Shown here: positions 1-64,000 of the stretch, in pieces
Position numbering within the stretch: the first letter of the stretch is position 1
How the letters are laid out: each line of letters opens with the position of its first letter
From: a virus
Taxonomy: Duplodnaviria > Caudoviricetes
Strand: one strand, 5' to 3'
Length of the DNA: 64,000 bases
Virus record (IMG/VR): IMGVR_UViG_3300037067_009225
Span: 32,001-96,000 of that record
Position numbers and translations under genes: made by a program
The notes under the pieces: generated by a model
Told to the model about the DNA's origin: nothing
Database searches by the model: none
The model's input: only the letters and a program-made list of their open reading frames with translations

Positions 1-47
1 AAACAAGAAAAGAAAAAATAGAATCAATTTTCAATTAAAATTAAAAA

Positions 48-473
48 ATGAGAAAAGTTTTAGAAAATATTAAAGATGATATAGTTTTTTATTTAAAAGA
101 AAAAAAATTAAATATATCTGACAATGATTTAATTTCGGAACATTTTGGAAAATTATTATTCAAAAATAATTTAAATCACACTATAGAAATAGCTTTTCAT
201 CCAGCAATAACTAAATATAACATAGAAGATATATTTAAAAAAATTGAAAATAAATATTTACATTACATATTAAAAATAAACATGATTAATAAAAACAACA
301 ATAATTATTATAGTCTTATAAGAATTAAAATAACTTTAAGAACTAAACAAGAAATAAGGAAATCAAAAATAAAAGATATATTAAATATAGATGATAATTT
401 AAATATAAGAAAAGAATATAATGATTCAGATTTAGAAAAAGTAATTAAATTCCAGCCAATAATATTAAAGTAA
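48..473 (+). CDS. Hypothetical protein with RxxK tag (IRKSKIKDIL); probable paralog of 3025 and 3389
   Basis: ORF; similar NI..(x)n..I.I..(H/L)P pattern; tag near the C-terminus. Confidence 0.75.
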   Translation: MRKVLENIKDDIVFYLKEKKLNISDNDLISEHFGKLLFKNNLNHTIEIAFHPAITKYNIEDIFKKIENKYLHYILKINMINKNNNNYYSLIRIKITLRTKQEIRKSKIKDILNIDDNLNIRKEYNDSDLEKVIKFQPIILK

Positions 474-476
474 AAT

Positions 477-815
477 ATGAGAAAAATAACAACAGGTATA
501 GATTCAGAATTATTAGATGTAATAAAAAATTCTAACATAATTTATGTTTCAGATTTCTATGGTATTAGAATATTAGTTTTAAATAATGGAACAAATTCTA
601 ATTATTTTCAACTAAATCTTAATTGTTCAGATAGATTATATGATTTGTGTTTAAAAAACAATATAAATATTATAGCAAGAGAAAATCGTGACAATAAAAA
701 TACATATATGTTTTATCGTATATTAAACTCTAAATATAGTGAGTATATAAATTTTAATGATGAAAAAGTTTTAAAAAATTATATTAGAGAACAAAAAATA
801 AAATCTATAATCTAA
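477..815 (+). CDS. Hypothetical protein, C-terminal RxxK tag (IREQKIKSII*)
   Basis: ORF in a tightly packed operon. Confidence 0.75.
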   Translation: MRKITTGIDSELLDVIKNSNIIYVSDFYGIRILVLNNGTNSNYFQLNLNCSDRLYDLCLKNNINIIARENRDNKNTYMFYRILNSKYSEYINFNDEKVLKNYIREQKIKSII

Positions 816-1201
816 TGAATGATGAATATAATGATTTAGATGAAGCTATAAATGATGCTATATTTGAAAAAGAAATTAACGAAAAAATAACATATAATGA
901 AATTTATTTCTTAAAAATATCAAATATAACATTTTTAGTTTTTAATTATACTAGTATTTTTCATTATTATAAAAAAGAATTTTTAGAAAATTTTTTTATT
1001 TATTTATATAATAAGAAAAAAATTAATTACATATTAATTAAACAAACTTATGGTGATATAAGTGGTGTACACGAAAAATTTGATTTATGTACGATATCAT
1101 CATCAGGTAAATTTAATAAAATAAAAAGAAATTTAAATAATATTAATAATATTAATTCAATTATAAGAACTTACAAATTAAAAGAAATAGCTAATGAATA
1201 A
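815..1201 (+). CDS. Hypothetical protein, C-terminal RxxK tag (IRTYKLKEIANE*)
   Basis: TAATG stop/start overlap with the previous ORF. Confidence 0.75.
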   Translation: MNDEYNDLDEAINDAIFEKEINEKITYNEIYFLKISNITFLVFNYTSIFHYYKKEFLENFFIYLYNKKKINYILIKQTYGDISGVHEKFDLCTISSSGKFNKIKRNLNNINNINSIIRTYKLKEIANE

Positions 1202-1529
1202 TTATGATGATTTATTAATAGAGTGTGGTTGTAATATAAGAAAATATAATGGTATTAAAATACTTTATATTAACAACAATGATGTAAAAATACCAAAAGA
1301 ACAATATGATAAATTTTATGCGAATGGGTTTCGTTTAATATGCCAAGAAACTTTTAATACAAAATATTTTGGATTTGAAATTAACACTGAAGTTTTAGGT
1401 CAACATGTTTTTCATTATATTAGACCTGATGGTATAGCAGAATTAGTAATTATTAAAAATGATTTAGATTTAAATAAATTTATTAGAAAATTAAAAATGG
1501 TAGATATATTAAAAATAAAAACCACTTGA
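1194..1529 (+). CDS. Hypothetical protein, C-terminal RxxK tag (IRKLKMVDIL); related to 477..815
   Basis: Shared (F/Y).GI(R/K)IL..NN segment with 477..815. Confidence 0.75.
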   Translation: MNNYDDLLIECGCNIRKYNGIKILYINNNDVKIPKEQYDKFYANGFRLICQETFNTKYFGFEINTEVLGQHVFHYIRPDGIAELVIIKNDLDLNKFIRKLKMVDILKIKTT

Positions 1530-1543
1530 TTAGAATGGTTTTT
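1517..1543. terminator. Probable bidirectional intrinsic terminator
   Basis: AAAAACCA...TGGTTTTT inverted repeat between convergent genes. Confidence 0.5.
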
Positions 1544-1548
1544 TATTT

Positions 1549-1956
1549 TTATTCGATGTATAATTTACCATCATCACCAAGATAAACATATTTTTCTTTA
1601 AATTCATGACAAATTTTTGTTACAATTTCACCTATTTCTTCATCCAATTCTTTCATATCCCAAAAACCTGCACCATGATGATTTCTTGTTAACCAAAAAT
1701 TATGACCTATTAAATCATCTGATATATTATTTAAATATTGTCCAGCTTTTTCCATAAACATAATAATATCATTTTTTGATTCTTCAATAGATTTTTCAGA
1801 AAAATCAGTACTTGATAAATCTAAATCATCATTATTATCTTTTATTTGTTCTTCTTCTGTCCAAAATGCTGCATGTAAGTAACTATCAACAATATTGTCA
1901 ATATCATGTTCAATATTGTTATTTTCAAAATCTTCAAATAATTTTAAATATTTCAT
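1549..1956 (-). CDS. Phage protein with CTS-like N-terminal leader (MKYLKLFEDFE); putative virion internal protein
   Basis: Leader motif; GHNFWLTRNHHGAGFWD core; TTAATATATA motif upstream. Confidence 0.7.
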   Translation of the reverse strand: MKYLKLFEDFENNNIEHDIDNIVDSYLHAAFWTEEEQIKDNNDDLDLSSTDFSEKSIEESKNDIIMFMEKAGQYLNNISDDLIGHNFWLTRNHHGAGFWDMKELDEEIGEIVTKICHEFKEKYVYLGDDGKLYIE

Positions 1957-2025
1957 AATTAATATTTTTTTTATTATATATTAATATTTTGAACTCAATT
2001 TTTTAATATATAGATATGTTTTCTG

Positions 2026-2092
2026 GTTTTGTTAGTTTTTAGTCTAAAAAAGGCTTAGTTGTTTTAAAAAGCAACATTAAAATTAGCAGAAC
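2026..2092 (+). promoter_or_regulatory. Candidate structured 5'-leader RNA (three-way junction)
   Basis: 2026-2039 pairs with 2079-2092 (14 bp, 3 G.U), enclosing hairpins 2041-2055 and 2058-2075. Confidence 0.45.
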
Positions 2093-2122
2093 ATAAATAA
2101 AAAATAAAGAAAGGAGATTAAA

Positions 2123-2950
2123 ATGAATGCAATTAATGTAAAAGGTACGTTCGTACCAGAAATTTTCGTTTCAAAAAACAAAAGCCGTTTAAAAATTTAC
2201 AAAGATAAAAATGTTTATCTAAAAGATGGTGATAATTTTGAAATTGAAATTTACAACAATCAATTAGAAAAAGTCGGGTTTGAAATTTTAATAAATGGTA
2301 AACTTATATCCAATTCATTAATAATATTAAGACCAGCAGAAAGAGTTTTTTTGGATCGCTTTATTGATGAAAATAAAAAATTTTTATTTGAAACATATAA
2401 AGTGGAAAACAACCAGCAAAATAAGGATATTATAAAAAATAATGGTAGAGTAACTATAAGATGTTATAAAGAAAAAGAAATAGAATCATACAAACCATTT
2501 GTTGTTTATACACCTTATTATGTTCCATATTATAAACCATATAATCCATACAATCCACATTATCCTAATATTTGGTATGAATATAATTGGATGAATAATA
2601 GTTCAGAATCTGGTATAACATACACAACAAATAATATAGGTTCAAATAATATTATAGGAACATCATATAATTCAAGTTGTAGTAATATTTCAACAACTAA
2701 TTGTACTTTTACAACCAATAGTTTAGATATTGAAACTGGTAGGATAGAAAAAGGTGAAGAGTCACAACAAAATTTTGAATATACTAATTTTGATAAAAAA
2801 TCAACACATTTCCATGAGGTTGAATATTTCATTTTTCCAGTATCTATGCAAGAAAAAACAACAGAGAATATTAGATTAAGTTGTGATTGTGGATATAGAA
2901 TAAGAAAAAATAGTTGGAAATTTTGTCCAAAATGTGGCAAAGAACTTTAA
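2123..2950 (+). CDS. Hypothetical phage protein with C-terminal zinc ribbon
   Basis: CDCG...FCPKCG at the C-terminus; Tyr/Pro-rich linker; AAGGAG at 2111-2116. Confidence 0.8.
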   Translation: MNAINVKGTFVPEIFVSKNKSRLKIYKDKNVYLKDGDNFEIEIYNNQLEKVGFEILINGKLISNSLIILRPAERVFLDRFIDENKKFLFETYKVENNQQNKDIIKNNGRVTIRCYKEKEIESYKPFVVYTPYYVPYYKPYNPYNPHYPNIWYEYNWMNNSSESGITYTTNNIGSNNIIGTSYNSSCSNISTTNCTFTTNSLDIETGRIEKGEESQQNFEYTNFDKKSTHFHEVEYFIFPVSMQEKTTENIRLSCDCGYRIRKNSWKFCPKCGKEL

Positions 2951-2953
2951 AAT

Positions 2954-2979
2954 AAAAGGTGGTTTAATAACCACCTTTT
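2954..2979 (+). terminator. Intrinsic terminator
   Basis: AAAAGGTGGTT-TAAT-AACCACCTTTT hairpin followed by a T-tract. Confidence 0.8.
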
Positions 2980-3024
2980 GTTTTTTAATAAAAAATTAAT
3001 TATATTTAAATATAAATTATCAGT

Positions 3025-3348
3025 ATGGATAATATTATAACCAAAAATATTAAAAAATTCACAGAGAATTATGTGAACACTATTCTATATAATAAAAAAG
3101 TGAAATATATTTTTTATAAAAATGATGAATGTATTGATGTCGAAATTAGTATATTACCTGAAAAATATAGGAAATATTTTATGGATTCTATTAAAACAAA
3201 ATTTAATAACTATATTAAAGATATGTATTATTCTGATTATGATAAATATGATCAATCATTATGTTTAACAATTTATTTAAAAGATAAAGTGGAATTAAGA
3301 AAAGAAATAAGAAAAGAAAAAATTAAAGATATTTTAGAAGAAAGTTAA
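3025..3348 (+). CDS. Hypothetical protein, RxxK tag (IRKEKIKDILEES*)
   Basis: Paralog of 3389..3712 (MD.II.KNI..F). Confidence 0.75.
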   Translation: MDNIITKNIKKFTENYVNTILYNKKVKYIFYKNDECIDVEISILPEKYRKYFMDSIKTKFNNYIKDMYYSDYDKYDQSLCLTIYLKDKVELRKEIRKEKIKDILEES

Positions 3349-3388
3349 AATAAATTAAACTATTTGTGTTTTTTAAGATATTAATGTT

Positions 3389-3712
3389 ATGGATGATATA
3401 ATAATTAAAAATATTGTAGATTTCGCAAATCAATGTATGAATAATGTTATAAAAAATAAAAATACATTTATCACTAATGTATGTAATATTATTGACAATA
3501 AAAAAATTGTTATTGATATACATCCAGAAGTACAAACAAAATATTTCAACCTTATTGTTAATGCTATAAAAAAAGAATTTAAAGAACATGTGGATAATGT
3601 ATATTTATCATATGATAGTAAATATGAATTTTTTATTAATATAACATTAAAAGAAATAAAAAAAACAAGACTTGAAAAAATTAATAAAATTTTTGATGAT
3701 GGGAACATATGA
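3389..3712 (+). CDS. Hypothetical protein, RxxK tag (TRLEKINKIF)
   Basis: Paralog of 3025..3348. Confidence 0.75.
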   Translation: MDDIIIKNIVDFANQCMNNVIKNKNTFITNVCNIIDNKKIVIDIHPEVQTKYFNLIVNAIKKEFKEHVDNVYLSYDSKYEFFINITLKEIKKTRLEKINKIFDDGNI

Positions 3713-4151
3713 TGAATTAAATGGTGATTTGATATTTTTAGCTAAACTTGGTCAATTTGATGTTATAGCTCATGGTTGTAATTGTTTTTGTGCAATGGGA
3801 GCTGGTATAGCTAAACAAATAAAAAAAGAATTTGATGATGCTTATTTAATGGATTGTCAAACAAAAAAAGGAGATTATAATAAACTTGGTAATTATACTA
3901 AAGCATATCAACATGGTGTTTGGATATATAATTTATACATACAATATGAATATGGTACTGATAAAATTCAAATAGATTATGAATCTTTAACACTTTGTTT
4001 AAGAAAATTAAATAGAGAATGTAAAGGAAAAACAATTGGTCTACCTTTAATTGGTTGTGGTTATGCTGGTGGAGATTGGGAAAAAGTTAAACAAATAATT
4101 AAAAAAGAACTATATAACATGAATGTAAAAATAATTTTTTATAAAAAATGA
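3696..4151 (+). CDS. Macro domain protein (ADP-ribose binding/hydrolase)
   Basis: GDL..., IAHGCNCFCAMGAGIAKQI and PLIGCGYAGGDW macrodomain motifs; start moved to the first ATG. Confidence 0.9.
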   Translation: MMGTYDELNGDLIFLAKLGQFDVIAHGCNCFCAMGAGIAKQIKKEFDDAYLMDCQTKKGDYNKLGNYTKAYQHGVWIYNLYIQYEYGTDKIQIDYESLTLCLRKLNRECKGKTIGLPLIGCGYAGGDWEKVKQIIKKELYNMNVKIIFYKK

Positions 4152-4504
4152 ATAGAATTACAATAATATATGATAAATCTGAATATGAATTTGAACTTTT
4201 AGAATATCAAGTTAATAGAAATATGAGGGTATTTACAAATTTAATTGAATTAAATATTAAAATATATATTAATAATATTAATTTTTTTACGAATATTAGA
4301 AATTCATATTTAAAATTTTCTTGTAAAATCTTAGGTTCTGGTTTTCATGGGTGTTATATCAATGATATTGATGTCGATCATACTTCTTCTACTATGACAA
4401 TAAATATTAAACCAGATTATTTTGTTCTTAGAGAAGAATCAAAACCTGAAATTAGATTAAAAAAAATAAAAGAAATATTCAATGAAGGTTTTGATACACA
4501 CTAA
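4148..4504 (+). CDS. Hypothetical protein, RxxK tag (IRLKKIKEIF)
   Basis: ATGA-type overlap; tag. Confidence 0.7.
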   Translation: MNRITIIYDKSEYEFELLEYQVNRNMRVFTNLIELNIKIYINNINFFTNIRNSYLKFSCKILGSGFHGCYINDIDVDHTSSTMTINIKPDYFVLREESKPEIRLKKIKEIFNEGFDTH

Positions 4505-4874
4505 AAAATGGACATATCCATTTGAATTATATTCTGTATCAACACCAGTTGAAACTAATAATACATCTACACATAATAAACCAGAATATAAAATATATTT
4601 AGAAATAGAAAAAAATAATGTTAATTATACTTTATTAATTACTTTTCTAAAAGATATAAATCATAATATTTTTTCAGATACTTATTTATGTGATTTTATT
4701 ATGGATAATGGTAACAAAGTGTGTGTCAACAATTGTAAAATAGGTGTTAATAATTATTATGAAATAGATAAATATTATCAAGTGTTAATAATAACAACAC
4801 AGAAAGTTGAACTTTTTTCAATTAAAAAAATAAGATTCAAAAAATTAAAACAAATATTTAATATGATGACATAA
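4482..4874 (+). CDS. Hypothetical protein, RxxK tag (IRFKKLKQIF)
   Basis: ORF; tag. Confidence 0.7.
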   Translation: MKVLIHTKKWTYPFELYSVSTPVETNNTSTHNKPEYKIYLEIEKNNVNYTLLITFLKDINHNIFSDTYLCDFIMDNGNKVCVNNCKIGVNNYYEIDKYYQVLIITTQKVELFSIKKIRFKKLKQIFNMMT

Positions 4875-4955
4875 TGTCATGATTAAAAATTTGGTATAAT
4901 ATATGTATATAAATATGTAAATATATAAATATAAACAAAAATTAAATTAAAAATT

Positions 4956-5312
4956 ATGGAAAAATTAACAAAAGAAACATTTATTGAAAAAATTTTTGAT
5001 TTTGAAAATAACAAAGATTGGAAATTTAAAGGAAATAAACCAGCAATTATTGATTGTTTTGCCGATTGGTGTGGCCCTTGCAAATCACTTGAACCTATAT
5101 TTGAACAATTATCAAAAGAATATGAAGGTAAGATTGATTTTTATAAAATAGACACCGAAGAAGAAACAGAATTGGCACAATTATTTCAGATAAGAAGTAT
5201 ACCATCAATATTTTTTATACCATCAAATAATGATACACCTCAATTAGCAGTTGGTGCTATGTCAAAAGCTAAATTTGAAGAAATTATTAAGAGTGTATTA
5301 AACGTAGAATAA
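4956..5312 (+). CDS. trxA: Thioredoxin (Bacteroidota-type)
   Basis: WCGPC active site, IRSIP cis-Pro loop; N-terminal LTKETF.EKIFDF...W.F.G.KP typical of Bacteroidota thioredoxins. Confidence 0.95.
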   Translation: MEKLTKETFIEKIFDFENNKDWKFKGNKPAIIDCFADWCGPCKSLEPIFEQLSKEYEGKIDFYKIDTEEETELAQLFQIRSIPSIFFIPSNNDTPQLAVGAMSKAKFEEIIKSVLNVE

Positions 5313-5333
5313 AAATATTATTATAAATTTTTT

Positions 5334-5359
5334 AAAGCACATATGAAAGTATGTGCTTT
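5334..5359 (+). terminator. Intrinsic terminator, GAAA tetraloop
   Basis: AAAGCACATA-TGAAAG-TATGTGCTTT followed by a T-tract. Confidence 0.8.
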
Positions 5360-5395
5360 TTTTATTAATATATTTTTTTATACAAAAAATAATAG

Positions 5396-5403
5396 TATAT
5401 TTG
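5396..5403 (+). promoter_or_regulatory. Bacteroidota sigma70-type -7 box (TAnnTTTG), representative of at least 11 sites
   Basis: TATATTTG here; also 6986-6993(+), 8788-8795(+) and, on the minus strand, 21915-21922, 23667-23674, 26235-26242, 30033-30040, 38074-38081, 40875-40882, 42315-42322, 63385-63392, all about 15-45 nt upstream of starts. Confidence 0.7.
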
Positions 5404-5418
5404 TTAAAAATTTTTATT

Positions 5419-5940
5419 ATGGCAAAAAGTGTAAAAAATAATCAGGAAATTTCTAAATCAGAAGAAACTCTTATTACAAAAAGTAAAAATTACAATAAGA
5501 TGTTAAAAGACCTTGAATATTCTTGGAATTTTCCAGAAATGTCAGATGATGATCTTAAAAAAATTGCTAAAGATATTGTTGATAATAAAATATTTACTGA
5601 TAGGCATTGTAGTTCTAATGATATCATGAGTATTTTTATGCCTATGATGTTTATGGGGCATATTAGTTGGCCTACTGAAGATACAAGAGAAAACAAATTA
5701 ATAAAAATTTTTCTTAAAGAAAAAGAAAAAAGTTATAAAAAAAGATATAAAATTTGGCTTAACAATGTAGGTTTGGTTTATGAATATCTATCAAAAGCTG
5801 GCCCTATGGCAGTTAATGGTTGCCCGATATTTTATTCTTGTCGTTTTCTAAGTAAAGAATCAACTGAAAAAATGTTTACATATTATGATGAATATTTAAA
5901 GTTGAAAAAAGAGATTGATGAAAAGTTTAAAAACATATGA
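5419..5940 (+). CDS. Hypothetical phage protein (internal RxxK-like TRENKLIKIF)
   Basis: Start reassigned to MAKSVK, downstream of the terminator and promoter. Confidence 0.75.
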   Translation: MAKSVKNNQEISKSEETLITKSKNYNKMLKDLEYSWNFPEMSDDDLKKIAKDIVDNKIFTDRHCSSNDIMSIFMPMMFMGHISWPTEDTRENKLIKIFLKEKEKSYKKRYKIWLNNVGLVYEYLSKAGPMAVNGCPIFYSCRFLSKESTEKMFTYYDEYLKLKKEIDEKFKNI

Positions 5941-6470
5941 CACAAGAAGAAATAATATATCACAATAGAAAATTCACTTATTCTACTGGTTGGCATAGTT
6001 CAACTTCATATAAGTCTATTGGTCGTATATTAAATTGGTTAGAAGTTGTTGGTACATATGATTTAATGGAAAAATCAGTAATTGGTACTGGTTATATATC
6101 TTATTGTAAAGAAAAGATAGCTACATATGAAATGGATGAAGATTTAATGATACCAGTATTAACAATAATTTCTGATAAATATAAAATTGTCCAAGAAACA
6201 CAAGATATTTTTATTAAACAAATAAAATCTAAGAAATATGTTGTTTTAAAACATCTATTGTTACCTGATCGTGGTTTTCGTTTTTACACTGAAAATAAAC
6301 CAATGAATAAAAGAAACGAAAATGGTGAGTTTTATATACAACCTATTTTTTGGTCTGACAATTTACAAGAAATAAATATGGTAATTAATATGCAATCTGG
6401 AATAGCAAGTTTTAATGAATTGATAAATCATTTTGATAGAATTGTTAACAAAGACAAATATTTTATATGA
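5937..6470 (+). CDS. Hypothetical protein
   Basis: ATGA-coupled ORF. Confidence 0.75.
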   Translation: MTQEEIIYHNRKFTYSTGWHSSTSYKSIGRILNWLEVVGTYDLMEKSVIGTGYISYCKEKIATYEMDEDLMIPVLTIISDKYKIVQETQDIFIKQIKSKKYVVLKHLLLPDRGFRFYTENKPMNKRNENGEFYIQPIFWSDNLQEINMVINMQSGIASFNELINHFDRIVNKDKYFI

Positions 6471-6961
6471 AAAAAGATAGAAAAATATACTCAATAGAAA
6501 AAATAAGTGAAGAACAGTTAAATGTTATATCAAAAGCTTTAGATGTTTATACCAGATTAGGTTTACTTCAATTAAATAATGCAATAATAGAAGATTTAGT
6601 TTACGATAAAGATTTCAATTATCTTGAAGTAAGAGATGAAGTTGATTATCATTTAAATCAAATTAAAAAATTAATATCTAAATGTAGTGTTAAAGAGAAT
6701 ATTAGAAAATTGTCTGATTATGGTGATAATTGGTCTTTTGGTGTAACTATTGAATTTATTCCAGATAGTTGTAAAAGAGCTTATGAAATTCATAAAACCA
6801 TTTCACATAAAAAATGGAAAGATGATAATTTAGCAAAAGAAATAAAATCTTATTCTGTTCATTCAGATGAAGGTTTGAATTTATTAAATGAAAATAAAGT
6901 TGTTGTTAAATCAGAACAAGAAAGAATTATTAAAATAAAAGATATTTTATCTGATGAATAA
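6467..6961 (+). CDS. Hypothetical protein, RxxK tag (ERIIKIKDILSDE*)
   Basis: ATGA-coupled ORF; tag. Confidence 0.75.
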   Translation: MKKDRKIYSIEKISEEQLNVISKALDVYTRLGLLQLNNAIIEDLVYDKDFNYLEVRDEVDYHLNQIKKLISKCSVKENIRKLSDYGDNWSFGVTIEFIPDSCKRAYEIHKTISHKKWKDDNLAKEIKSYSVHSDEGLNLLNENKVVVKSEQERIIKIKDILSDE

Positions 6962-7011
6962 TTTTTTTATTATAAATAATATTAATATATTTGCAAAATA
7001 AAATAAACAAT

Positions 7012-8703
7012 ATGGAAAACACTGAAATGAATAAGAATTTACCCGAAAAAGTTGATAACATCTCTGAAACTAATGTTCAACCTACTGTTGAAACTACAAA
7101 AGAAAAAAGAAATATAGTAGTAACTATAACTGGTGAAAGAGAAATTATTCAAAGAGAAGCTATTCACCAAAAATTTGTTGATGCTAACGTAGAAATGTTG
7201 GCAACAGGTAATTTACCTTATTATGGTGAATTTAACTTATTTTTGAACTTCCATGAAGCTAATATTGGAACTTGTGGTGTTAATGTTTCAAGTAAGGGTA
7301 TGAATTTTTATTGGGATCGTTCTTTTGTTGATTCACTTGAACAAAAAGAAGCAAATTTCATTCTTATTCATGAAGATTTCCATCTTTTGTTTGATCATAT
7401 CAAACGTACTATTGGTTATGAACAAAAATTATCCAATATTGCTCAAGATATGATTATTAATCAGATTATCTATGATGATGTAATGAAATCAAGTTCATTA
7501 AAGGGATTTCTTCAAATTCCTATTAGCCACGATGAATTTATTAAATTTCCTGATGGTAATTATTTGATGGATGAAAAAGGAAATAAGGTTAAGAACCCAC
7601 ATTATGGTAAAAACACTGCTATGTTTGTACCTAAAGAATATAAAGGTAATTTGATTTTTGAAGAATTATATGAATGGTTGTTGAAAAAATATAACGATTA
7701 TAAAAATCGGCAAGGCCAAGGCCAAGGTCAGAAACAACAAGGACAAGGCCAAGGTCAGAAACAACAAGGCCAAGGACAACAACAGAAAGGCCAAGGTCAA
7801 CCACAACAAGGTCAAGGCCAAGGTGAAGGTCAAGATGGTGAACAGGGTCAGAATAGTCAACAAGGCCAAGGACAAGGTGAAGGATCACAAGACAAGAATA
7901 ATAAAAGTAACCAGAAACAAAAAGGTGGTTGTGGTGAAAAAGGTGACGAACCTGATTATGGCGATTATGGACAAAATGGTACTGAAATGTCACACCTTGA
8001 TAAAATCTTTGAAAATCTTGAACAAAGTAAAGGTCAAACTTTAGATGTCCATCTTGGTGATGAAATTCCAGAAGAATTGAGAAAAGAGATTGTAAAGGAT
8101 ATTATTGAAAATCTTAAATCACGTGGTTTAGAAAGTGGTGAAATGCAAACCATTTTGAATAAATTAAGAAAATCTAAGAAAGATTATCTTAAAGAAATCA
8201 AAAGAGCAATTGCACAAGATATTTTTGGCACATCAAAATCCAAAACTATCACTAGGCCACATCGTAGGGGTGTTGATGGTCTTAAAGGTCATCGTAAATT
8301 TAAGAATAAGATCAATTGTCTTCTTGATACATCTGGTTCTATGGGTGGTGAATTTGAAAAAGTTCTTTCATATATTTTTCAGAATGATGTTGAAATTAAT
8401 CTTATTCAGGTTGACACAAAAATACAAAGTGTTAATATTATTAAAAACAAAAAAGACCTTGAAAAGATGAAAATTAATGGTCTTGGTGGTACTGAACTTC
8501 AACCTGGATTAGATATGATTAGTGACAAGAAAAATAAACTTGATGTTTATAATACTGTCATTTTAACTGATGGTTATACAGATTCATTGAATTTCTCTGG
8601 CATTAAAGGTAAAACTTTAATATTAACTACGGCAAATAAATGTCCTTTAACACATGATAATGGTCGTGTTAAGCAAATTATAATTGATAAAGAAAAGAAT
8701 TGA
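7012..8703 (+). CDS. DUF2201-type metallopeptidase-like + VWA domain protein (MoxR partner)
   Basis: HEDFH (HExxH); Gly/Gln linker; LLDTSGSM, GGT and LTDG MIDAS motifs; adjacent AAA ATPase. Confidence 0.85.
   Translation: MENTEMNKNLPEKVDNISETNVQPTVETTKEKRNIVVTITGEREIIQREAIHQKFVDANVEMLATGNLPYYGEFNLFLNFHEANIGTCGVNVSSKGMNFYWDRSFVDSLEQKEANFILIHEDFHLLFDHIKRTIGYEQKLSNIAQDMIINQIIYDDVMKSSSLKGFLQIPISHDEFIKFPDGNYLMDEKGNKVKNPHYGKNTAMFVPKEYKGNLIFEELYEWLLKKYNDYKNRQGQGQGQKQQGQGQGQKQQGQGQQQKGQGQPQQGQGQGEGQDGEQGQNSQQGQGQGEGSQDKNNKSNQKQKGGCGEKGDEPDYGDYGQNGTEMSHLDKIFENLEQSKGQTLDVHLGDEIPEELRKEIVKDIIENLKSRGLESGEMQTILNKLRKSKKDYLKEIKRAIAQDIFGTSKSKTITRPHRRGVDGLKGHRKFKNKINCLLDTSGSMGGEFEKVLSYIFQNDVEINLIQVDTKIQSVNIIKNKKDLEKMKINGLGGTELQPGLDMISDKKNKLDVYNTVILTDGYTDSLNFSGIKGKTLILTTANKCPLTHDNGRVKQIIIDKEKN
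7711..7880 (+). repeat. Coding tandem repeat (CAAGGN)n encoding a QG-rich linker
   Basis: QGQGQGQKQQ repeated units. Confidence 0.85.
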
Positions 8704-8711
8704 TATGAAAA

Positions 8712-8735
8712 CCCACATGAAAGTGTGGGCTTTTT
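8712..8735 (+). terminator. Intrinsic terminator, GAAA tetraloop
   Basis: CCCACA-TGAAAG-TGTGGG then CTTTTT. Confidence 0.75.
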
Positions 8736-8823
8736 AATTATTTTCCAAAAAAAACTTAAATAATTTTTTTATTCCAAAAATAAATGTTAATTTTGAATTA
8801 TAAATTAAAAAACAAATAAATAT

Positions 8824-10098
8824 ATGATGAAAAATGCACTATCAAGATTCACAGGAATCTCCGAAACTGAAATCAGAAAACGTCTTGAAAAACTCACCAT
8901 CAAGGAATTGAAGTATTTCAAGATTATGTTGGCAAAGTCTGGCGTGTTGTACATCACCAGTAAGCCAGGTATTGCTAAATCCGCTATCATCAAATCAATT
9001 GCTGATAAGTTGGGCTTTGCTTTTTACGACATTCGTTTGTCTATGGTTGATGAAACTGATGTTGGATTGTTCCCTAAAGTTGGTACTGTAACTGTTAATG
9101 GTGTTGAATGGGATATTCTTAAACACGTTCCACCTGAATGGGGCTTTCTTGCTAACGAAAAACCTTCTATCATCTTCTTTGAAGAGTTGAATCGTTCACA
9201 GCTTTCAGTTCGTAATGCTGCTCTGCAGATTCTTCTTGAACGTTCCATTGGTTTCAAGTTTCATTTCAACGATAACGTTCTTATGGTTGCCTCTGGTAAC
9301 TTGGGTGAAGAAGATGGTACAGATGTTGAAGAATTTGACTCGGCTCTTAACAATCGTCTTATTCATGTTAAGCACCTTTTGACTATTGAAGAATGGGTTG
9401 ATGGTTTTGCAAGAGAACATGTTCATCCGACTATCGTTTCTTTTGTCACTACAAATGGTGAACATTTCTATAAGAAAAGTGATAATGAAAAGGATAATTA
9501 CGCTTATGCAACACCACGTTCATGGACATTCTTATCCGATTACATTAACACCAATTTTCCTCCTGTTCAGGATACCGATAAGAATGGAAACCTTATTTTT
9601 GTCAACAGCAAGAACCAAATTGTTGATGAAAAAAACCCTGATGCTATGCCTAAAATGAAGTATGCTCCAATAAAGCAATGGCTTGGCGAAATTAAAGATA
9701 TTGGTGTATCATATGTTGGCCCATCAATAACAAGGTTCATTCGTTACTGTGAAGAATCTATGAGAATTTCCATCAAAGATGTTATTGATCGTTATCCTGA
9801 CATCAAGAATGACCTCAAATCATTCAACAGAGATAAGCATAGCGAACTTCTGAATTCTCTTAAAGAAATCGACATCATGTCGCTGAAAGATGTTCAGTTG
9901 GAAAACATCAAGGAATTCTTAACTTCAATGTCAGATGATGAAGTTGTTGGATATCTTCTCTATCTTCTTGATGACCAGTACAGCTTGAATGATGATACCA
10001 ACAACAAGAAAAACATGAAGGTTAAGGATTTCATCAAGGATAAGAGGTTTAAAAAGTTCTTCAAAACTATCCTTGACCATTGCTCAAAAGAAGATTAG
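8824..10098 (+). CDS. MoxR-like AAA+ ATPase
   Basis: Walker A variant SKPGIAKS; DIRLS; Walker B IIFFEELNR; ASGN; DSALNNR; ATPRSW. Confidence 0.88.
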   Translation: MMKNALSRFTGISETEIRKRLEKLTIKELKYFKIMLAKSGVLYITSKPGIAKSAIIKSIADKLGFAFYDIRLSMVDETDVGLFPKVGTVTVNGVEWDILKHVPPEWGFLANEKPSIIFFEELNRSQLSVRNAALQILLERSIGFKFHFNDNVLMVASGNLGEEDGTDVEEFDSALNNRLIHVKHLLTIEEWVDGFAREHVHPTIVSFVTTNGEHFYKKSDNEKDNYAYATPRSWTFLSDYINTNFPPVQDTDKNGNLIFVNSKNQIVDEKNPDAMPKMKYAPIKQWLGEIKDIGVSYVGPSITRFIRYCEESMRISIKDVIDRYPDIKNDLKSFNRDKHSELLNSLKEIDIMSLKDVQLENIKEFLTSMSDDEVVGYLLYLLDDQYSLNDDTNNKKNMKVKDFIKDKRFKKFFKTILDHCSKED

Positions 10099-10137
10099 TG
10101 TGTTTTTATCATATAATTGTTTTGATTGTGTATTACG

Positions 10138-10170
10138 AAAGCCTGAGAAAAATTCTCAGGCTTTTGTTTT
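10138..10170 (+). terminator. Intrinsic terminator
   Basis: AAAGCCTGAGAA-AAA-TTCTCAGGCTTT followed by a T-tract. Confidence 0.85.
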
Positions 10171-10197
10171 TTAATAAAATATTACTATATTTAATAA

Positions 10198-10539
10198 ATG
10201 ATCTCAAAAGAAAAAATATTAAAAGAAATTGATATTTTACATATTGATAATAGTATAAAAGAAAAATATAAAAATTTCTTTATTTCTCATATACAAAATC
10301 AACATAATGATAAAAATATGATAATAGATGTATGGTTTATATGTAAATATGTTATATTAAATTTTTCACCTTATTGTAATAATACTAATGATTTTAATTC
10401 TATTGGTGTAAGTGTAAAATTTACTTATATTAAAAATAATATAGAAAATAGTGGTAATTTATCAATAACCATAGATGATATATATGATTTTTTAAATAAA
10501 GAAAGAATTGATAAAATAAAAAATATAATCAATGAATAG
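10198..10539 (+). CDS. Hypothetical protein, RxxK tag (ERIDKIKNIINE*)
   Basis: ORF; tag. Confidence 0.7.
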   Translation: MISKEKILKEIDILHIDNSIKEKYKNFFISHIQNQHNDKNMIIDVWFICKYVILNFSPYCNNTNDFNSIGVSVKFTYIKNNIENSGNLSITIDDIYDFLNKERIDKIKNIINE

Positions 10540-11104
10540 CGATTTTTTAGATAAAAAAAAGGAAGAATTAATAATACATATTAATAACAATTTCCCATAT
10601 TGTTTTTTCTGTGGTAGCTTATCTTTAAATATGCTGGAATTGATAAATAGACCTATACATGATGTTGATATTTGTGTACCTATAAAATATAAAAAACAGG
10701 CCATAGAATATTTTTACAAATTGAAAAATAAAGATAAACAATCTTTTATAAAAAAAATTATAAACTTTTTTGATTTTTTTTCAAAAAATATAGATTTAAC
10801 ATCAAAGTACATGAGATTAAATATACAAGGCATAGATATTTGTATATTTTTTGAAAATGAATATAGGTGTATATTACATAAATTAAACTATTCTAAAATT
10901 AGAATAAGTTTTCCAGAAAATATCATAAAAGCAAAAAAGATTTATGTGAAAACAGGGTATTCTCATTATGATAATGAAACTTTAAAAAACAATATGGAAA
11001 AACATCTTAATGATATAAAATCATATGAGAAAAATAAAGAAAAATATATTAAAAAATTAAAGTTAAAAGATATTTTGGGTGAAGTAAAAATAATAAATCT
11101 TTAA
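10532..11104 (+). CDS. Nucleotidyltransferase-fold protein (pol-beta superfamily), tag variant (IKKLKLKDIL)
   Basis: GSLSL...RPIHDVDI motif; later IDI. Confidence 0.6.
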   Translation: MNSDFLDKKKEELIIHINNNFPYCFFCGSLSLNMLELINRPIHDVDICVPIKYKKQAIEYFYKLKNKDKQSFIKKIINFFDFFSKNIDLTSKYMRLNIQGIDICIFFENEYRCILHKLNYSKIRISFPENIIKAKKIYVKTGYSHYDNETLKNNMEKHLNDIKSYEKNKEKYIKKLKLKDILGEVKIINL

Positions 11105-11128
11105 ACAAAAAATAATTTTTTAAATATA
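11102..11128 (+). promoter_or_regulatory. Candidate TAAAC-N16-(T/A)ATATA phage promoter
   Basis: Same 16-nt spacing at 23708-23734(+), 54424-54450(-) and 59943-59969(+). Confidence 0.45.
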
Positions 11129-11163
11129 ATATATAAAATGATAAAAAATAAAAATTAATAATT

Positions 11164-11361
11164 ATGATTATAGTGAAAGTAGAAAATGGTGAAAACATCG
11201 AAAGAAGTTTAAAAAAATTCAAAAGAAAAATTGATAAAACTAAACTTGTAAAAGAACTCAGAGATAGACAAACTTTTGAAAAACCTTCTGTTAAGAAAAG
11301 AAGAATGTTTCAAAAAGCTAAATATGTAAGTGATAAGTTTTCAGACAATAATAACGAATAA
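11164..11361 (+). CDS. rpsU: 30S ribosomal protein bS21 (phage-encoded, Bacteroidota-type)
   Basis: V.V.NGENIERSLKKFKRK...ELRDRQ.FEKPSVKKR; Tyr54 present. Confidence 0.95.
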   Translation: MIIVKVENGENIERSLKKFKRKIDKTKLVKELRDRQTFEKPSVKKRRMFQKAKYVSDKFSDNNNE

Positions 11362-11444
11362 AAACAATTATAAATTAATTTCCTAATTATAAAAATATTT
11401 TATTATCTTTATAAACAAATTTGTAAAATGATAATATAAATATC

Positions 11445-12137
11445 ATGGATAAACTAAATATAAGCAGATTTCTATATTTTGATATAGAAACAGTAGGTAA
11501 ATATAAAGATATAACAGAATTAAAAATAAATGAACCAAAACTTTATCAATTGTTAGAAAAAAAATTTTCTAATAAAGGTGATAGAGAACGTTGGGAAAGT
11601 GAAACTATTGAAACATTATACGAAAGAATATGTTCATTAATACCAGAATACGGTAAAATAGTTTGCATATCTTATGGAAGAGTAAATAAAAATGGTGAAT
11701 TCGTTGTAAAATCTTCCATTGGTGAAGAAAAAGATATATTATTAGAAGCTCAAAAAATATTTAATGATGCTTTAGATAAAAAAATTATTCCTTCTGGCTT
11801 TAATATTTTATTATTTGATTTACCTTATATAAATAAGAAAATGATGAAATATGGAATAAGAATTCCATATAATATTTTATTATCTGATAAAAAACCTTGG
11901 AATGTTGGTGTTTTAGATTTATCTGATACTTGGAGAGGTACAGGTAGATATTGGAGTTCATTAGATGAAGTAACATATGAATTAGGTGTTGAAAGTCCAA
12001 AAGGTGAATTATCTGGAGATAAAGTTCATCACGAATTCTGGTATAATAACAATATTCAAAAAATTAAAAAATATTGTGAAGGTGATGTTAAAGCTTTAAA
12101 AAATATACATGAAAAGATGATAATATCTTTAATATAA
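11445..12137 (+). CDS. DEDD 3'-5' exonuclease (PolB-exo-like)
   Basis: YFDIET, GFNILLFDLPY, SLD and YCEGDV motifs. Confidence 0.88.
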   Translation: MDKLNISRFLYFDIETVGKYKDITELKINEPKLYQLLEKKFSNKGDRERWESETIETLYERICSLIPEYGKIVCISYGRVNKNGEFVVKSSIGEEKDILLEAQKIFNDALDKKIIPSGFNILLFDLPYINKKMMKYGIRIPYNILLSDKKPWNVGVLDLSDTWRGTGRYWSSLDEVTYELGVESPKGELSGDKVHHEFWYNNNIQKIKKYCEGDVKALKNIHEKMIISLI

Positions 12138-12151
12138 AAATAAAAAATATT

Positions 12152-12330
12152 ATGAAATGTTTTTTTGGACATAAATTTGGTAAATGGAAAACTATTAAAA
12201 AATAGATAATTTAAATTATTTATTACATAGAAAATGTAAAAAATGTGGTTATATAGAAAAATATGAAGGAATGATACAAATTTGTATTCTTAATGGTGAT
12301 AAATCACCATACATTTATAAATGTGATTAA
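12152..12330 (+). pseudogene. Small Cys/His zinc-finger protein, frameshifted in an A6 run
   Basis: MKCFFGHKFGKWKTIKK* continues in the shifted frame as IDNLNYLLHRKCKKCGYIEKY...; adding one A at 12197-12202 restores the frame. Confidence 0.6.
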
Positions 12331-12346
12331 AAATATAAATATAATA

Positions 12347-12904
12347 ATGGAATTTGAAAAAAAATATATTGAATTAGATAATTGGATTAATGAAAAAACA
12401 GCATCATCAAAAAGTGTTGTTGAATTAGGTGCAGGGTTTTTCAATAGATTATCAAATGTGAATAATAATTGCATTGTGAGAATTGGTATTGAAATTTATA
12501 AACCTTATATTGATAATGCCACTTACCATAATTGTATTAAAATAAATGGTGATGCTTTAAAATATAAAGAATTATTAAAAAATACAAGTTTAGACACCGT
12601 AATGATAATTGATGTTTTAGAACATTTTGAAAAAGATGTTGCATATAAACTCATTAGTAATTTAAAGAAAGATTTTAAAAAAATTATTTTAATGTTACCT
12701 TATGGTTTATTTGAACAACATGAAGATATAACTGGTTTTGGTGGTCATGAATATCAAACTCATAAGAGTTTTTGGTATAAAGAAGATGTTGAAAAATTAA
12801 AGTTTAATGAAAATGTTATTGATGAAACATTTCATTCTTATAAATATAGAGTTGAAAATAATTTGGATTTGGGTTGTTATTTTGGTGTTTGGAACAAAAA
12901 ATAA
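12347..12904 (+). CDS. Class I SAM-dependent methyltransferase-like protein
   Basis: VVELGAG, IGIEI, GDA and IDVLEHF motifs; start moved to MEFEKK. Confidence 0.8.
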   Translation: MEFEKKYIELDNWINEKTASSKSVVELGAGFFNRLSNVNNNCIVRIGIEIYKPYIDNATYHNCIKINGDALKYKELLKNTSLDTVMIIDVLEHFEKDVAYKLISNLKKDFKKIILMLPYGLFEQHEDITGFGGHEYQTHKSFWYKEDVEKLKFNENVIDETFHSYKYRVENNLDLGCYFGVWNKK

Positions 12905-12912
12905 AAAATAAT

Positions 12913-13290
12913 ATGGAAAAACAATTAAAATTTATAAAAAAAGAATTGAAAGAAAACATTAAAATGTCTAAAAAAAGAATTGATGATCTTTATTCAGAAA
13001 AAAATCAAGCTGAAAAGCTTCCAAATGATTGTTTGGGTTATGTTGATGAAGATGGTATCAAATGTGAAAATCCAAATATGAAAATTGATTTATTAACTGG
13101 ATATGAACATCAAATAGGATATTTAGAATGTTTGCTTAATAATAGTATCAATATATTATCAATATTGGAAATGAATGATTCTGAATTTGAGAGTTTTATA
13201 AAAAGAGATAAAGAGATAGAAGAACAAAATAAAAAGACTTTAGCAGAACTAAAAAAGAAAATAAAATTCAATAGATATGAAAAAAAGTAA
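12913..13290 (+). CDS. Hypothetical protein
   Basis: ORF; start moved to MEKQLK. Confidence 0.7.
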   Translation: MEKQLKFIKKELKENIKMSKKRIDDLYSEKNQAEKLPNDCLGYVDEDGIKCENPNMKIDLLTGYEHQIGYLECLLNNSINILSILEMNDSEFESFIKRDKEIEEQNKKTLAELKKKIKFNRYEKK

Positions 13291-13471
13291 TAATATTGAT
13301 ATTTTTGATATAGCATATCTTTTATATAAAACTGATAATTCATCAAATTATTATTTACCAATATTAACAAAAGGACAATTTATAAATAGACCAGATGTTA
13401 ATGAAGAATATATTATTAAAGCAAAAAAAGAAATAAGAAAAACTAAATTAGAAAGAATAAATGATAACTGA
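13277..13471 (+). CDS. Small hypothetical protein, RxxK tag (IRKTKLERIN)
   Basis: Family with 13461 and 15077 (AY.LY...YI.KA...R..K). Confidence 0.7.
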   Translation: MKKSNNIDIFDIAYLLYKTDNSSNYYLPILTKGQFINRPDVNEEYIIKAKKEIRKTKLERINDN

Positions 13472-13654
13472 AGATATTTATAATATTGCATATGATTTGT
13501 ATATAAATAATAAAAAAAATAATTATAAAGATGTTTATCAAACATCTACTTTTTTACTTATTCAGTTTTCAAAATTATTATAACAGAAGATGATATATAT
13601 ATTAAAAAAGCAATCAGAATTAAAAAAATAAAAAATATTAATATATACAAATAA
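13461..13654 (+). pseudogene. Frameshifted paralog of 13277..13471
   Basis: MITEDIYNIAYDLY... joins ...YIKKAIRIKKIKNINIYK* if one T is added in the T6 run at 13550-13555. Confidence 0.6.
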
Positions 13655-13665
13655 AAAATATAAAA

Positions 13666-14844
13666 GTGAAATATTTTATACCTTCTTTTGATGACTGCAA
13701 AGCTATAATAGAAAACAATTCTAAAAAATCTTTTTCCGAAAAAATAGAAATTATAGATGGATATAAAATACATAATTTTGATTATTTATATCCTAAAAAA
13801 AATTCCTTTTCTGAACCAATAAAAAATTCTCAAATAACTGCTAATGAGTTAAGAGGTATATCATTTGTATTTAATGAAGATGGTTCGTTATATAATAGAT
13901 ATTTGATGTTGAATAAATTCTGGAATATTAATGAAATAGAAGAAAATAAATTAGAAAATTTACGAAAATTAAAAATAAAAAATATCACCACAAAATATGA
14001 TGGTTCATTAATAAGATTTATAAAATTACCAAATAATAAAGTTATAGCAAAGACAATAGCTGGATTTAGTAATTTGCAAACATCATCATCTAATGAAATA
14101 TATAACAATAATCTTTATTTAAAAAATATTGTAGATAAATCTATTAATGATAATGTAGCATTACTATTTGAATATGTTTCATCAAATAATAAAATTGTTA
14201 TAGATTATAATATAAATAAATTAATTTTAATAAAAGCCAGAAATAATATAACTGGAGAATATTATAATTTAAAAGATATAATTCAAAAATATGATATCAA
14301 AGAAACCAATTATCTTAATATAACTAAAGAAAAAAATGTTGATAATATTGATAATTTAATCGAAATTGTTAAATTTTTAGAAAACGAAGAAGGTGTTGTT
14401 ATTCAATTTGAAGATGATAGATTAGTTAAATTAAAATCAGATTGGTATAATATTAGACATAGATTACTTGATAATGATGAACAAGAAAATGATGTTATAT
14501 CACTTATTTTAAATGATGTTAATAAAGATTATTTAAAATATATTAATAATTCAGAAAAAATTAAAAAAATTTCAGAAATAGAAACTATTATAAATAAATA
14601 TATAAAATTTGTAATTGATCAAGTTGATGAATCTTATATTATTTTTAAAAATAAATTTAATGGAGATAAGGATTTATTTGCTAAAGAATATAAAAAACAT
14701 CAACATTTTCATTTCTTCATGCTTAAAATAAAAGGTTTTAACATTGAAGAAGAATTAAAAAAATATATTCTTAAAAAAACATATTATTTAGATAGAGCAA
14801 AAGTATGGATAGAAGTAGCAAAAAGAACAATAAATCAGAAATAA
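13666..14844 (+). CDS. T4 Rnl1-like RNA ligase
   Basis: ELRGI.F, KFWN, KYDGSL (motif I), LFEY, EGVV and VKLKS motifs. Confidence 0.88.
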   Translation: MKYFIPSFDDCKAIIENNSKKSFSEKIEIIDGYKIHNFDYLYPKKNSFSEPIKNSQITANELRGISFVFNEDGSLYNRYLMLNKFWNINEIEENKLENLRKLKIKNITTKYDGSLIRFIKLPNNKVIAKTIAGFSNLQTSSSNEIYNNNLYLKNIVDKSINDNVALLFEYVSSNNKIVIDYNINKLILIKARNNITGEYYNLKDIIQKYDIKETNYLNITKEKNVDNIDNLIEIVKFLENEEGVVIQFEDDRLVKLKSDWYNIRHRLLDNDEQENDVISLILNDVNKDYLKYINNSEKIKKISEIETIINKYIKFVIDQVDESYIIFKNKFNGDKDLFAKEYKKHQHFHFFMLKIKGFNIEEELKKYILKKTYYLDRAKVWIEVAKRTINQK

Positions 14845-15077
14845 ACATAGGTTTAGAACCAGTTGGTGCTTACAATAGAAAAAAACTTGTTGATTATTAT
14901 AAACATATCTATGATGAAAAAAGAGAAAATATAAAAATAGAAGATTATGTTTTTTTAACAAAAAATATGAAACCACGAACAAGAGGTTTTGTTTTTTTAA
15001 AAGATGGTGAAGTTATCTATGAAACATCAAAAAGTAAAATTATAAAAGAATTAAATAAAATACTAAAAGAAACATAA
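14805..15077 (+). CDS. Hypothetical protein
   Basis: ORF within operon. Confidence 0.6.
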   Translation: MDRSSKKNNKSEINIGLEPVGAYNRKKLVDYYKHIYDEKRENIKIEDYVFLTKNMKPRTRGFVFLKDGEVIYETSKSKIIKELNKILKET

Positions 15078-15259
15078 TGAATAAAGAATATTTAGAATAT
15101 GCATTTTATTTATACAGTATAGATGAAAAACGTAACAAATTCATACAAATATATAATTTAGAAGATATGTATAATAAACCTGTATTTAAAAAATATATAG
15201 ATAAAGCTATAAATAAAATAAGACAAGAAAAAATAAGAAGTATTTTACACAATGCTTGA
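15077..15259 (+). CDS. Small hypothetical protein, RxxK tag (IRQEKIRSIL)
   Basis: Family with 13277. Confidence 0.7.
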   Translation: MNKEYLEYAFYLYSIDEKRNKFIQIYNLEDMYNKPVFKKYIDKAINKIRQEKIRSILHNA

Positions 15260-15467
15260 ATACATAAAAATAATAAACAAAATTAAAGAAAAATATCCAG
15301 AATTAAATATTCATATTTCATTAGATCGGTTATATGTTGGTGAAAAAAAATTTAAAATTTCAGGTATATTGTGTTCTAATATTAATATGAATTCCGAAAA
15401 TGATGTTAATTTTATTTTAACTGAAATAAAAAAACAATATTTGGATAAAAAAATGTATTATATGTAA
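15252..15467 (+). CDS. Hypothetical protein
   Basis: Overlapping ORF in operon. Confidence 0.6.
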   Translation: MLEYIKIINKIKEKYPELNIHISLDRLYVGEKKFKISGILCSNINMNSENDVNFILTEIKKQYLDKKMYYM

Positions 15468-15503
15468 AATATAATATATAGATATTAAAATATTATAAAT
15501 TAT

Positions 15504-15731
15504 ATGGAAATAACATCAATAGATAAATATCATATGAATCAAATGAAAAAATTTCAATCTGAAATTAAAGATGGATTTACGCCAAAATTAACAGATTATT
15601 TTTTTATTAATAGTCTTAAACAAATTAGAAAAAGTGGATATATATTTATTGATGATAATAATATAGCTAAATGGTTTCAATTAAAATCAGATGCTGTATC
15701 ATATATGAATAGTGTATTAAATGATAATTAA
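15504..15731 (+). CDS. Hypothetical protein
   Basis: ORF with AATATATA upstream. Confidence 0.6.
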   Translation: MEITSIDKYHMNQMKKFQSEIKDGFTPKLTDYFFINSLKQIRKSGYIFIDDNNIAKWFQLKSDAVSYMNSVLNDN

Positions 15732-15833
15732 ACAAGACTGAAATCTAACTAAACCAAAATATTTCAAATGTTTAATATATTTTTTAATAAAGGTATGTTT
15801 TTTGTTTGTATTTATAAAAATTAAAGTGTTAAA

Positions 15834-16199
15834 ATGATTAAATTATTATATGTAGAAGATGATCCAATATTCAGAAATTTAGTTGCTGAGATATTAAAAT
15901 ATAGTGTTGATTTTAAATTGGATTTAGCGAATGATGGTGAGAGTGGAGTTAAGAAAGCATTAAATAATGATTATGATATTATTATCATGGATATTATGAT
16001 GCCTGATATTGATGGTTGGGAAGCAACAAGAAGAATAAAAATGGTTAAACCTAATCTTCCTGTTATTTCTTTATCAGCTTTAAATATTAGAGATTTAGAT
16101 GCTAATGAAATGTTTGAAGAATATATAAGAAAACCTATTCGTGGTTATGAATTTAAAAAAACTTTAAAATCAGTAGCTGAAAAATATAATATTAAATAA
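15834..16199 (+). CDS. Stand-alone response regulator receiver domain (CheY-like)
   Basis: VEDD, DIIIMDIMMPDIDG, LSA and KP motifs. Confidence 0.93.
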   Translation: MIKLLYVEDDPIFRNLVAEILKYSVDFKLDLANDGESGVKKALNNDYDIIIMDIMMPDIDGWEATRRIKMVKPNLPVISLSALNIRDLDANEMFEEYIRKPIRGYEFKKTLKSVAEKYNIK

Positions 16200-16210
16200 T
16201 TTAATATATA
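16200..16210 (+). promoter_or_regulatory. Candidate phage late promoter TTT(A/T)ATATATA, representative site
   Basis: Also at 1975-1984(-), 2001-2012, 19233-19245(-), 20695-20707(-), 32989-33000(-), 38116-38128, 42360-42370, 44266-44278, 54741-54758, 55236-55246, 56697-56716 and 62277-62287; mostly precedes structural, terminase and leader-bearing genes. Confidence 0.6.
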
Positions 16211-16229
16211 ATAAAAAAATATATTTAAA

Positions 16230-16553
16230 ATGAAAAATATTTTAGATTTTAATATTTTTGTTAATGAAGAATATAAAAGAAACACAAAATTTGATGTCAA
16301 ATTATCAAAACTAATAGATAATGATGGTAATGTTTTAGATAAAACAGGTTGGGCTGTTGAATATCTTGGTATTGTTGATGAAGATGGTAATGCTTATTAT
16401 ATGGCTGGTGTTTCAGAACTTGATAATACATTTTATGTAAACATATCAGTAACAGAAAAAGGTGTTGAAGGTTGTTTAAATGTAGATAATAAATTCTACC
16501 CAATTGAAGCTGGTGCAAAATATAATGGTGAAGAAAAAATTGATGCACAATAA
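16230..16553 (+). CDS. Hypothetical protein with CTS-like leader (MKNILDFNIFVNEE)
   Basis: Leader motif; late-type promoter. Confidence 0.7.
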   Translation: MKNILDFNIFVNEEYKRNTKFDVKLSKLIDNDGNVLDKTGWAVEYLGIVDEDGNAYYMAGVSELDNTFYVNISVTEKGVEGCLNVDNKFYPIEAGAKYNGEEKIDAQ

Positions 16554-17065
16554 TGATAACTAAATTAAATACTTTTATTAACGAAAGTAAAATTTCATTT
16601 GAGAAAATATTTAATAATCCAATTTTTATTAAAGCGTTTAATGGAAGTAAAGTAGTAGATAACAATAATAATCCATTATTAATGCATCATGGCGGTTCAT
16701 TTTCGGGTGGCGAATTTAAAGGTAATGGTTGGTTTACTATATCAAAAAAAGATGCAAAATATTACGCTAAACAAAATAATGGGTTTGTAACTTCTGCTTT
16801 TTTAATTATTAAAAATCCTTTATATTCAGGTGATATTAAACATTTAAATATAAAAATAACACCAGAAATTTTAAAAACTTGTAAAAAAATAAATTATAAT
16901 ATTAAAACAAAAAATGATATTATTCAATTTATAGAAGCAAATTCTGCTGTAATAATAGCACAAAATAATGGTTATGATGGTGTTATTGATATACATGAAA
17001 AAGAAATATTAGATGCTGTTATATTTGATAATAATCAATTACTATTACCAGAAAATTTTATTTAA
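16553..17065 (+). CDS. ADP-ribosyltransferase-fold protein (ART-PolyVal-like) with CTS-like leader
   Basis: PLLMHHG...G.WFT.....A..YA...AFL.IKNP...GYDGVI...VIFD..Q pattern; leader MITKLNTFINES. Confidence 0.6.
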   Translation: MITKLNTFINESKISFEKIFNNPIFIKAFNGSKVVDNNNNPLLMHHGGSFSGGEFKGNGWFTISKKDAKYYAKQNNGFVTSAFLIIKNPLYSGDIKHLNIKITPEILKTCKKINYNIKTKNDIIQFIEANSAVIIAQNNGYDGVIDIHEKEILDAVIFDNNQLLLPENFI

Positions 17066-17502
17066 ATTTCTTTTAAATATATAAAATCTATTTCATCTGT
17101 TGTGTCTAATTGGTATTCTGCAACAGAACCAAGCCAATATAAATAATCACCTTGTTGTTCTGTTCCTTTAGCTCTTTTTGTTATACCACTATCATTAGAA
17201 AAATAACACATATCATTTACACCATTACCAACATCTACAATTAAACCATTAATATAAACATTAACAATAGATGTTGGAGAATCTATAATAGCAGTATTAC
17301 AAGCTAAATCACCATCTGATGTAGTAACTAACCCTGCCATATTTAAATTAGAATCCGAATAAACTGCAGTTACACCACTCACTTGTTTAACATATTCAAC
17401 AGTAGCAACTAAAGATGTTTGTGCAGATAATGGTGTTTCTAAATTGAATTTATCTTGTGTTACACTATAATCTTTTATTTGTTTATTTTTAACTCTTTTC
17501 AT
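17062..17502 (-). CDS. Putative virion structural protein, paralog 3 of the DGDLAC family
   Basis: ATVEYV...NLNM...DGDLAC...NG...CYFS.D.G...GD.LYW shared with 18250 and 18766. Confidence 0.7.
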   Translation of the reverse strand: MKRVKNKQIKDYSVTQDKFNLETPLSAQTSLVATVEYVKQVSGVTAVYSDSNLNMAGLVTTSDGDLACNTAIIDSPTSIVNVYINGLIVDVGNGVNDMCYFSNDSGITKRAKGTEQQGDYLYWLGSVAEYQLDTTDEIDFIYLKEI

Positions 17503-17711
17503 TTATTCAGTTTTTTATATTCTTTTAATGTTAATAAACCTAATTCTTTTATTTTATCTTCGATATCTTGTTTTGTTTCACCAATAAAAACTTTTTGTGT
17601 TGTTCCAATACTACCATTATCTATAAATTTATTCATTTTTATAATTTTAGTATCTTCTTCCCATACTAACACCCAAACATCATATACTATTATATTTTTT
17701 ATTTTTGCCAT
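17499..17711 (-). CDS. Hypothetical protein
   Basis: Start moved to MAKIKN to avoid overlap. Confidence 0.6.
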   Translation of the reverse strand: MAKIKNIIVYDVWVLVWEEDTKIIKMNKFIDNGSIGTTQKVFIGETKQDIEDKIKELGLLTLKEYKKLNK

Positions 17712-17725
17712 ATTATTATATATTT

Positions 17726-18247
17726 TTAATTTGTAGTCACAGTCCAACCATTTGAAATTAATGTTGCTTTATCAGTTAAACCTTGTCCACTTGGAGCTCC
17801 CATATTTGTACCATTAAGTAATAATGTACCACTTGGTACAGTTGTGTTGACAAATTTTGCTAAAATAGCATTAACTTCTGTTGTGGATAAATTATTATTT
17901 GCTAAATCACAAAAACTTATTTGATTTATATCAAAAGTGACAGCAGAAATTTGATTATCACTAAAATCTAAATATGTTATTTTATTATTTATATTTGGCA
18001 TGTTGGTTAATAAATTAGAACTCAAATCTAATAAATCTATATTCAATCTACTATCTGATAAATCTGGTGCTATTGTTATACTTGAACCACTCAATATCAA
18101 CTCATCAATGGTATCTACATCACCACTTATATTTATTATATAATCTTTATTTACTGAATATATTTTTGTTACAGTATAATAATCATTATTATTTAATGTT
18201 ACACCTGTATTACCACCATCACCCCATTTAATAATTATATTTGACAT
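17726..18247 (-). CDS. Leucine-rich-repeat protein in a structural operon
   Basis: LILSGSSI, LDLSSNLL, LDFSDNQI and CDLANNNL repeats. Confidence 0.75.
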   Translation of the reverse strand: MSNIIIKWGDGGNTGVTLNNNDYYTVTKIYSVNKDYIINISGDVDTIDELILSGSSITIAPDLSDSRLNIDLLDLSSNLLTNMPNINNKITYLDFSDNQISAVTFDINQISFCDLANNNLSTTEVNAILAKFVNTTVPSGTLLLNGTNMGAPSGQGLTDKATLISNGWTVTTN

Positions 18248-18249
18248 GT

Positions 18250-18759
18250 TTACTTTATTCTTATTTTTACTGTATTAAAAGATGCTTGTGATGTTACAAA
18301 ATTTAAATTTAATATTTCTTGTTGATTAATTTTAACCATATAATTAAAATCTAAAATATCATCTATATCTAAATTATATCCAGCAACAGATGTGTTCCAA
18401 TATAATTTATCACCTTGTTGTTCTTGTCCACTATCTCTTGCTGTTGTTCCACTATCACCAGAAAAATAACAATCATATGGTGATGTTTTACCACCAGCAT
18501 TTAATTCTAAACCATTTAAAAAAACCCTAACAAAAGATTCTGGAACATCATATATTTCATATATACAAGCTAAATCTCCATCAGTTGTTGTAGATAATGC
18601 TGGCATATTTAAATTATTTTTAGATAATTCTAATTTAGTACCACCACTTAAATTAACATATTCAACTGTCGCAATAGATGATAAAGACTGTGATGTAGTT
18701 AAATTTAATTTTTTTTGTGATATAGCTGAATTTTCTAATTGTTTTCCTTTTACTTTCAT
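18250..18759 (-). CDS. Putative virion structural protein, paralog 2 of the DGDLAC family
   Basis: Clear paralogy with 17062 and 18766. Confidence 0.7.
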   Translation of the reverse strand: MKVKGKQLENSAISQKKLNLTTSQSLSSIATVEYVNLSGGTKLELSKNNLNMPALSTTTDGDLACIYEIYDVPESFVRVFLNGLELNAGGKTSPYDCYFSGDSGTTARDSGQEQQGDKLYWNTSVAGYNLDIDDILDFNYMVKINQQEILNLNFVTSQASFNTVKIRIK

Positions 18760-18765
18760 TAATTA

Positions 18766-19206
18766 TTATTTATTTTTTAAATATATAAAATCAATTATAT
18801 CACCATCAACTGAACTTAATTGATATCCAGATATACTACCATTCCAATATAAATAATCACCTATTGTTTCTTCTCCAATATCTTTTGCTGTTACACCATT
18901 ATCATTAGAAAAATAACATGATTCACCATTACCAATAGTAACTTCAATACCATTTACGTAAACTCTAACAAGACTTTTTGGTATATCTAATATAGCAACA
19001 CTACAAGCTAAATCACCATCTGATGATGTTGTAGATGCAGACATTGAAAGATTACTATTTGAATATGTTAAATTGTTACCACTACCATATAAATTTACAT
19101 AATCAACAGTAGCACCAGATAATGTATCTCCACTATTTGGTGTTGTTAAACTAACTTTTTCTTGTGTTATTGTACTTTCTAATATTTGTTTACCAGAAAC
19201 TTTCAT
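18766..19206 (-). CDS. Putative virion structural protein, paralog 1 of the DGDLAC family
   Basis: Paralogy; late-type promoter upstream. Confidence 0.7.
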   Translation of the reverse strand: MKVSGKQILESTITQEKVSLTTPNSGDTLSGATVDYVNLYGSGNNLTYSNSNLSMSASTTSSDGDLACSVAILDIPKSLVRVYVNGIEVTIGNGESCYFSNDNGVTAKDIGEETIGDYLYWNGSISGYQLSSVDGDIIDFIYLKNK

Positions 19207-19268
19207 AAATAAAATCCAAAAATATTTTTATTTATATATAAAAAATTTGGATTTTAAATATAAAATAT

Positions 19269-19616
19269 TTAACTTTTATTAAGTAAGTTGTGAATTTTTA
19301 TCTTTCTAAGAACATTATTTACCATATTTTTAAAATATGATATAGATTTATGATTTTTATTTTTAATTATTATATCTTTTGTTATTTCTTCAAATTCAAT
19401 TAAATCTTCATTCTTTGCTCCATTTGGATATAATAATTTTATCTCTGTTGGTCTATCATTAACTGTAACCAATATAAATTCAATATTATATTTATCATTA
19501 ACATTATTTATATTTTTAAATTGTTCTTGGATGTGTGATACACTTTGTTCAACATAATATCTTCTTAATCCACTAACATTGTAATAAAAAGCTAATATAA
19601 TAAGTTGCTTATCCAT
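19269..19616 (-). CDS. Hypothetical protein, RxxK tag (LRKIKIHNLL)
   Basis: ORF; tag. Confidence 0.7.
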   Translation of the reverse strand: MDKQLIILAFYYNVSGLRRYYVEQSVSHIQEQFKNINNVNDKYNIEFILVTVNDRPTEIKLLYPNGAKNEDLIEFEEITKDIIIKNKNHKSISYFKNMVNNVLRKIKIHNLLNKS

Positions 19617-19617
19617 T

Positions 19618-19818
19618 TTAAAAAAACTTCTTTAAAAATTTAATAAATTTACTATCTGTATTTCTTTTTAAAAGTTCAACAGTTTTTTCTAACATATTTA
19701 TTGTCCTACCTTGCAATTCAACAGATTCTTTAAGTAATTTAATTCTTTCTTCTTTATATTCTATTATTTTTTCTAAATCTTTTATAATTTCATTATATTT
19801 TTTTATCATGTTCTGCAT
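19618..19818 (-). CDS. Small coiled-coil protein
   Basis: Heptad-like I/L/E/K pattern. Confidence 0.6.
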   Translation of the reverse strand: MQNMIKKYNEIIKDLEKIIEYKEERIKLLKESVELQGRTINMLEKTVELLKRNTDSKFIKFLKKFF

Positions 19819-19824
19819 ATTTTT

Positions 19825-20142
19825 CTAAATTATAAAATACAATATTTCTTGACATTTATGAAAAATTTCGACTGCCAATTTAGATTCCATTTCTAATTTT
19901 TTATCATCAACATGTATAAAAACACCCCTTTCTTCTACTTCTACTACTTTAATTATTTTAATCCCAATTTTAAATGTATAAATTAATTCACTATCATAAG
20001 TTGATGGTTTTTTTTCAAGATTCATATCACTAAAAAATTTATTTTTTAAAGCATCTAATATAAAATTTCCTAATTTATCATCTCCTGAAATTTCTTTTTT
20101 ATTTAAAGAAATGAAACTTTCAAACGTTTTAATGTCTTTCAT
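19825..20142 (-). CDS. Hypothetical protein with CTS-like leader (MKDIKTFESF)
   Basis: Leader motif. Confidence 0.7.
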   Translation of the reverse strand: MKDIKTFESFISLNKKEISGDDKLGNFILDALKNKFFSDMNLEKKPSTYDSELIYTFKIGIKIIKVVEVEERGVFIHVDDKKLEMESKLAVEIFHKCQEILYFII

Positions 20143-20195
20143 ATAATATATTTATTTTTTAACAAGTTGATATCAACAATGTTTTTTAATTTGTT

Positions 20196-20672
20196 TTAAA
20201 AATTTTTTCCTAATTTTTCATCATCTTGAACTTCTTGTTCTTCTTCTTTATCATCTTTCTTTGCTTTCTTAATCATTTCAGGTGTTACATCTTTTAATTC
20301 TACATCAAATTCAAGAAATAATTTTTTTGTTTCTTCATCTTCCCATTTATCTTTAAATTTCAATTCAACATCTTTCTTTCTTTTACTAAGAACACCTGAT
20401 GTATATTCATTATTTAACACATCTGTATAACTTATTTTATAATCTTGTTCAGTTACTTCAAATCTAACAGCAGTTGGCGTTTTTTGTTTTTTTAAAAAAT
20501 CATCTAAACTTAAAAATTCAGAATCAACTTTATATTCTGGTTTCTTTGCCTTATCAAACATAGTATCTAAAATATTATCAATATCTTCTACTATATTTTG
20601 AAAATCAGTATTTTCTTTTTTAGATTCTAAAATTTTTTTAAATTCATCAAATCCTAATATATTGTTTCTCAT
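20196..20672 (-). CDS. Acidic hypothetical protein with CTS-like leader (MRNNILGFDEFKKILES)
   Basis: Leader motif; late-type promoter. Confidence 0.7.
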   Translation of the reverse strand: MRNNILGFDEFKKILESKKENTDFQNIVEDIDNILDTMFDKAKKPEYKVDSEFLSLDDFLKKQKTPTAVRFEVTEQDYKISYTDVLNNEYTSGVLSKRKKDVELKFKDKWEDEETKKLFLEFDVELKDVTPEMIKKAKKDDKEEEQEVQDDEKLGKNF

Positions 20673-20725
20673 TTTTAAAAAATATTTTTCTTTTTATATA
20701 TTAAAAATGAAAAACCCATTTTTAA

Positions 20726-21199
20726 TCAACCTAATATATTAAAATTATTATTATATAAAATTTTTATAATATCTGAACTATTTTCAAAATCTTCTTCTAT
20801 TTTTAATTTAGCATCAAATAACATATCATGATATAATATGTCATATTTTATTATTTCTACGTCTGGATTATCTTTATCAACAAATTTTATTTTATTAATA
20901 TATTTATTTTCTTTCACCTTAAACTCATATTTGAATGGTTCAAATATAACTTGTTCTTCTTTTATTGTTGTTTTTTTATTTTTATTTAATAGATTGGATT
21001 CTTTTTGCTCTATTTTAAATCTCGTTTCAAATGGAACTTTTGGATATATTTTAATTATTAAATTTATCGGTTTAAATTTTTCGGTTTTTAATATTTTATT
21101 TGTTTTTTTACAAATCCATTTATTAATAAAATTAAAATTCCTATCATCCTCTACCCAATAATTATGGACAATGTAATTGTTCAAATCTATCTTCATCAT
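20726..21199 (-). CDS. Hypothetical protein
   Basis: ORF in operon. Confidence 0.65.
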   Translation of the reverse strand: MMKIDLNNYIVHNYWVEDDRNFNFINKWICKKTNKILKTEKFKPINLIIKIYPKVPFETRFKIEQKESNLLNKNKKTTIKEEQVIFEPFKYEFKVKENKYINKIKFVDKDNPDVEIIKYDILYHDMLFDAKLKIEEDFENSSDIIKILYNNNFNILG

Positions 21200-21201
21200 A
21201 T

Positions 21202-21492
21202 TTATCTTTTTTTAAACATTGTTAAAATTTTTTTAATTGTTTTAGTTAAAAAATTATTGTTTATTTCTTCAATTTTTATCTTTCTATTATGTTGTGTTAT
21301 TAGTTTATCTAATTCTTTAATGAATGTTTTATTATCATGTTTTATTATTTCTTCTTGTATCTTCGCATTTATATGAATATAAAAAAAACTTTTATAATAA
21401 TAATTCTCCGATTTATCTAACCAATCAAGATTATTTATTTTATTAGTTACATTATAATATCTATTATTAAAAGTAGAAGACATATTATTCAA
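21202..21492 (-). CDS. Hypothetical protein, RxxK tag (NRKIKIEEI)
   Basis: ORF; related to 21657..21896 (N.DWL.K..N..Y). Confidence 0.65.
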   Translation of the reverse strand: MNNMSSTFNNRYYNVTNKINNLDWLDKSENYYYKSFFYIHINAKIQEEIIKHDNKTFIKELDKLITQHNRKIKIEEINNNFLTKTIKKILTMFKKR

Positions 21493-21667
21493 TTATACTA
21501 TTAATTTTTAAAATTCTATCATGTTTAAGTTTTCTTTTTTCTATCATTTCTACAAACTTTTCACTATTTAAATATATCATAATAGATTTTTCTTTTGTAG
21601 TAAAATTTTTTTCAAAAAAATCTGTTAATTCTTGTATTTTTATATATTGATAATTCTTAATCTTCAT
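21485..21667 (-). CDS. Small hypothetical protein, RxxK tag (DRILKINSIIE*)
   Basis: ORF; tag. Confidence 0.65.
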   Translation of the reverse strand: MKIKNYQYIKIQELTDFFEKNFTTKEKSIMIYLNSEKFVEMIEKRKLKHDRILKINSIIE

Positions 21668-21896
21668 TTCTAATAATTTTTTCTATCTTCTGCTTTCTTT
21701 CCCATTTTAGATATTCACTTTTTATTCTTTTAACGAAAATAGAATTCTCAATTCTTGAATCTATTTTATCTTTATTATTGGAATAAAAATCATAAAATTT
21801 TTCATTACCATTTTTAGTTAACCAATCTTTATTAATGAAAAAATTTCTATAAATTTCAGTATCAACATTATTTACATGTTTTTTAAATTTCATCAT
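21657..21896 (-). CDS. Small hypothetical protein, RxxK tag (ERKQKIEKII)
   Basis: ORF; TAnnTTTG upstream. Confidence 0.7.
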   Translation of the reverse strand: MMKFKKHVNNVDTEIYRNFFINKDWLTKNGNEKFYDFYSNNKDKIDSRIENSIFVKRIKSEYLKWERKQKIEKIIRNED

Positions 21897-21965
21897 ATTT
21901 TAATTTTTATAATACAAATATAATAGTTTTTTTTGATATAATGTTATATTATGTAGATATTTTAA

Positions 21966-22220
21966 TTACAAAATATAACCTTTTAATTTTTCTAATTTAA
22001 ATTTTCTCGATAATTTATGCGCCTTATCATACCACCTATTTATAAATTCAGTAGAAGTATTTTCAAACATAATATATTCAAGTAATGTTGCATATCTTGA
22101 AGAATGAAATATTTGATAAACTTCTTCCATAAATTTTACTTTATCATCAGATTTTATTTTATTTGATGTGTAAACTGAAATTATTTCATTATATTTTTTA
22201 TATAATTCGTTTTTATTCAT
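21966..22220 (-). CDS. Small hypothetical protein, RxxK tag (SRKFKLEKL)
   Basis: ORF; tag. Confidence 0.65.
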   Translation of the reverse strand: MNKNELYKKYNEIISVYTSNKIKSDDKVKFMEEVYQIFHSSRYATLLEYIMFENTSTEFINRWYDKAHKLSRKFKLEKLKGYIL

Positions 22221-22259
22221 TTTACATTTTTTATTAAATATAATATTTTTTATAAAATA

Positions 22260-22283
22260 AAAAGAGGTTTTTTAACCTCTTTT
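22260..22283 (-). terminator. Intrinsic terminator after rtcB
   Basis: AAAAGAGGTT-TTTT-AACCTCTTTT hairpin. Confidence 0.6.
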
Positions 22284-23651
22284 CATTTTTCTTTCTGCTT
22301 GCCTATCTTTATCTCTTTTCTTAGCAGCAGCTTTTCTTTCTTTCCATGAAACTGATTTACCAGTATCTTTTATATTAAGAATAGGTTTTATTCTATCTAA
22401 AATTACTGCAGTAGGTTCAATAGCTTTTTCTATTATATCACTTCTTTTGTAAGCAAAAGGTGATTCATCAAGTGTTTCTTTACAAACAGATGTTGAATAA
22501 ACACCTTTCATAGTTTCTTTAAACTTTTTCATATCAATAGAAACTTTTGCCTTTGATCTACTGAGCAATCTCCCCGAACCATGTGGGGCTGAAAAGTTCC
22601 AATCTGGATTAGATTTACCTTCACAAAGCAAAATACCATCTCGCATATTAAAAGGTATAATCATCTTTTCTCCTTTATATGATGGAATAGCACCTTTTCT
22701 TATAATGAAATCATTAAAATCAATATAATTATGAATGGTATGAATTACTTCATCATAATCAGATATTTCAATTATGGTTTTAAAAATATCTAACATAGTC
22801 ATTCTATTCCATAAAGCATATTGTTGTGCAAATATCATATCAAACAAATAACCCATCATATTATCACCAGTTAAATATTCTTTATTAATACCAAGACTAT
22901 ATTTATTTTTTAATTCTTCTAATTTTGATGGTATTAAATTCTTAGGAAAAGTATTCATTATAATTTCATCCCTTTCTTTATTATATTCATCGGATGCAAC
23001 TACAACCTTTCCTCTTGCCACATTAGTCCAATAATCAGCAATCTTTAAACCAAAATTTCTTGAACCTGAATGAATAGTAACCCAATATTTTTTGTAATTA
23101 TCTGATCTACCGACTTCTACAAAATGATTACCCGATCCAAGCGTACCAATGGCGTTCCAGAATTTATTGTCATCCATTTTTATTTGCTTCAACTTATTCT
23201 TTAACCATTTTTCATCATAAGTTGGAACAACATAAGATGTACCAAATTTATCATTATATTTTTTTATGAAAATATCAGCAATTTTTTGAACTTCATCAAA
23301 TGGTATGTTTTTTAATCTTTTTCTTTCTTGTAAATTGAAACCCATAGGTATTCTTTCACGAATGAGTGTATCAACCTTTTCAAGATCAATTTTTACATCT
23401 TTTGAAAATGATGCTGATGCCATTCCACATCCAATATCTACGCCAATGTGCATCGGATTTAAATAAACTCCAAGTTCCATAGAAAATCCAATGCAAATCG
23501 AATTTCCTTGGTGGGTATCGGGCATTATTCTTACTTTCAAACCATTAGATGTAGAAGAATTTATTATATCATAAACCTGTTCAAAAACACCTTCTTCAAC
23601 ATCATCAATCATAATGACTGCATCTGTATATTTACCTTTTAATTCTATCAT
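22272..23651 (-). CDS. rtcB: RtcB-family RNA 3'-phosphate/5'-OH ligase
   Basis: MPDTHQG, GVDIGCG, GTLGSGNHF.E, HSGSR, HNY, RKGA, SAPHGSGR and DESP.AYK motifs. Confidence 0.95.
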   Translation of the reverse strand: MIELKGKYTDAVIMIDDVEEGVFEQVYDIINSSTSNGLKVRIMPDTHQGNSICIGFSMELGVYLNPMHIGVDIGCGMASASFSKDVKIDLEKVDTLIRERIPMGFNLQERKRLKNIPFDEVQKIADIFIKKYNDKFGTSYVVPTYDEKWLKNKLKQIKMDDNKFWNAIGTLGSGNHFVEVGRSDNYKKYWVTIHSGSRNFGLKIADYWTNVARGKVVVASDEYNKERDEIIMNTFPKNLIPSKLEELKNKYSLGINKEYLTGDNMMGYLFDMIFAQQYALWNRMTMLDIFKTIIEISDYDEVIHTIHNYIDFNDFIIRKGAIPSYKGEKMIIPFNMRDGILLCEGKSNPDWNFSAPHGSGRLLSRSKAKVSIDMKKFKETMKGVYSTSVCKETLDESPFAYKRSDIIEKAIEPTAVILDRIKPILNIKDTGKSVSWKERKAAAKKRDKDRQAERKMKRG

Positions 23652-23754
23652 ATCATTAATTTTGTACAAAAATAAGAAAAAATATTTAATAATAAAATAA
23701 ATTTGTATAAACTTTTATAATATTTATGTATATAATTATAAAAGAAATAATTAT

Positions 23755-24543
23755 ATGGAAATTAATAAAGATGTATCATATATGATTGGTTTGTTCCAAA
23801 CTGATGGTAGTATGTATGAAAATACAAGGAATAGGGGTAGATTTAGTTTAGAATTGGCTATTAGAGATAAAGATATAATATATAAATTGAAAGATATAAT
23901 ACCTTATCACAGTGGAATTAAAATAAAAAGAAAATATTCCCATATTAATAACCATGAATATAATAATGAGTTTATTAGTTTAAAAATTTATAATATAACA
24001 TTTAGAGATTTTTTAATTAAAAGTGGGGTTCCATATGGCAAAAAATCTAATATTATAAAACCTCCATTATATCTAAAAAATTTATCAATAAATGATTATA
24101 TAAGAGGTTTATATGATGGTGATGGTTCTCTTGGTATAACAGCACAAAAGTTTCCATATGTTTCATTTACAACAAAAAGTGATGATATTGCTACATTTTT
24201 ATGTGAAAACATAAGTAGAATAACCAGTAAATCTTTAAAAAATATCAAACGAAATAAAAGAGATGATATATATAATATTGTAATTACTAAAGAAGATGCT
24301 CAATATTTTTGTAATGAAATTTATTATGATGGTTGTCTTTCTATGAATAGGAAAATTGAAAAATCAAATGAAGTTAAATCGTGGATAAGATCAAATGATA
24401 TGATACGTATTGAAAATAAAAAATATTGGACACCAAAAGAAGATGAATATATTTTATCACATACAATAGAAGAATCTATGAATTATTTAGATAGGACAGA
24501 AAAAAGTGTTAAAATTAGATTGTGGAGATTAAAAAATAAATAA
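23755..24543 (+). CDS. Free-standing LAGLIDADG homing endonuclease
   Basis: Two motifs, YMIGLFQTDGS and YIRGLYDGDGS; C-terminal WT..ED..I helix-turn-helix-like tail. Confidence 0.88.
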   Translation: MEINKDVSYMIGLFQTDGSMYENTRNRGRFSLELAIRDKDIIYKLKDIIPYHSGIKIKRKYSHINNHEYNNEFISLKIYNITFRDFLIKSGVPYGKKSNIIKPPLYLKNLSINDYIRGLYDGDGSLGITAQKFPYVSFTTKSDDIATFLCENISRITSKSLKNIKRNKRDDIYNIVITKEDAQYFCNEIYYDGCLSMNRKIEKSNEVKSWIRSNDMIRIENKKYWTPKEDEYILSHTIEESMNYLDRTEKSVKIRLWRLKNK

Positions 24544-24594
24544 ATATTATGAAATATATTTTTTTATTAATCTAAATATCGGAATACGTTAAAT

Positions 24595-25389
24595 TTAATA
24601 ATTCTTCCACAGCGTTTCAATTTTTATTTTCGGCTTCTTATCACCACTTACAGTATTTACTTCAAATTGTATTTTCTGGAAACCATTCTCAGTTAAAATA
24701 TCATACAATTCACAATCATAACCACTAATTAAAATCTTAGCTTTATTATTCAAACAAGCATTAACAAGTTCAACATGACTTTCATTATTCATATCAACTT
24801 TATAACGTGTTGTTGTTCTTTTACTTTGATGATATGGTGGGTCAAGATATAAAAACACATTTTCTGTATTATATTTTTTTATAAGTTCTATACCATTTGT
24901 GTTCATTACAATAACTTTTGATAATCTTTGATGTAATTCTGGTAATCTATCAATTGCACTTAAATAATCAGAAATTGATTTACTCATATTTCTTCTTATA
25001 TAAGTATTTACTGAATATCCACCTATACCATTATGTGACGTTCTATTAACATAGAAAAAATAAAATGCTCTATCCACAATTGATAAATTATCAGTTTTTA
25101 ATAATTCCTTAAACTCTTCTCTTAAATCTTGGTTATAATATGCTAAATCGCATTTATCCTTAAAATTTTGAAACAATTCTTTATCGGATAACACTTTGTA
25201 TAACGAATAAACATTTTGTTCTAAATCGTTGTAAATTTCAACTGGTGCTATATTATTTTTTAACGCTATTGAAAATGAACCACCGAATGGTTCAATATAT
25301 GTATCGTAAGTGTTATATTTTGGAAAATGTTTAACTATATCAGAAAACATATTTGATTTTCCACCAAAATATTTTATTGGACTAACCAT
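24595..25389 (-). CDS. dam: Dam-family (D12 class) DNA adenine methyltransferase
   Basis: YFGGK, YIEPFGG, YNDL and YLDPPY motifs. Confidence 0.9.
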   Translation of the reverse strand: MVSPIKYFGGKSNMFSDIVKHFPKYNTYDTYIEPFGGSFSIALKNNIAPVEIYNDLEQNVYSLYKVLSDKELFQNFKDKCDLAYYNQDLREEFKELLKTDNLSIVDRAFYFFYVNRTSHNGIGGYSVNTYIRRNMSKSISDYLSAIDRLPELHQRLSKVIVMNTNGIELIKKYNTENVFLYLDPPYHQSKRTTTRYKVDMNNESHVELVNACLNNKAKILISGYDCELYDILTENGFQKIQFEVNTVSGDKKPKIKIETLWKNY

Positions 25390-25451
25390 TAATAAAATTT
25401 TTATTTTTTATAGTATAGAAAAGTATTTTAGTTTGAATTTTTTTCATAAAA

Positions 25452-25479
25452 AAACCCACAATTTTTAGGTTGTGGGTTT
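25452..25479 (-). terminator. Intrinsic terminator after clpP
   Basis: AAACCCACAA...TTGTGGGTTT hairpin with a T-tract on the minus strand. Confidence 0.75.
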
Positions 25480-25503
25480 AACAATAACATGAAATTTAAA
25501 TTA

Positions 25504-26190
25504 TTAAGAAATTTTTTCTTTTTTTCTTTCAACAATTTCATCAACAGCACCGTATTCCTTCGCTTCTTGTGCTGTCATCCAAAAATCTCTATCACCATCT
25601 TTTTCAACTTTTTCAAATGGTTGACCAGTTTTATCTACAACAATATTATAAAGTTCTTTCTTCGAAAGATTAACTTCATTAGCTACGATTGTAATATCGC
25701 TTGCTTGACCTTCGACACCACTCATTGGCTGGTGTAAGAGAAATCTTGAATGTTTCAAAGCTGAACGGTAATCACCACAAATTGAAATAATAAAACCCAT
25801 TGATGCAGCAAGTCCACAAACGAGTGTATTAACTTTATTTGGAATATAATTCATAGTATCAACGATACTAAGTCCTGAATACACCCCACCACCAGGAGAG
25901 TTAACATACAGATTTACAGAGTTTTGATCTTTTGAAGCTAAAAATAACAACTGAGCATTAATGATATTGGCAACTGTATCATCAATTCCTGTTCCCAAAA
26001 ATATAATATTATCCATCATCAAACGAGAAAAAACATCCATTTGAGTCACATTCATTTGTCTTTCTTCCAGAATTGTGGGGGAAATGTAACTGGCGTGAAT
26101 ACTATTCATTTTATTCACATAAGAATCAATAGAACTACCACTAACTCCAAGATTACAAGTTGAAAATCTGTAAAAATCATTTCTTTTCAT
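25504..26190 (-). CDS. clpP: ATP-dependent Clp protease proteolytic subunit
   Basis: MDVFSRLM, NSPGG, GLAASMG (Ser), LLHQP (His) and DRDFWM (Asp) motifs. Confidence 0.96.
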   Translation of the reverse strand: MKRNDFYRFSTCNLGVSGSSIDSYVNKMNSIHASYISPTILEERQMNVTQMDVFSRLMMDNIIFLGTGIDDTVANIINAQLLFLASKDQNSVNLYVNSPGGGVYSGLSIVDTMNYIPNKVNTLVCGLAASMGFIISICGDYRSALKHSRFLLHQPMSGVEGQASDITIVANEVNLSKKELYNIVVDKTGQPFEKVEKDGDRDFWMTAQEAKEYGAVDEIVERKKEKIS

Positions 26191-26286
26191 AGTTTAAATT
26201 TTTAATTGTTTATAAAAAATATTATTTAGAGTTACAAATATAAAGGAAATAATTTAAATATCATAATTAAATATAAAAAATATTTT

Positions 26287-26583
26287 TTATTCATTAAATA
26301 TATTATTTAGTTTATTTTGTCTTAAAATTTTAGTAAAATTATTTTTTAGATGATATTCAATAATATTAACAATAGATGAATTATCCATTTTTAATTTTCC
26401 AACAATATTATCATAATCATTTTTTGTAAAATCAAAAGATAATTTAAATTTTTCTGATGTTTGTTTATTTTTTAATAATACATTAATGTGTGTTACTGAC
26501 ACACCATAACTAATGAACCGATATTCATCAACACCAGTTTTTGCTTCATAATCTAATAATTCATAATCATTAAAACTGATCAT
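26287..26583 (-). CDS. Hypothetical protein, RxxK tag (LRQNKLNNIFNE*)
   Basis: ORF; tag. Confidence 0.7.
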   Translation of the reverse strand: MISFNDYELLDYEAKTGVDEYRFISYGVSVTHINVLLKNKQTSEKFKLSFDFTKNDYDNIVGKLKMDNSSIVNIIEYHLKNNFTKILRQNKLNNIFNE

Positions 26584-26969
26584 AATATTGATTTTATTTT
26601 CTTAACTCTATAAAAATTTTTAATATCATTTTCGTCAGAACTATTAGGGTATTTCATTTTTAATAAAAGAACAGTAATTCTAATTAATAAATATATTGGC
26701 ATTAAAAAAGGAAAAAATACTATTATTGTTTTAAAATTACTATTAAAATTAGCCTTATATAAACAAAAAAAAGAAATTATATACCACGAAGCCCAAAACA
26801 GTTGAAATAATGATATAAATAAATCTTTTTCTCCATAAAAGAAAAGAATAATTATTGGAGAAAATGAAATAATAACAGATGATATTATTAAAGTTGGTAA
26901 AATTGCTGATAATTTTTTTTGAACTTTACCACCTATTTCAACAGTTTTTATTAAAAAAATATTTTTCAT
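26580..26969 (-). CDS. Membrane protein (about 3 TM), RxxK tag (YRVKKIKSIL*)
   Basis: Hydrophobic segments; paralog of 27423 (FFPFL.PIY...KYPNS.DE). Confidence 0.75.
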   Translation of the reverse strand: MKNIFLIKTVEIGGKVQKKLSAILPTLIISSVIISFSPIIILFFYGEKDLFISLFQLFWASWYIISFFCLYKANFNSNFKTIIVFFPFLMPIYLLIRITVLLLKMKYPNSSDENDIKNFYRVKKIKSIL

Positions 26970-27469
26970 ATAATTGATATATTATTTATAATTTTTTGCA
27001 TTTTTAGAAATCGTTTAATATTATTATCATATTTTATAAACATATTTGAGTTTAAATAATTAGAATATGTATAATAACCATAATAATGTTTATGAGGTAA
27101 TTCAACTTTTATTTTTAAATCTATATTTTGACTTTTTGTAAATGATTCAAAATCTTCAATGATATAAACCTCACCTATAATTAGTCTATTATCGCCATAA
27201 TTATCAACACATAAAACTTTATCACCAGCTTCAATATTTCTTCTATTTAATATTAATTTATTATTATATGTATTTTCATCAATATTTGTTTCATCTTCTT
27301 TAACAAAAACAGTTTTAGAATATTTTTTTGAATATCCTATTAAATATAAATTATCATTATTAATTTTTGAAACAATATATTTATTGTTTAAAACTAATTC
27401 TTTATAGTTATATATGTTATCTTTATATATGACTATCATATAATTTTTTAATTTTTTTAATTCTTTCAA
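26966..27469 (-). CDS. Hypothetical protein, RxxK tag (KRFLKMQKII)
   Basis: GDKVLCVD...L.IG.VY.I repeat-like domain; start uncertain. Confidence 0.65.
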   Translation of the reverse strand: MKELKKLKNYMIVIYKDNIYNYKELVLNNKYIVSKINNDNLYLIGYSKKYSKTVFVKEDETNIDENTYNNKLILNRRNIEAGDKVLCVDNYGDNRLIIGEVYIIEDFESFTKSQNIDLKIKVELPHKHYYGYYTYSNYLNSNMFIKYDNNIKRFLKMQKIINNISII

Positions 27470-27833
27470 AATTTTTTAAATACTCTTCATCGTCACTATT
27501 TGGATATTTACTTTTTAAATATTTAACTAATAATTTTGTTGATACATATATAGGAAATAAAAATGGGAAAAAACACACTATAATTAAAAAATTATATTTA
27601 AAATGTCTTTTAAAACTATAAAGTATAAATATAGAAAGGTATACCCATAAATAAATAAATAAATAAAAATATTTAATTATATCATTATCAATTTGTATAA
27701 TATTATTCGGGGTGCTGAACAAAAAAATAACATAAATAACCATAAATATATAAATAAATTTACGATATTTATAAAATTTTCTTTCAACTTCACCACTAAT
27801 ATTCAAATTTGGTATATTAAAAGGATCAAACAT
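27423..27833 (-). CDS. Membrane protein (about 3 TM), RxxK tag (ERIKKIKKL)
   Basis: Paralog of 26580. Confidence 0.75.
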   Translation of the reverse strand: MFDPFNIPNLNISGEVERKFYKYRKFIYIFMVIYVIFLFSTPNNIIQIDNDIIKYFYLFIYLWVYLSIFILYSFKRHFKYNFLIIVCFFPFLFPIYVSTKLLVKYLKSKYPNSDDEEYLKNFERIKKIKKLYDSHI

Positions 27834-28168
27834 TATAGTATATTTTTAATTTTTTTAATTCTAATATATTTATTATATTCTTCTTTTGAAAATATTTTAT
27901 CACATTTTTTACATATATATGAATGATAAATTTTATCGTAATATATTTTATGATTAAAAATTTTACATCCTATGATTTTATTATATGGTTTTATAAAATT
28001 ATCAATAATGAAATAATATCTAACATCTTTATAAAAAAATATATTTTTCAATAAAGATAATACAGATATTAATTTAATTAAAGTCAAATTATTATAAAAT
28101 AAAGACAACTTATTATATGTTATTCTTGGATCACACCACCAATCATATATTGAAAAATTTTCTCTCAA
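27833..28168 (-). CDS. MRExFSI-family zinc-finger protein, copy 3, RxxK tag
   Basis: C..FNH...C..C motif; ends YIRIKKIKNIL*; TTG start overlapping TGA. Confidence 0.75.
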   Translation of the reverse strand: MRENFSIYDWWCDPRITYNKLSLFYNNLTLIKLISVLSLLKNIFFYKDVRYYFIIDNFIKPYNKIIGCKIFNHKIYYDKIYHSYICKKCDKIFSKEEYNKYIRIKKIKNIL

Positions 28169-28512
28169 AATAAACTTTTAATTTTTTTAATTCTAATATA
28201 TTTATTATAATTTTCTATTGTAATTTCTTTACCACATCTAAAACACTTATATGTGTAACTTATTTCATTAAATGTATATTTATGATTAAAAATTTTACAT
28301 TTAAAATTTAAAAAAGGTTGTTTAAAATTATCATATATAAATAATTCTCTTTCATAATTATATCTAATGACTTTTTTTAATAATTTTAAAACAGATGATA
28401 GTCTAATAAAAAACACTTTTAATTTTATATTAGATTTATATTGTGTATGATCAATTGTATATAAGTATCTTGGGTGTTTCCACCAATTTAATATAGAAAA
28501 ACTTTCTCTCAA
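28165..28512 (-). CDS. MRExFSI-family zinc-finger protein, copy 2, RxxK tag
   Basis: Paralog; TTG start overlapping TGA. Confidence 0.75.
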   Translation of the reverse strand: MRESFSILNWWKHPRYLYTIDHTQYKSNIKLKVFFIRLSSVLKLLKKVIRYNYERELFIYDNFKQPFLNFKCKIFNHKYTFNEISYTYKCFRCGKEITIENYNKYIRIKKIKSLF

Positions 28513-28850
28513 AATATACTTTTAATTTTTTTAATTCTAATGTAATTATTATAGGTTTCTCTTGATATTTCTTTATTACATCTAAAACATGTACACGTAT
28601 TTGTATCATCAAATATATATTCATGATGAGATAAATAACATCTTAATTTTTTAATAGGATAAATAAAATTATCTGTTATAAAATATTTTCTTTCATAATT
28701 ACTTATAATAACCTTTTTAAATAAATATAAAATTGATAATATTTTAATAAGATATTTATTTCGATATTTATATTTTCCTTCTTTTTTATTGAAATACATA
28801 ATACATTTTGGGTATCTCCACCAGTTTAATATAGAAAAACTTTCTCTCAT
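28509..28850 (-). CDS. MRExFSI-family zinc-finger protein, copy 1, RxxK tag
   Basis: Paralog; ATGA overlap. Confidence 0.75.
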   Translation of the reverse strand: MRESFSILNWWRYPKCIMYFNKKEGKYKYRNKYLIKILSILYLFKKVIISNYERKYFITDNFIYPIKKLRCYLSHHEYIFDDTNTCTCFRCNKEISRETYNNYIRIKKIKSIF

Positions 28851-29053
28851 AATATGTTTTTAATTTTTCTTTTTCTTATGTAAGATTTATATTCATCTTT
28901 TGTTATTTTTTTATAACATTTGAAACATAAATAAAAAGGTTTTTCTAAATTTCCAACATTTTTATAATCATGTCCAAAAAAATAACATAAAATTTTATTA
29001 AGTTTTTTCCTTATTATAAAAATAATATTCAATCTGAAATTATTCATCATCAT
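28847..29053 (-). CDS. Short zinc-finger protein (C..FGH...C..C), RxxK tag
   Basis: Same C-terminal module as the MRExFSI family. Confidence 0.7.
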   Translation of the reverse strand: MMMNNFRLNIIFIIRKKLNKILCYFFGHDYKNVGNLEKPFYLCFKCYKKITKDEYKSYIRKRKIKNIL

Positions 29054-30002
29054 CTTCTGTCACATCATCTTCGGTTAAATAATGTATTAATGCTTCTCTC
29101 ATGGTTTTTTTCCATTTATCTTTTGATATAAATAAAGTCATATTCATATCAATTGGATCATCTTGAAAAGATACATCTTGAAATGCATCAGCAGTTACAG
29201 CAAAGAAACCATTATCATCATATAAAATATTAGGTGCTTCACCAAGTTGTGTTAAACTCTCAATAATAAAATCAATAGGTAACATTTCTTTATTTTTAAG
29301 AATTATATTTCTAACTTCATTACCTAATGAATCTATTTCTTTTGGTTCTTCCATTTTATATTTATATGTATTTTCATCATATGATTCCTGATATAAATCA
29401 TAAAATTCTTTTCTTTTTTTAATTATAATATTTATTTCATTCATTACTAATGAAATATTATGAGCATCAATGAAATTAACTAAACCATCAAGTTCATTCC
29501 ACATATCTTTAAACCAATCTTTCTTTTTTAAGAAAAATCTGAATATTTGATATTCACTAACATACATATCATATTTATTTGAAGAAAGATTTTTATTTTT
29601 TTCTTGCAATGAAAATGTTATGTTAGCTAATCTATCACAAAGTTTAACAAAAATAGATTCATAAGTGGATGCAGTTTTAGGTAAAGTTTTAAGCATTTTT
29701 TCTTTTCTACTTTTACCAAATTCATCAGTAACATTAGCTACTATATCTGCAGATTTTAAACCAATTAATTTAACAACATCATTATATGAATGATGACCTT
29801 CTTCCATTATATCATGAAACCATATGGCTTTTTCTACTTCTTCAATATTTTCTTTTTTAATATAGTGTTTATATTTTTCAAAAAAACTATGAACCATATT
29901 TAAATGTACAGAATAATCCATAGTTTCTGTTTCATTACCATAAACACTACCACATTCTTTGTGGATTTTAAATGCTAATAATCTTACTTCTTCTGTATTC
30001 AT
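29040..30002 (-). CDS. HD-domain hydrolase, Mesh1/SpoT-like, with extra C-terminal domain
   Basis: Y..HL..V, WFHDIMEE, VTDE...RKEK and VKLCDRLAN motifs. Confidence 0.8.
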   Translation of the reverse strand: MNTEEVRLLAFKIHKECGSVYGNETETMDYSVHLNMVHSFFEKYKHYIKKENIEEVEKAIWFHDIMEEGHHSYNDVVKLIGLKSADIVANVTDEFGKSRKEKMLKTLPKTASTYESIFVKLCDRLANITFSLQEKNKNLSSNKYDMYVSEYQIFRFFLKKKDWFKDMWNELDGLVNFIDAHNISLVMNEINIIIKKRKEFYDLYQESYDENTYKYKMEEPKEIDSLGNEVRNIILKNKEMLPIDFIIESLTQLGEAPNILYDDNGFFAVTADAFQDVSFQDDPIDMNMTLFISKDKWKKTMREALIHYLTEDDVTEDDDE

Positions 30003-30068
30003 ATAATATTTTATTTAATATTTTAAATATAGCAAAAATATTTTAAAAACCAATAAATAAAAGAAAAA

Positions 30069-30088
30069 ACCACTAAATATTTAGTGGT
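30069..30088 (-). terminator. Hairpin, probable terminator
   Basis: ACCACTAAATATTTAGTGGT palindrome followed by a T-tract on the minus strand. Confidence 0.6.
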
Positions 30089-30094
30089 AGTTCA

Positions 30095-30325
30095 TTATCT
30101 ATATTTTTTAATTAATTTGAATATTTCTTTTAAGTCTGTAAAAACTAATTCTTGATTTTCTCTTATTGGATAAAAAGCTATGGTAAAACCATGTTCAGAT
30201 TTAAATTTTTCTGTAATTTTTTTATCATTAATATAATCAATATAAATCCAAGGAAAATTACTTGATAATTTTATATCTATATTGATTTTTTTTAATCTAT
30301 TAACAAAAATATCTAATTTTTCCAT
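30095..30325 (-). CDS. Hypothetical phage protein
   Basis: NFPWIY...EKF.SEHGFTIAF core. Confidence 0.75.
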   Translation of the reverse strand: MEKLDIFVNRLKKINIDIKLSSNFPWIYIDYINDKKITEKFKSEHGFTIAFYPIRENQELVFTDLKEIFKLIKKYR

Positions 30326-30330
30326 AAATA

Positions 30331-31458
30331 TTATTTATTAAATTCATCTTTATCTGTACTTTTATACCAATTTGTAAAATATTTTTTATAAACTTCTTTC
30401 AAATCTTCTAATGTAATAGATTCAATATTATATTCTAAATTCCATTCATTTGGTGATATAAAATCTGACACATTACGATATCTATTTATTTCTCTTTTTT
30501 TAAATTTTGTTAAATACATATCTTTTATAAGATCAAAACGCTCTTTTGTTAAAAAAGTTTCTGGTTTATTTAAAAGATTATCAAGAGTTTCTTTAAACAA
30601 ATTAACATTATTATTTGATGTTAATGATGATATATTAATAAAACCAGATGCATCACTTTTCTTATCAAGATAACAATGAACATAATAAACTAAACCACGT
30701 TTTTCTCTTAATTCAATATATAATGGGGATTTTAAACCAAGACCTAACATATCAGTTATAAAACTAACTGAAACAAAATCATTAGTAACAACATTTGATA
30801 AATATATAATTGATGTTTTATCTTTAAATTCATTAGATTTTTGAAGTGTATAATCATTATCTTTTAAATAACGATATATTTTATTTAATTTTTCTGTTGG
30901 TTTTGAAAAATTAAGAACTTTTTCGTATTTAAAATCTTTTGATACATTTATAATCATAGTTGGATTTTTATATTGTATCTCAAAATAATCTAAACAATCT
31001 TGATATGTTAATTTTTTCAAGTCACCTAATTCACCAATTGGGCCATATGTATTAAAAAGTTTTCTAAAAAGATTTTCACTATGACATTCTGTTTGTTCGT
31101 TGAATGAATTTTCATATTCTTCTATAACAATTTGTTTTTCATTTTTAAATTGTTCTTCTGTAACATTAAATTTACTCATTAAATCAACAACAACATCTCT
31201 ATATTTAGAAAGTTTTTCTTCCAAACCTTGGAAATAAAAAACTACAACATCATCTGCTGTATAAGCGTTCCAATCTATACCATTCTGGTCAAATTCTTCT
31301 AATAAATGATCAAAGTTCTTGCAGCAAAGATGTTCCATCAAATGGGAGATGCCCCTTATGCCAACTTTTTCATTTAAAACACTACCTTTATAAACTAAAT
31401 AGAATCCAGATAATTCAGTTGGATTTTTTAAATTTAAAATTTTTTGATAATTATTCAT
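30331..31458 (-). CDS. M16 family (insulinase-like) zinc peptidase
   Basis: GISHLMEH (HxxEH), NAYT and ELREKRGLVY motifs. Confidence 0.92.
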   Translation of the reverse strand: MNNYQKILNLKNPTELSGFYLVYKGSVLNEKVGIRGISHLMEHLCCKNFDHLLEEFDQNGIDWNAYTADDVVVFYFQGLEEKLSKYRDVVVDLMSKFNVTEEQFKNEKQIVIEEYENSFNEQTECHSENLFRKLFNTYGPIGELGDLKKLTYQDCLDYFEIQYKNPTMIINVSKDFKYEKVLNFSKPTEKLNKIYRYLKDNDYTLQKSNEFKDKTSIIYLSNVVTNDFVSVSFITDMLGLGLKSPLYIELREKRGLVYYVHCYLDKKSDASGFINISSLTSNNNVNLFKETLDNLLNKPETFLTKERFDLIKDMYLTKFKKREINRYRNVSDFISPNEWNLEYNIESITLEDLKEVYKKYFTNWYKSTDKDEFNK

Positions 31459-31505
31459 CTTTTTAATTATTTTTTGATATATATTATAAATATAGGTTAT
31501 ATATT

Positions 31506-32390
31506 ATGGAAAATCAAAAAAGTTTAATAATTTATTTTTCAATAGGTAATAATAGTGGTAAAAAATCAAGAGAATATTGGTTAAAAGAAAATAATTTTAT
31601 TTTATATTCAAAAATAATAAATTTTTGTTTAGAAAATAATTTAGATAATATATCATTTAAGCAAAAAATATATCATTTTGTTTATAATTTAAAAACAATA
31701 CCAGTTTGTTTAACTTGCGGAAAAGAAGTTAAATATTTAAGATTTAAATCAGGTTATCAAAAACACTGTTGTGAATTTTGTGCTAATAACAGTAAAATAA
31801 GTAAAGAAAAATGGAAAAAATCTTATAATGAAAATAAACAAAACCATAATATTAAAAATAAAAGAGATGCTACGGTAATTAAAAAATATGGTGATGTTGA
31901 AACATATCAAAAAATATTAAATGAAAAAAGAATTTCAAAAACATTAGAAAAATATAATTGTCAATATTATTTTCAAACTGATGAATTTAAAAAGAATAGG
32001 AAAAGTAAATTAAAAGAAAAATATAACGATGAAAATTATAATAATAAAGAAAAAACTAAAAACACAAGAATCAAAAATAAAACACAAATTAATGATGATG
32101 ACATTGAATGTTATTTAAATTATAAAAAAATAGTCATTAAAACAACAATTAAAATTTATAAAAAATATAAAAACATTATCAACCCAAACAATTTAAAAAG
32201 AGGATTTAAATTTTACCATATAGATCATATATATTCAATAAAACAAGGTTTTATAAATAATATACCAATTGATATAATAACAAATCCAAACAATTTAAGA
32301 ATGATTTGGTGGGAAGAAAATATTAAAAAACAAGATAGGTGTGATATAAAAATAGAAGAATTAGTAGAAAAAATAAATCATTCAAATTAA
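31506..32390 (+). CDS. Putative HNH homing endonuclease
   Basis: N-terminal CxxC/CC..C, KYG repeats, C-terminal HIDHI...NL......N. Confidence 0.75.
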   Translation: MENQKSLIIYFSIGNNSGKKSREYWLKENNFILYSKIINFCLENNLDNISFKQKIYHFVYNLKTIPVCLTCGKEVKYLRFKSGYQKHCCEFCANNSKISKEKWKKSYNENKQNHNIKNKRDATVIKKYGDVETYQKILNEKRISKTLEKYNCQYYFQTDEFKKNRKSKLKEKYNDENYNNKEKTKNTRIKNKTQINDDDIECYLNYKKIVIKTTIKIYKKYKNIINPNNLKRGFKFYHIDHIYSIKQGFINNIPIDIITNPNNLRMIWWEENIKKQDRCDIKIEELVEKINHSN

Positions 32391-32672
32391 ATTTAATTTA
32401 ACTTTTCTAATTTCTTTTAATTTTTCTGAATCATCCTTTTTATCCCACTCTATTAATTTAATAATAATAGTTGGAATTGTTATATTTAATGAATTTAAAT
32501 AATCTTTAGATATTTCTTTTTTTAATTCAGTATCTTTATAAAAAGAAAGATTATAATCTACTAATATGTAAAATATTGGTAAATCTTTTATTTTAGTAAG
32601 AACTAAAAAAATTATAGTCCTTTCTGTTTTTGATTTATAATTTAAATTTACAATGGTAAATATATTATTCAT
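32382..32672 (-). CDS. Hypothetical protein, RxxK tag (IRKVKLNLI*)
   Basis: ORF; tag. Confidence 0.65.
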   Translation of the reverse strand: MNNIFTIVNLNYKSKTERTIIFLVLTKIKDLPIFYILVDYNLSFYKDTELKKEISKDYLNSLNITIPTIIIKLIEWDKKDDSEKLKEIRKVKLNLI

Positions 32673-32678
32673 ATTTTT

Positions 32679-32951
32679 TCAATCTAAATCAATTGATTCT
32701 AAATATTCATCTTCCGTAGCTTCTCTCCAAGTAACAATAAAAAATCTTTCTGTTTGATTATCAACATGAACAACATAGTGAAATGTGTAATATTTTCTAT
32801 CGTTTGCTGGATAAATAGCATAATCAGTAAATATAATTATTCTTCCATCTTCTATATTATTATCACTTCTTATTTCAACACATCTTTCATGAATATTTAA
32901 TGACATTTGCATTATAATTTCAGATAAATCAGAATTTTCTAAATTGCTCAT
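32679..32951 (-). CDS. Hypothetical protein
   Basis: ORF; late-type motif upstream. Confidence 0.7.
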   Translation of the reverse strand: MSNLENSDLSEIIMQMSLNIHERCVEIRSDNNIEDGRIIIFTDYAIYPANDRKYYTFHYVVHVDNQTERFFIVTWREATEDEYLESIDLD

Positions 32952-33025
32952 ACATTTTTAATTATTTTTTATTTAAATTTATATTTTTTATATATTAAAA
33001 AAATATGAGTTTAAATAAAAAATAA

Positions 33026-33616
33026 TTAATAAAAAATATTATCCATTTTTATTTTTCTTGTTTTTTTTGCCATATTTTTTAAATCTTGTTCATTTAAAAA
33101 ATTAATAGTTAAATTGATGTTATTATCTTTAAATATATTTTTTATTTCTAAACCATATTCATTATTATCTAATAAAATAATTTTTGTTTTTTTATATTTT
33201 TGTTCATTATAAGAACAATATTGAAAAATAAAATTTCTAAAATGTTTATTATTTTCAAAAAAATATTTAATATCATCTATTATAATAATATTATATAATT
33301 TAGAAATTATATTGTATTCACTAATATAACTTCTTTCATTTATTGTTGAACCATTTTTTAATTTAAAAAAATTTATTTTTTTATCATATTCTGGATAATT
33401 TTTTATAATTAAATCAATAACATAAAGCCAACTTAGGTTACGTTTTGTAGTTGTGAAATATACACCATGATATGATTCATTATTTATACAACTTTCCATT
33501 AAAAAATATTTCAATATAGTTGAAGAACCACAATTATTCGGTCGTATTAATAATATATTATCATTATTTTTTAATATATTAAGTGTATATTCAAAATGAT
33601 TTTTATAATCAATCAT
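33026..33616 (-). CDS. Degenerate terminase-ATPase-like P-loop protein, RxxK tag
   Basis: ILLIRPNNCGSST / FKLKNGSTI / IIIIDD occur in the same order as TerL motifs. Confidence 0.5.
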   Translation of the reverse strand: MIDYKNHFEYTLNILKNNDNILLIRPNNCGSSTILKYFLMESCINNESYHGVYFTTTKRNLSWLYVIDLIIKNYPEYDKKINFFKLKNGSTINERSYISEYNIISKLYNIIIIDDIKYFFENNKHFRNFIFQYCSYNEQKYKKTKIILLDNNEYGLEIKNIFKDNNINLTINFLNEQDLKNMAKKTRKIKMDNIFY

Positions 33617-33617
33617 A

Positions 33618-34268
33618 TTATAGAATTTCTTGAATTTTTAATTGTCTAATATATTTTTTATAAATTGAGTCATTTAATAATTCTGTCGCATTATTTTCTA
33701 ATAAAAAATTGTGTAATGTAATAAAATTATTCTGAATCATATATTTTTGAAAATAATCATTAAAAATACCTTTTATATTATTATCAAAAATATAATTTAC
33801 ATATTCTATTTTATTTATAGTTTTTTCATATTTAGTTTCACGAAAAATACTATAAGTATGATAATCATTAATATAAAATTTTCTAAAATTAAAATTTAAT
33901 ATGTTATTATAATTTAAATCATATTCATCAACTAACTTATAATAAAAATCATTACTAATTTGAGTAATTTTAATTTCATCATTTATATAAATAAAAGCAA
34001 AACGTGTATCAAAAAATTTTAATGGATAATTATTTGTTTTTAAATTATAGATTTTTATTTTTTTATAGAGTCTTTGGTCAAAAGATAAATTATTAAAAAA
34101 ATAATTACCATTAAAATATAAACCATCTATACAAATTGAATGGTTTTCTGATATTTTTTCTATAACAGTATCAAATCTATAGTTATTTGTAAATATATAA
34201 GGATTGGGTAAAAAAATAATTTTATCACCTTTTTTTAATTCATAATATAATTCACTAAAAACGTTCAT
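33618..34268 (-). CDS. Hypothetical protein, RxxK tag (IRQLKIQEIL*)
   Basis: Paralog of 35519 (L..GD....LPNP). Confidence 0.7.
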   Translation of the reverse strand: MNVFSELYYELKKGDKIIFLPNPYIFTNNYRFDTVIEKISENHSICIDGLYFNGNYFFNNLSFDQRLYKKIKIYNLKTNNYPLKFFDTRFAFIYINDEIKITQISNDFYYKLVDEYDLNYNNILNFNFRKFYINDYHTYSIFRETKYEKTINKIEYVNYIFDNNIKGIFNDYFQKYMIQNNFITLHNFLLENNATELLNDSIYKKYIRQLKIQEIL

Positions 34269-34912
34269 ATCACTTTAATAAATCTTAAAAATCTACGATA
34301 CCATTTCATATCTTTTTTAAACATTTTTAAAAAATTTTTTATTTTTTCATCATGATTAAATGCAAAACTATATTCCATAAAGATTTTGTTTATATTAGCC
34401 CAAAATGTATATTCTACTTCATCTTTTTCTGTATATTTCAAAGTTAATGTTGGTAATTTTTCTTTTCTTTTTGTTTTAAAAACTATACCATAATAAAGAG
34501 TGACATTTTGTCTATTAGATTTAACATCAGTTTGAACAAAATATGGTTCTTTTGTATAATCTTTTATTATATTTTTCTTAGTTATATCAGGAACAAAGAA
34601 ACCACTTTCTTCATAAACTTCACGAACAAAACATTCATAACCAGACTCATCATAATCGAGATATCCGCAAGGTAAATTCCAATAACCTTGAAAATCAGCA
34701 GCACCTTTACCTCTTTTACCAAGTAAAATATAATATTCACCTTTATGTTTTGTTATAACAACACCAGCAGTCGCAACTGATCTTGATATCCAATATTCTT
34801 TATCTTCTGACATAATACATTTATTATGTGTATTATTAAATATTATGTTTTCTATTTTTTCTTCAGAACCATCTAATTGTGAAATATTCACTTTAATTTG
34901 TTTTGTTATCAT
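34265..34912 (-). CDS. Nudix hydrolase
   Basis: WNLPCGYLDYDESGYECFVREVYEESG Nudix box; AFNH. Confidence 0.92.
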   Translation of the reverse strand: MITKQIKVNISQLDGSEEKIENIIFNNTHNKCIMSEDKEYWISRSVATAGVVITKHKGEYYILLGKRGKGAADFQGYWNLPCGYLDYDESGYECFVREVYEESGFFVPDITKKNIIKDYTKEPYFVQTDVKSNRQNVTLYYGIVFKTKRKEKLPTLTLKYTEKDEVEYTFWANINKIFMEYSFAFNHDEKIKNFLKMFKKDMKWYRRFLRFIKVI

Positions 34913-35517
34913 ATGTTTCGTAATTTTTTTTCAAGTTTAATTTTTAAAGGAAAATATTTCTTTTTATAGTAATAATAATCATCTTCTTCTGTATCTTTAA
35001 TTTCATCCCAAATATAATTCATAGATGAATAATCAATAATTTTGTTATTTTCACAAATTTGAATAGCAAAATCTAAAATTCTTAATCCATGATATATTGA
35101 TTTCAAACCTCTATATTGATCACCTTCTTCAAAACGACTTTTTGCTCTTTTCCATGCAGTAAAAGATTCACCATAAGACCTATTTTTTATTATGTTTTTA
35201 TTGAATTTAAAATTTTTTAGATAATCAATTTTTTCTAATAATTTAAATTCATTTGGTACAAAAACACATTCCAATGGTTGAATTTCATGATTTTCTAAAC
35301 GTTTTTTAAAAATATCAGGTGTTATGACATGAACATTCATTAAATCATGTTCAGGTTTTAATTCTGTATGTTCTTGCATTGTAGAAGCAACAACAATATA
35401 ATCCCAATCTGAATAATCTTCAAATGTTCCATATACTCTTGAACCAAAACAATAAATATTTTTTATTCGTAATGGGTGAATATTAGTTTTCTTAATTATA
35501 TCGTCTATTGTATACAT
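34909..35517 (-). CDS. Nucleotidyltransferase (pol-beta superfamily)
   Basis: FGSRVYG....SDWD motif. Confidence 0.85.
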   Translation of the reverse strand: MYTIDDIIKKTNIHPLRIKNIYCFGSRVYGTFEDYSDWDYIVVASTMQEHTELKPEHDLMNVHVITPDIFKKRLENHEIQPLECVFVPNEFKLLEKIDYLKNFKFNKNIIKNRSYGESFTAWKRAKSRFEEGDQYRGLKSIYHGLRILDFAIQICENNKIIDYSSMNYIWDEIKDTEEDDYYYYKKKYFPLKIKLEKKLRNI

Positions 35518-35518
35518 A

Positions 35519-36169
35519 TTATTTGATAATTTCTTTTAATTTTTTAAAACGTATATATTGTTTCATTTCGTTTGTGTTTAATATGTCATTAAAATTATTT
35601 TTAATTGAATCTTTATATATTATATCCATATTATTAGCAACTAATATATTATTTATTCTATTCAAAAATAAAGATTCCAAATTTATTTCTTTAATTTTTT
35701 TTAAATATTCATCTATATTTAAAAATGGGAAATTATATAATTCTTCTGTAAAATATGATTTATCGTAATTTGGTAAAGGATGATTATTATAAGTTTCCAT
35801 CATTTTAATTTTTATATGTAACTTATTAATTTTATCGCCATGTGTAAAACTTCTAATTATTTCAGAATATTTCAAATCAATTAAATTTTTAATTTTAACA
35901 CCAAATCTTGTTATACCAATTTCATCATTATTATAATCAAATGAATAAAATCTAGTTATGCTTTTATAGTGTTTTCTTAATAATTGTGATAAATTATCGT
36001 TATTTGTACTAATAATATATTTATTATTTATATAATATTCGTATGTTAATATAAATAATTCGTTAGAATTACGTAATATATTAGTGTTTTTATTATAAAA
36101 AAATGGATTTGGTAAAATTAAAAATTCATCACCATCATTTAATTTATTATGTACACTATGATTATTCAT
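35519..36169 (-). CDS. Hypothetical protein, RxxK tag (IRFKKLKEIIK*)
   Basis: Paralog of 33618. Confidence 0.7.
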   Translation of the reverse strand: MNNHSVHNKLNDGDEFLILPNPFFYNKNTNILRNSNELFILTYEYYINNKYIISTNNDNLSQLLRKHYKSITRFYSFDYNNDEIGITRFGVKIKNLIDLKYSEIIRSFTHGDKINKLHIKIKMMETYNNHPLPNYDKSYFTEELYNFPFLNIDEYLKKIKEINLESLFLNRINNILVANNMDIIYKDSIKNNFNDILNTNEMKQYIRFKKLKEIIK

Positions 36170-36446
36170 ATTTAAAATTTCCTGTTTCTAAATGTCTTAT
36201 TATTTCTTTATTTACTTTTTCTGCTATTGTTAACATATCTTTTTTATCGGGAAATTCTTTTCTTAAAACATTCCATATTGTATCTTTAGTACCACCTATA
36301 CTTCTATAAAGTAAAGATTGATATTTAGATAATTCTTCACTTTCTGGTGTTATAGGAAGTCCTCTTTGTTCACGACATCTTGAACAATTACATTTATTTC
36401 CAAGATAACCACTTATACAATATTCTGAAAATGTCATTTTTATCAT
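36162..36446 (-). CDS. Small Cys-rich hypothetical protein
   Basis: C...CNCSRC motif. Confidence 0.65.
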   Translation of the reverse strand: MIKMTFSEYCISGYLGNKCNCSRCREQRGLPITPESEELSKYQSLLYRSIGGTKDTIWNVLRKEFPDKKDMLTIAEKVNKEIIRHLETGNFKYE

Positions 36447-36475
36447 CTTATTTTTATGTTTAATAAATATAGTAA

Positions 36476-36760
36476 TTATTTTTCATCTTTGAAAATTTTT
36501 TCAATTTTTTCTTTTCTTATTTGAGATATACCCTTAAATGTATAATTGAATGGATCATTTTGTCCACCAATAGTTCTTTTTGTTAATAAACTATCACAAT
36601 TTTCACAATATATTTCACAATCCCACGCTGAATGTGGCATTTCTCCATCATTAACAATTTTACCACATTCTTCACAACACCAAATAACATTTTTTAATGT
36701 TATTGCTGTATCCCACCTTTTTCTATTATCTAATTTTTTAAATTCTTCTGGTGTAATCAT
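36476..36760 (-). CDS. Zinc-ribbon protein, RxxK tag (IRKEKIEKIF)
   Basis: CEEC...CENC. Confidence 0.7.
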   Translation of the reverse strand: MITPEEFKKLDNRKRWDTAITLKNVIWCCEECGKIVNDGEMPHSAWDCEIYCENCDSLLTKRTIGGQNDPFNYTFKGISQIRKEKIEKIFKDEK

Positions 36761-37146
36761 ATATTTATTTTTTGTAATTTTATTTTTCTATAAAATAATT
36801 TAAATTTTTTATTTTGTTTAACTAAATTATTATATGTTGATATTTCTTTATAAAAATTTAAATTACAATTTTTTGATGATGTTGTTTTTATCCAATATTC
36901 AAAATTTTTAAATAAAACATAATTAGATATAATTTTATTATAATTAGTTACTTTTAAATCTAATCCATATTTTTCCCATTTTATTTTTACTATATCTCCT
37001 TTTTTAAAAACTGTATCATTAAAATTTCTAATATATAAACCTTTTAATATAAAATATAAACTATATTCATCTTCTTTAATAGTTTTTAAATATATATCAG
37101 ACATAATTATTTTTCTTAGAAAATTAAAGAACCCTTCGTATTCCAA
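36757..37146 (-). CDS. Hypothetical protein, RxxK tag (YRKIKLQKI)
   Basis: ORF; true start probably MSDIYL. Confidence 0.65.
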   Translation of the reverse strand: MEYEGFFNFLRKIIMSDIYLKTIKEDEYSLYFILKGLYIRNFNDTVFKKGDIVKIKWEKYGLDLKVTNYNKIISNYVLFKNFEYWIKTTSSKNCNLNFYKEISTYNNLVKQNKKFKLFYRKIKLQKINI

Positions 37147-38057
37147 TCGGAATACAATTTACAATTAGGTCTTAATATAAGATACTTATATGAATCAAGG
37201 TCTTCTCTCTTTGTTGCATCATCCATACAATTATCATCTACAACAACTGAAACATCATTTATTGAATATTTCATAGCTCCAAATGGTAAACGACCAAGAA
37301 AAACACCATTTTTGACCACATAATTATTTAAATTATCAAAAAAATGTTCATTAATTGGGTGTTCAAGAATCCATTCATCTTGTGGTGTGTTACATTCTTT
37401 GGATGTATACAATTTTCTAAATGTTATTTGGTCAGCATTTAATTTTTTTGCACGATCAAAAATTTGTTCAATAGAATATTTATTATAAACATCTGATATG
37501 TTTAACGACAAACGCAAATTGAAATGAAAATCTTTTGTTTTTTTACACAATTCATCAATTTCAAAATAATGATTTTGTGGTAATGAAACTAACTTACTAT
37601 TTTGTTTTGAATCAAAAATATCAAATAATGATAAAGAAATAGTGGAAACACCAATATCTTTGAAAAAAGCAAAATTTTCATAAAAGAAAATTTTATCAGA
37701 AGATTTATTTTCTTTTGTGAATTTTAATAATAAATTACCTGCTGTCTGCAATTCAATCCATCTAAAACCAACACCCCTATTAATACCATCAAACCATCTC
37801 AAAAATGGTTTATTTTGAATAGCTTCACCTGTTCCAGTTAATATAATAGTGTTAACACCATTATCTTTTGCAAATTGTAATCTTCTTATATATTCTTCTT
37901 CGGCTCTCAATGAAGATGAATGAAAGTGTGTAGTATCTTTTATTGCATCACCTATTCTATTTTCATAAGGAGATTCATGCATTCTTGATACACAACATGC
38001 ACAATTATTTAAACATGTACCTGTTGGTACGTGGATTGATAAGCTTTGTATTTTCAT
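37116..38057 (-). CDS. Radical SAM protein
   Basis: CLNNCACC (CxxxCxxC); LTGTGE. Confidence 0.85.
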   Translation of the reverse strand: MKIQSLSIHVPTGTCLNNCACCVSRMHESPYENRIGDAIKDTTHFHSSSLRAEEEYIRRLQFAKDNGVNTIILTGTGEAIQNKPFLRWFDGINRGVGFRWIELQTAGNLLLKFTKENKSSDKIFFYENFAFFKDIGVSTISLSLFDIFDSKQNSKLVSLPQNHYFEIDELCKKTKDFHFNLRLSLNISDVYNKYSIEQIFDRAKKLNADQITFRKLYTSKECNTPQDEWILEHPINEHFFDNLNNYVVKNGVFLGRLPFGAMKYSINDVSVVVDDNCMDDATKREDLDSYKYLILRPNCKLYSDWNTKGSLIF

Positions 38058-38133
38058 ATTATTAAATTTTCTACAAATATAACAAAAAATTATTAAATAA
38101 AAACATAATTATATATTTTTAATATATAAAAAT

Positions 38134-38457
38134 ATGAAAATAATTAAAACTTTTATTAAATATAATGAAAATGTTAGTGAGTATTCTAAACTATCAGATA
38201 GAATTTATAAGTTTATAGATAAATATGCTGGTATTAAACCAGATTTTGATCCAGAATATGATGATGAAGATGATAAATTCACATCACCTGATGCTTCACA
38301 AATGAAATATTGTGCTGATATGCTCAGTAAAGGTTTAAAACCAACACAATGTTGGAGTGAATGGGGTAGTGGTGGTTATAAACCATATATTTCAAAAGAA
38401 GGTAGAGAAGAACACGATTTTTTAGTAAAAGAAATTTATAAAATAATTAATTCTTAA
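38134..38457 (+). CDS. Hypothetical protein with CTS-like leader (MKIIKTFIKYNEN)
   Basis: Leader; late-type promoter. Confidence 0.7.
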   Translation: MKIIKTFIKYNENVSEYSKLSDRIYKFIDKYAGIKPDFDPEYDDEDDKFTSPDASQMKYCADMLSKGLKPTQCWSEWGSGGYKPYISKEGREEHDFLVKEIYKIINS

Positions 38458-38534
38458 TCACATTATTCTTCAATAATTTAAACATTTGACCTATAATTTT
38501 TTGATATATAAAAATAAATATTTTATATATCAAA

Positions 38535-39662
38535 ATGCCAAGAAAATTAACAAACGAAGAATTTATTGAAAAAGCTAAAAAAGTTCATGGTGATAAATAT
38601 GATTATAGTTTAGTTGATTATAAAAGAACTGATATAAAAGTTACAATAATTTGTCCAATACATGGTAAATTTGAACAAACACCAGAACTACATTTAAGTG
38701 GATTTAATTGTAAAAAATGTAGTGGGAAAAATATTGGAGAAAAATTAAAATTATCAAACGAAGAATTTATTGAAAAAGCTAAAAAAGTTCATGGTGATAA
38801 ATATGATTATAGTTTAGTTGATTATATAAATTATAAAACACCAATTACTATAATTTGTAAAATACATGGTGAATTTAAACAAACACCCTCAAACCATTTA
38901 CAAGGATATTGTTGTAAAAAATGTTCAAATAATTATCAACCTTCTAATATAGAATTTATTGAAAAATTAAAAAAAGTACATGGCGATAAATATGATTATT
39001 CTTTAGTAGAATATAAAAATAACTGTACTGATATAAAAATAATTTGTAAAAAACATGGTGTTTTTTCACAAAACCCTATAGCACATAGAAATGGTAGTAA
39101 GTGTCCTCATTGTTCTCATAATAAGCATAAAACAACTGAAAGTTTTATTAAAGAAGCAATATCTATACATGGTGATAAATATGATTATTCATTAGTAAAA
39201 TATAAAAATGTAAAAGATTATGTAAAGATAAAATGTATTAAACATAATTATATATTCAAACAAACACCAGATAACCATCTATCTGGTTGTGGTTGTCCAA
39301 AATATAAATTATCTAAAGGAGAAACAAAAATTATGAGATATCTTGAAAGTAAAAATATTTTATATGAATATCAAAAAAAATTCAAAGAATGTAAAAATAT
39401 ATTTGAATTACCTTTTGATTTTTATCTTCCAGAATATAATTTATGTATAGAATTTGATGGAAAACATCATTTTATTAAAAATGAATCATGGGGTGGTGAT
39501 GAATATTTAAATAAAGTTAAAATAAGAGATAAAATAAAAGATGAATATTGTAAAAATATTAATAATATACATCTTTTAAGAATTAAATATGATGAAAATG
39601 TAGTTAAAAAATTAGATCAATTTTTTCAATCATTCTCATTACCTGCAGGTTTCTTATCATAG
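38535..39662 (+). CDS. Putative homing endonuclease: repeated Zn-binding (DUF723-like) units plus PD-(D/E)xK nuclease
   Basis: Four FI.KA...HGDKYDYSLV.Y...I.C..H..F.Q.P..H..G..C..C units; LPFDFY...IEFDG.HH. Confidence 0.85.
   Translation: MPRKLTNEEFIEKAKKVHGDKYDYSLVDYKRTDIKVTIICPIHGKFEQTPELHLSGFNCKKCSGKNIGEKLKLSNEEFIEKAKKVHGDKYDYSLVDYINYKTPITIICKIHGEFKQTPSNHLQGYCCKKCSNNYQPSNIEFIEKLKKVHGDKYDYSLVEYKNNCTDIKIICKKHGVFSQNPIAHRNGSKCPHCSHNKHKTTESFIKEAISIHGDKYDYSLVKYKNVKDYVKIKCIKHNYIFKQTPDNHLSGCGCPKYKLSKGETKIMRYLESKNILYEYQKKFKECKNIFELPFDFYLPEYNLCIEFDGKHHFIKNESWGGDEYLNKVKIRDKIKDEYCKNINNIHLLRIKYDENVVKKLDQFFQSFSLPAGFLS
38551..38826 (+). repeat. Exact 72-bp direct repeat within the endonuclease gene
   Basis: 38551-38622 is identical to 38755-38826. 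Confidence 0.85.
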
Positions 39663-40855
39663 GAAATTTCACCAATTTCTAAAATTCTTTTACACAATTC
39701 AATTTCAGATTTTTCACCTGTATGTTTACCTTTATTATCGCTCAATTTAACTGCTGGTTGCCAAATATTATTTACTTTAACATATGTAATTTTAATTACA
39801 ATATTTAAAGGTTTTACATTTTGAAGATTATTACTAAGATTCGTACCAACACCAAATGCTGAATTAATACCTTTTTCATCACAATATTTTTTAATACTTA
39901 TAGCAGAATTCATATCTAAACCATCACTAAAAATAATAGATTTACTTTTTGGATCAATTTTTAGTGAATTATAATGGTTTACTATTTTATCAACATACTC
40001 ATATGGATTTCCACTGTCATGTCTACATGAATCAAAAAGTTTACTATATTTCGCACCAAATGATTGTAAAAATATATCAGTTGTGTAACAGTCAGTTAAA
40101 GCAGTACCAAGATTTCCTTGATAACTATTAACCCAATTATCAAGAGAAATTGTTGTTGCCATCTTATATCCATATAAAGCAGCATGACACATACTCCATT
40201 CGTGTGGGTGCGTTCCATGTGGATTTAAATTAAACATATGAGCAAAGTGTACATTACTTGTTCCAGTAAATGTGTTTTTATCATAAGAAAGAAAATCTTC
40301 TATAACTTCTTTTTGGTTTTCATAAGAAAATCTTCTTCTTGTTCCAAATTCAGATACTTTTAAATTATTATCAATAATTAATTTTGCTTTATTCAAATTA
40401 TTTGTTTGTCTAATTTTTCTATTATTTGAATCATCAAAATCATATGAATCTGTCATTTCAAAATATAATTCGGATATAATAGCCATCAACGGTGTTTCCC
40501 ACAATACTGATCTGTACCACTTTCCTTCTATAATAACTGATAAATCACCATTATTTAAATTTACAGTAACTTCATTTGGATTGAATGTATATCCTTCAAG
40601 AAAATCTAAAAACCAATCTGGTAAATAACTACCACATTTTTTCATTAAAAATTGTTTTTCTGATTTTGTTAAAGCTACATATGTTAAATTTTGAATTTCT
40701 TTTTCAAGATAATAATCAAATTTATCAGGAAATTTTACATTGTTTCTATTAATAAACTCATATTTAACATCTAAATTTGATAATTCCTTATTGCTGAGGA
40801 TCGCAAACATAGTTGTAAATTTATATAAATCTGTATCAAGAATGCTATTAATCAT
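39626..40855 (-). CDS. pncB: Nicotinate phosphoribosyltransferase
   Basis: LDTDLYKFT, EFGTRRR, GTSNV, GTHPHEW, RHDSG, FSDGL, FGVGT and KLSD motifs. Confidence 0.95.
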   Translation of the reverse strand: MINSILDTDLYKFTTMFAILSNKELSNLDVKYEFINRNNVKFPDKFDYYLEKEIQNLTYVALTKSEKQFLMKKCGSYLPDWFLDFLEGYTFNPNEVTVNLNNGDLSVIIEGKWYRSVLWETPLMAIISELYFEMTDSYDFDDSNNRKIRQTNNLNKAKLIIDNNLKVSEFGTRRRFSYENQKEVIEDFLSYDKNTFTGTSNVHFAHMFNLNPHGTHPHEWSMCHAALYGYKMATTISLDNWVNSYQGNLGTALTDCYTTDIFLQSFGAKYSKLFDSCRHDSGNPYEYVDKIVNHYNSLKIDPKSKSIIFSDGLDMNSAISIKKYCDEKGINSAFGVGTNLSNNLQNVKPLNIVIKITYVKVNNIWQPAVKLSDNKGKHTGEKSEIELCKRILEIGEISYDKKPAGNEND

Positions 40856-40893
40856 AGTTTTTATTTTTAATTTACAAATATAACAATTATTTT

Positions 40894-41451
40894 TTAAATA
40901 ATACTCTTTATTTTATTTTTTCTTATTTCTTTTTTTAATTCTTCATTATTTAATGTTATTAAATCATATATTTCATTTAATCCTAAACTCAAAAATAATT
41001 TTAAACAATTAACATCAGATTTTATAAACCTCTTTGGAGATTTAAATCTCATAATTTTTAATAACTTAAAATATGGTATTCTAATTTCTATATTAGGTGG
41101 TATATTATTATTAGCATTAGAATAAAAATTTATATGTGATATAAAAATTATTATATAATAATTAACAACGTTTTTATAAATACTCAATTTAATATCACCT
41201 TTAACATTTTTATTTTGTGATATAGAATTCACATCATAATATATTGTTTTAAATAAACTAAAAGAACAAAAAATAGATTTATTAAGAATGAAAAGAAAAA
41301 AGGCATATAAAAAAACTAAAATAAAATATTTATATTTATAATTATTTATAAAAGATATTGAAGATATTTTATTAAGAAAAACAACAACTAAAACATACAA
41401 TAGTATGTAAGATGAAATATATAGAGCGTTTTTTAATTTATAATTCTTCAT
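40894..41451 (-). CDS. Membrane protein, RxxK tag (IRKNKIKSII*)
   Basis: Two N-terminal hydrophobic helices. Confidence 0.7.
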   Translation of the reverse strand: MKNYKLKNALYISSYILLYVLVVVFLNKISSISFINNYKYKYFILVFLYAFFLFILNKSIFCSFSLFKTIYYDVNSISQNKNVKGDIKLSIYKNVVNYYIIIFISHINFYSNANNNIPPNIEIRIPYFKLLKIMRFKSPKRFIKSDVNCLKLFLSLGLNEIYDLITLNNEELKKEIRKNKIKSII

Positions 41452-41893
41452 CTTGAAATATACTTTTTATTTTGCTACTTCTACTATAAATTTTAATATC
41501 ACTTAAATATTTTTTTGATAACATTTGTCCATATGAAACACTATTTAAATAAAAATATACATTTAATGCATCATTATCATTATAATCATAATAACCTTCA
41601 AAATGTTCCATTTGTTTTATATTTTTCAAATCAAATTTATGATTTGAAATAGTATTTCTATTAAAAGAATAAATAGCTGGCCCATCACTTCTATGATGTT
41701 TTCCATTACAAAACCAAACAAATCTTGTTGAACCACCAATATAATATTCTTGAAAAGCTGGTTCTTTTAATGAATGTAATGTATAATCTTGTAATTTAAA
41801 AGATTTCCATTTAAATTCATCAGTAAAAATTATTTTACCAACTTCTTTAGTTACTATTACTATTTTTTCTAATTGACATTCTGGTTTAACCAT
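41438..41893 (-). CDS. Hypothetical protein with W..NG..HR.DGPA motif, RxxK tag
   Basis: VWFCNGKHHRSDGPA; SRSSKIKSIF. Confidence 0.7.
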   Translation of the reverse strand: MVKPECQLEKIVIVTKEVGKIIFTDEFKWKSFKLQDYTLHSLKEPAFQEYYIGGSTRFVWFCNGKHHRSDGPAIYSFNRNTISNHKFDLKNIKQMEHFEGYYDYNDNDALNVYFYLNSVSYGQMLSKKYLSDIKIYSRSSKIKSIFQDEEL

Positions 41894-41894
41894 T

Positions 41895-42296
41895 TTATTT
41901 TAAAATTTTTTCTATTTTTAATTTTCTAATATATTTTATTTTTAAAATATCAGCTATTTCTTTATGTCCTAATTCATTTGCAAAATCAGAAGCTGTTTCA
42001 TTATTATAAGTTTTTAAACTAACATCAGCACCATAATTTATCAATAAATCAATCATTTCTTTTTTTCCTTGAATTGCAGCCTATATTAAAGCAGTATGAC
42101 CATCTCTATTTTGATTATTAATATCTGCACCGTTTTGAATTAAATATTTTACAATATCTATTTCACCTTTATATACCATGTGCATCAAAATTGAACTACC
42201 AGTATGTGATTTAATGTTAACATCTATACCAGAATTAATAATTTGTTTTACTATTTCTAAATTATTATCTCTAATATGATCAAATATTTCGTGCAT
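41895..42296 (-). pseudogene. Ankyrin-repeat protein interrupted by an in-frame TAG (42081-42083)
   Basis: GHTALI*AAIQGKKEMIDLLINYGADV...ELGHKEIADIL...YIRKLKIEKILK*; ankyrin consensus continues past the stop. Confidence 0.8.
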
Positions 42297-42373
42297 TTGT
42301 GTAAAAATATACTACAAAGATAACACTTTTTTAAAAAATAAAAAATTAAACCTAATTAATTTTATATATAATT

Positions 42374-43744
42374 ATGAAACAATATGTTTTAAAATATAAA
42401 AACAAAAATATTTTTATGACAAAAATTATTAAAATGAATCTTTTAAAAGATAAAGAATCCCTTATCTATAAATTAAAAAACAAGGATTTACTTGTTTATG
42501 AGGATGTTCAAGGTAGTAAAATATTTGTTAATTGGGATGGTAAGAAATTTGATATCGTACCTAAAAGTTTAAAAAATGAACCTTTAAACTTTGTTGATTT
42601 ATCAATACAAAAATATTACAGTGCAGCCTATATTTATTTTTATAGTTTACCCGACTATGTTTTAAATTTATTAAATCCTAATTGGTGGTTCTGTTTCGAA
42701 TATTTTCCTGATAATCAACCTGCACATATTCAATATAATAGATTACCTAAAAATAACTTAATTTTAAGTTGTATTGTTAAAGGTTCTAAATATACATATA
42801 ATATGGAAGAACTTGTAGAATATTCTAATTTATTTAATGTTGAAAGTTTACCGATTTTATTTAAAGGTAAATTAAGTCCTAAACAAATAGAAGTGTTAGT
42901 TTTATTTTTAAATACATCAGAATCTGATTTAACATATGTTTTTGGTGAAGCTAATTTTGCACATTTTTTTTATAAAATATTAAATCCACTTGAAAAAAAT
43001 TCATTTTTAATGAAAGATGGTGAATATAATAAAAATTTAGAAAAAATAATTTTCAAAATTGATAATGACCATAGATATACATTTGAAATTCTAAATCCTT
43101 TTTATAAAAAAATGACACAAGAAAATAAAACAGAATATGTTGAAATGTATTCTTTAATTTTATTAAATTTCTTAGAATTTTGTCAAATAAATGGAATAGA
43201 TAAATATAAATTATCTAATATAACAAAAGATAAATTATATGTTGATTTAATGTGTAATTTATTTAATGATTATATTATTAATATGAAAAATGATTTAGAT
43301 AGATGGGATATAGATATACCAACATTTTTTACAGAAGATAAATTTAAAATAAATATTGATTTATTAAATAACAAAAAAACTGTTAATAATGTGAAATCTA
43401 ATCCTAAAATAGAATATATTTTTAAAATTATTTTAAATTCTTTTAATAAAACAAAGAAGAAACCTTTTGGTTTATTTACAGAACAAAGTTTAACTTTATT
43501 TAATAATATGGTTATAAAAATTTCAACATATTTAGATAATTTATTAAAAATAAACACTGAATATAATTCACAAAAAATAGATTTATTAAATTTTAATGAT
43601 TTCTTTAATATTAAATATAATGTTGATTCAACAGGTAGAATATATTTAGATGATGATAAATTAAAACCTGAAGAAGAAATAGCAACTACAAATAAAAAGA
43701 AGAAAAAAGTTGGTGAAGTATTACCAAAAAAATCAATGAAATAA
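42374..43744 (+). CDS. Hypothetical protein, possibly an inactive RNA-ligase (Rnl2-like) fold
   Basis: VYEDVQGS, FCFEYF, PILFKG and LEKIIFK resemble ligase motifs but lack the catalytic Lys. Confidence 0.5.
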   Translation: MKQYVLKYKNKNIFMTKIIKMNLLKDKESLIYKLKNKDLLVYEDVQGSKIFVNWDGKKFDIVPKSLKNEPLNFVDLSIQKYYSAAYIYFYSLPDYVLNLLNPNWWFCFEYFPDNQPAHIQYNRLPKNNLILSCIVKGSKYTYNMEELVEYSNLFNVESLPILFKGKLSPKQIEVLVLFLNTSESDLTYVFGEANFAHFFYKILNPLEKNSFLMKDGEYNKNLEKIIFKIDNDHRYTFEILNPFYKKMTQENKTEYVEMYSLILLNFLEFCQINGIDKYKLSNITKDKLYVDLMCNLFNDYIINMKNDLDRWDIDIPTFFTEDKFKINIDLLNNKKTVNNVKSNPKIEYIFKIILNSFNKTKKKPFGLFTEQSLTLFNNMVIKISTYLDNLLKINTEYNSQKIDLLNFNDFFNIKYNVDSTGRIYLDDDKLKPEEEIATTNKKKKKVGEVLPKKSMK

Positions 43745-43747
43745 AAA

Positions 43748-43771
43748 AAAGGGTGTTTTTTTACACCCTTT
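43748..43771. terminator. Bidirectional intrinsic terminator
   Basis: AAAGGGTGT...ACACCCTTT between convergent genes. Confidence 0.75.
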
Positions 43772-43789
43772 CTTTTTTATATAATATTT

Positions 43790-44176
43790 TTAATCGTTTA
43801 TTTCTGGTGCAACATATTTAATACTATTCATAATATTATCATTTAGTTTCTTCAAAGAAATAAAAGTATTAAACATTTCTATTCGTTTATTATGATAATA
43901 TTTCATCATTTCAAACCTTTTTGTTTGAAATTTCTTAAAATCAAATTTCATAACTTCATAATTTTTTGCTTCATATTTTAATGATTTTTCTAATAAAATC
44001 ATATGTTTTTCTAATGATTCATAAGCATTTTTTACTATACTATTATCATTATTTGTTACATTAACAATTTTCTCATTTATATTTTTATCACCATTTGATG
44101 CTATTAATAAATTAAAAGAACTAATTGTGATAATAATTACTAACATTGCGATAATTTTTTTAAATATTGTTTTCAT
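43790..44176 (-). CDS. Putative secreted protein
   Basis: N-terminal signal-peptide-like MKTIFKKIIAMLVIIITISSFNLLIA. Confidence 0.65.
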   Translation of the reverse strand: MKTIFKKIIAMLVIIITISSFNLLIASNGDKNINEKIVNVTNNDNSIVKNAYESLEKHMILLEKSLKYEAKNYEVMKFDFKKFQTKRFEMMKYYHNKRIEMFNTFISLKKLNDNIMNSIKYVAPEIND

Positions 44177-44301
44177 ATTTTTATATTTATTATTTTTATT
44201 ACATTATCATATATCATGCCAAAAAAAAGTTAAAATCTTATTTGATGTGTGGTTTTATATTTTAATTTTTAATATATAATAAAAACTATTTTTTTATTTA
44301 A

Positions 44302-44889
44302 ATGGCTCAAAAAATAAAAATTAAACAATTAACATCAGGGTTAGAAACAAGTGGAAAAACATTATTAAGTGATGGTTCTGGTTTATTATCATTTGGTTAT
44401 TCTCAATCAGAAAAAGGTACAATATTTCCAATTAAACCTGTTAATGGTGATAAATTTTATTATTTAATTGATAACGAAGAATATATCTTTGATGGTGTTA
44501 GAGATAAATGGTTATCGTTAAAAAGAGAAACTATTATATTAGGTAGAAATAGTATAGCATTTAATGTATCAGCATATTTAGGTATTGCAGATAACGTACA
44601 TTCAAGCACATCTGGTATTTTAATGAAATATAACGGTACAATATTATCAGCATCTATTGATAATAATAATAATATGAATTCTGATAGAATAATTGAAATT
44701 AGAGTTAATAATAGTTTATCTAATAAGGTTGTGTTAACAATTTTAAATGGTACTAAATCTATTAGTGTGAACAATGCTAATATAAATTTTGAAAGTGGTG
44801 ATATATTACATTCAATAGCATTAAATAATGATGTTGAACCATCATTAGAAAATATAAGTCTTATAATAGAAATAGCTAAAAGAAATTAA
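44302..44889 (+). CDS. Putative tail-fibre-associated structural protein
   Basis: GT.FP..P..GD.FY motif; KIKIKQL N-terminus similar to the DGDLAC family; late-type promoter. Confidence 0.6.
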   Translation: MAQKIKIKQLTSGLETSGKTLLSDGSGLLSFGYSQSEKGTIFPIKPVNGDKFYYLIDNEEYIFDGVRDKWLSLKRETIILGRNSIAFNVSAYLGIADNVHSSTSGILMKYNGTILSASIDNNNNMNSDRIIEIRVNNSLSNKVVLTILNGTKSISVNNANINFESGDILHSIALNNDVEPSLENISLIIEIAKRN

Positions 44890-44894
44890 ATATT

Positions 44895-47800
44895 ATGATA
44901 AGAGAAGTATTTATAGTAAAGAATAACATAACAAGTGATGTAGAATTGAAAGATTTTGGTTATATTATACCATCTGGACAAACTGTTGAATTACAAGATT
45001 ATAATAAAGCTGTTTTGTCTGATGAATTATATAATTATTTAAGTGGTAATACATTGATTAGAATTATAGATAACAACGAAGTTTCTTTTGAAAATTCATA
45101 TGATGTTGTTACTAATAATTATTTTGAAGAATCATATAAAGAAATAAGTGTTGCTAAAAGTGGTGCAACATTCAATTCTATACAATCTGCTATTGATTCA
45201 ATAAGTGGAGCAACAACAAATAACAGATATGTTATTAATGTTGGTGTTGGTGATTATATAGAAAACATAATATTAAAAGATTATGTTATAGTACAAGGTA
45301 TATCACAATCAACAGTTAGAATATATGGTAATTTAACAGTGCAAAGTGGTTCTACTGGATATTGTAAAATTAAAGATGTTCAATTTATAACATATGATGA
45401 ATCAACCGCAGTATTAAATACATCTGGTACAATTATTATTTCTGATGTTACATTAAATAGTATATGGAGTGGAACAACACAAAATAAATATGTTGTTGAT
45501 TTACAAAAAGGAGATATTCAAATTATTGGTAAATCAACATTAATATTAACTGATTCTTATTTAGGCGTAGAAAATACTACAAATTTTATTTTTAATATAA
45601 ATGGTAATGATATTGTTAAAATGTTAGCTATTAATATTATATGTACAAAAAATGTATATAATGATAATAATTTAATTGGTAATGTTAATAACACAAACAC
45701 AAATAGTGAAACTTGTGTAAAAATTAGAAACTCAACATTTCAAACTTTATTATATGGGTTAAATTCAAATAATATTATATATGATATTTTTCATAGTGGG
45801 GCATCTTGTATAACAGAAATATATAATACTGCTTTTGATACAGATATAATTAATGATGAAAATGCAACAATAAAATATATATCAGCTTATAATTCTTATT
45901 CGCAAGGATATGGTTCAACCATTAATATAATTTCAAGTAAAATATCTTGGTGTGATATTATTGATGATTCAGATATTTATATTGGTGCTTCTATTTCTGA
46001 TATTGATATAGTTAAAATTATTAATTGTACATATAATACATATAATGATACATTACCAACTATTTATACAAATGATGGTAATTCAGGTTTTACTTATTAT
46101 TCTATAAATAATGGTGTTGGTACATATTACGTTAATGATAAATTAGTAACAAATAATATATTAATAGGTGGTATAAATTCTATTGTAATATCTAATGTAT
46201 TAGATATATTAAGTGGTTATAGTACATCATCATTAGTAACCGAAAATGGTATTAGAAATTTCTATCAAAATGGTGTTTCTGAAATTATATTTACAAACAC
46301 TGGATGGACAAACACTACACAAACTGTAGAAAGTTTTTTAGAAGATTTAACAGAATATACAGAACAAACAAATGGTAGTGGTGTAAATGATCAATATAAT
46401 TTATTATTTGGTGCTGAAACAAGTACGGTAACTATTTCTGGTGGAACTGGTTATATAAATTATTTACATTTTCATAAAAAAATCACTTGGAATACAACAC
46501 AAATTGTTGTTAGTGGTTATACTGATGATTTATATCATGTTTATATTGATTCTAATGTTAATATTAATATATCAAATACTGAACCAAATAAATATCAAAA
46601 TATTTATTTGGGTATGTTTTATTATTCTGGTGGCAAAATTGTAAATATTGTAGACATATCATTAAAATTAAATAATTCAATGAATTTAGCTTTAGATTCT
46701 ATGACTAATTTAGGTATGTTTATTTATGATAATGGTGGAAATGTTCAAGCATTAACTGCTAATACATTACAAATTTATAGTTCACCTTGTAAAGCACAAT
46801 TTGGTTTTACAAAATATGATTTATCATATATAGATAGTACAAATACAACAACATTTAAATTTGTTTTTACATATGAAACATCTAACATTGGGTTTCAAGT
46901 TGATTTTTATAGAATGTTTAATCCAACAAAATTAGGTGAAATTTATACTGATAGATATAATGATCAATATGGTGTTGCAGATGTTGAATTATCTGGTATT
47001 ACAGCAACTTTCACAACAAATAGTAATTTAGTAACATCTTCATCCGATTTAACATCATTATTAAATGATGATTATTATATTTATTTCGTTGATGATACAT
47101 CATTATATATGACACCTATTTCATCAGTTACATGGAATGGTTCAACAACAACAATAACATTAGAAAGTGAATATTTAGGTTCTGGTGGTACAGGTAGTGT
47201 TTATTATAATAGTTGTTTACCAAAAATACCAACTGATGAATATATTAAACATTTAATTATTAGACAAACTAATGATACACTTGTTCTTGTAATGTCACAA
47301 TTAACTTTTAATACAGATTCAGAAGCTATTTCAGGGCCAATCCCTGAACCACCAACTTATTTAGAAAAATTTATTATTAAAATGGCATCTATTGTTACTA
47401 AACAAGGTGATACAACATTAGTAGGTAAAATATATGACATTAGACCATTACCATTTCTTTATAGTACACTTAGTGGTAGTGGCGGTGGTGTTTCTTCTCA
47501 TAGTGCATTATCAGATTTAGGTAATGATGACCACTTACAATATCTTAGAACAGATGGAACAAGAAATATAACAGATATTATTTCTTATAATAATAATAAT
47601 AAAACATTTTTAACTGATACTGATATTATCAGTAAAAAATATGTTGATGATGGATTAGATGAAAAATCTGATAGTGGACATACTCACACAATTATAAATA
47701 ATAGTTTAATTATATCTGGTGATTTAACAGTATCTGGTACTACAACTTTTATAAATACCGAAGATTTAAATGTTTTTGATAATATGATCTATATTAATAG

Positions 47801-50800
47801 TGGTGAAACATTATCTGGTGTTACAAAAGGGTATGCTGGTATTGAAATTGATAGAGGCCAATTAACAAATTATAGATTTATTTTTGATGAAACTTCTGAT
47901 ACTTTTAAAGTTGGAGAAATTGGTGATTTACATTCAGTTGCCACAAGAGAAGATAACCCAACAGATGGTTATATTGCAGTTTGGAATAATTCTACATTTA
48001 GATTTGATACATCTATTAATCCTGATATTTTTTCTTTAACTGGACATAATCATCAAATTAGTGATATTGAAAATTTACAAACAACACTTGATGGTAAATC
48101 TAATACTGGTCACACACATACAGTATCATATATAACAGATATTGGCACATATTATTATGATAAAAATCAAACTAATACATTATTAAGTGGTTATACTTTA
48201 ATTGGTCATACACATACAGTATCAAATATAACTGATATTAATACATATTATTATAACAAAACTAATATAAACAATTTATTATCTGGATATTCAGAAACTG
48301 GACATACACACACAACAACAAGTATTACTGATTTATCATCATATAATAGTTTTACTGATTATTACACAAAAACTATTGTTGATACTTTATTAGCTGGAAA
48401 AGAAAATACAGGTTCAACAACAAATTGGTCAAATATTATTTTTAGTGGATCAACTATTGCTGACATAGAAACAAGAAATTCATCTGATATATCATATGTA
48501 TCTTCTGATTGGGGTACAACAAACGTTGATGATATGTTAACTAAAATTGGAAATTCATTAGAAAATTCACAAGGTTCGGGTAGAATTTATCCTGAAATTG
48601 TTTTGTTTGGAACTAATACTAATTTATTAGAAGTTAGTGGTGGTACTGGTATTATTGCATATGAAAATTTTTATTCTGCAATAACTTGGAATTATATATC
48701 TTTTGATCTTAGTGGTTATACTGTTTCTGATACATATTATGTTTATGTTGATATTAATGGTACTGTTCAAATATCACAATCTATACCTAGTTGTCTAAAT
48801 AATATAGTTCTTGGTAATTTTTATTGGAATTATTTTATTGGTGCTATACAACAATCTGCATATTTTATAGATAATTCAATGTCAAGAATGATGAATTGGT
48901 TTATAAAATTAGGTATGTTTATTTCAGATAATGGTGGAGCTATTCAATTATTAAATAGTGGAACAACAAAAATTATAAGTCCTACTTGTTATGTTGAATA
49001 TGGATTATTACAATTATATTTAACTGAAATTAGTACAAATGATGCTAGTTCTTTTAGATTCATGTTCAACTACATGTCTGATGATGAAGGTGTTAATCTT
49101 GATTTTTTTCAAGCATTAATGACAGATGGTAGTATTAACACAACATATTGGAATGATATAACAGAAAACACATATAATGTATTAACTGGTTATACTGTAA
49201 CATTTACATATAATAGTTCAATAGCTACTTGTAGTTCTAATTTATCTGGAATTTTAAGTGATGATTGTTATGTATATTTAGAAACTGATACTTACATTTA
49301 TATGAATAGAGTTACTGGTATAACTTGGACTGGTTCAGAAACACAAATAGAATTAATTATGCCATATCAGGGTACTGGTGGTAGTGGAACTTTAATTTAT
49401 GATACAGCTTTAAAAACAATACCAAGTGGGAAATGGGTTAAAGGTCTTGTTCTTAGAACAATAGATGATAAATTAGCTTATATTTCACCACAATCATATT
49501 ATGATACTGAAGAAGAAGCTTTAAACTCTAATGTTCCATCATTAGAAGCACCATTAGATTCAACAACAATAAAAATGGCATATATTGTTTATAGTGGTGG
49601 TACAACAAGTTTTGATAATAAAATATATGATATTAGACCTTTACCATTTCATTATAGATCAACTGGTGGTGGTAGTGGTGGCGGTGGTGTTGTAACATCA
49701 CACACTTCTTTGTCTGATTTAGGTAATGATGATCACTTACAATATCTTAGAACAGATGGTACAAGAAATATAAGTGGTATACAAAAATATAGTAGTCATC
49801 TAACTTTTAGTAACGATACTGACATTGTTGATAAAAAATATATTGATGATAGTTTATTATTAAAAGCAAATTCAGCACATACACACATAACATCTAATAT
49901 TACAGATTTATCAACATATGATAGTTTTTCTAATTATTATCTTAAAACTGAAATAAATAATTTCTTTAGTGGTACTACAACAATAAGTGGTTATAATAAA
50001 ACAAATTGGGATACAGCTTATACTAATAATCATACACATTCTAACAAATCATATTTAGATGCTGTTGGTAATAATACTATTTATCATGTTGGAAATATTA
50101 ACACAAGTGATTTTAATTTAACTACTGATAAATTAACTATACACACTGAAATAGGTGCATCAAGTATAATATCAGGTGGAAATAATGGAAATAATTCATT
50201 ATGTTTAGATAGTACTGGTGGTACATTTGAAATTAATACATATTCATCTGACAATGTATATATTGCTACTGGTGGTGGTAATGTTGCTATTGGTAATCCA
50301 GTTTTTGATGTTTTAAACCCTGAAAGATTTCTTGTTAGAAGTTATACAGAAACAAAAAATATAATTAGTGCTTATGCTGATAGTGATGATTATATTCAAT
50401 TAAATATAAAAAACTTTTATACTGGTGAATATGCATCATCTGATTTAGTTGCAACTAATAATATAGGAACAGAAAGTGATATGTATGTTGATTTAGGTAT
50501 AAATTCTTCAATATATAATGATACTGATTATTCTATAGTTGGTGGTAATGATTCATATTTAATTGCAAATGGTGGTAATTTAGCTATTGGTACTGCATCT
50601 ACAGGAAAAACTCTTTTATTTTTCACTAATGGTACTACATATTCTGATGAAAAAATGAGAATAGATTCTGTTGGTCATGTTACAATTCAAAATGATTTAA
50701 CTGTGAGTGGTATTACATTAATTGGCAATCAAACAACAACTGGTTCATTATTTATTTCGGGTGTTACTGGATTATATAATACACTTTATGTTGCTGGTGC

Positions 50801-52148
50801 ATCAACAATTAATAATAGTTTATCTGTTCTTAGTTTAAACGTAGACACAGATTCAATTATTAATGGATTATTAACAGTAAATGATGAAACAAACATAAAT
50901 TCTAATCTTTATGTAAGTGGTACTTTAATAGTAACAGGAAACACATCATTTTATTCACCTGTAAATATTAATAATACATTAACAACAGGATATTTATCTG
51001 TAACAGGAAATACTGTAATTGGTGGAACATTAAGAGTTAGTGGTTCTACTAATTTAGTTAGTACTCTTAATGTTTCTGGTGCAACAATAATATATAATTC
51101 TTTAACTGCTAATAGTGCCAACATAATTGGAAATGTTGATATTGGTGGAAATTTACACACAACAGGTTCAACTTATTTATATAACACATTAGATATAAGT
51201 GGAAATACATCAATTTATAATAATTTAAATGTATCTGATGATTTAAAAATAACAGGTGATTCTTTTATTACTGGTTCTACACATTTGGGTAATGTTCAAT
51301 CTGGATTTACACAAGATAATTTAGATTTTACACCATCAGCAACACCATTAGCAACCACAAATACTACATATACATATATAACTGTTTATGGTATAGAAGC
51401 ACCTGATTTATCAAATATAACACAATGGACTGTTAATTGGGATTTATCATCTAATAGTCTTTATAATTTTTCTATAAACACTAATGATGGTGTACCTAAT
51501 TGGTATGTTGATTTATTAACATATTCTACTCAAACATTTAATCAATCTTATCCAAGTGTAATATTTAGTGGTGTTGGTATAACTAATTTGGATGGTGAAT
51601 ATTGGGTTAAAAAAGCATCAGGAAATATAATATTTATTTCTAAAACAGGAAATTTCACAATATATTTATCAACAACAAGTGTTTCATATGTTACTCCAAC
51701 TTTTATATCAAATTTTATAGCAATGGATGCAACTAATAGAATAGTTGATACTGGTATAAAAGCTCATTTATATGGTTCTATATTTAAATATATTCAAGAT
51801 TTAACACAAACAACAACAACATCTCAAAACCCAACTTATCACACCAAATTATCATTAGCAACTGGTGTTATACCATCAGGTATTTATAAAATAACAGCAA
51901 GTTATGCTATGAATAAGAATGTTTCTAATTCTGATATGTTACAAAGGGTTCAAGTTGATGGTGTAAATCTTGGTGGTATTCATAATCATGAATTAAGTGA
52001 TACAACCACTTGGCTATATAATACAAGAGTTATGATGATAACATTTTCAACAACAACAACACATACTATAAATTTACAATTTTCGCAAGAAGCTGCTGGT
52101 ACACTAAATATGAGAGATTGCACATTAGAAATAATTAGAGTTCAATAA
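44895..52148 (+). CDS. Giant tail fibre/adhesin-like protein (2417 aa)
   Basis: F.SIQ.AID beta-helix start; HxH motifs (GHTH); duplicated module; (S/T)GxT-rich beta repeats. Confidence 0.75.
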   Translation: MIREVFIVKNNITSDVELKDFGYIIPSGQTVELQDYNKAVLSDELYNYLSGNTLIRIIDNNEVSFENSYDVVTNNYFEESYKEISVAKSGATFNSIQSAIDSISGATTNNRYVINVGVGDYIENIILKDYVIVQGISQSTVRIYGNLTVQSGSTGYCKIKDVQFITYDESTAVLNTSGTIIISDVTLNSIWSGTTQNKYVVDLQKGDIQIIGKSTLILTDSYLGVENTTNFIFNINGNDIVKMLAINIICTKNVYNDNNLIGNVNNTNTNSETCVKIRNSTFQTLLYGLNSNNIIYDIFHSGASCITEIYNTAFDTDIINDENATIKYISAYNSYSQGYGSTINIISSKISWCDIIDDSDIYIGASISDIDIVKIINCTYNTYNDTLPTIYTNDGNSGFTYYSINNGVGTYYVNDKLVTNNILIGGINSIVISNVLDILSGYSTSSLVTENGIRNFYQNGVSEIIFTNTGWTNTTQTVESFLEDLTEYTEQTNGSGVNDQYNLLFGAETSTVTISGGTGYINYLHFHKKITWNTTQIVVSGYTDDLYHVYIDSNVNINISNTEPNKYQNIYLGMFYYSGGKIVNIVDISLKLNNSMNLALDSMTNLGMFIYDNGGNVQALTANTLQIYSSPCKAQFGFTKYDLSYIDSTNTTTFKFVFTYETSNIGFQVDFYRMFNPTKLGEIYTDRYNDQYGVADVELSGITATFTTNSNLVTSSSDLTSLLNDDYYIYFVDDTSLYMTPISSVTWNGSTTTITLESEYLGSGGTGSVYYNSCLPKIPTDEYIKHLIIRQTNDTLVLVMSQLTFNTDSEAISGPIPEPPTYLEKFIIKMASIVTKQGDTTLVGKIYDIRPLPFLYSTLSGSGGGVSSHSALSDLGNDDHLQYLRTDGTRNITDIISYNNNNKTFLTDTDIISKKYVDDGLDEKSDSGHTHTIINNSLIISGDLTVSGTTTFINTEDLNVFDNMIYINSGETLSGVTKGYAGIEIDRGQLTNYRFIFDETSDTFKVGEIGDLHSVATREDNPTDGYIAVWNNSTFRFDTSINPDIFSLTGHNHQISDIENLQTTLDGKSNTGHTHTVSYITDIGTYYYDKNQTNTLLSGYTLIGHTHTVSNITDINTYYYNKTNINNLLSGYSETGHTHTTTSITDLSSYNSFTDYYTKTIVDTLLAGKENTGSTTNWSNIIFSGSTIADIETRNSSDISYVSSDWGTTNVDDMLTKIGNSLENSQGSGRIYPEIVLFGTNTNLLEVSGGTGIIAYENFYSAITWNYISFDLSGYTVSDTYYVYVDINGTVQISQSIPSCLNNIVLGNFYWNYFIGAIQQSAYFIDNSMSRMMNWFIKLGMFISDNGGAIQLLNSGTTKIISPTCYVEYGLLQLYLTEISTNDASSFRFMFNYMSDDEGVNLDFFQALMTDGSINTTYWNDITENTYNVLTGYTVTFTYNSSIATCSSNLSGILSDDCYVYLETDTYIYMNRVTGITWTGSETQIELIMPYQGTGGSGTLIYDTALKTIPSGKWVKGLVLRTIDDKLAYISPQSYYDTEEEALNSNVPSLEAPLDSTTIKMAYIVYSGGTTSFDNKIYDIRPLPFHYRSTGGGSGGGGVVTSHTSLSDLGNDDHLQYLRTDGTRNISGIQKYSSHLTFSNDTDIVDKKYIDDSLLLKANSAHTHITSNITDLSTYDSFSNYYLKTEINNFFSGTTTISGYNKTNWDTAYTNNHTHSNKSYLDAVGNNTIYHVGNINTSDFNLTTDKLTIHTEIGASSIISGGNNGNNSLCLDSTGGTFEINTYSSDNVYIATGGGNVAIGNPVFDVLNPERFLVRSYTETKNIISAYADSDDYIQLNIKNFYTGEYASSDLVATNNIGTESDMYVDLGINSSIYNDTDYSIVGGNDSYLIANGGNLAIGTASTGKTLLFFTNGTTYSDEKMRIDSVGHVTIQNDLTVSGITLIGNQTTTGSLFISGVTGLYNTLYVAGASTINNSLSVLSLNVDTDSIINGLLTVNDETNINSNLYVSGTLIVTGNTSFYSPVNINNTLTTGYLSVTGNTVIGGTLRVSGSTNLVSTLNVSGATIIYNSLTANSANIIGNVDIGGNLHTTGSTYLYNTLDISGNTSIYNNLNVSDDLKITGDSFITGSTHLGNVQSGFTQDNLDFTPSATPLATTNTTYTYITVYGIEAPDLSNITQWTVNWDLSSNSLYNFSINTNDGVPNWYVDLLTYSTQTFNQSYPSVIFSGVGITNLDGEYWVKKASGNIIFISKTGNFTIYLSTTSVSYVTPTFISNFIAMDATNRIVDTGIKAHLYGSIFKYIQDLTQTTTTSQNPTYHTKLSLATGVIPSGIYKITASYAMNKNVSNSDMLQRVQVDGVNLGGIHNHELSDTTTWLYNTRVMMITFSTTTTHTINLQFSQEAAGTLNMRDCTLEIIRVQ
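47514..49772 (+). repeat. Internal duplication in the fibre gene (2202-nt offset)
   Basis: 47514-47570 vs 49716-49772: 57 bp with 2 mismatches (DLGNDDHLQYLRTDGTRNI); flanking KIYDIRPLPF also repeated. Confidence 0.85.
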
Positions 52149-52167
52149 ATAAAATAAAAAATGAAAA

Positions 52168-52911
52168 ATGAAAAAATATTTATTAGCATATCAAATAATT
52201 AAACAAGTAGAAGATCAAACAATTAAACAAACTGTTGGTGTTGATTTAGAAAATTGGGATGAAAAAGATTTAAATAATAATGTATCATTTCAATTAATTT
52301 ATAGTGGTCAAACAATACCAGAAAATTATATTAATATTAGTTCAATTAAAAATTGGCATTTATATGGTGCTAATGTATCTAATGATTATTTAGTTTATAA
52401 AAATGCAATAAAAGATATAGTTGAGAAAAATGGTTGGTTAAATTTATCTAACGAAGAAAAAGATTTAGCTATACAATATTATTCTTATACTAATCCAACA
52501 GAAGCTGTTATCTATTTAATGACAGTAAAAGGATATAATCAACAACAAGCTCAATATTTTTTATTAGAACAATGGCATAAACACCACGCTAATTTAATTG
52601 TTGCATGTAAACAAAGATGGTATTATGCTAAACTTGTTGTTCCTATGTTTTTATCTTTTACCGATTCAGAAGATTTATTAAATACAGTTGAACCTTTAAT
52701 TTTTGCATATGTAGATATGGGTAGATTAGGTATAAATTATGGTGATAAAAAAGATGGTATAATGGATTATATTGAATCTACAAATATGTTTTTTGAACAA
52801 GGTTTAAAAGAAAATAATTATACACTTTTAATGGGAACATGGGATATATTTATTGAAAATATGAAGAATGTTTTTATCGAAGGAATATATAATAAATATG
52901 ATAATGTTTAA
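52168..52911 (+). CDS. Hypothetical protein (fibre-associated/chaperone candidate)
   Basis: Immediately downstream of the fibre gene. Confidence 0.7.
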   Translation: MKKYLLAYQIIKQVEDQTIKQTVGVDLENWDEKDLNNNVSFQLIYSGQTIPENYINISSIKNWHLYGANVSNDYLVYKNAIKDIVEKNGWLNLSNEEKDLAIQYYSYTNPTEAVIYLMTVKGYNQQQAQYFLLEQWHKHHANLIVACKQRWYYAKLVVPMFLSFTDSEDLLNTVEPLIFAYVDMGRLGINYGDKKDGIMDYIESTNMFFEQGLKENNYTLLMGTWDIFIENMKNVFIEGIYNKYDNV

Positions 52912-52928
52912 AAATTAATAAATAAAAT

Positions 52929-53192
52929 ATGACTAAAATTAGAAGTAATTTTTTAGAAATAATATTAAAAGAAATTTTTACTGGTAAAATAATATATAAT
53001 GATAACGGTGAAAAAATTATAATTTCTGATATTAATTATCAACCAATATTACAAGAAGTATATATAAAAGATGAAAATAATAACGGTTATAAACTTTCTT
53101 TAAATTTAAATTACGAATTTGATTTAAATTTAAATAATTTAGAAAGAATTAAACCAAATAAAGGGAAAATTAAAAGTAAAAATAAAATATGA
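52929..53192 (+). CDS. Hypothetical protein
   Basis: ORF in late operon. Confidence 0.65.
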   Translation: MTKIRSNFLEIILKEIFTGKIIYNDNGEKIIISDINYQPILQEVYIKDENNNGYKLSLNLNYEFDLNLNNLERIKPNKGKIKSKNKI

Positions 53193-53890
53193 AATTTCTA
53201 TTACCAATAAATGAATTTGTTAAAAATGAAAAATTTACATTTTATTTAATTAATAAAATGGTAGAAGATATTAAATTAAAATTTAATATGGAAGATGAAG
53301 ATATTTATATAGAAAGAAATAGAAATACTAAACATGAAATTACTTTTATAAATATTTATATTGAAGATATATTAGAAAAAGATATAAAAAATATAGATAT
53401 TTTTTTAAATAAATATATTAAAATATTTGAAAAAAATGAATTATTATTAACATATAGAAAAAAAAGAGTTGAATTTTTAAAAAAAGTTAGATATAAATAT
53501 GATATATTGATAAAAAGCGATAAATTACAAAGAATAAAACCACCAAAATATGTTTATCACTCAACCAAAGAAAAAAATATTGATGATATATTATTAAATG
53601 GTTTAATACCAAAATCTGGTAATCAATGGAATATTGAGTTAGAATATAAACCTGCAATATTTGCAACAAGAAATATAAATCATACATGGAAACATTTTGG
53701 AAATAATGTTTTATTACAAATAGATACAGAAAATTTAGATAATAAATGGTATATTGATTTAAATTTAAATGATTATAATTATCCTAATGATCCAGATAAA
53801 GATTTTATAATGACTTATGAACCTATACCTAAAGAAAATATTAGATTACTATCTAATGAAGAAAAAGAAGAAATAAAAAAAGCCAGATAA
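53189..53890 (+). CDS. ADP-ribosyltransferase-fold (Tpt1/KptA C-domain-like) protein with CTS-like leader
   Basis: YVYHST...ILLNGL.PK...IFAT...LLQID...EPIP.ENI; leader MKFLLPINEFVKNE. Confidence 0.6.
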   Translation: MKFLLPINEFVKNEKFTFYLINKMVEDIKLKFNMEDEDIYIERNRNTKHEITFINIYIEDILEKDIKNIDIFLNKYIKIFEKNELLLTYRKKRVEFLKKVRYKYDILIKSDKLQRIKPPKYVYHSTKEKNIDDILLNGLIPKSGNQWNIELEYKPAIFATRNINHTWKHFGNNVLLQIDTENLDNKWYIDLNLNDYNYPNDPDKDFIMTYEPIPKENIRLLSNEEKEEIKKAR

Positions 53891-53906
53891 ATTATCTGGC
53901 TTTTTT
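53876..53906. terminator. Bidirectional intrinsic terminator
   Basis: AAAAAAGCCAGATAA-A-TTATCTGGCTTTTTT. Confidence 0.8.
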
Positions 53907-53908
53907 AA

Positions 53909-54196
53909 TTATTTTTGTTCAGGTTGTTCAGGTACTACTTCTACTTCTGGTACATTATCTGAATCAACCATTGGAACATCACCAGGATCAACCATAACAT
54001 CATCCAAATCAATATCAACATTAATATCATTAGCATCAACGATATTTTCTTGTGTAGCTTTAGGCATGTTTTCTTTTAACATTTTTTGAAATGCTTCAAT
54101 TCTCTTTTTTTCAAAAGCTTTTTTAGCATGTTCTACCATCATACTGTAATGTTGTGCTTTTCTCTTTCTTTTTGGGTCTTTTCTACTTTTAGCCAT
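53909..54196 (-). CDS. Hypothetical protein, basic N-terminus and acidic C-terminus
   Basis: MAKSRKDPKRKRK...DDVMVD. Confidence 0.7.
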   Translation of the reverse strand: MAKSRKDPKRKRKAQHYSMMVEHAKKAFEKKRIEAFQKMLKENMPKATQENIVDANDINVDIDLDDVMVDPGDVPMVDSDNVPEVEVVPEQPEQK

Positions 54197-54231
54197 AATT
54201 TATTTATTTATTTTATTTTTAATATTTATTT

Positions 54232-54405
54232 TTAACCAAGATAACACTTTACTACTATACCTTTTTTTATTTCAAAATTTAATCTATCACTTCTTAAATC
54301 ACAAGTTGTTGCAAATGAAACACCATCTTTTTTAACAATTCTATAATCATCTGCTATAAGAATTGCATCTTCTATTTTCATATTAATGTATTCTTCACAA
54401 TTCAT
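54232..54405 (-). CDS. Peptidase inhibitor I78/potato-inhibitor-like protein (57 aa; not in ORF track)
   Basis: MNCEEYINMKIEDA...YRIVKKDG...TCDLRSDRLNFEIKKGIVVKCYLG* matches the R....G...T.D.R.DRLN....G.V....G pattern. Confidence 0.75.
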   Translation of the reverse strand: MNCEEYINMKIEDAILIADDYRIVKKDGVSFATTCDLRSDRLNFEIKKGIVVKCYLG

Positions 54406-54447
54406 TTAAAAGATTTTTATTTTTATATACTAAAAAATATAATTTGT

Positions 54448-54726
54448 TTAATTTATTTTATATTTTTTTAATAATCCTTGTTTATCAGGTATATTTTTTT
54501 CTATAAACTTAATCAATAAAAATAGATTTTCATATTCATATATATCATTCAAATTAAAATCTTTTAAAAAATCTTGATCTATAACAATTCTAAAATTATC
54601 TTTATTATCAAACCAATATATTAATTCATAAATCTTATTTTTTATTTTTAAAGAAAATAAAATTGCAACACCACCTTTAATTTCACCCATTAAATCTATA
54701 ACAGAAATTGAAACAGCTTGACTCAT
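54448..54726 (-). CDS. Hypothetical protein
   Basis: ORF divergent from the gp25-like gene. Confidence 0.7.
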   Translation of the reverse strand: MSQAVSISVIDLMGEIKGGVAILFSLKIKNKIYELIYWFDNKDNFRIVIDQDFLKDFNLNDIYEYENLFLLIKFIEKNIPDKQGLLKKYKIN

Positions 54727-54783
54727 TAATTGGATTTTTATTTTTTAATATATATTAATAAAATGAGGACTAATTAAAAAAAT

Positions 54784-55155
54784 ATGGCAATAAAAGATTA
54801 TAAAGAAATTAATATTAGATATCAAGGACATCCAAAATTTTTATCTACTAAAGTTATAGAAGATAATATCATTGAAGTTATTATACAAAAATTAGAAATG
54901 ATATTATTCACAAGAAAAGGTTCTGTTATTGGTGATTCAGATTTTGGTTGTGATATAGAATTTTATTTGTGGCAAACAAGAGTTCCAGCTAATATTATAA
55001 AAAAGAATATTCAAGACCAAATAATAAAATATATTCCAGAATTAACAAGTATGGAATATACTATAACAATAGATTTATATAACGGTACACTTAGAGATAT
55101 AATGTATGTAAATGTGATAATTAAAGATTTTAGTGTTAATTTCATTTTTCAGTAA
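54784..55155 (+). CDS. Baseplate wedge protein gp25-like
   Basis: ILFTRKGSVIGD.DFGC.I..YLW...I...I..YIP pattern. Confidence 0.75.
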   Translation: MAIKDYKEINIRYQGHPKFLSTKVIEDNIIEVIIQKLEMILFTRKGSVIGDSDFGCDIEFYLWQTRVPANIIKKNIQDQIIKYIPELTSMEYTITIDLYNGTLRDIMYVNVIIKDFSVNFIFQ

Positions 55156-55268
55156 TTTTATATTAATTCTACAATTTTAATAATTTTTTTATATTATTAA
55201 TAATCAATTTTTTATGAAAAAATAGACTTTAAATATTTAATATATAGTAATAAAAATAAAATTTTTTT

Positions 55269-55790
55269 ATGAATTTTGGTACTAAAAAGAAAGAAGAAGA
55301 TATTACAAAAATATTTACATCAGATATTATTGAAAATATCATAGATAGAGAAAATAAAGGTTTTCAAATAAAAAGAATAGAAAAAATTTGGTTTAAAAAT
55401 CTTAGTGGTATAAGAGCTCCATATCTTAAATTTTCTATGACTAAAGAAGAAATTGCTGAATATACAAAATGTAAATTAAGTGTTCATTATTTTGCTGAAA
55501 AATACTGTCATATTAAAAGAGAAGATGGTTCTATTGGGCCAATGAAGCTTCGTGAATATCAAAAGGATATTATTGATTTATATACTAAGAATAGCAGAGC
55601 TATTCTAATGGCGAGTAGACAAAGTGGTAAGTGTGTGACTTTCAATACTTTAATAGAAATAAATTTAGATGGTCAATATTTAAAAACAACAATTGGTGAA
55701 TTTTATTACGAAATACTTTCTCAATTTAGAAAATTAACAAAATTGGAAAAAATTAAACTTTTTTTATATAAAATTTTATCAAAAATATAA
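55269..55790 (+). CDS. terL: Terminase large subunit N-extein (121 aa) + N-intein (52 aa)
   Basis: EY.KC....YFAEKY, LREYQ and ASRQSGK (T4 gp17-like), then intein block A CVTFNTLIEI from 55632. Confidence 0.9.
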   Translation: MNFGTKKKEEDITKIFTSDIIENIIDRENKGFQIKRIEKIWFKNLSGIRAPYLKFSMTKEEIAEYTKCKLSVHYFAEKYCHIKREDGSIGPMKLREYQKDIIDLYTKNSRAILMASRQSGKCVTFNTLIEINLDGQYLKTTIGEFYYEILSQFRKLTKLEKIKLFLYKILSKI

Positions 55791-55791
55791 A

Positions 55792-56682
55792 TCATGTTAT
55801 TTTTGGATAAAATATATCTAACCATTTATTTTTTAATGCAGATGCATATGCACTTCCAGATTTATTTTTAAATTCACTTCTACTATTATATTTAGTGGAC
55901 TCATTTTTACAATTTTTAAATGTCCATTTAATATTGTTACCACCCACACTTCCTGTTTTTGCGATATTTATCATTATATAATTTCTTTCTTTAAATTTAT
56001 TTAAATATATTTCTTCATACTTAATAGCATCATCTAAATTTATATATTGTGTTAATTTAAAAAAACGTGGTTTTAATTTAGTTTTTTTAATATATTTAAA
56101 AACCGAAGATTTATAACTTGTTAAGTGTTGATTAATTCTTTGTTCAAAATTATATGTTAAACCAACATAAGCGTGTTTATCATGAAATATAACAACATAG
56201 ACCATTCTACGCATTTTATTTCCCACAATTGGCATATGTGAACATATTTCATTTAACCAATTATTTCTATATGCTGAATTATATGCACTATTTGATAATA
56301 TATAAAATTCACTTTTTGTTTTATACTTTAAAGCTTCTTTTTTACAATTTTCAAAAGTCCAATCATTATTTAATATCATATGTGAACATATATCATTTAT
56401 CCAGTTATTTTTTAATGATATTGCATATGAACTTTTTGAGTTTTTCTTAAATTCATTTTTAGTATTATATTTTAATGCTTCTTCTTGACATCTTTCTTTT
56501 GTCCAAAATCCATTATGATGTCTTTTAATTATCATATGTGAACAAATTTGAGATAACCAATTGTTTATTAAAGCTTTTTTATATGCACTACGTGAATTAT
56601 TTTTAAAATCTATTTTTGTGTTATAATTTAACGCTTCTTGTTGACATTTATCAAAAGTCCAATAATTATTTGGTTTTTTCAT
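55792..56682 (-). CDS. GIY-YIG homing endonuclease with WT..C..EA repeats
   Basis: VYVV...AYVGLT...R..QH...E...N; four WT.E.C..EALKY.T..EF...S.SAY..A..N.W repeats. Confidence 0.85.
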   Translation of the reverse strand: MKKPNNYWTFDKCQQEALNYNTKIDFKNNSRSAYKKALINNWLSQICSHMIIKRHHNGFWTKERCQEEALKYNTKNEFKKNSKSSYAISLKNNWINDICSHMILNNDWTFENCKKEALKYKTKSEFYILSNSAYNSAYRNNWLNEICSHMPIVGNKMRRMVYVVIFHDKHAYVGLTYNFEQRINQHLTSYKSSVFKYIKKTKLKPRFFKLTQYINLDDAIKYEEIYLNKFKERNYIMINIAKTGSVGGNNIKWTFKNCKNESTKYNSRSEFKNKSGSAYASALKNKWLDIFYPKIT

Positions 56683-56696
56683 ATTTAGACTATTTA

Positions 56697-56716
56697 TTTT
56701 TAATATATATTAAAAA
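56697..56716. promoter_or_regulatory. 20-bp palindrome, candidate bidirectional late promoter
   Basis: TTTTTAATATATATTAAAAA between the divergent endonuclease and IntC-TerL starts. Confidence 0.6.
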
Positions 56717-56731
56717 AATAAGGTTCTAAAA

Positions 56732-59035
56732 ATGAGTTTATTAAAAAAAATAATATTATTTTTAATTGAATTAATAGAAAAATTTGAATATAGAAATCAA
56801 AAAAATTTATATAATCAAGAAACTGAATTAAATAAAATATTAAATATATTACCCATATCTGATATCACAATTAAAACAGATTATGGATATGTACCTATAT
56901 CAGAAATAAATTTAACTAAACCATATCAAATTTATAAAGTAGAATTAGAAAATGGAGATTTATTAGAATGTGCAGATACACACATTATTTTCACAAAAAA
57001 TCATGAGGCAAAATTTGTAAAAGATTTGACTCTTAATGATTATGTTTTATGTAAAGAAAATTTTATTGATGGTATAAAAGTTAAGAACATTAAAAAAATT
57101 AATCATAAAGTATCTATGTTTGATTTAACTATAAACACACCTGAAATGAGTTATTATTCAAATAATATACTTTCTCATAACACAGTTTCGGCTGCTATTG
57201 TTATATTACATTTTTGTCTTTTTAATGACGATAAGAACGTAATGGTTGTAGCTAACAAAGGAACAACTGTTATTGAAATTGTTGAAAAAATAAAAAGTAT
57301 TTATAAATTATTACCATTTTTCTTAAAAAAGGGTGTTATAAACTGGAATCAAAAAGCTATTACTTTTGATAATGGTTGTTCAATAAAAACAGAAAAAAGA
57401 ACTAAAGAACCAGCAATCGGTTTTACGATTGACATGCTTTACCTTGATGAGTTTGCAAAAATTCCTAATAATATAATTAGACCATATTATACTTCTGTTG
57501 TTCCTGTTGTTTCTTCTATTAAAAATTCAAAAATTATTATTACATCAACACCTGATGGCTATAATTTATTTCACGAATTATTAACTAATGCAGAAAGACC
57601 TAAAGGTGATCCATTGAAGAATCCTTATAAAGCAATGAGAGTTTATTGGTGGCAAATACCTGGGCGTAGAGATACAAAGATATATTTTAATGAACAAAAA
57701 CTTAAAAAATATAATGTTACAAAAAATGATATTTTAAAATATTTTAAAGATGCACAAGGATATGAAATTTATAAAGCACAAGAAGATGAAGAAGTTGTAT
57801 ATAAAATAAAATTTGATTCAGATTTAGATAAAACAACAATAAATTTCATTAGACAAATTAGGTATAATAATATACCTTTACCTGAATTATGTTTAATAAC
57901 TAATTGGCAAGAACAAGAAACCAAACTTATTGGTGGTGAAGACGCATTCAAACAAGAATATGATTTACAATTTATAGCTGGTAATAAACTCTTATTTGAT
58001 AATGTAGCTTTAGAAAAGATTAAAATGGGTGAAGAAGTTTTTGATTATCAAGAAATTGATATTATAACAAAAAATTTTAAATTACCTTATACTGATTTAC
58101 AATTTATTCAAAATAGACCAGATTTATTTGATATAAATAAAGTAAAAGATTATACAATTTTATATGGTATAGATTTGAGTGAAGGTTTAAGTCAAGACCA
58201 TTCAATTATAAATATTTTTAGATTATTACCAAAAGAAAAAGAGGTTATTGAAAAAAATAAACATAAATTTACAGATATTTATGATTATTTTAAATTAGAA
58301 CAAATCGGTATATTTAGAAATAATATTTATTCTTTAAATGAAGTTGCATTTTTATTTTATTTGATAGCTTTTGAATTTTTTGATCCTGAAAAATCAAAAG
58401 CGGTTTTAGAATTAAACACATATGGTGGTGAGTTTTTAGCACATTTACCAAACGTATTAAACCAAATAAATAATTATTCAAATTCTATATTTTTTAGATT
58501 TATACATAAAATTGGAGATAGTATTAAAAAGATAGGTTTAAAAATAACTGGTGGTAACGATGGAAAAAAATTATTGGTAAAAGATTATCAAACTGCAGTT
58601 AAAAAAGGTAGTATAATAATTCATAATGATGTCAATATTAAAGAATTATTTGTTTTTACTAAAAAAGAAACACCTAATGGTAGTGTTACATATCAAAGCG
58701 AAAGTGGTCATGATGATTGTGTTATGTCTGTAATAAACTTATCAGCATGTTTAAATACAACACAATATAAAGATATTATTGATACTTATATGCAACATTA
58801 TTTAGACGTAGAAACAAGAAGTTTAATAGAATCTTATATAAATGTATATAATGAAGGTTTAAGTACACCAAATATTGAATCTTTTTCAAGTGGATATAAA
58901 AGAGTATATGGAAATAATAACCAGACATCAGGTTATCCTATAAGAAAACCTAATCCTTTTGGTGGTAATAGATTTCCAAATCAAAATGGTGGTATGTTTA
59001 AACCACCTATTAAAAAATCACCTTTTGGTAATTAA
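56732..59035 (+). CDS. terL: C-intein (150 aa) + terminase large subunit C-extein (617 aa)
   Basis: SHN/T junction at 57181/57182; Walker B LYLDEFA; ITSTP; F.QEY; nuclease GIDLSEG and HDDCVM. Confidence 0.92.
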   Translation: MSLLKKIILFLIELIEKFEYRNQKNLYNQETELNKILNILPISDITIKTDYGYVPISEINLTKPYQIYKVELENGDLLECADTHIIFTKNHEAKFVKDLTLNDYVLCKENFIDGIKVKNIKKINHKVSMFDLTINTPEMSYYSNNILSHNTVSAAIVILHFCLFNDDKNVMVVANKGTTVIEIVEKIKSIYKLLPFFLKKGVINWNQKAITFDNGCSIKTEKRTKEPAIGFTIDMLYLDEFAKIPNNIIRPYYTSVVPVVSSIKNSKIIITSTPDGYNLFHELLTNAERPKGDPLKNPYKAMRVYWWQIPGRRDTKIYFNEQKLKKYNVTKNDILKYFKDAQGYEIYKAQEDEEVVYKIKFDSDLDKTTINFIRQIRYNNIPLPELCLITNWQEQETKLIGGEDAFKQEYDLQFIAGNKLLFDNVALEKIKMGEEVFDYQEIDIITKNFKLPYTDLQFIQNRPDLFDINKVKDYTILYGIDLSEGLSQDHSIINIFRLLPKEKEVIEKNKHKFTDIYDYFKLEQIGIFRNNIYSLNEVAFLFYLIAFEFFDPEKSKAVLELNTYGGEFLAHLPNVLNQINNYSNSIFFRFIHKIGDSIKKIGLKITGGNDGKKLLVKDYQTAVKKGSIIIHNDVNIKELFVFTKKETPNGSVTYQSESGHDDCVMSVINLSACLNTTQYKDIIDTYMQHYLDVETRSLIESYINVYNEGLSTPNIESFSSGYKRVYGNNNQTSGYPIRKPNPFGGNRFPNQNGGMFKPPIKKSPFGN

Positions 59036-59917
59036 TTTTGCTAATAATTTATAAATATCATTTTTTGTTTCATGCCATAAATCTTCATTGATACGAATAA
59101 ATGTACATTTATATTTATTTTCAATATATTTTTGTCTTTCTAAATCTTTAGAAATTTTATTTTTATGATATTTTTCATCATATTCAATTATTATATTATG
59201 AGATTCGATATAACCATCAACAAAATATCTTTCAAATTTCTTTTCTCCACCATTTAAAGCATGTTGAATGTTAACATTAAAATGTTTGGATATTTCGTTA
59301 AATATATCAATAGATTTAATATTAAAATTAGGAACTATATGAAAAAAAGCTTCGCCTTTATTTTTTATACATGTTTCAATTGCTTTATTTAAAATATTAA
59401 TATTTTGTAATGGATATTTACAACCATTATTTTTTAAGCAAGTTTGTTCTCTTTTATATATAACTTCTTTATCTTGTAATGCATATTCTACATTCCTTCT
59501 TTTAAGATTCGTTTTTTTCATTTTTTCTTTTACTATTTCACATTGCGCTGGATATTCAACATTATAATTATTTAAACTTGTTTGTATCTTTTTTTCTTTA
59601 ATAAAATCTAATTTAGAAACATTTGTTGTGTTGTATTTTTCTAAAATAGTATTATCTCTTTTTATTTTACAACAATCTTTACAATAATATTTTTCTGTTA
59701 ATTCATTAGTAAATAAATAATAATCTTTAAAAACAACATATTTTTCTTTATGACATTCATCACATTTACATTTTATTTTAATATGAGAACCTTTACTAAT
59801 ATGTTTTACGTTTATTTCAAAAAAATTATTATATTTAGTAAAAATATAACCTAAATTTTCATAATGTTTTCTATTATTTACATGCCATCTTATTAAAATT
59901 TTATTATCAACTATCAT
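59018..59917 (-). CDS. Putative homing endonuclease (Zn-ribbon + KY repeats + PD-(D/E)xK)
   Basis: KGSH.KI.C.CD.C; T..EKY repeats; FVDGY......IEYDE.YH. Confidence 0.8.
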   Translation of the reverse strand: MIVDNKILIRWHVNNRKHYENLGYIFTKYNNFFEINVKHISKGSHIKIKCKCDECHKEKYVVFKDYYLFTNELTEKYYCKDCCKIKRDNTILEKYNTTNVSKLDFIKEKKIQTSLNNYNVEYPAQCEIVKEKMKKTNLKRRNVEYALQDKEVIYKREQTCLKNNGCKYPLQNINILNKAIETCIKNKGEAFFHIVPNFNIKSIDIFNEISKHFNVNIQHALNGGEKKFERYFVDGYIESHNIIIEYDEKYHKNKISKDLERQKYIENKYKCTFIRINEDLWHETKNDIYKLLAKLITKR

Positions 59918-59993
59918 TTTTACTTTTTTATATTTAAAAAAATAAACTTTGTTGATTTTTTGTTATATAATTAATTAAACAAAAAATATATTT

Positions 59994-60815
59994 ATGTCTA
60001 CTAAAAGAGAACTTAAAAAATTAGATTTTTCTTTTTCTAAAGAACAATTACAAAAATTTATTGATAAATTATCAGATTTATCAGCCATTGATGATTATAT
60101 TGTATTTAAAATAGATAAGAAAAACTTTTTAATATATACGGTGGCATCTGATCCAAGTGATAAAAATAATAGAACCATATTAGCTTTTAAAAGTTATACA
60201 TTTGATTTATCTGAAATAATTAATATTAAAAATGATTTGGATGAACAAATAGTTTATATTTTAAAAGATACTAAAAAAACATTAAGAAATATTAGAAATT
60301 TTATAGAATTTGATGAGATTATTACATGTAGTATAACATATGATTCTATTAATGATATAAATTTTGGTGATTGTTTTAAATTAAAAAATAGTAAATTAAG
60401 ATTAAATTTTCAAGGTGGATCACCAAGAGATTCTAACATAAAAATAAGCACTAATGCTATAAAAGAAAAATCTACACCAGAATTAATGTTGTTTGATTTT
60501 AATATAACTAAAGAAGATTTTGATAAAGCTAAAAAATTAGCATTAATTGAAGTAGAAAATGATGTTATATACTTTGTTGTACATGATAAAGAATTAAGTA
60601 TTGCAGAAAATCGTTGGGCCTTAAAATTATGTGATTTTACATATAAAGATAAAAGTGATGTAGATTTAGATATAAATATTTGTATACCTAAAAGATTTTT
60701 CAAAACAGCAACTTGTGATGATAAAGGTTTAAATGTAAAAATATTTCAAACTCACATAATAATGGATAATGAAAAATCAAGCTTAATGATATCAAGACAA
60801 ATATCATTAAATTAA
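59994..60815 (+). CDS. Possible DNA polymerase sliding clamp (gp45-like)
   Basis: Size and N-terminal F...L.DLSAID..I.F pattern resemble gp45; weak evidence. Confidence 0.4.
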   Translation: MSTKRELKKLDFSFSKEQLQKFIDKLSDLSAIDDYIVFKIDKKNFLIYTVASDPSDKNNRTILAFKSYTFDLSEIINIKNDLDEQIVYILKDTKKTLRNIRNFIEFDEIITCSITYDSINDINFGDCFKLKNSKLRLNFQGGSPRDSNIKISTNAIKEKSTPELMLFDFNITKEDFDKAKKLALIEVENDVIYFVVHDKELSIAENRWALKLCDFTYKDKSDVDLDINICIPKRFFKTATCDDKGLNVKIFQTHIIMDNEKSSLMISRQISLN

Positions 60816-60835
60816 AAAAAAAATAAAATAAAAAT

Positions 60836-61483
60836 ATGAAAAAAATAATAGAATTAATTAATAGTGAACATATTCATTTTAGAGATGAAAATATTATAGT
60901 TGATGAAAACGATAAAGAAATAATAAAAGATAAAATATCTTTACCATTAAGAAGTTTTGATGTTCAAAATATTGAAAAATCTGGTTTAATTTTAGATATA
61001 ACATTACAAAATATGTTTTATGGTGAAATAAAAACAAAAATATATAATATAGTATTAAAACATATTTTCAATTCTAATAATATTAAAAAAATTGATGGTT
61101 CTTTGTCATATAAAAGCGATTCAGAATTATATAAATTATTAAACAACAATAACGATTATACATTAGTTTCTAACGTTCAAGTAGGAACAGTTATTAGTGA
61201 TATGTCTATTTATAATTATATTAATATTAAAAATATAACCACAAATGGTCATATGTATGAATATGGTAATATTTATGATAATGCTATTTGTATTGATCCT
61301 TATATGAGATGGGATGATAATAGAATGGCTATGGTGTTTAATAAATTTTTTAATTTTAAAATTGATTCTTTAGTAGATTTAAAATATATTGATACATTTA
61401 CACCTGCACTTGATGCTGATATATATATCAAATTTAATGATGTTATTGTAGATTTATATCAAGTAGAAAATATACAAATTTAA
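60836..61483 (+). CDS. Hypothetical protein, possible truncated major-capsid (gp23-like) paralog
   Basis: YG.I....I.IDPYM.WDDNR motif resembles the gp23 G.L.G..VY.DPY segment. Confidence 0.4.
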   Translation: MKKIIELINSEHIHFRDENIIVDENDKEIIKDKISLPLRSFDVQNIEKSGLILDITLQNMFYGEIKTKIYNIVLKHIFNSNNIKKIDGSLSYKSDSELYKLLNNNNDYTLVSNVQVGTVISDMSIYNYINIKNITTNGHMYEYGNIYDNAICIDPYMRWDDNRMAMVFNKFFNFKIDSLVDLKYIDTFTPALDADIYIKFNDVIVDLYQVENIQI

Positions 61484-61489
61484 ATAAAA

Positions 61490-61933
61490 ATGAGAAATTG
61501 GGATAAAAAATATTTTGAATTAGCTGAATATATTTCTACTTGGAGTAAAGATAGAAGTACGAAAATTGGTGCTATTATTGTAAAAAACAATGATGTAATT
61601 TCTACAGGTTTTAATGGATTTCCAATAGGTGCAAATGATGATGTAGAAGAAAGACATCAAAGACCATTAAAATATTCTTGGACAGAGCATTCTGAAAGGA
61701 ATGCTATATATAGTGCTGCTAAACATGGAAAATCTACAAACGGTTGTACTATATATGTTAAATGGTTTCCTTGTGCTGATTGTGCAAGAGCTATAATACA
61801 ATCTGGAATAATAAGATTAGTTTGTAACAGACCTGATTTTAATCATGAACGTTGGGGTGAAAGTTTTAAAATTGCACATGAAATGTTAACAGAATGTAAT
61901 ATTAAAATAGATTACATAGAAGATTTAATTTAA
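61490..61933 (+). CDS. dCMP deaminase
   Basis: SKD.STKIGA, GFNG, HSERNA and PCADCA motifs. Confidence 0.93.
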   Translation: MRNWDKKYFELAEYISTWSKDRSTKIGAIIVKNNDVISTGFNGFPIGANDDVEERHQRPLKYSWTEHSERNAIYSAAKHGKSTNGCTIYVKWFPCADCARAIIQSGIIRLVCNRPDFNHERWGESFKIAHEMLTECNIKIDYIEDLI

Positions 61934-61951
61934 AAAACAAAATATAAAATT

Positions 61952-62233
61952 ATGGAAAAACCTGAAGTGTTTATTTGTGAATGTTATAATACAGAACATC
62001 AAATCATAGTTAATTATGATGAAGAAGATAATATAACATTTTTTACTATTCATTTAACAACATGGAGAAATCCATTTAAAAGATTATGGAAAGCTATAAA
62101 ATATGTTTTTGGCTATAAATGCAGATATGGACATTTTGATGAGTTTATTTTAAATCCAAAAGATGTTAAAAGATTAAAAGAACATCTGAATAAATTGGAT
62201 GAAACTAAACCATATAGAGAAGATTATAAATAA
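61952..62233 (+). CDS. Hypothetical phage protein
   Basis: FICEC...EH; RLW.AIKYVFG. Confidence 0.75.
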   Translation: MEKPEVFICECYNTEHQIIVNYDEEDNITFFTIHLTTWRNPFKRLWKAIKYVFGYKCRYGHFDEFILNPKDVKRLKEHLNKLDETKPYREDYK

Positions 62234-62256
62234 CCCACAAAATTGTGGGTTTTTTG
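62232..62256 (+). terminator. Intrinsic terminator
   Basis: AACCCACAA-AA-TTGTGGGTT followed by a T-tract. Confidence 0.75.
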
Positions 62257-62308
62257 TTTAAAAATTAAAATAAAAATTTTATATATAATAAAAAATAAAA
62301 ATTTTAAT

Positions 62309-62902
62309 ATGAAACACATTAAATCTTTTGATAAATTATACGAATCTCTTATAGAAGATAAAGCTAAAGAGTATACTGATGAAAATTGTATATTAATTGG
62401 TTCTAATCAATCTACTTGGTCTTGGGAATATGATATTGATAATGTATATGCTTTTTTATTTATGAATAAAGAAAATGGTGATTTAACATTAAAATTTTTA
62501 AAAGAACATATTAAAACTGGTATTGGTGCTGGCACAAGAAAAAATATTATTGAAATAGCTTCTGTTGGTACTATTACAAAACCAGCTAAAGCTGAAATAA
62601 TTTCTTTATTAAAAAAACATGGTCATGAGAAATCAAGAGCAGGTTATAACTTTAAAAGAGATGGTTGGTCATTATTTGGTTCAGATGAAGGAAATTTAAC
62701 TTTAAATGAAATATTAACTAATGAAAAAGTTTTAAGAATTGCTAAAATTAAGAGTATACTTAATGACGATGAAACAATAGAAGAAAAACCTACATCTAAA
62801 TATAATCCAGAAAGAAACGCTAAATTATCAGCAATTCACAAGAAATTATACATGTTAAGTGATGATGAAATAGATATTTTATATAATAAAATTAATAGAT
62901 AA
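62309..62902 (+). CDS. Hypothetical protein with CTS-like leader (MKHIKSFDKLYES) and internal RxxK motif (LRIAKIKSIL)
   Basis: Start moved downstream of the terminator and promoter. Confidence 0.7.
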   Translation: MKHIKSFDKLYESLIEDKAKEYTDENCILIGSNQSTWSWEYDIDNVYAFLFMNKENGDLTLKFLKEHIKTGIGAGTRKNIIEIASVGTITKPAKAEIISLLKKHGHEKSRAGYNFKRDGWSLFGSDEGNLTLNEILTNEKVLRIAKIKSILNDDETIEEKPTSKYNPERNAKLSAIHKKLYMLSDDEIDILYNKINR

Positions 62903-62905
62903 AAG

Positions 62906-62933
62906 AAAAGGGAAATTTTTTAATTTCCCTTTT
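62906..62933. terminator. Bidirectional intrinsic terminator
   Basis: AAAAGGGAAATT....AATTTCCCTTTT between convergent genes. Confidence 0.75.
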
Positions 62934-63361
62934 TATTTTTTATAAAGTTGGTTTTTTAATTCATTAAAGCAAACATTACCCCAATATTTTTCAAATCTAC
63001 AAGATTTTAATTCATGTGGATGATAAAAACTAATATATTCTTCATCAAAACCTTTTTTTCTCATATCTTTTAAAATTTTAACAAATTCTTTATTATTTAA
63101 AAGATAATGTTTATATTCATGTGCAACAACTTCACATAAATTTTTATAACTATTTATATTTTCTAAAAAAACACTAATAAAATTTTTTTTATAATCATAA
63201 CAACCATACAATCCATTTTTACCATAAGATAAACCTTTTGAGTTGCATACTCTCAATTTAGGCATTTTTTTAACAAATTCAGATTTACCGAATTTGTTAA
63301 TACACCATTCTAAAATAATCTCAACCTTTTCTCTACTAATATTTTTTTCTACCAGATTCAT
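62933..63361 (-). CDS. Zincin-type (HExxH) metalloprotease-like protein
   Basis: G.Y......I.V...VVAHEYKHY...HPHE. Confidence 0.7.
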   Translation of the reverse strand: MNLVEKNISREKVEIILEWCINKFGKSEFVKKMPKLRVCNSKGLSYGKNGLYGCYDYKKNFISVFLENINSYKNLCEVVAHEYKHYLLNNKEFVKILKDMRKKGFDEEYISFYHPHELKSCRFEKYWGNVCFNELKNQLYKK

Positions 63362-63471
63362 TTTTGATTATTTTAATTATTATACAAATTTAAAGAAAAA
63401 TATTAAGAAAAAAAAATATTTTTAAATAAATTTAGATATTTATGAATAAATAATGATTATTTATTCACATT

Positions 63472-64000
63472 TTACTGTTTATTTATGTTTAAAATATTAT
63501 TAAATTCCTTTAATAATTCTGAATTATCGTTTATTTTAGATAAAATTAACTCATCTACATCAAAAAAATCACTTATTCTATCATCTTCAGGCTCTTTTAC
63601 ATCTTCTTCACAAATCAAAGATTGGATGTTATAATTAGATATTTTTATTTTAAATTCCATATTATCCATTAAATCTTTATTAACTACCATATCTACAACA
63701 TTATTTTGAAAATATGTTTCATCAAAATTTTTTAATTCTTCTATATTATTAATATGTAATGTTACAAATTTGAAATTTGTTTTGTTTAAAATGAATTTAT
63801 CATTATTACTATTAATATCCAATACAAAAAAACCTTTATTTTTAGTGTTTGGTTCAATTTGATATGGTGTGCCAACTGAAACAATATTATTTTCTACATA
63901 ATTATCTTTTGAATATCCAGAATATATTTTTTTATATTTTAATAAATAGTTTTTATCAATATTACTCATATTATTAGATGTGAATATATAATCTATATTT
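63472..64000 (-). CDS. Partial gp47/SbcD-like nuclease (C-terminal part; open to the window edge)
   Basis: IYSGY...NIVSVGTPYQ...KGFFVLD; frame open to position 64000; the usual GHxH motif appears degenerate. Confidence 0.55.
   Translation of the reverse strand, partial: NIDYIFTSNNMSNIDKNYLLKYKKIYSGYSKDNYVENNIVSVGTPYQIEPNTKNKGFFVLDINSNNDKFILNKTNFKFVTLHINNIEELKNFDETYFQNNVVDMVVNKDLMDNMEFKIKISNYNIQSLICEEDVKEPEDDRISDFFDVDELILSKINDNSELLKEFNNILNINKQ

Follow-up and report, generated by a model that had tools for sequence, protein, structure and literature searches.

A shared C-terminal peptide on unrelated accessory proteins of huge phages behaves like an address label

The window analysed here is a 64,000-nucleotide stretch of a 113.9-kb contig (G000), which represents about 16% of an approximately 700-kb uncultured Mahaphage-type huge phage. 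An initial annotation of this DNA had named 36 ORFs as carriers of one C-terminal motif, and we found the motif in all 36. In 32 of them it takes the strict form R-x-x-K-[ILM]-x-x-[ILF] within the last 22 residues; the other four comprise one ORF with K for R, one frameshifted copy and two in which the motif lies 19-30 residues before the end. The 36 ORFs are listed below (window coordinates, strand, description).

48-473, plus, carrier ORF, motif internal, 30 residues before the end (nt 357-380)
477-815, plus, carrier ORF, tag nt 768-812
815-1201, plus, carrier ORF, tag nt 1148-1198
1194-1529, plus, carrier ORF, tag nt 1467-1517, next gene on opposite strand
3025-3348, plus, carrier ORF, paralogue of 3389, tag nt 3292-3342
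3389-3712, plus, carrier ORF, tag nt 3650-3700
4148-4504, plus, carrier ORF, tag nt 4436-4486
4482-4874, plus, carrier ORF, tag nt 4815-4865
6467-6961, plus, carrier ORF immediately preceding the VWA gene, tag nt 6905-6955, G001 orthologue also tagged
10198-10539, plus, carrier ORF, tag nt 10486-10536
10532-11104, plus, carrier ORF, K for R, motif at about nt 11051-11077
13277-13471, plus, carrier ORF, tag nt 13418-13468
13461-13645, plus, frameshifted tandem copy, motif in other frame (nt 13616-13639)
15077-15259, plus, carrier ORF of 60 aa, tag nt 15203-15253
19269-19616, minus, carrier ORF, tag nt 19275-19325
21202-21492, minus, ORF with motif 19 residues before the end (about nt 21259-21285)
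21485-21667, minus, carrier ORF, tag nt 21488-21535
21657-21896, minus, carrier ORF, tag nt 21666-21716
21966-22220, minus, carrier ORF, tag nt 21975-22025
26287-26583, minus, carrier ORF, tag nt 26290-26340
26580-26969, minus, carrier ORF, two hydrophobic segments, tag nt 26583-26627
26966-27469, minus, carrier ORF, tag nt 26981-27031
27423-27833, minus, carrier ORF, two hydrophobic segments, tag nt 27432-27482
27833-28168, minus, carrier ORF, Zn-ribbon family, tag nt 27836-27880
28165-28512, minus, carrier ORF, Zn-ribbon family, tag nt 28168-28212, modelled within helix 99-114
28509-28850, minus, carrier ORF, Zn-ribbon family, tag nt 28512-28556
28847-29053, minus, carrier ORF, short Zn-ribbon, tag nt 28850-28894, G001 orthologue tagged
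32382-32672, minus, carrier ORF, tag nt 32385-32426, next gene on opposite strand
33026-33616, minus, carrier ORF, tag nt 33029-33076
33618-34268, minus, carrier ORF, tag nt 33621-33665, no homologue among 5.8 billion proteins searched
35519-36169, minus, carrier ORF, paralogue of 33618, tag nt 35522-35569
36476-36760, minus, carrier ORF, Cys-rich, tag nt 36485-36535
36757-37146, minus, carrier ORF, tag nt 36760-36807
40894-41451, minus, carrier ORF, hydrophobic segments, tag nt 40897-40941
41438-41893, minus, carrier ORF, tag nt 41450-41500, G001 orthologue tagged
41895-42296, minus, ankyrin-repeat carrier, C-terminal part of an ankyrin gene broken by one in-frame TAG, tag nt 41898-41945, modelled at the end of a 21-residue terminal helix

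In its consensus form, phi-R-[K]-x-K-[IL]-x-x-[IL]-[FLI], the tag is 10-12 residues long and mostly lies 0-4 residues from the free end. When the pattern phi-R-x-x-K-[ILM]-x-x-[IL]-[ILF] was searched in the last 22 residues of every ORF of the whole contig, 42 of the 168 ORFs, about one quarter of the genes, were tagged. The enrichment holds against shuffled tails, the control suggested in the initial annotation, since 1000 tail shuffles gave 0.9 +/- 1.0 matches with a maximum of 4. The motif is about 50 times more frequent in ORF tails than internally, and only one ORF of the contig has it in its first 22 residues.

The same survey was extended to two complete relatives of 676 kb (G001) and 640 kb (G002), where 169 of 1137 and 108 of 985 ORFs were tagged, that is 11-15% of genes. 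Shuffled tails predict between 1 and 6 tagged ORFs in each of the three genomes, in which the motif is rare inside proteins. Between the two relatives 89 of 99 tagged orthologues retain the tag, and of 543 untagged orthologues only 2 have a tagged counterpart. Identity between the two genomes is 78% in the tag against 57% in the protein bodies, with values of 74% and 40% in the most diverged pairs, whereas untagged control proteins are as conserved at the C-terminus as in the body. Purifying selection thus acts on the tag. The carriers themselves appear to turn over quickly, as about 8 of the 42 carriers of the contig have a homologue in either relative, against most untagged ORFs.

The bodies that carry the tag fall into 37 BLASTP clusters among 44, and a Pfam family could be assigned to almost none of those on the contig. 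Those that can be recognised include ankyrin, LRR, ABC ATPase, Acb3, Zn-ribbon and membrane-segment proteins. In G001 and G002 an Acb3 homologue bears the tag on an extension of about 19 residues that is absent from the homologue in G005, a more distant relative. These data show that the tag is portable between folds, as had been proposed from the window alone, and core enzymes and structural genes are indeed without it. Carriers often stand in tandem arrays with paralogous groups, and the sharing of the tag is consequently due in part to duplication.

Several observations indicate that selection is on the peptide and not on the DNA. Out of 78 six-frame occurrences of the motif on the contig, 53 are in frame with a gene, 15 are off-frame, 8 antisense and 2 intergenic. 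Codons at the conserved positions match genome-wide usage (AGA 88% against 81%, AAA 98% against 92%, ATA and ATT at about 1:1), and position 4 alternates between ATA, ATT, TTA, CTA and ATG. The R..K pairing is found 33 times against 4 for K..K and one each for R..R and K..R, other polar residues being permitted at both positions, yet Lys is four times commoner than Arg in the proteome of the contig. A start codon follows within 15 nt of two thirds of the carriers on the contig, and the initial annotation had named the translation-initiation region of the downstream gene as the alternative to its own claim of protein-level selection. However, 14 of 42 carriers on the contig, 60 of 169 in G001 and 51 of 108 in G002 have the tag yet lack a co-directional gene in the 15 nt that follow. 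In-frame occurrence, genome-typical codons, Arg and Lys that are not interchangeable and independence from a coupled downstream gene together support protein-level selection and not that alternative.

More distant relatives have endings of their own. In LR756501 the tag D-P-Y-G-E-E-x-W-x-x-COOH is present on 41 ORFs, lying 2 residues from the end in 26 of them, and in G005 about 86 of 562 ORFs end exactly in [E]-[ASG]-x-K-[ML]-G-L-L-COOH. Synonymous codons vary at the invariant residues of both tags, and further tag types were seen in other contigs. A switch of tag on about 100 proteins would be difficult to envisage without fast carrier turnover. The tag is a feature of the whole clade on the scale of a proteome, and different tags are borne by the sister lineages.

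AlphaFold2 models place the tag within a terminal helix in two unrelated bodies (ORFs 28165 and 41895). This agrees with the helix, though not with the clean amphipathicity, of the amphipathic helix first proposed: in our own helical-wheel calculation the invariant Arg and Lys share a face with the hydrophobic residues. The version found on the contig is net basic, whereas the tags of G001 and G002, in which Glu is frequent at positions 5-6 and an acidic residue often comes next, have roughly no net charge.

With respect to timing, TAATATATA is located 30-35 nt upstream of 25 start codons on the contig, 124 in G001 and 109 in G002, those of the sheath and TerL genes included, and represents a late-type promoter. 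Only 4 of these 258 genes are tagged (0, 3 and 1, respectively) where about 36 would be expected in all, so that carriers are nearly excluded from the late class. As claimed earlier, carrier operons tend to stand behind a TAnnTTT[GA] box (61%, against 33% of other operons), and TAnnTTTG is enriched upstream of them. The carriers are small, fast-evolving and non-late.

On balance we favour the view that the tag is a lineage-specific short linear docking peptide for one common putative reader whose existence and role we infer. In one clade of Mahaphage-type huge phages, a C-terminal helix of 10-12 residues would have been added to an extensive set of small, non-late accessory proteins that evolve rapidly, and most likely acts in trans. 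One common partner would grip the conserved face of this helix, formed by the invariant Arg, the invariant Lys and 3-4 aliphatic residues, and so subject all the unlike tagged proteins to one handling step. The favoured type of reader would be a handling machine (a protease, an unfoldase or an AAA+ remodeller) or a recruitment hub, and the tagged proteins may be its clients or adaptors that deliver their own targets to it. Adaptors of this kind exist in the poxvirus ankyrin-PRANC and the cellular F-box and SOCS-box families, in which a constant C-terminal module plugs into one machine. The likeness lies in variable target-binding bodies (ankyrin, LRR) joined to a constant C-terminal module and in large, fast-evolving, virus-encoded families; in contrast to a folded domain of about 40-60 residues the constant part here has 10-12, most bodies are not repeat proteins, and the host is not known to have a ubiquitin-like system. 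A hub is used by gp43, gp33, gp55 and other proteins of T4 and RB69, whose C-terminal clamp-binding tails, comparable to PIP-box and beta-clamp motifs, dock several unrelated proteins through a short near-C-terminal peptide. The spacing K-x-K-[IL]-x-x-[IL]-[FL] resembles Q-x-x-[ILM]-x-x-[FY]-[FY], and the G005 ending K-[ML]-G-L-L-COOH resembles Q-L-x-L-[FL]. The tag differs in having hundreds of carriers and not a handful, in being carried by orphan accessory proteins and not by replication or transcription factors, in its invariant Arg and Lys instead of Gln and in its variation between sister lineages; no DnaN-type or gp45-type clamp was detected by Pfam in these phages.

Three loci of the window are relevant to the putative reader.

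6991-10098, plus, HExxH-VWA protein (MIDAS DxSGS) and MoxR AAA+ ATPase, context, conserved in all lineages, candidate reader
25504-26190, minus, ClpP, context, absent from the tagged relatives
30331-31458, minus, M16 zinc peptidase with intact HxxEH, conserved core gene, context, candidate reader

The phage ClpP, put forward initially as a possible hub, is found on this contig only and is missing from both G001 and G002 despite their 169 and 108 tagged ORFs; it is therefore excluded as the clade-wide reader. The MoxR/VWA pair has tagged neighbours on this contig and in one relative only. Tagged genes adjoin the M16 gene here and in G001, G002, LR756501 and L160, but most of the 79 further M16 loci have no such neighbours. 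When 117 core orthologue groups were screened for charge flips, none stood out significantly; the M16 peptidase ranked first (9 versus 4 columns). Phyletic filtering retains 215 lineage-specific conserved reader candidates.

The strongest alternative, though unlikely, is a C-terminal degron that differs by lineage and through which a protease or unfoldase, of the phage or of the host, would destroy early accessory proteins at a set time. This reading is a subtype of the reader hypothesis, treated separately since it predicts instability and not recruitment. ssrA-type and MuA-type C-terminal degrons are likewise portable peptides read by a single machine (ClpX/ClpA there, putative here), and the tag has the basic-then-hydrophobic shape of the MuA-type ClpX C-motif 2. 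A degron would be consistent with a tag close to the free C-terminus in each of the three lineages, with small, fast-evolving, non-late carriers and with the retention of conserved proteases, namely M16 with its intact HxxEH and the HExxH-VWA protein with MoxR. However, 0-12 residues follow the motif in clade A, so that the tag is not a signal fixed at the very end as in those degrons, the phage ClpP is not conserved alongside it, and M16, about 50% identical across lineages with unlike tags, fits a co-varying reader poorly.

We consider it improbable that the terminal helices pair as a short coiled coil, which would let carriers form a condensate or homo- or hetero-oligomers with no other reader involved. 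The helical tag has a heptad-like K-I-E-x-I-L spacing and its only profile match in the PDB is a designed pentameric coiled coil (non-significant, E 5.6), but it spans only about 1.5 heptads, its invariant Arg is central in the conserved face, and the endings D-P-Y-G-E-E-x-W and K-M-G-L-L are not coiled-coil-like. Still less probable is a helix that directs its carriers to the inner side of the host membrane, in the manner of the MinD membrane-targeting sequence, a C-terminal helix of about 10 residues mixing Lys with Ile, Leu and Phe. K-I-K-x-I-[LF] and the basic charge on the contig recall it, but not the position-specific Arg and Lys, the near-zero net charge in G001 and G002, the acidic tag of sister lineages or the tagging of proteins that already have membrane segments. 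A capsid-loading signal, binding the procapsid interior or scaffold so that the proteins are packaged and injected, is very unlikely. C-terminal capsid-targeting tails are known from scaffolding proteins, the HK97 protease and encapsulin cargo, and among the ORFs of LR756501 that bear the tag of that lineage are fragments of capsid proteins and an additional copy of the prohead-protease domain; full-length structural orthologues are nevertheless untagged, some carriers have membrane segments, and tagged genes are nearly missing behind the TAATATATA promoter, which serves late genes such as those of the sheath and TerL. Least credible, and largely refuted here, is a tag that is no functional peptide but a nucleotide element (a site of recombination, or the promoter or translation-initiation region of the next gene) or a relic of a single, vastly expanded family of paralogues: close downstream starts and clustered carriers with several paralogous groups would suit it, but not the in-frame motif with neutral codons, its retention where no gene follows, its presence on unrelated Pfam folds and as an Acb3 add-on, or its conservation above that of the body.

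No description of this tag was found in the open literature searched. The relatives add to the initial annotation the clade-wide scale of the tag and the differing tags of sister lineages, both invisible from one sequence. Since small, fast-evolving carriers share one ending, and related lineages use other endings likewise, the tag behaves like an undescribed address label for a putative reader.

The 113.9-kb contig that contains the window (G000) gave a simple map of 168 ORFs at a coding density of 94%. In 42 of these ORFs, the carriers, the motif R-x-x-K-[ILM]-x-x-[ILF] (the tag, whose Arg is position 0) began within the last 22 residues. Shuffling the tails 1000 times, a comparison that the initial annotation had set beforehand as its check, left 0.9 +/- 1.0 ORFs with the motif and never more than 4. 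The per-position rate in the tails is about 50 times the internal rate, and the first 22 residues hold the motif in a single ORF. All 36 ORFs that the initial annotation had listed as carrying the tag at or near the C-terminus were verified, including one with K for R at position 0 and two disrupted genes:

13461-13645, + strand: frameshifted tandem paralogue of ORF 13277, in which the tag resumes in another frame at 13616-13639
41895-42296, - strand: ankyrin-repeat carrier, interrupted once by an in-frame TAG where the repeat is conserved

With the TAG read through, the second gene encodes a 133-residue ankyrin protein bearing the tag. No tRNA gene was found in the window. TAG is the stop codon of 9 of the 168 ORFs, and this one could thus reflect a nonsense mutation, a sequencing error or local read-through. 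On G000 the consensus can be extended to [K]-x-[I]-R-x-x-K-[IL]-[KNE]-x-I-[LIF], after which come 0-7 mainly polar or acidic residues.

The initial annotation had itself raised the alternative that conservation acts on the nucleotides, through the start region of a coupled downstream gene. This explanation fails because of the in-frame bias of the motif, its genome-typical codons and the carriers that have no coupled gene. In a six-frame translation of G000 the motif was in frame with a gene 53 times, and otherwise off-frame (15), antisense (8) or intergenic (2); one of the intergenic cases is the frameshifted copy at 13461. Codon frequencies at the conserved positions are those of the whole genome, and at hydrophobic position 4 even the first base switches (ATA, ATT, TTA, CTA, ATG) while hydrophobicity is kept. 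In one third or more of the carriers no gene in the same direction follows within 15 nt of the stop, and some carriers face a gene on the opposite strand. The tag thus differs from a nucleotide-level repeat in depending on the reading frame and in having synonymous sites that vary as elsewhere in the genome. At the peptide level position 0 is specific for Arg and position 3 for Lys (R..K 33, K..K 4, R..R 1, K..R 1), in a proteome where Lys is four times commoner than Arg.

The DNA of the window has a G+C content of 19-27%. It corresponds to bases 32001-96000 of an IMG/VR virus record of 113,906 bases that is rated 16% complete by CheckV, which puts the whole genome at about 700 kb. The T4-type large terminase, for which the second of two ORFs served as marker (56732-59035, +), is 52% identical to its homologue in LR756501, a 735-kb phage. 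Identity rises to 65% with the terminases of G001 and G002, two phages from landfill that together with G000 we call clade A; G001 measures 675.7 kb and is 98% complete, and G002 measures 640 kb and has terminal repeats. The G000 terminase as a whole occupies the marker ORF and another at 55269-55790 (+), with an opposite-strand gene between them. The NAPRTase, used as a query among viral contigs, found no close relatives. Mahaphage-clade genomes of 678 kb and 641 kb have been described (PMC12607003); the word "C-terminal" is absent from that paper, and a search of the open literature found no description of a shared tag.

The survey of related huge phages that had been proposed established the tag as a clade-wide, proteome-scale feature, seen on the whole genomes of G001 and G002. 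A 17-column profile built from the carrier tails (A1) matched 42 proteins in G001, 30 in G002 and 9 in a 98-kb relative, and none in two 345-kb relatives with a 55% identical terminase. In the complete sequences the motif ends 169 of 1137 ORFs (G001) and 108 of 985 (G002), against 4-6 expected. In these two genomes the consensus reads phi-R-K-[LE]-K-[IL]-[KE]-[EK]-[IL]-[FL]-x-[DE], most commonly located two residues before the end; across G000, G001 and G002 0-12 residues follow position 8, with a mode of 0-2. Between G001 and G002 the tag is retained in 89 of 99 tagged orthologues, while a tagged orthologue was found for just 2 of 543 untagged proteins. The ten tag residues are 78% identical and the bodies 57% (in the pairs that diverged most, 74% and 40%), whereas in untagged controls the C-terminus is conserved no better than the rest of the protein. 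Only about 8 of the 42 G000 carriers have a BLASTP homologue in G001 or G002, against most untagged ORFs; judged by such comparisons, tagged proteins appear to turn over fast.

The claim that the carriers have unrelated bodies was largely borne out: 44 carriers, taken with a slightly relaxed pattern in which position 0 may also be K and compared by BLASTP after removal of their tails, fell into 37 clusters. Among the 28 window carriers scanned, only the ankyrin protein had a Pfam match above the curated cut-off; several carriers contain Cys-x-x-Cys pairs or hydrophobic segments. The carrier at 33618-34268 found no homologue besides itself among 5.8 billion proteins. Pfam families were found in the 100 largest tagged G001 proteins only for an ABC ATPase and for Acb3, ankyrin and DUF4987 proteins. 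The Acb3-family protein (a CBASS inhibitor according to Pfam) extends about 19 residues beyond its domain in G001 and G002, and these residues are the tag; its homologue in G005, a more distant relative, stops two residues past the domain and has no tag. Tagged ankyrin proteins occur in G000, G001 (one of two) and G002. The tag is therefore an add-on module.

Profile A1 had no real match in the more distant relative LR756501 (one weak match) or in G004/G005, so we looked de novo, and without bias, for triplets of residues over-represented among the last 20. This search recovered the R..K pattern in G000, G001 and G002, and other endings elsewhere. LR756501 has [KR]-[IV]-[FY]-S-x-x-D-P-Y-G-E-E-x-W-x-x-COOH on 41 ORFs and G005 has [E]-[ASG]-x-K-[ML]-G-L-L-COOH on 86 of 562. 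Every synonymous codon is used at their invariant Pro, Gly, Glu and Leu, indicating that these tags are also peptide-level signals. No pair of homologues across lineages was tagged on both sides at a BLASTP threshold of 1e-5. The tags are confined to their own lineage, with the exception of five G005 genes that end in the A-like R-K-x-K-[LI]-x-R-I-[RK], and two tag systems, the main K-[ML]-G-L-L and this one, may coexist in that phage. Several small tagged ORFs of LR756501 are extra fragment copies of the prohead protease (Peptidase_S77), of the Gp23-type capsid protein and of the tail-sheath C-terminal domain, while the full-length genes for prohead protease, capsid and tail sheath are untagged there. 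In G005, 9 of the 11 LRR proteins are tagged and form one paralogous family.

G005 (loci L116-L133), e.g. 271671, 287069, 302226, 334388 and 341370: ORFs with the A-like tag
LR756501, L079:11317-11850, - strand: small tagged ORF
LR756501, L086:5891-6124, + strand: small tagged ORF
LR756501, L106:12412-12918, - strand: small tagged ORF
LR756501, L106:13799-14236, - strand: small tagged ORF

Separately, an 801-residue prohead protease-like protein of G001 (545023-547428; L072:5026-7428, -) contains tandem repeats of about 14 residues, as seen from BLAST matches offset by 14; the repeat is also present in short ORFs of G002 and LR756501.

The loci of a peptidase gene extended this picture to 79 other IMG/VR contigs:

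30331-31458, - strand: M16 zinc peptidase of 370 residues, HxxEH intact, with more than 1000 homologues

In these loci the D-P-Y-G-E-E-x-W tag recurs and at least two further endings are found. Candidate tags among them are phi-x-x-V-M-[DEQ]-x, which ends five ORFs (L203), and D-x-R-x-L-L-[LM]-M, which ends three (L154, L155, L193, L194). In all, the tag is selected as a peptide, is portable, is kept over deep divergence and is swapped for other peptides in sister lineages.

Upstream sequences separate the carriers from another gene class. The sequence TAATATATA lies 30-35 nt before 25 start codons in G000, 124 in G001 and 109 in G002, a spacing as tight as expected of a promoter. It precedes about 10% of start codons, among them those of sheath and terminase (TerL) genes, for instance in G001. 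Of the 258 genes that it immediately precedes, just 4 are tagged (0, 3 and 1 in the three genomes) where about 36 would be expected overall, and it is likely a late-type promoter of the clade, nearly exclusive of tagged genes. The Bacteroidota-type box TAnnTTTG, which the initial annotation had associated with carriers, is indeed 2-4 times commoner before carrier-containing operons. From these promoter contexts we infer that carriers are early or middle genes. The T4 capsid-targeting sequence is N-terminal and removed by the prohead protease, and its cargo is made with the head as part of the late class; the tag differs from such signals in being C-terminal and in being so rare behind TAATATATA.

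The simplest mechanism is that the tag is a docking peptide read by one putative common partner, the reader, which may destroy the tagged proteins, relocate them or be fed by them. Degradation signals of the ssrA or MuA kind, recognized by ClpX or ClpA, lie at the extreme C-terminus and require a free carboxylate, whereas the clade A tag is not fixed there (0-12 residues follow) and a phage Clp protease does not co-occur with the tagged set. The proposal that the phage ClpP is the common hub did not hold: PF00574 is found only in G000 (25504-26190, -; Pfam E 7e-61) and is absent from G005, LR756501 and from G001 and G002 with their 169 and 108 tagged ORFs. The G000 gene looks like a recent acquisition, judging from this distribution.

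Clamp-binding peptides (PIP boxes) have the consensus Q-x-x-[ILM]-x-x-[FY]-[FY] or Q-L-[SD]-L-F. The tag shares their hydrophobic spacing, but it has no Gln, its last two positions are aliphatic or Phe, and its Arg and Lys are invariant. The sliding clamp families PF02768 and PF09116 gave no Pfam match in G000, G001, G002, G005 or LR756501; a divergent phage clamp or the host clamp may nevertheless be available as the hub.

A membrane-targeting sequence of the MinD type, a C-terminal amphipathic helix with interchangeable K and R and a net positive charge, was weighed against models of the tag. AlphaFold2 placed the tag inside a terminal helix in both carriers modelled: residues 99-114 of a Zn-ribbon protein (five-sequence alignment, mean pLDDT 81) and residues 112-132 of the ankyrin protein (single sequence, mean pLDDT 79, confidence dropping at the tip). 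On a helical wheel the conserved positions -1, 0, 3, 4, 7 and 8 occupy half of the circumference, where Arg and Lys sit amid the aliphatic residues. Arg and Lys would then lie within the hydrophobic face, a pattern more in keeping with a specific contact to a protein than with the binding of lipid. In addition, R and K are not interchangeable, and positions 5-6 often hold Glu in G001 and G002. Against the PDB the tag profile gave a single, non-significant match, to a designed coiled coil.

A search for the reader by phyletic pattern, charge-flip columns and gene neighbourhood identified none. The phyletic filter left 215 candidates, a number too large to narrow down, and a crude screen for charge-flip columns between clade A and LR756501 gave nothing significant, with M16 ranked top. 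Judged by its homologues, M16 appears to belong to the core genes of these huge phages: identity is at least 50% among the 120 best, and several lie on contigs up to 817 kb. It has tagged genes close by, at most a few genes away, in G000, G001, G002, LR756501 and the L160 locus, a neighbourhood in five genomes that is suggestive of M16 as reader; such adjacency is absent in most of the 79 other loci (L134-L212). All lineages conserve the MoxR ATPase and the HExxH-VWA protein, whose MIDAS motif is intact; the length of the VWA protein varies among them (570, 504 and 435 residues), and the pair has tagged neighbours only in G000 and G001.

Beyond a docking peptide with one partner, a bolder and rather improbable possibility is that the carriers form a library of adaptors, in which variable bodies bind targets and the constant helix leads to one effector machine, with an orthogonal tag-reader pair per lineage. 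Each body (ankyrin, LRR, Zn-ribbon, fragment copies of capsid, sheath and protease, and many orphans) would bind a different host, defence or rival-phage target, and the C-terminal helix would plug the carrier into a machine that degrades, sequesters or relocates what it holds. Every huge-phage lineage would have its own pair and sometimes two, as the minor A-like tag of G005 would illustrate. If true, phages would have in this library their own counterpart of F-box/PRANC systems. The F-box is a folded domain that binds Skp1; the tagged proteins resemble F-box/PRANC proteins in joining a variable binding body, such as the ankyrin repeats of G000-G002 or the LRRs of G005, to a constant C-terminal module, but differ in that this module is a single helix of 10-12 residues and not a folded domain.

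Small unannotated orphan proteins ("dark matter") make up a tenth to a quarter of the genes in the largest known phages. One conserved peptide provides a handle on this whole class and lists, genome by genome, which orphan genes act together in one process. Should the reader prove to be a machine for handling or degradation, the various lineages would supply natural tag-reader pairs for orthogonal protein addressing in Bacteroidota. Lineage-specific terminal tags are a general design feature of huge phages and not the oddity of a single contig.
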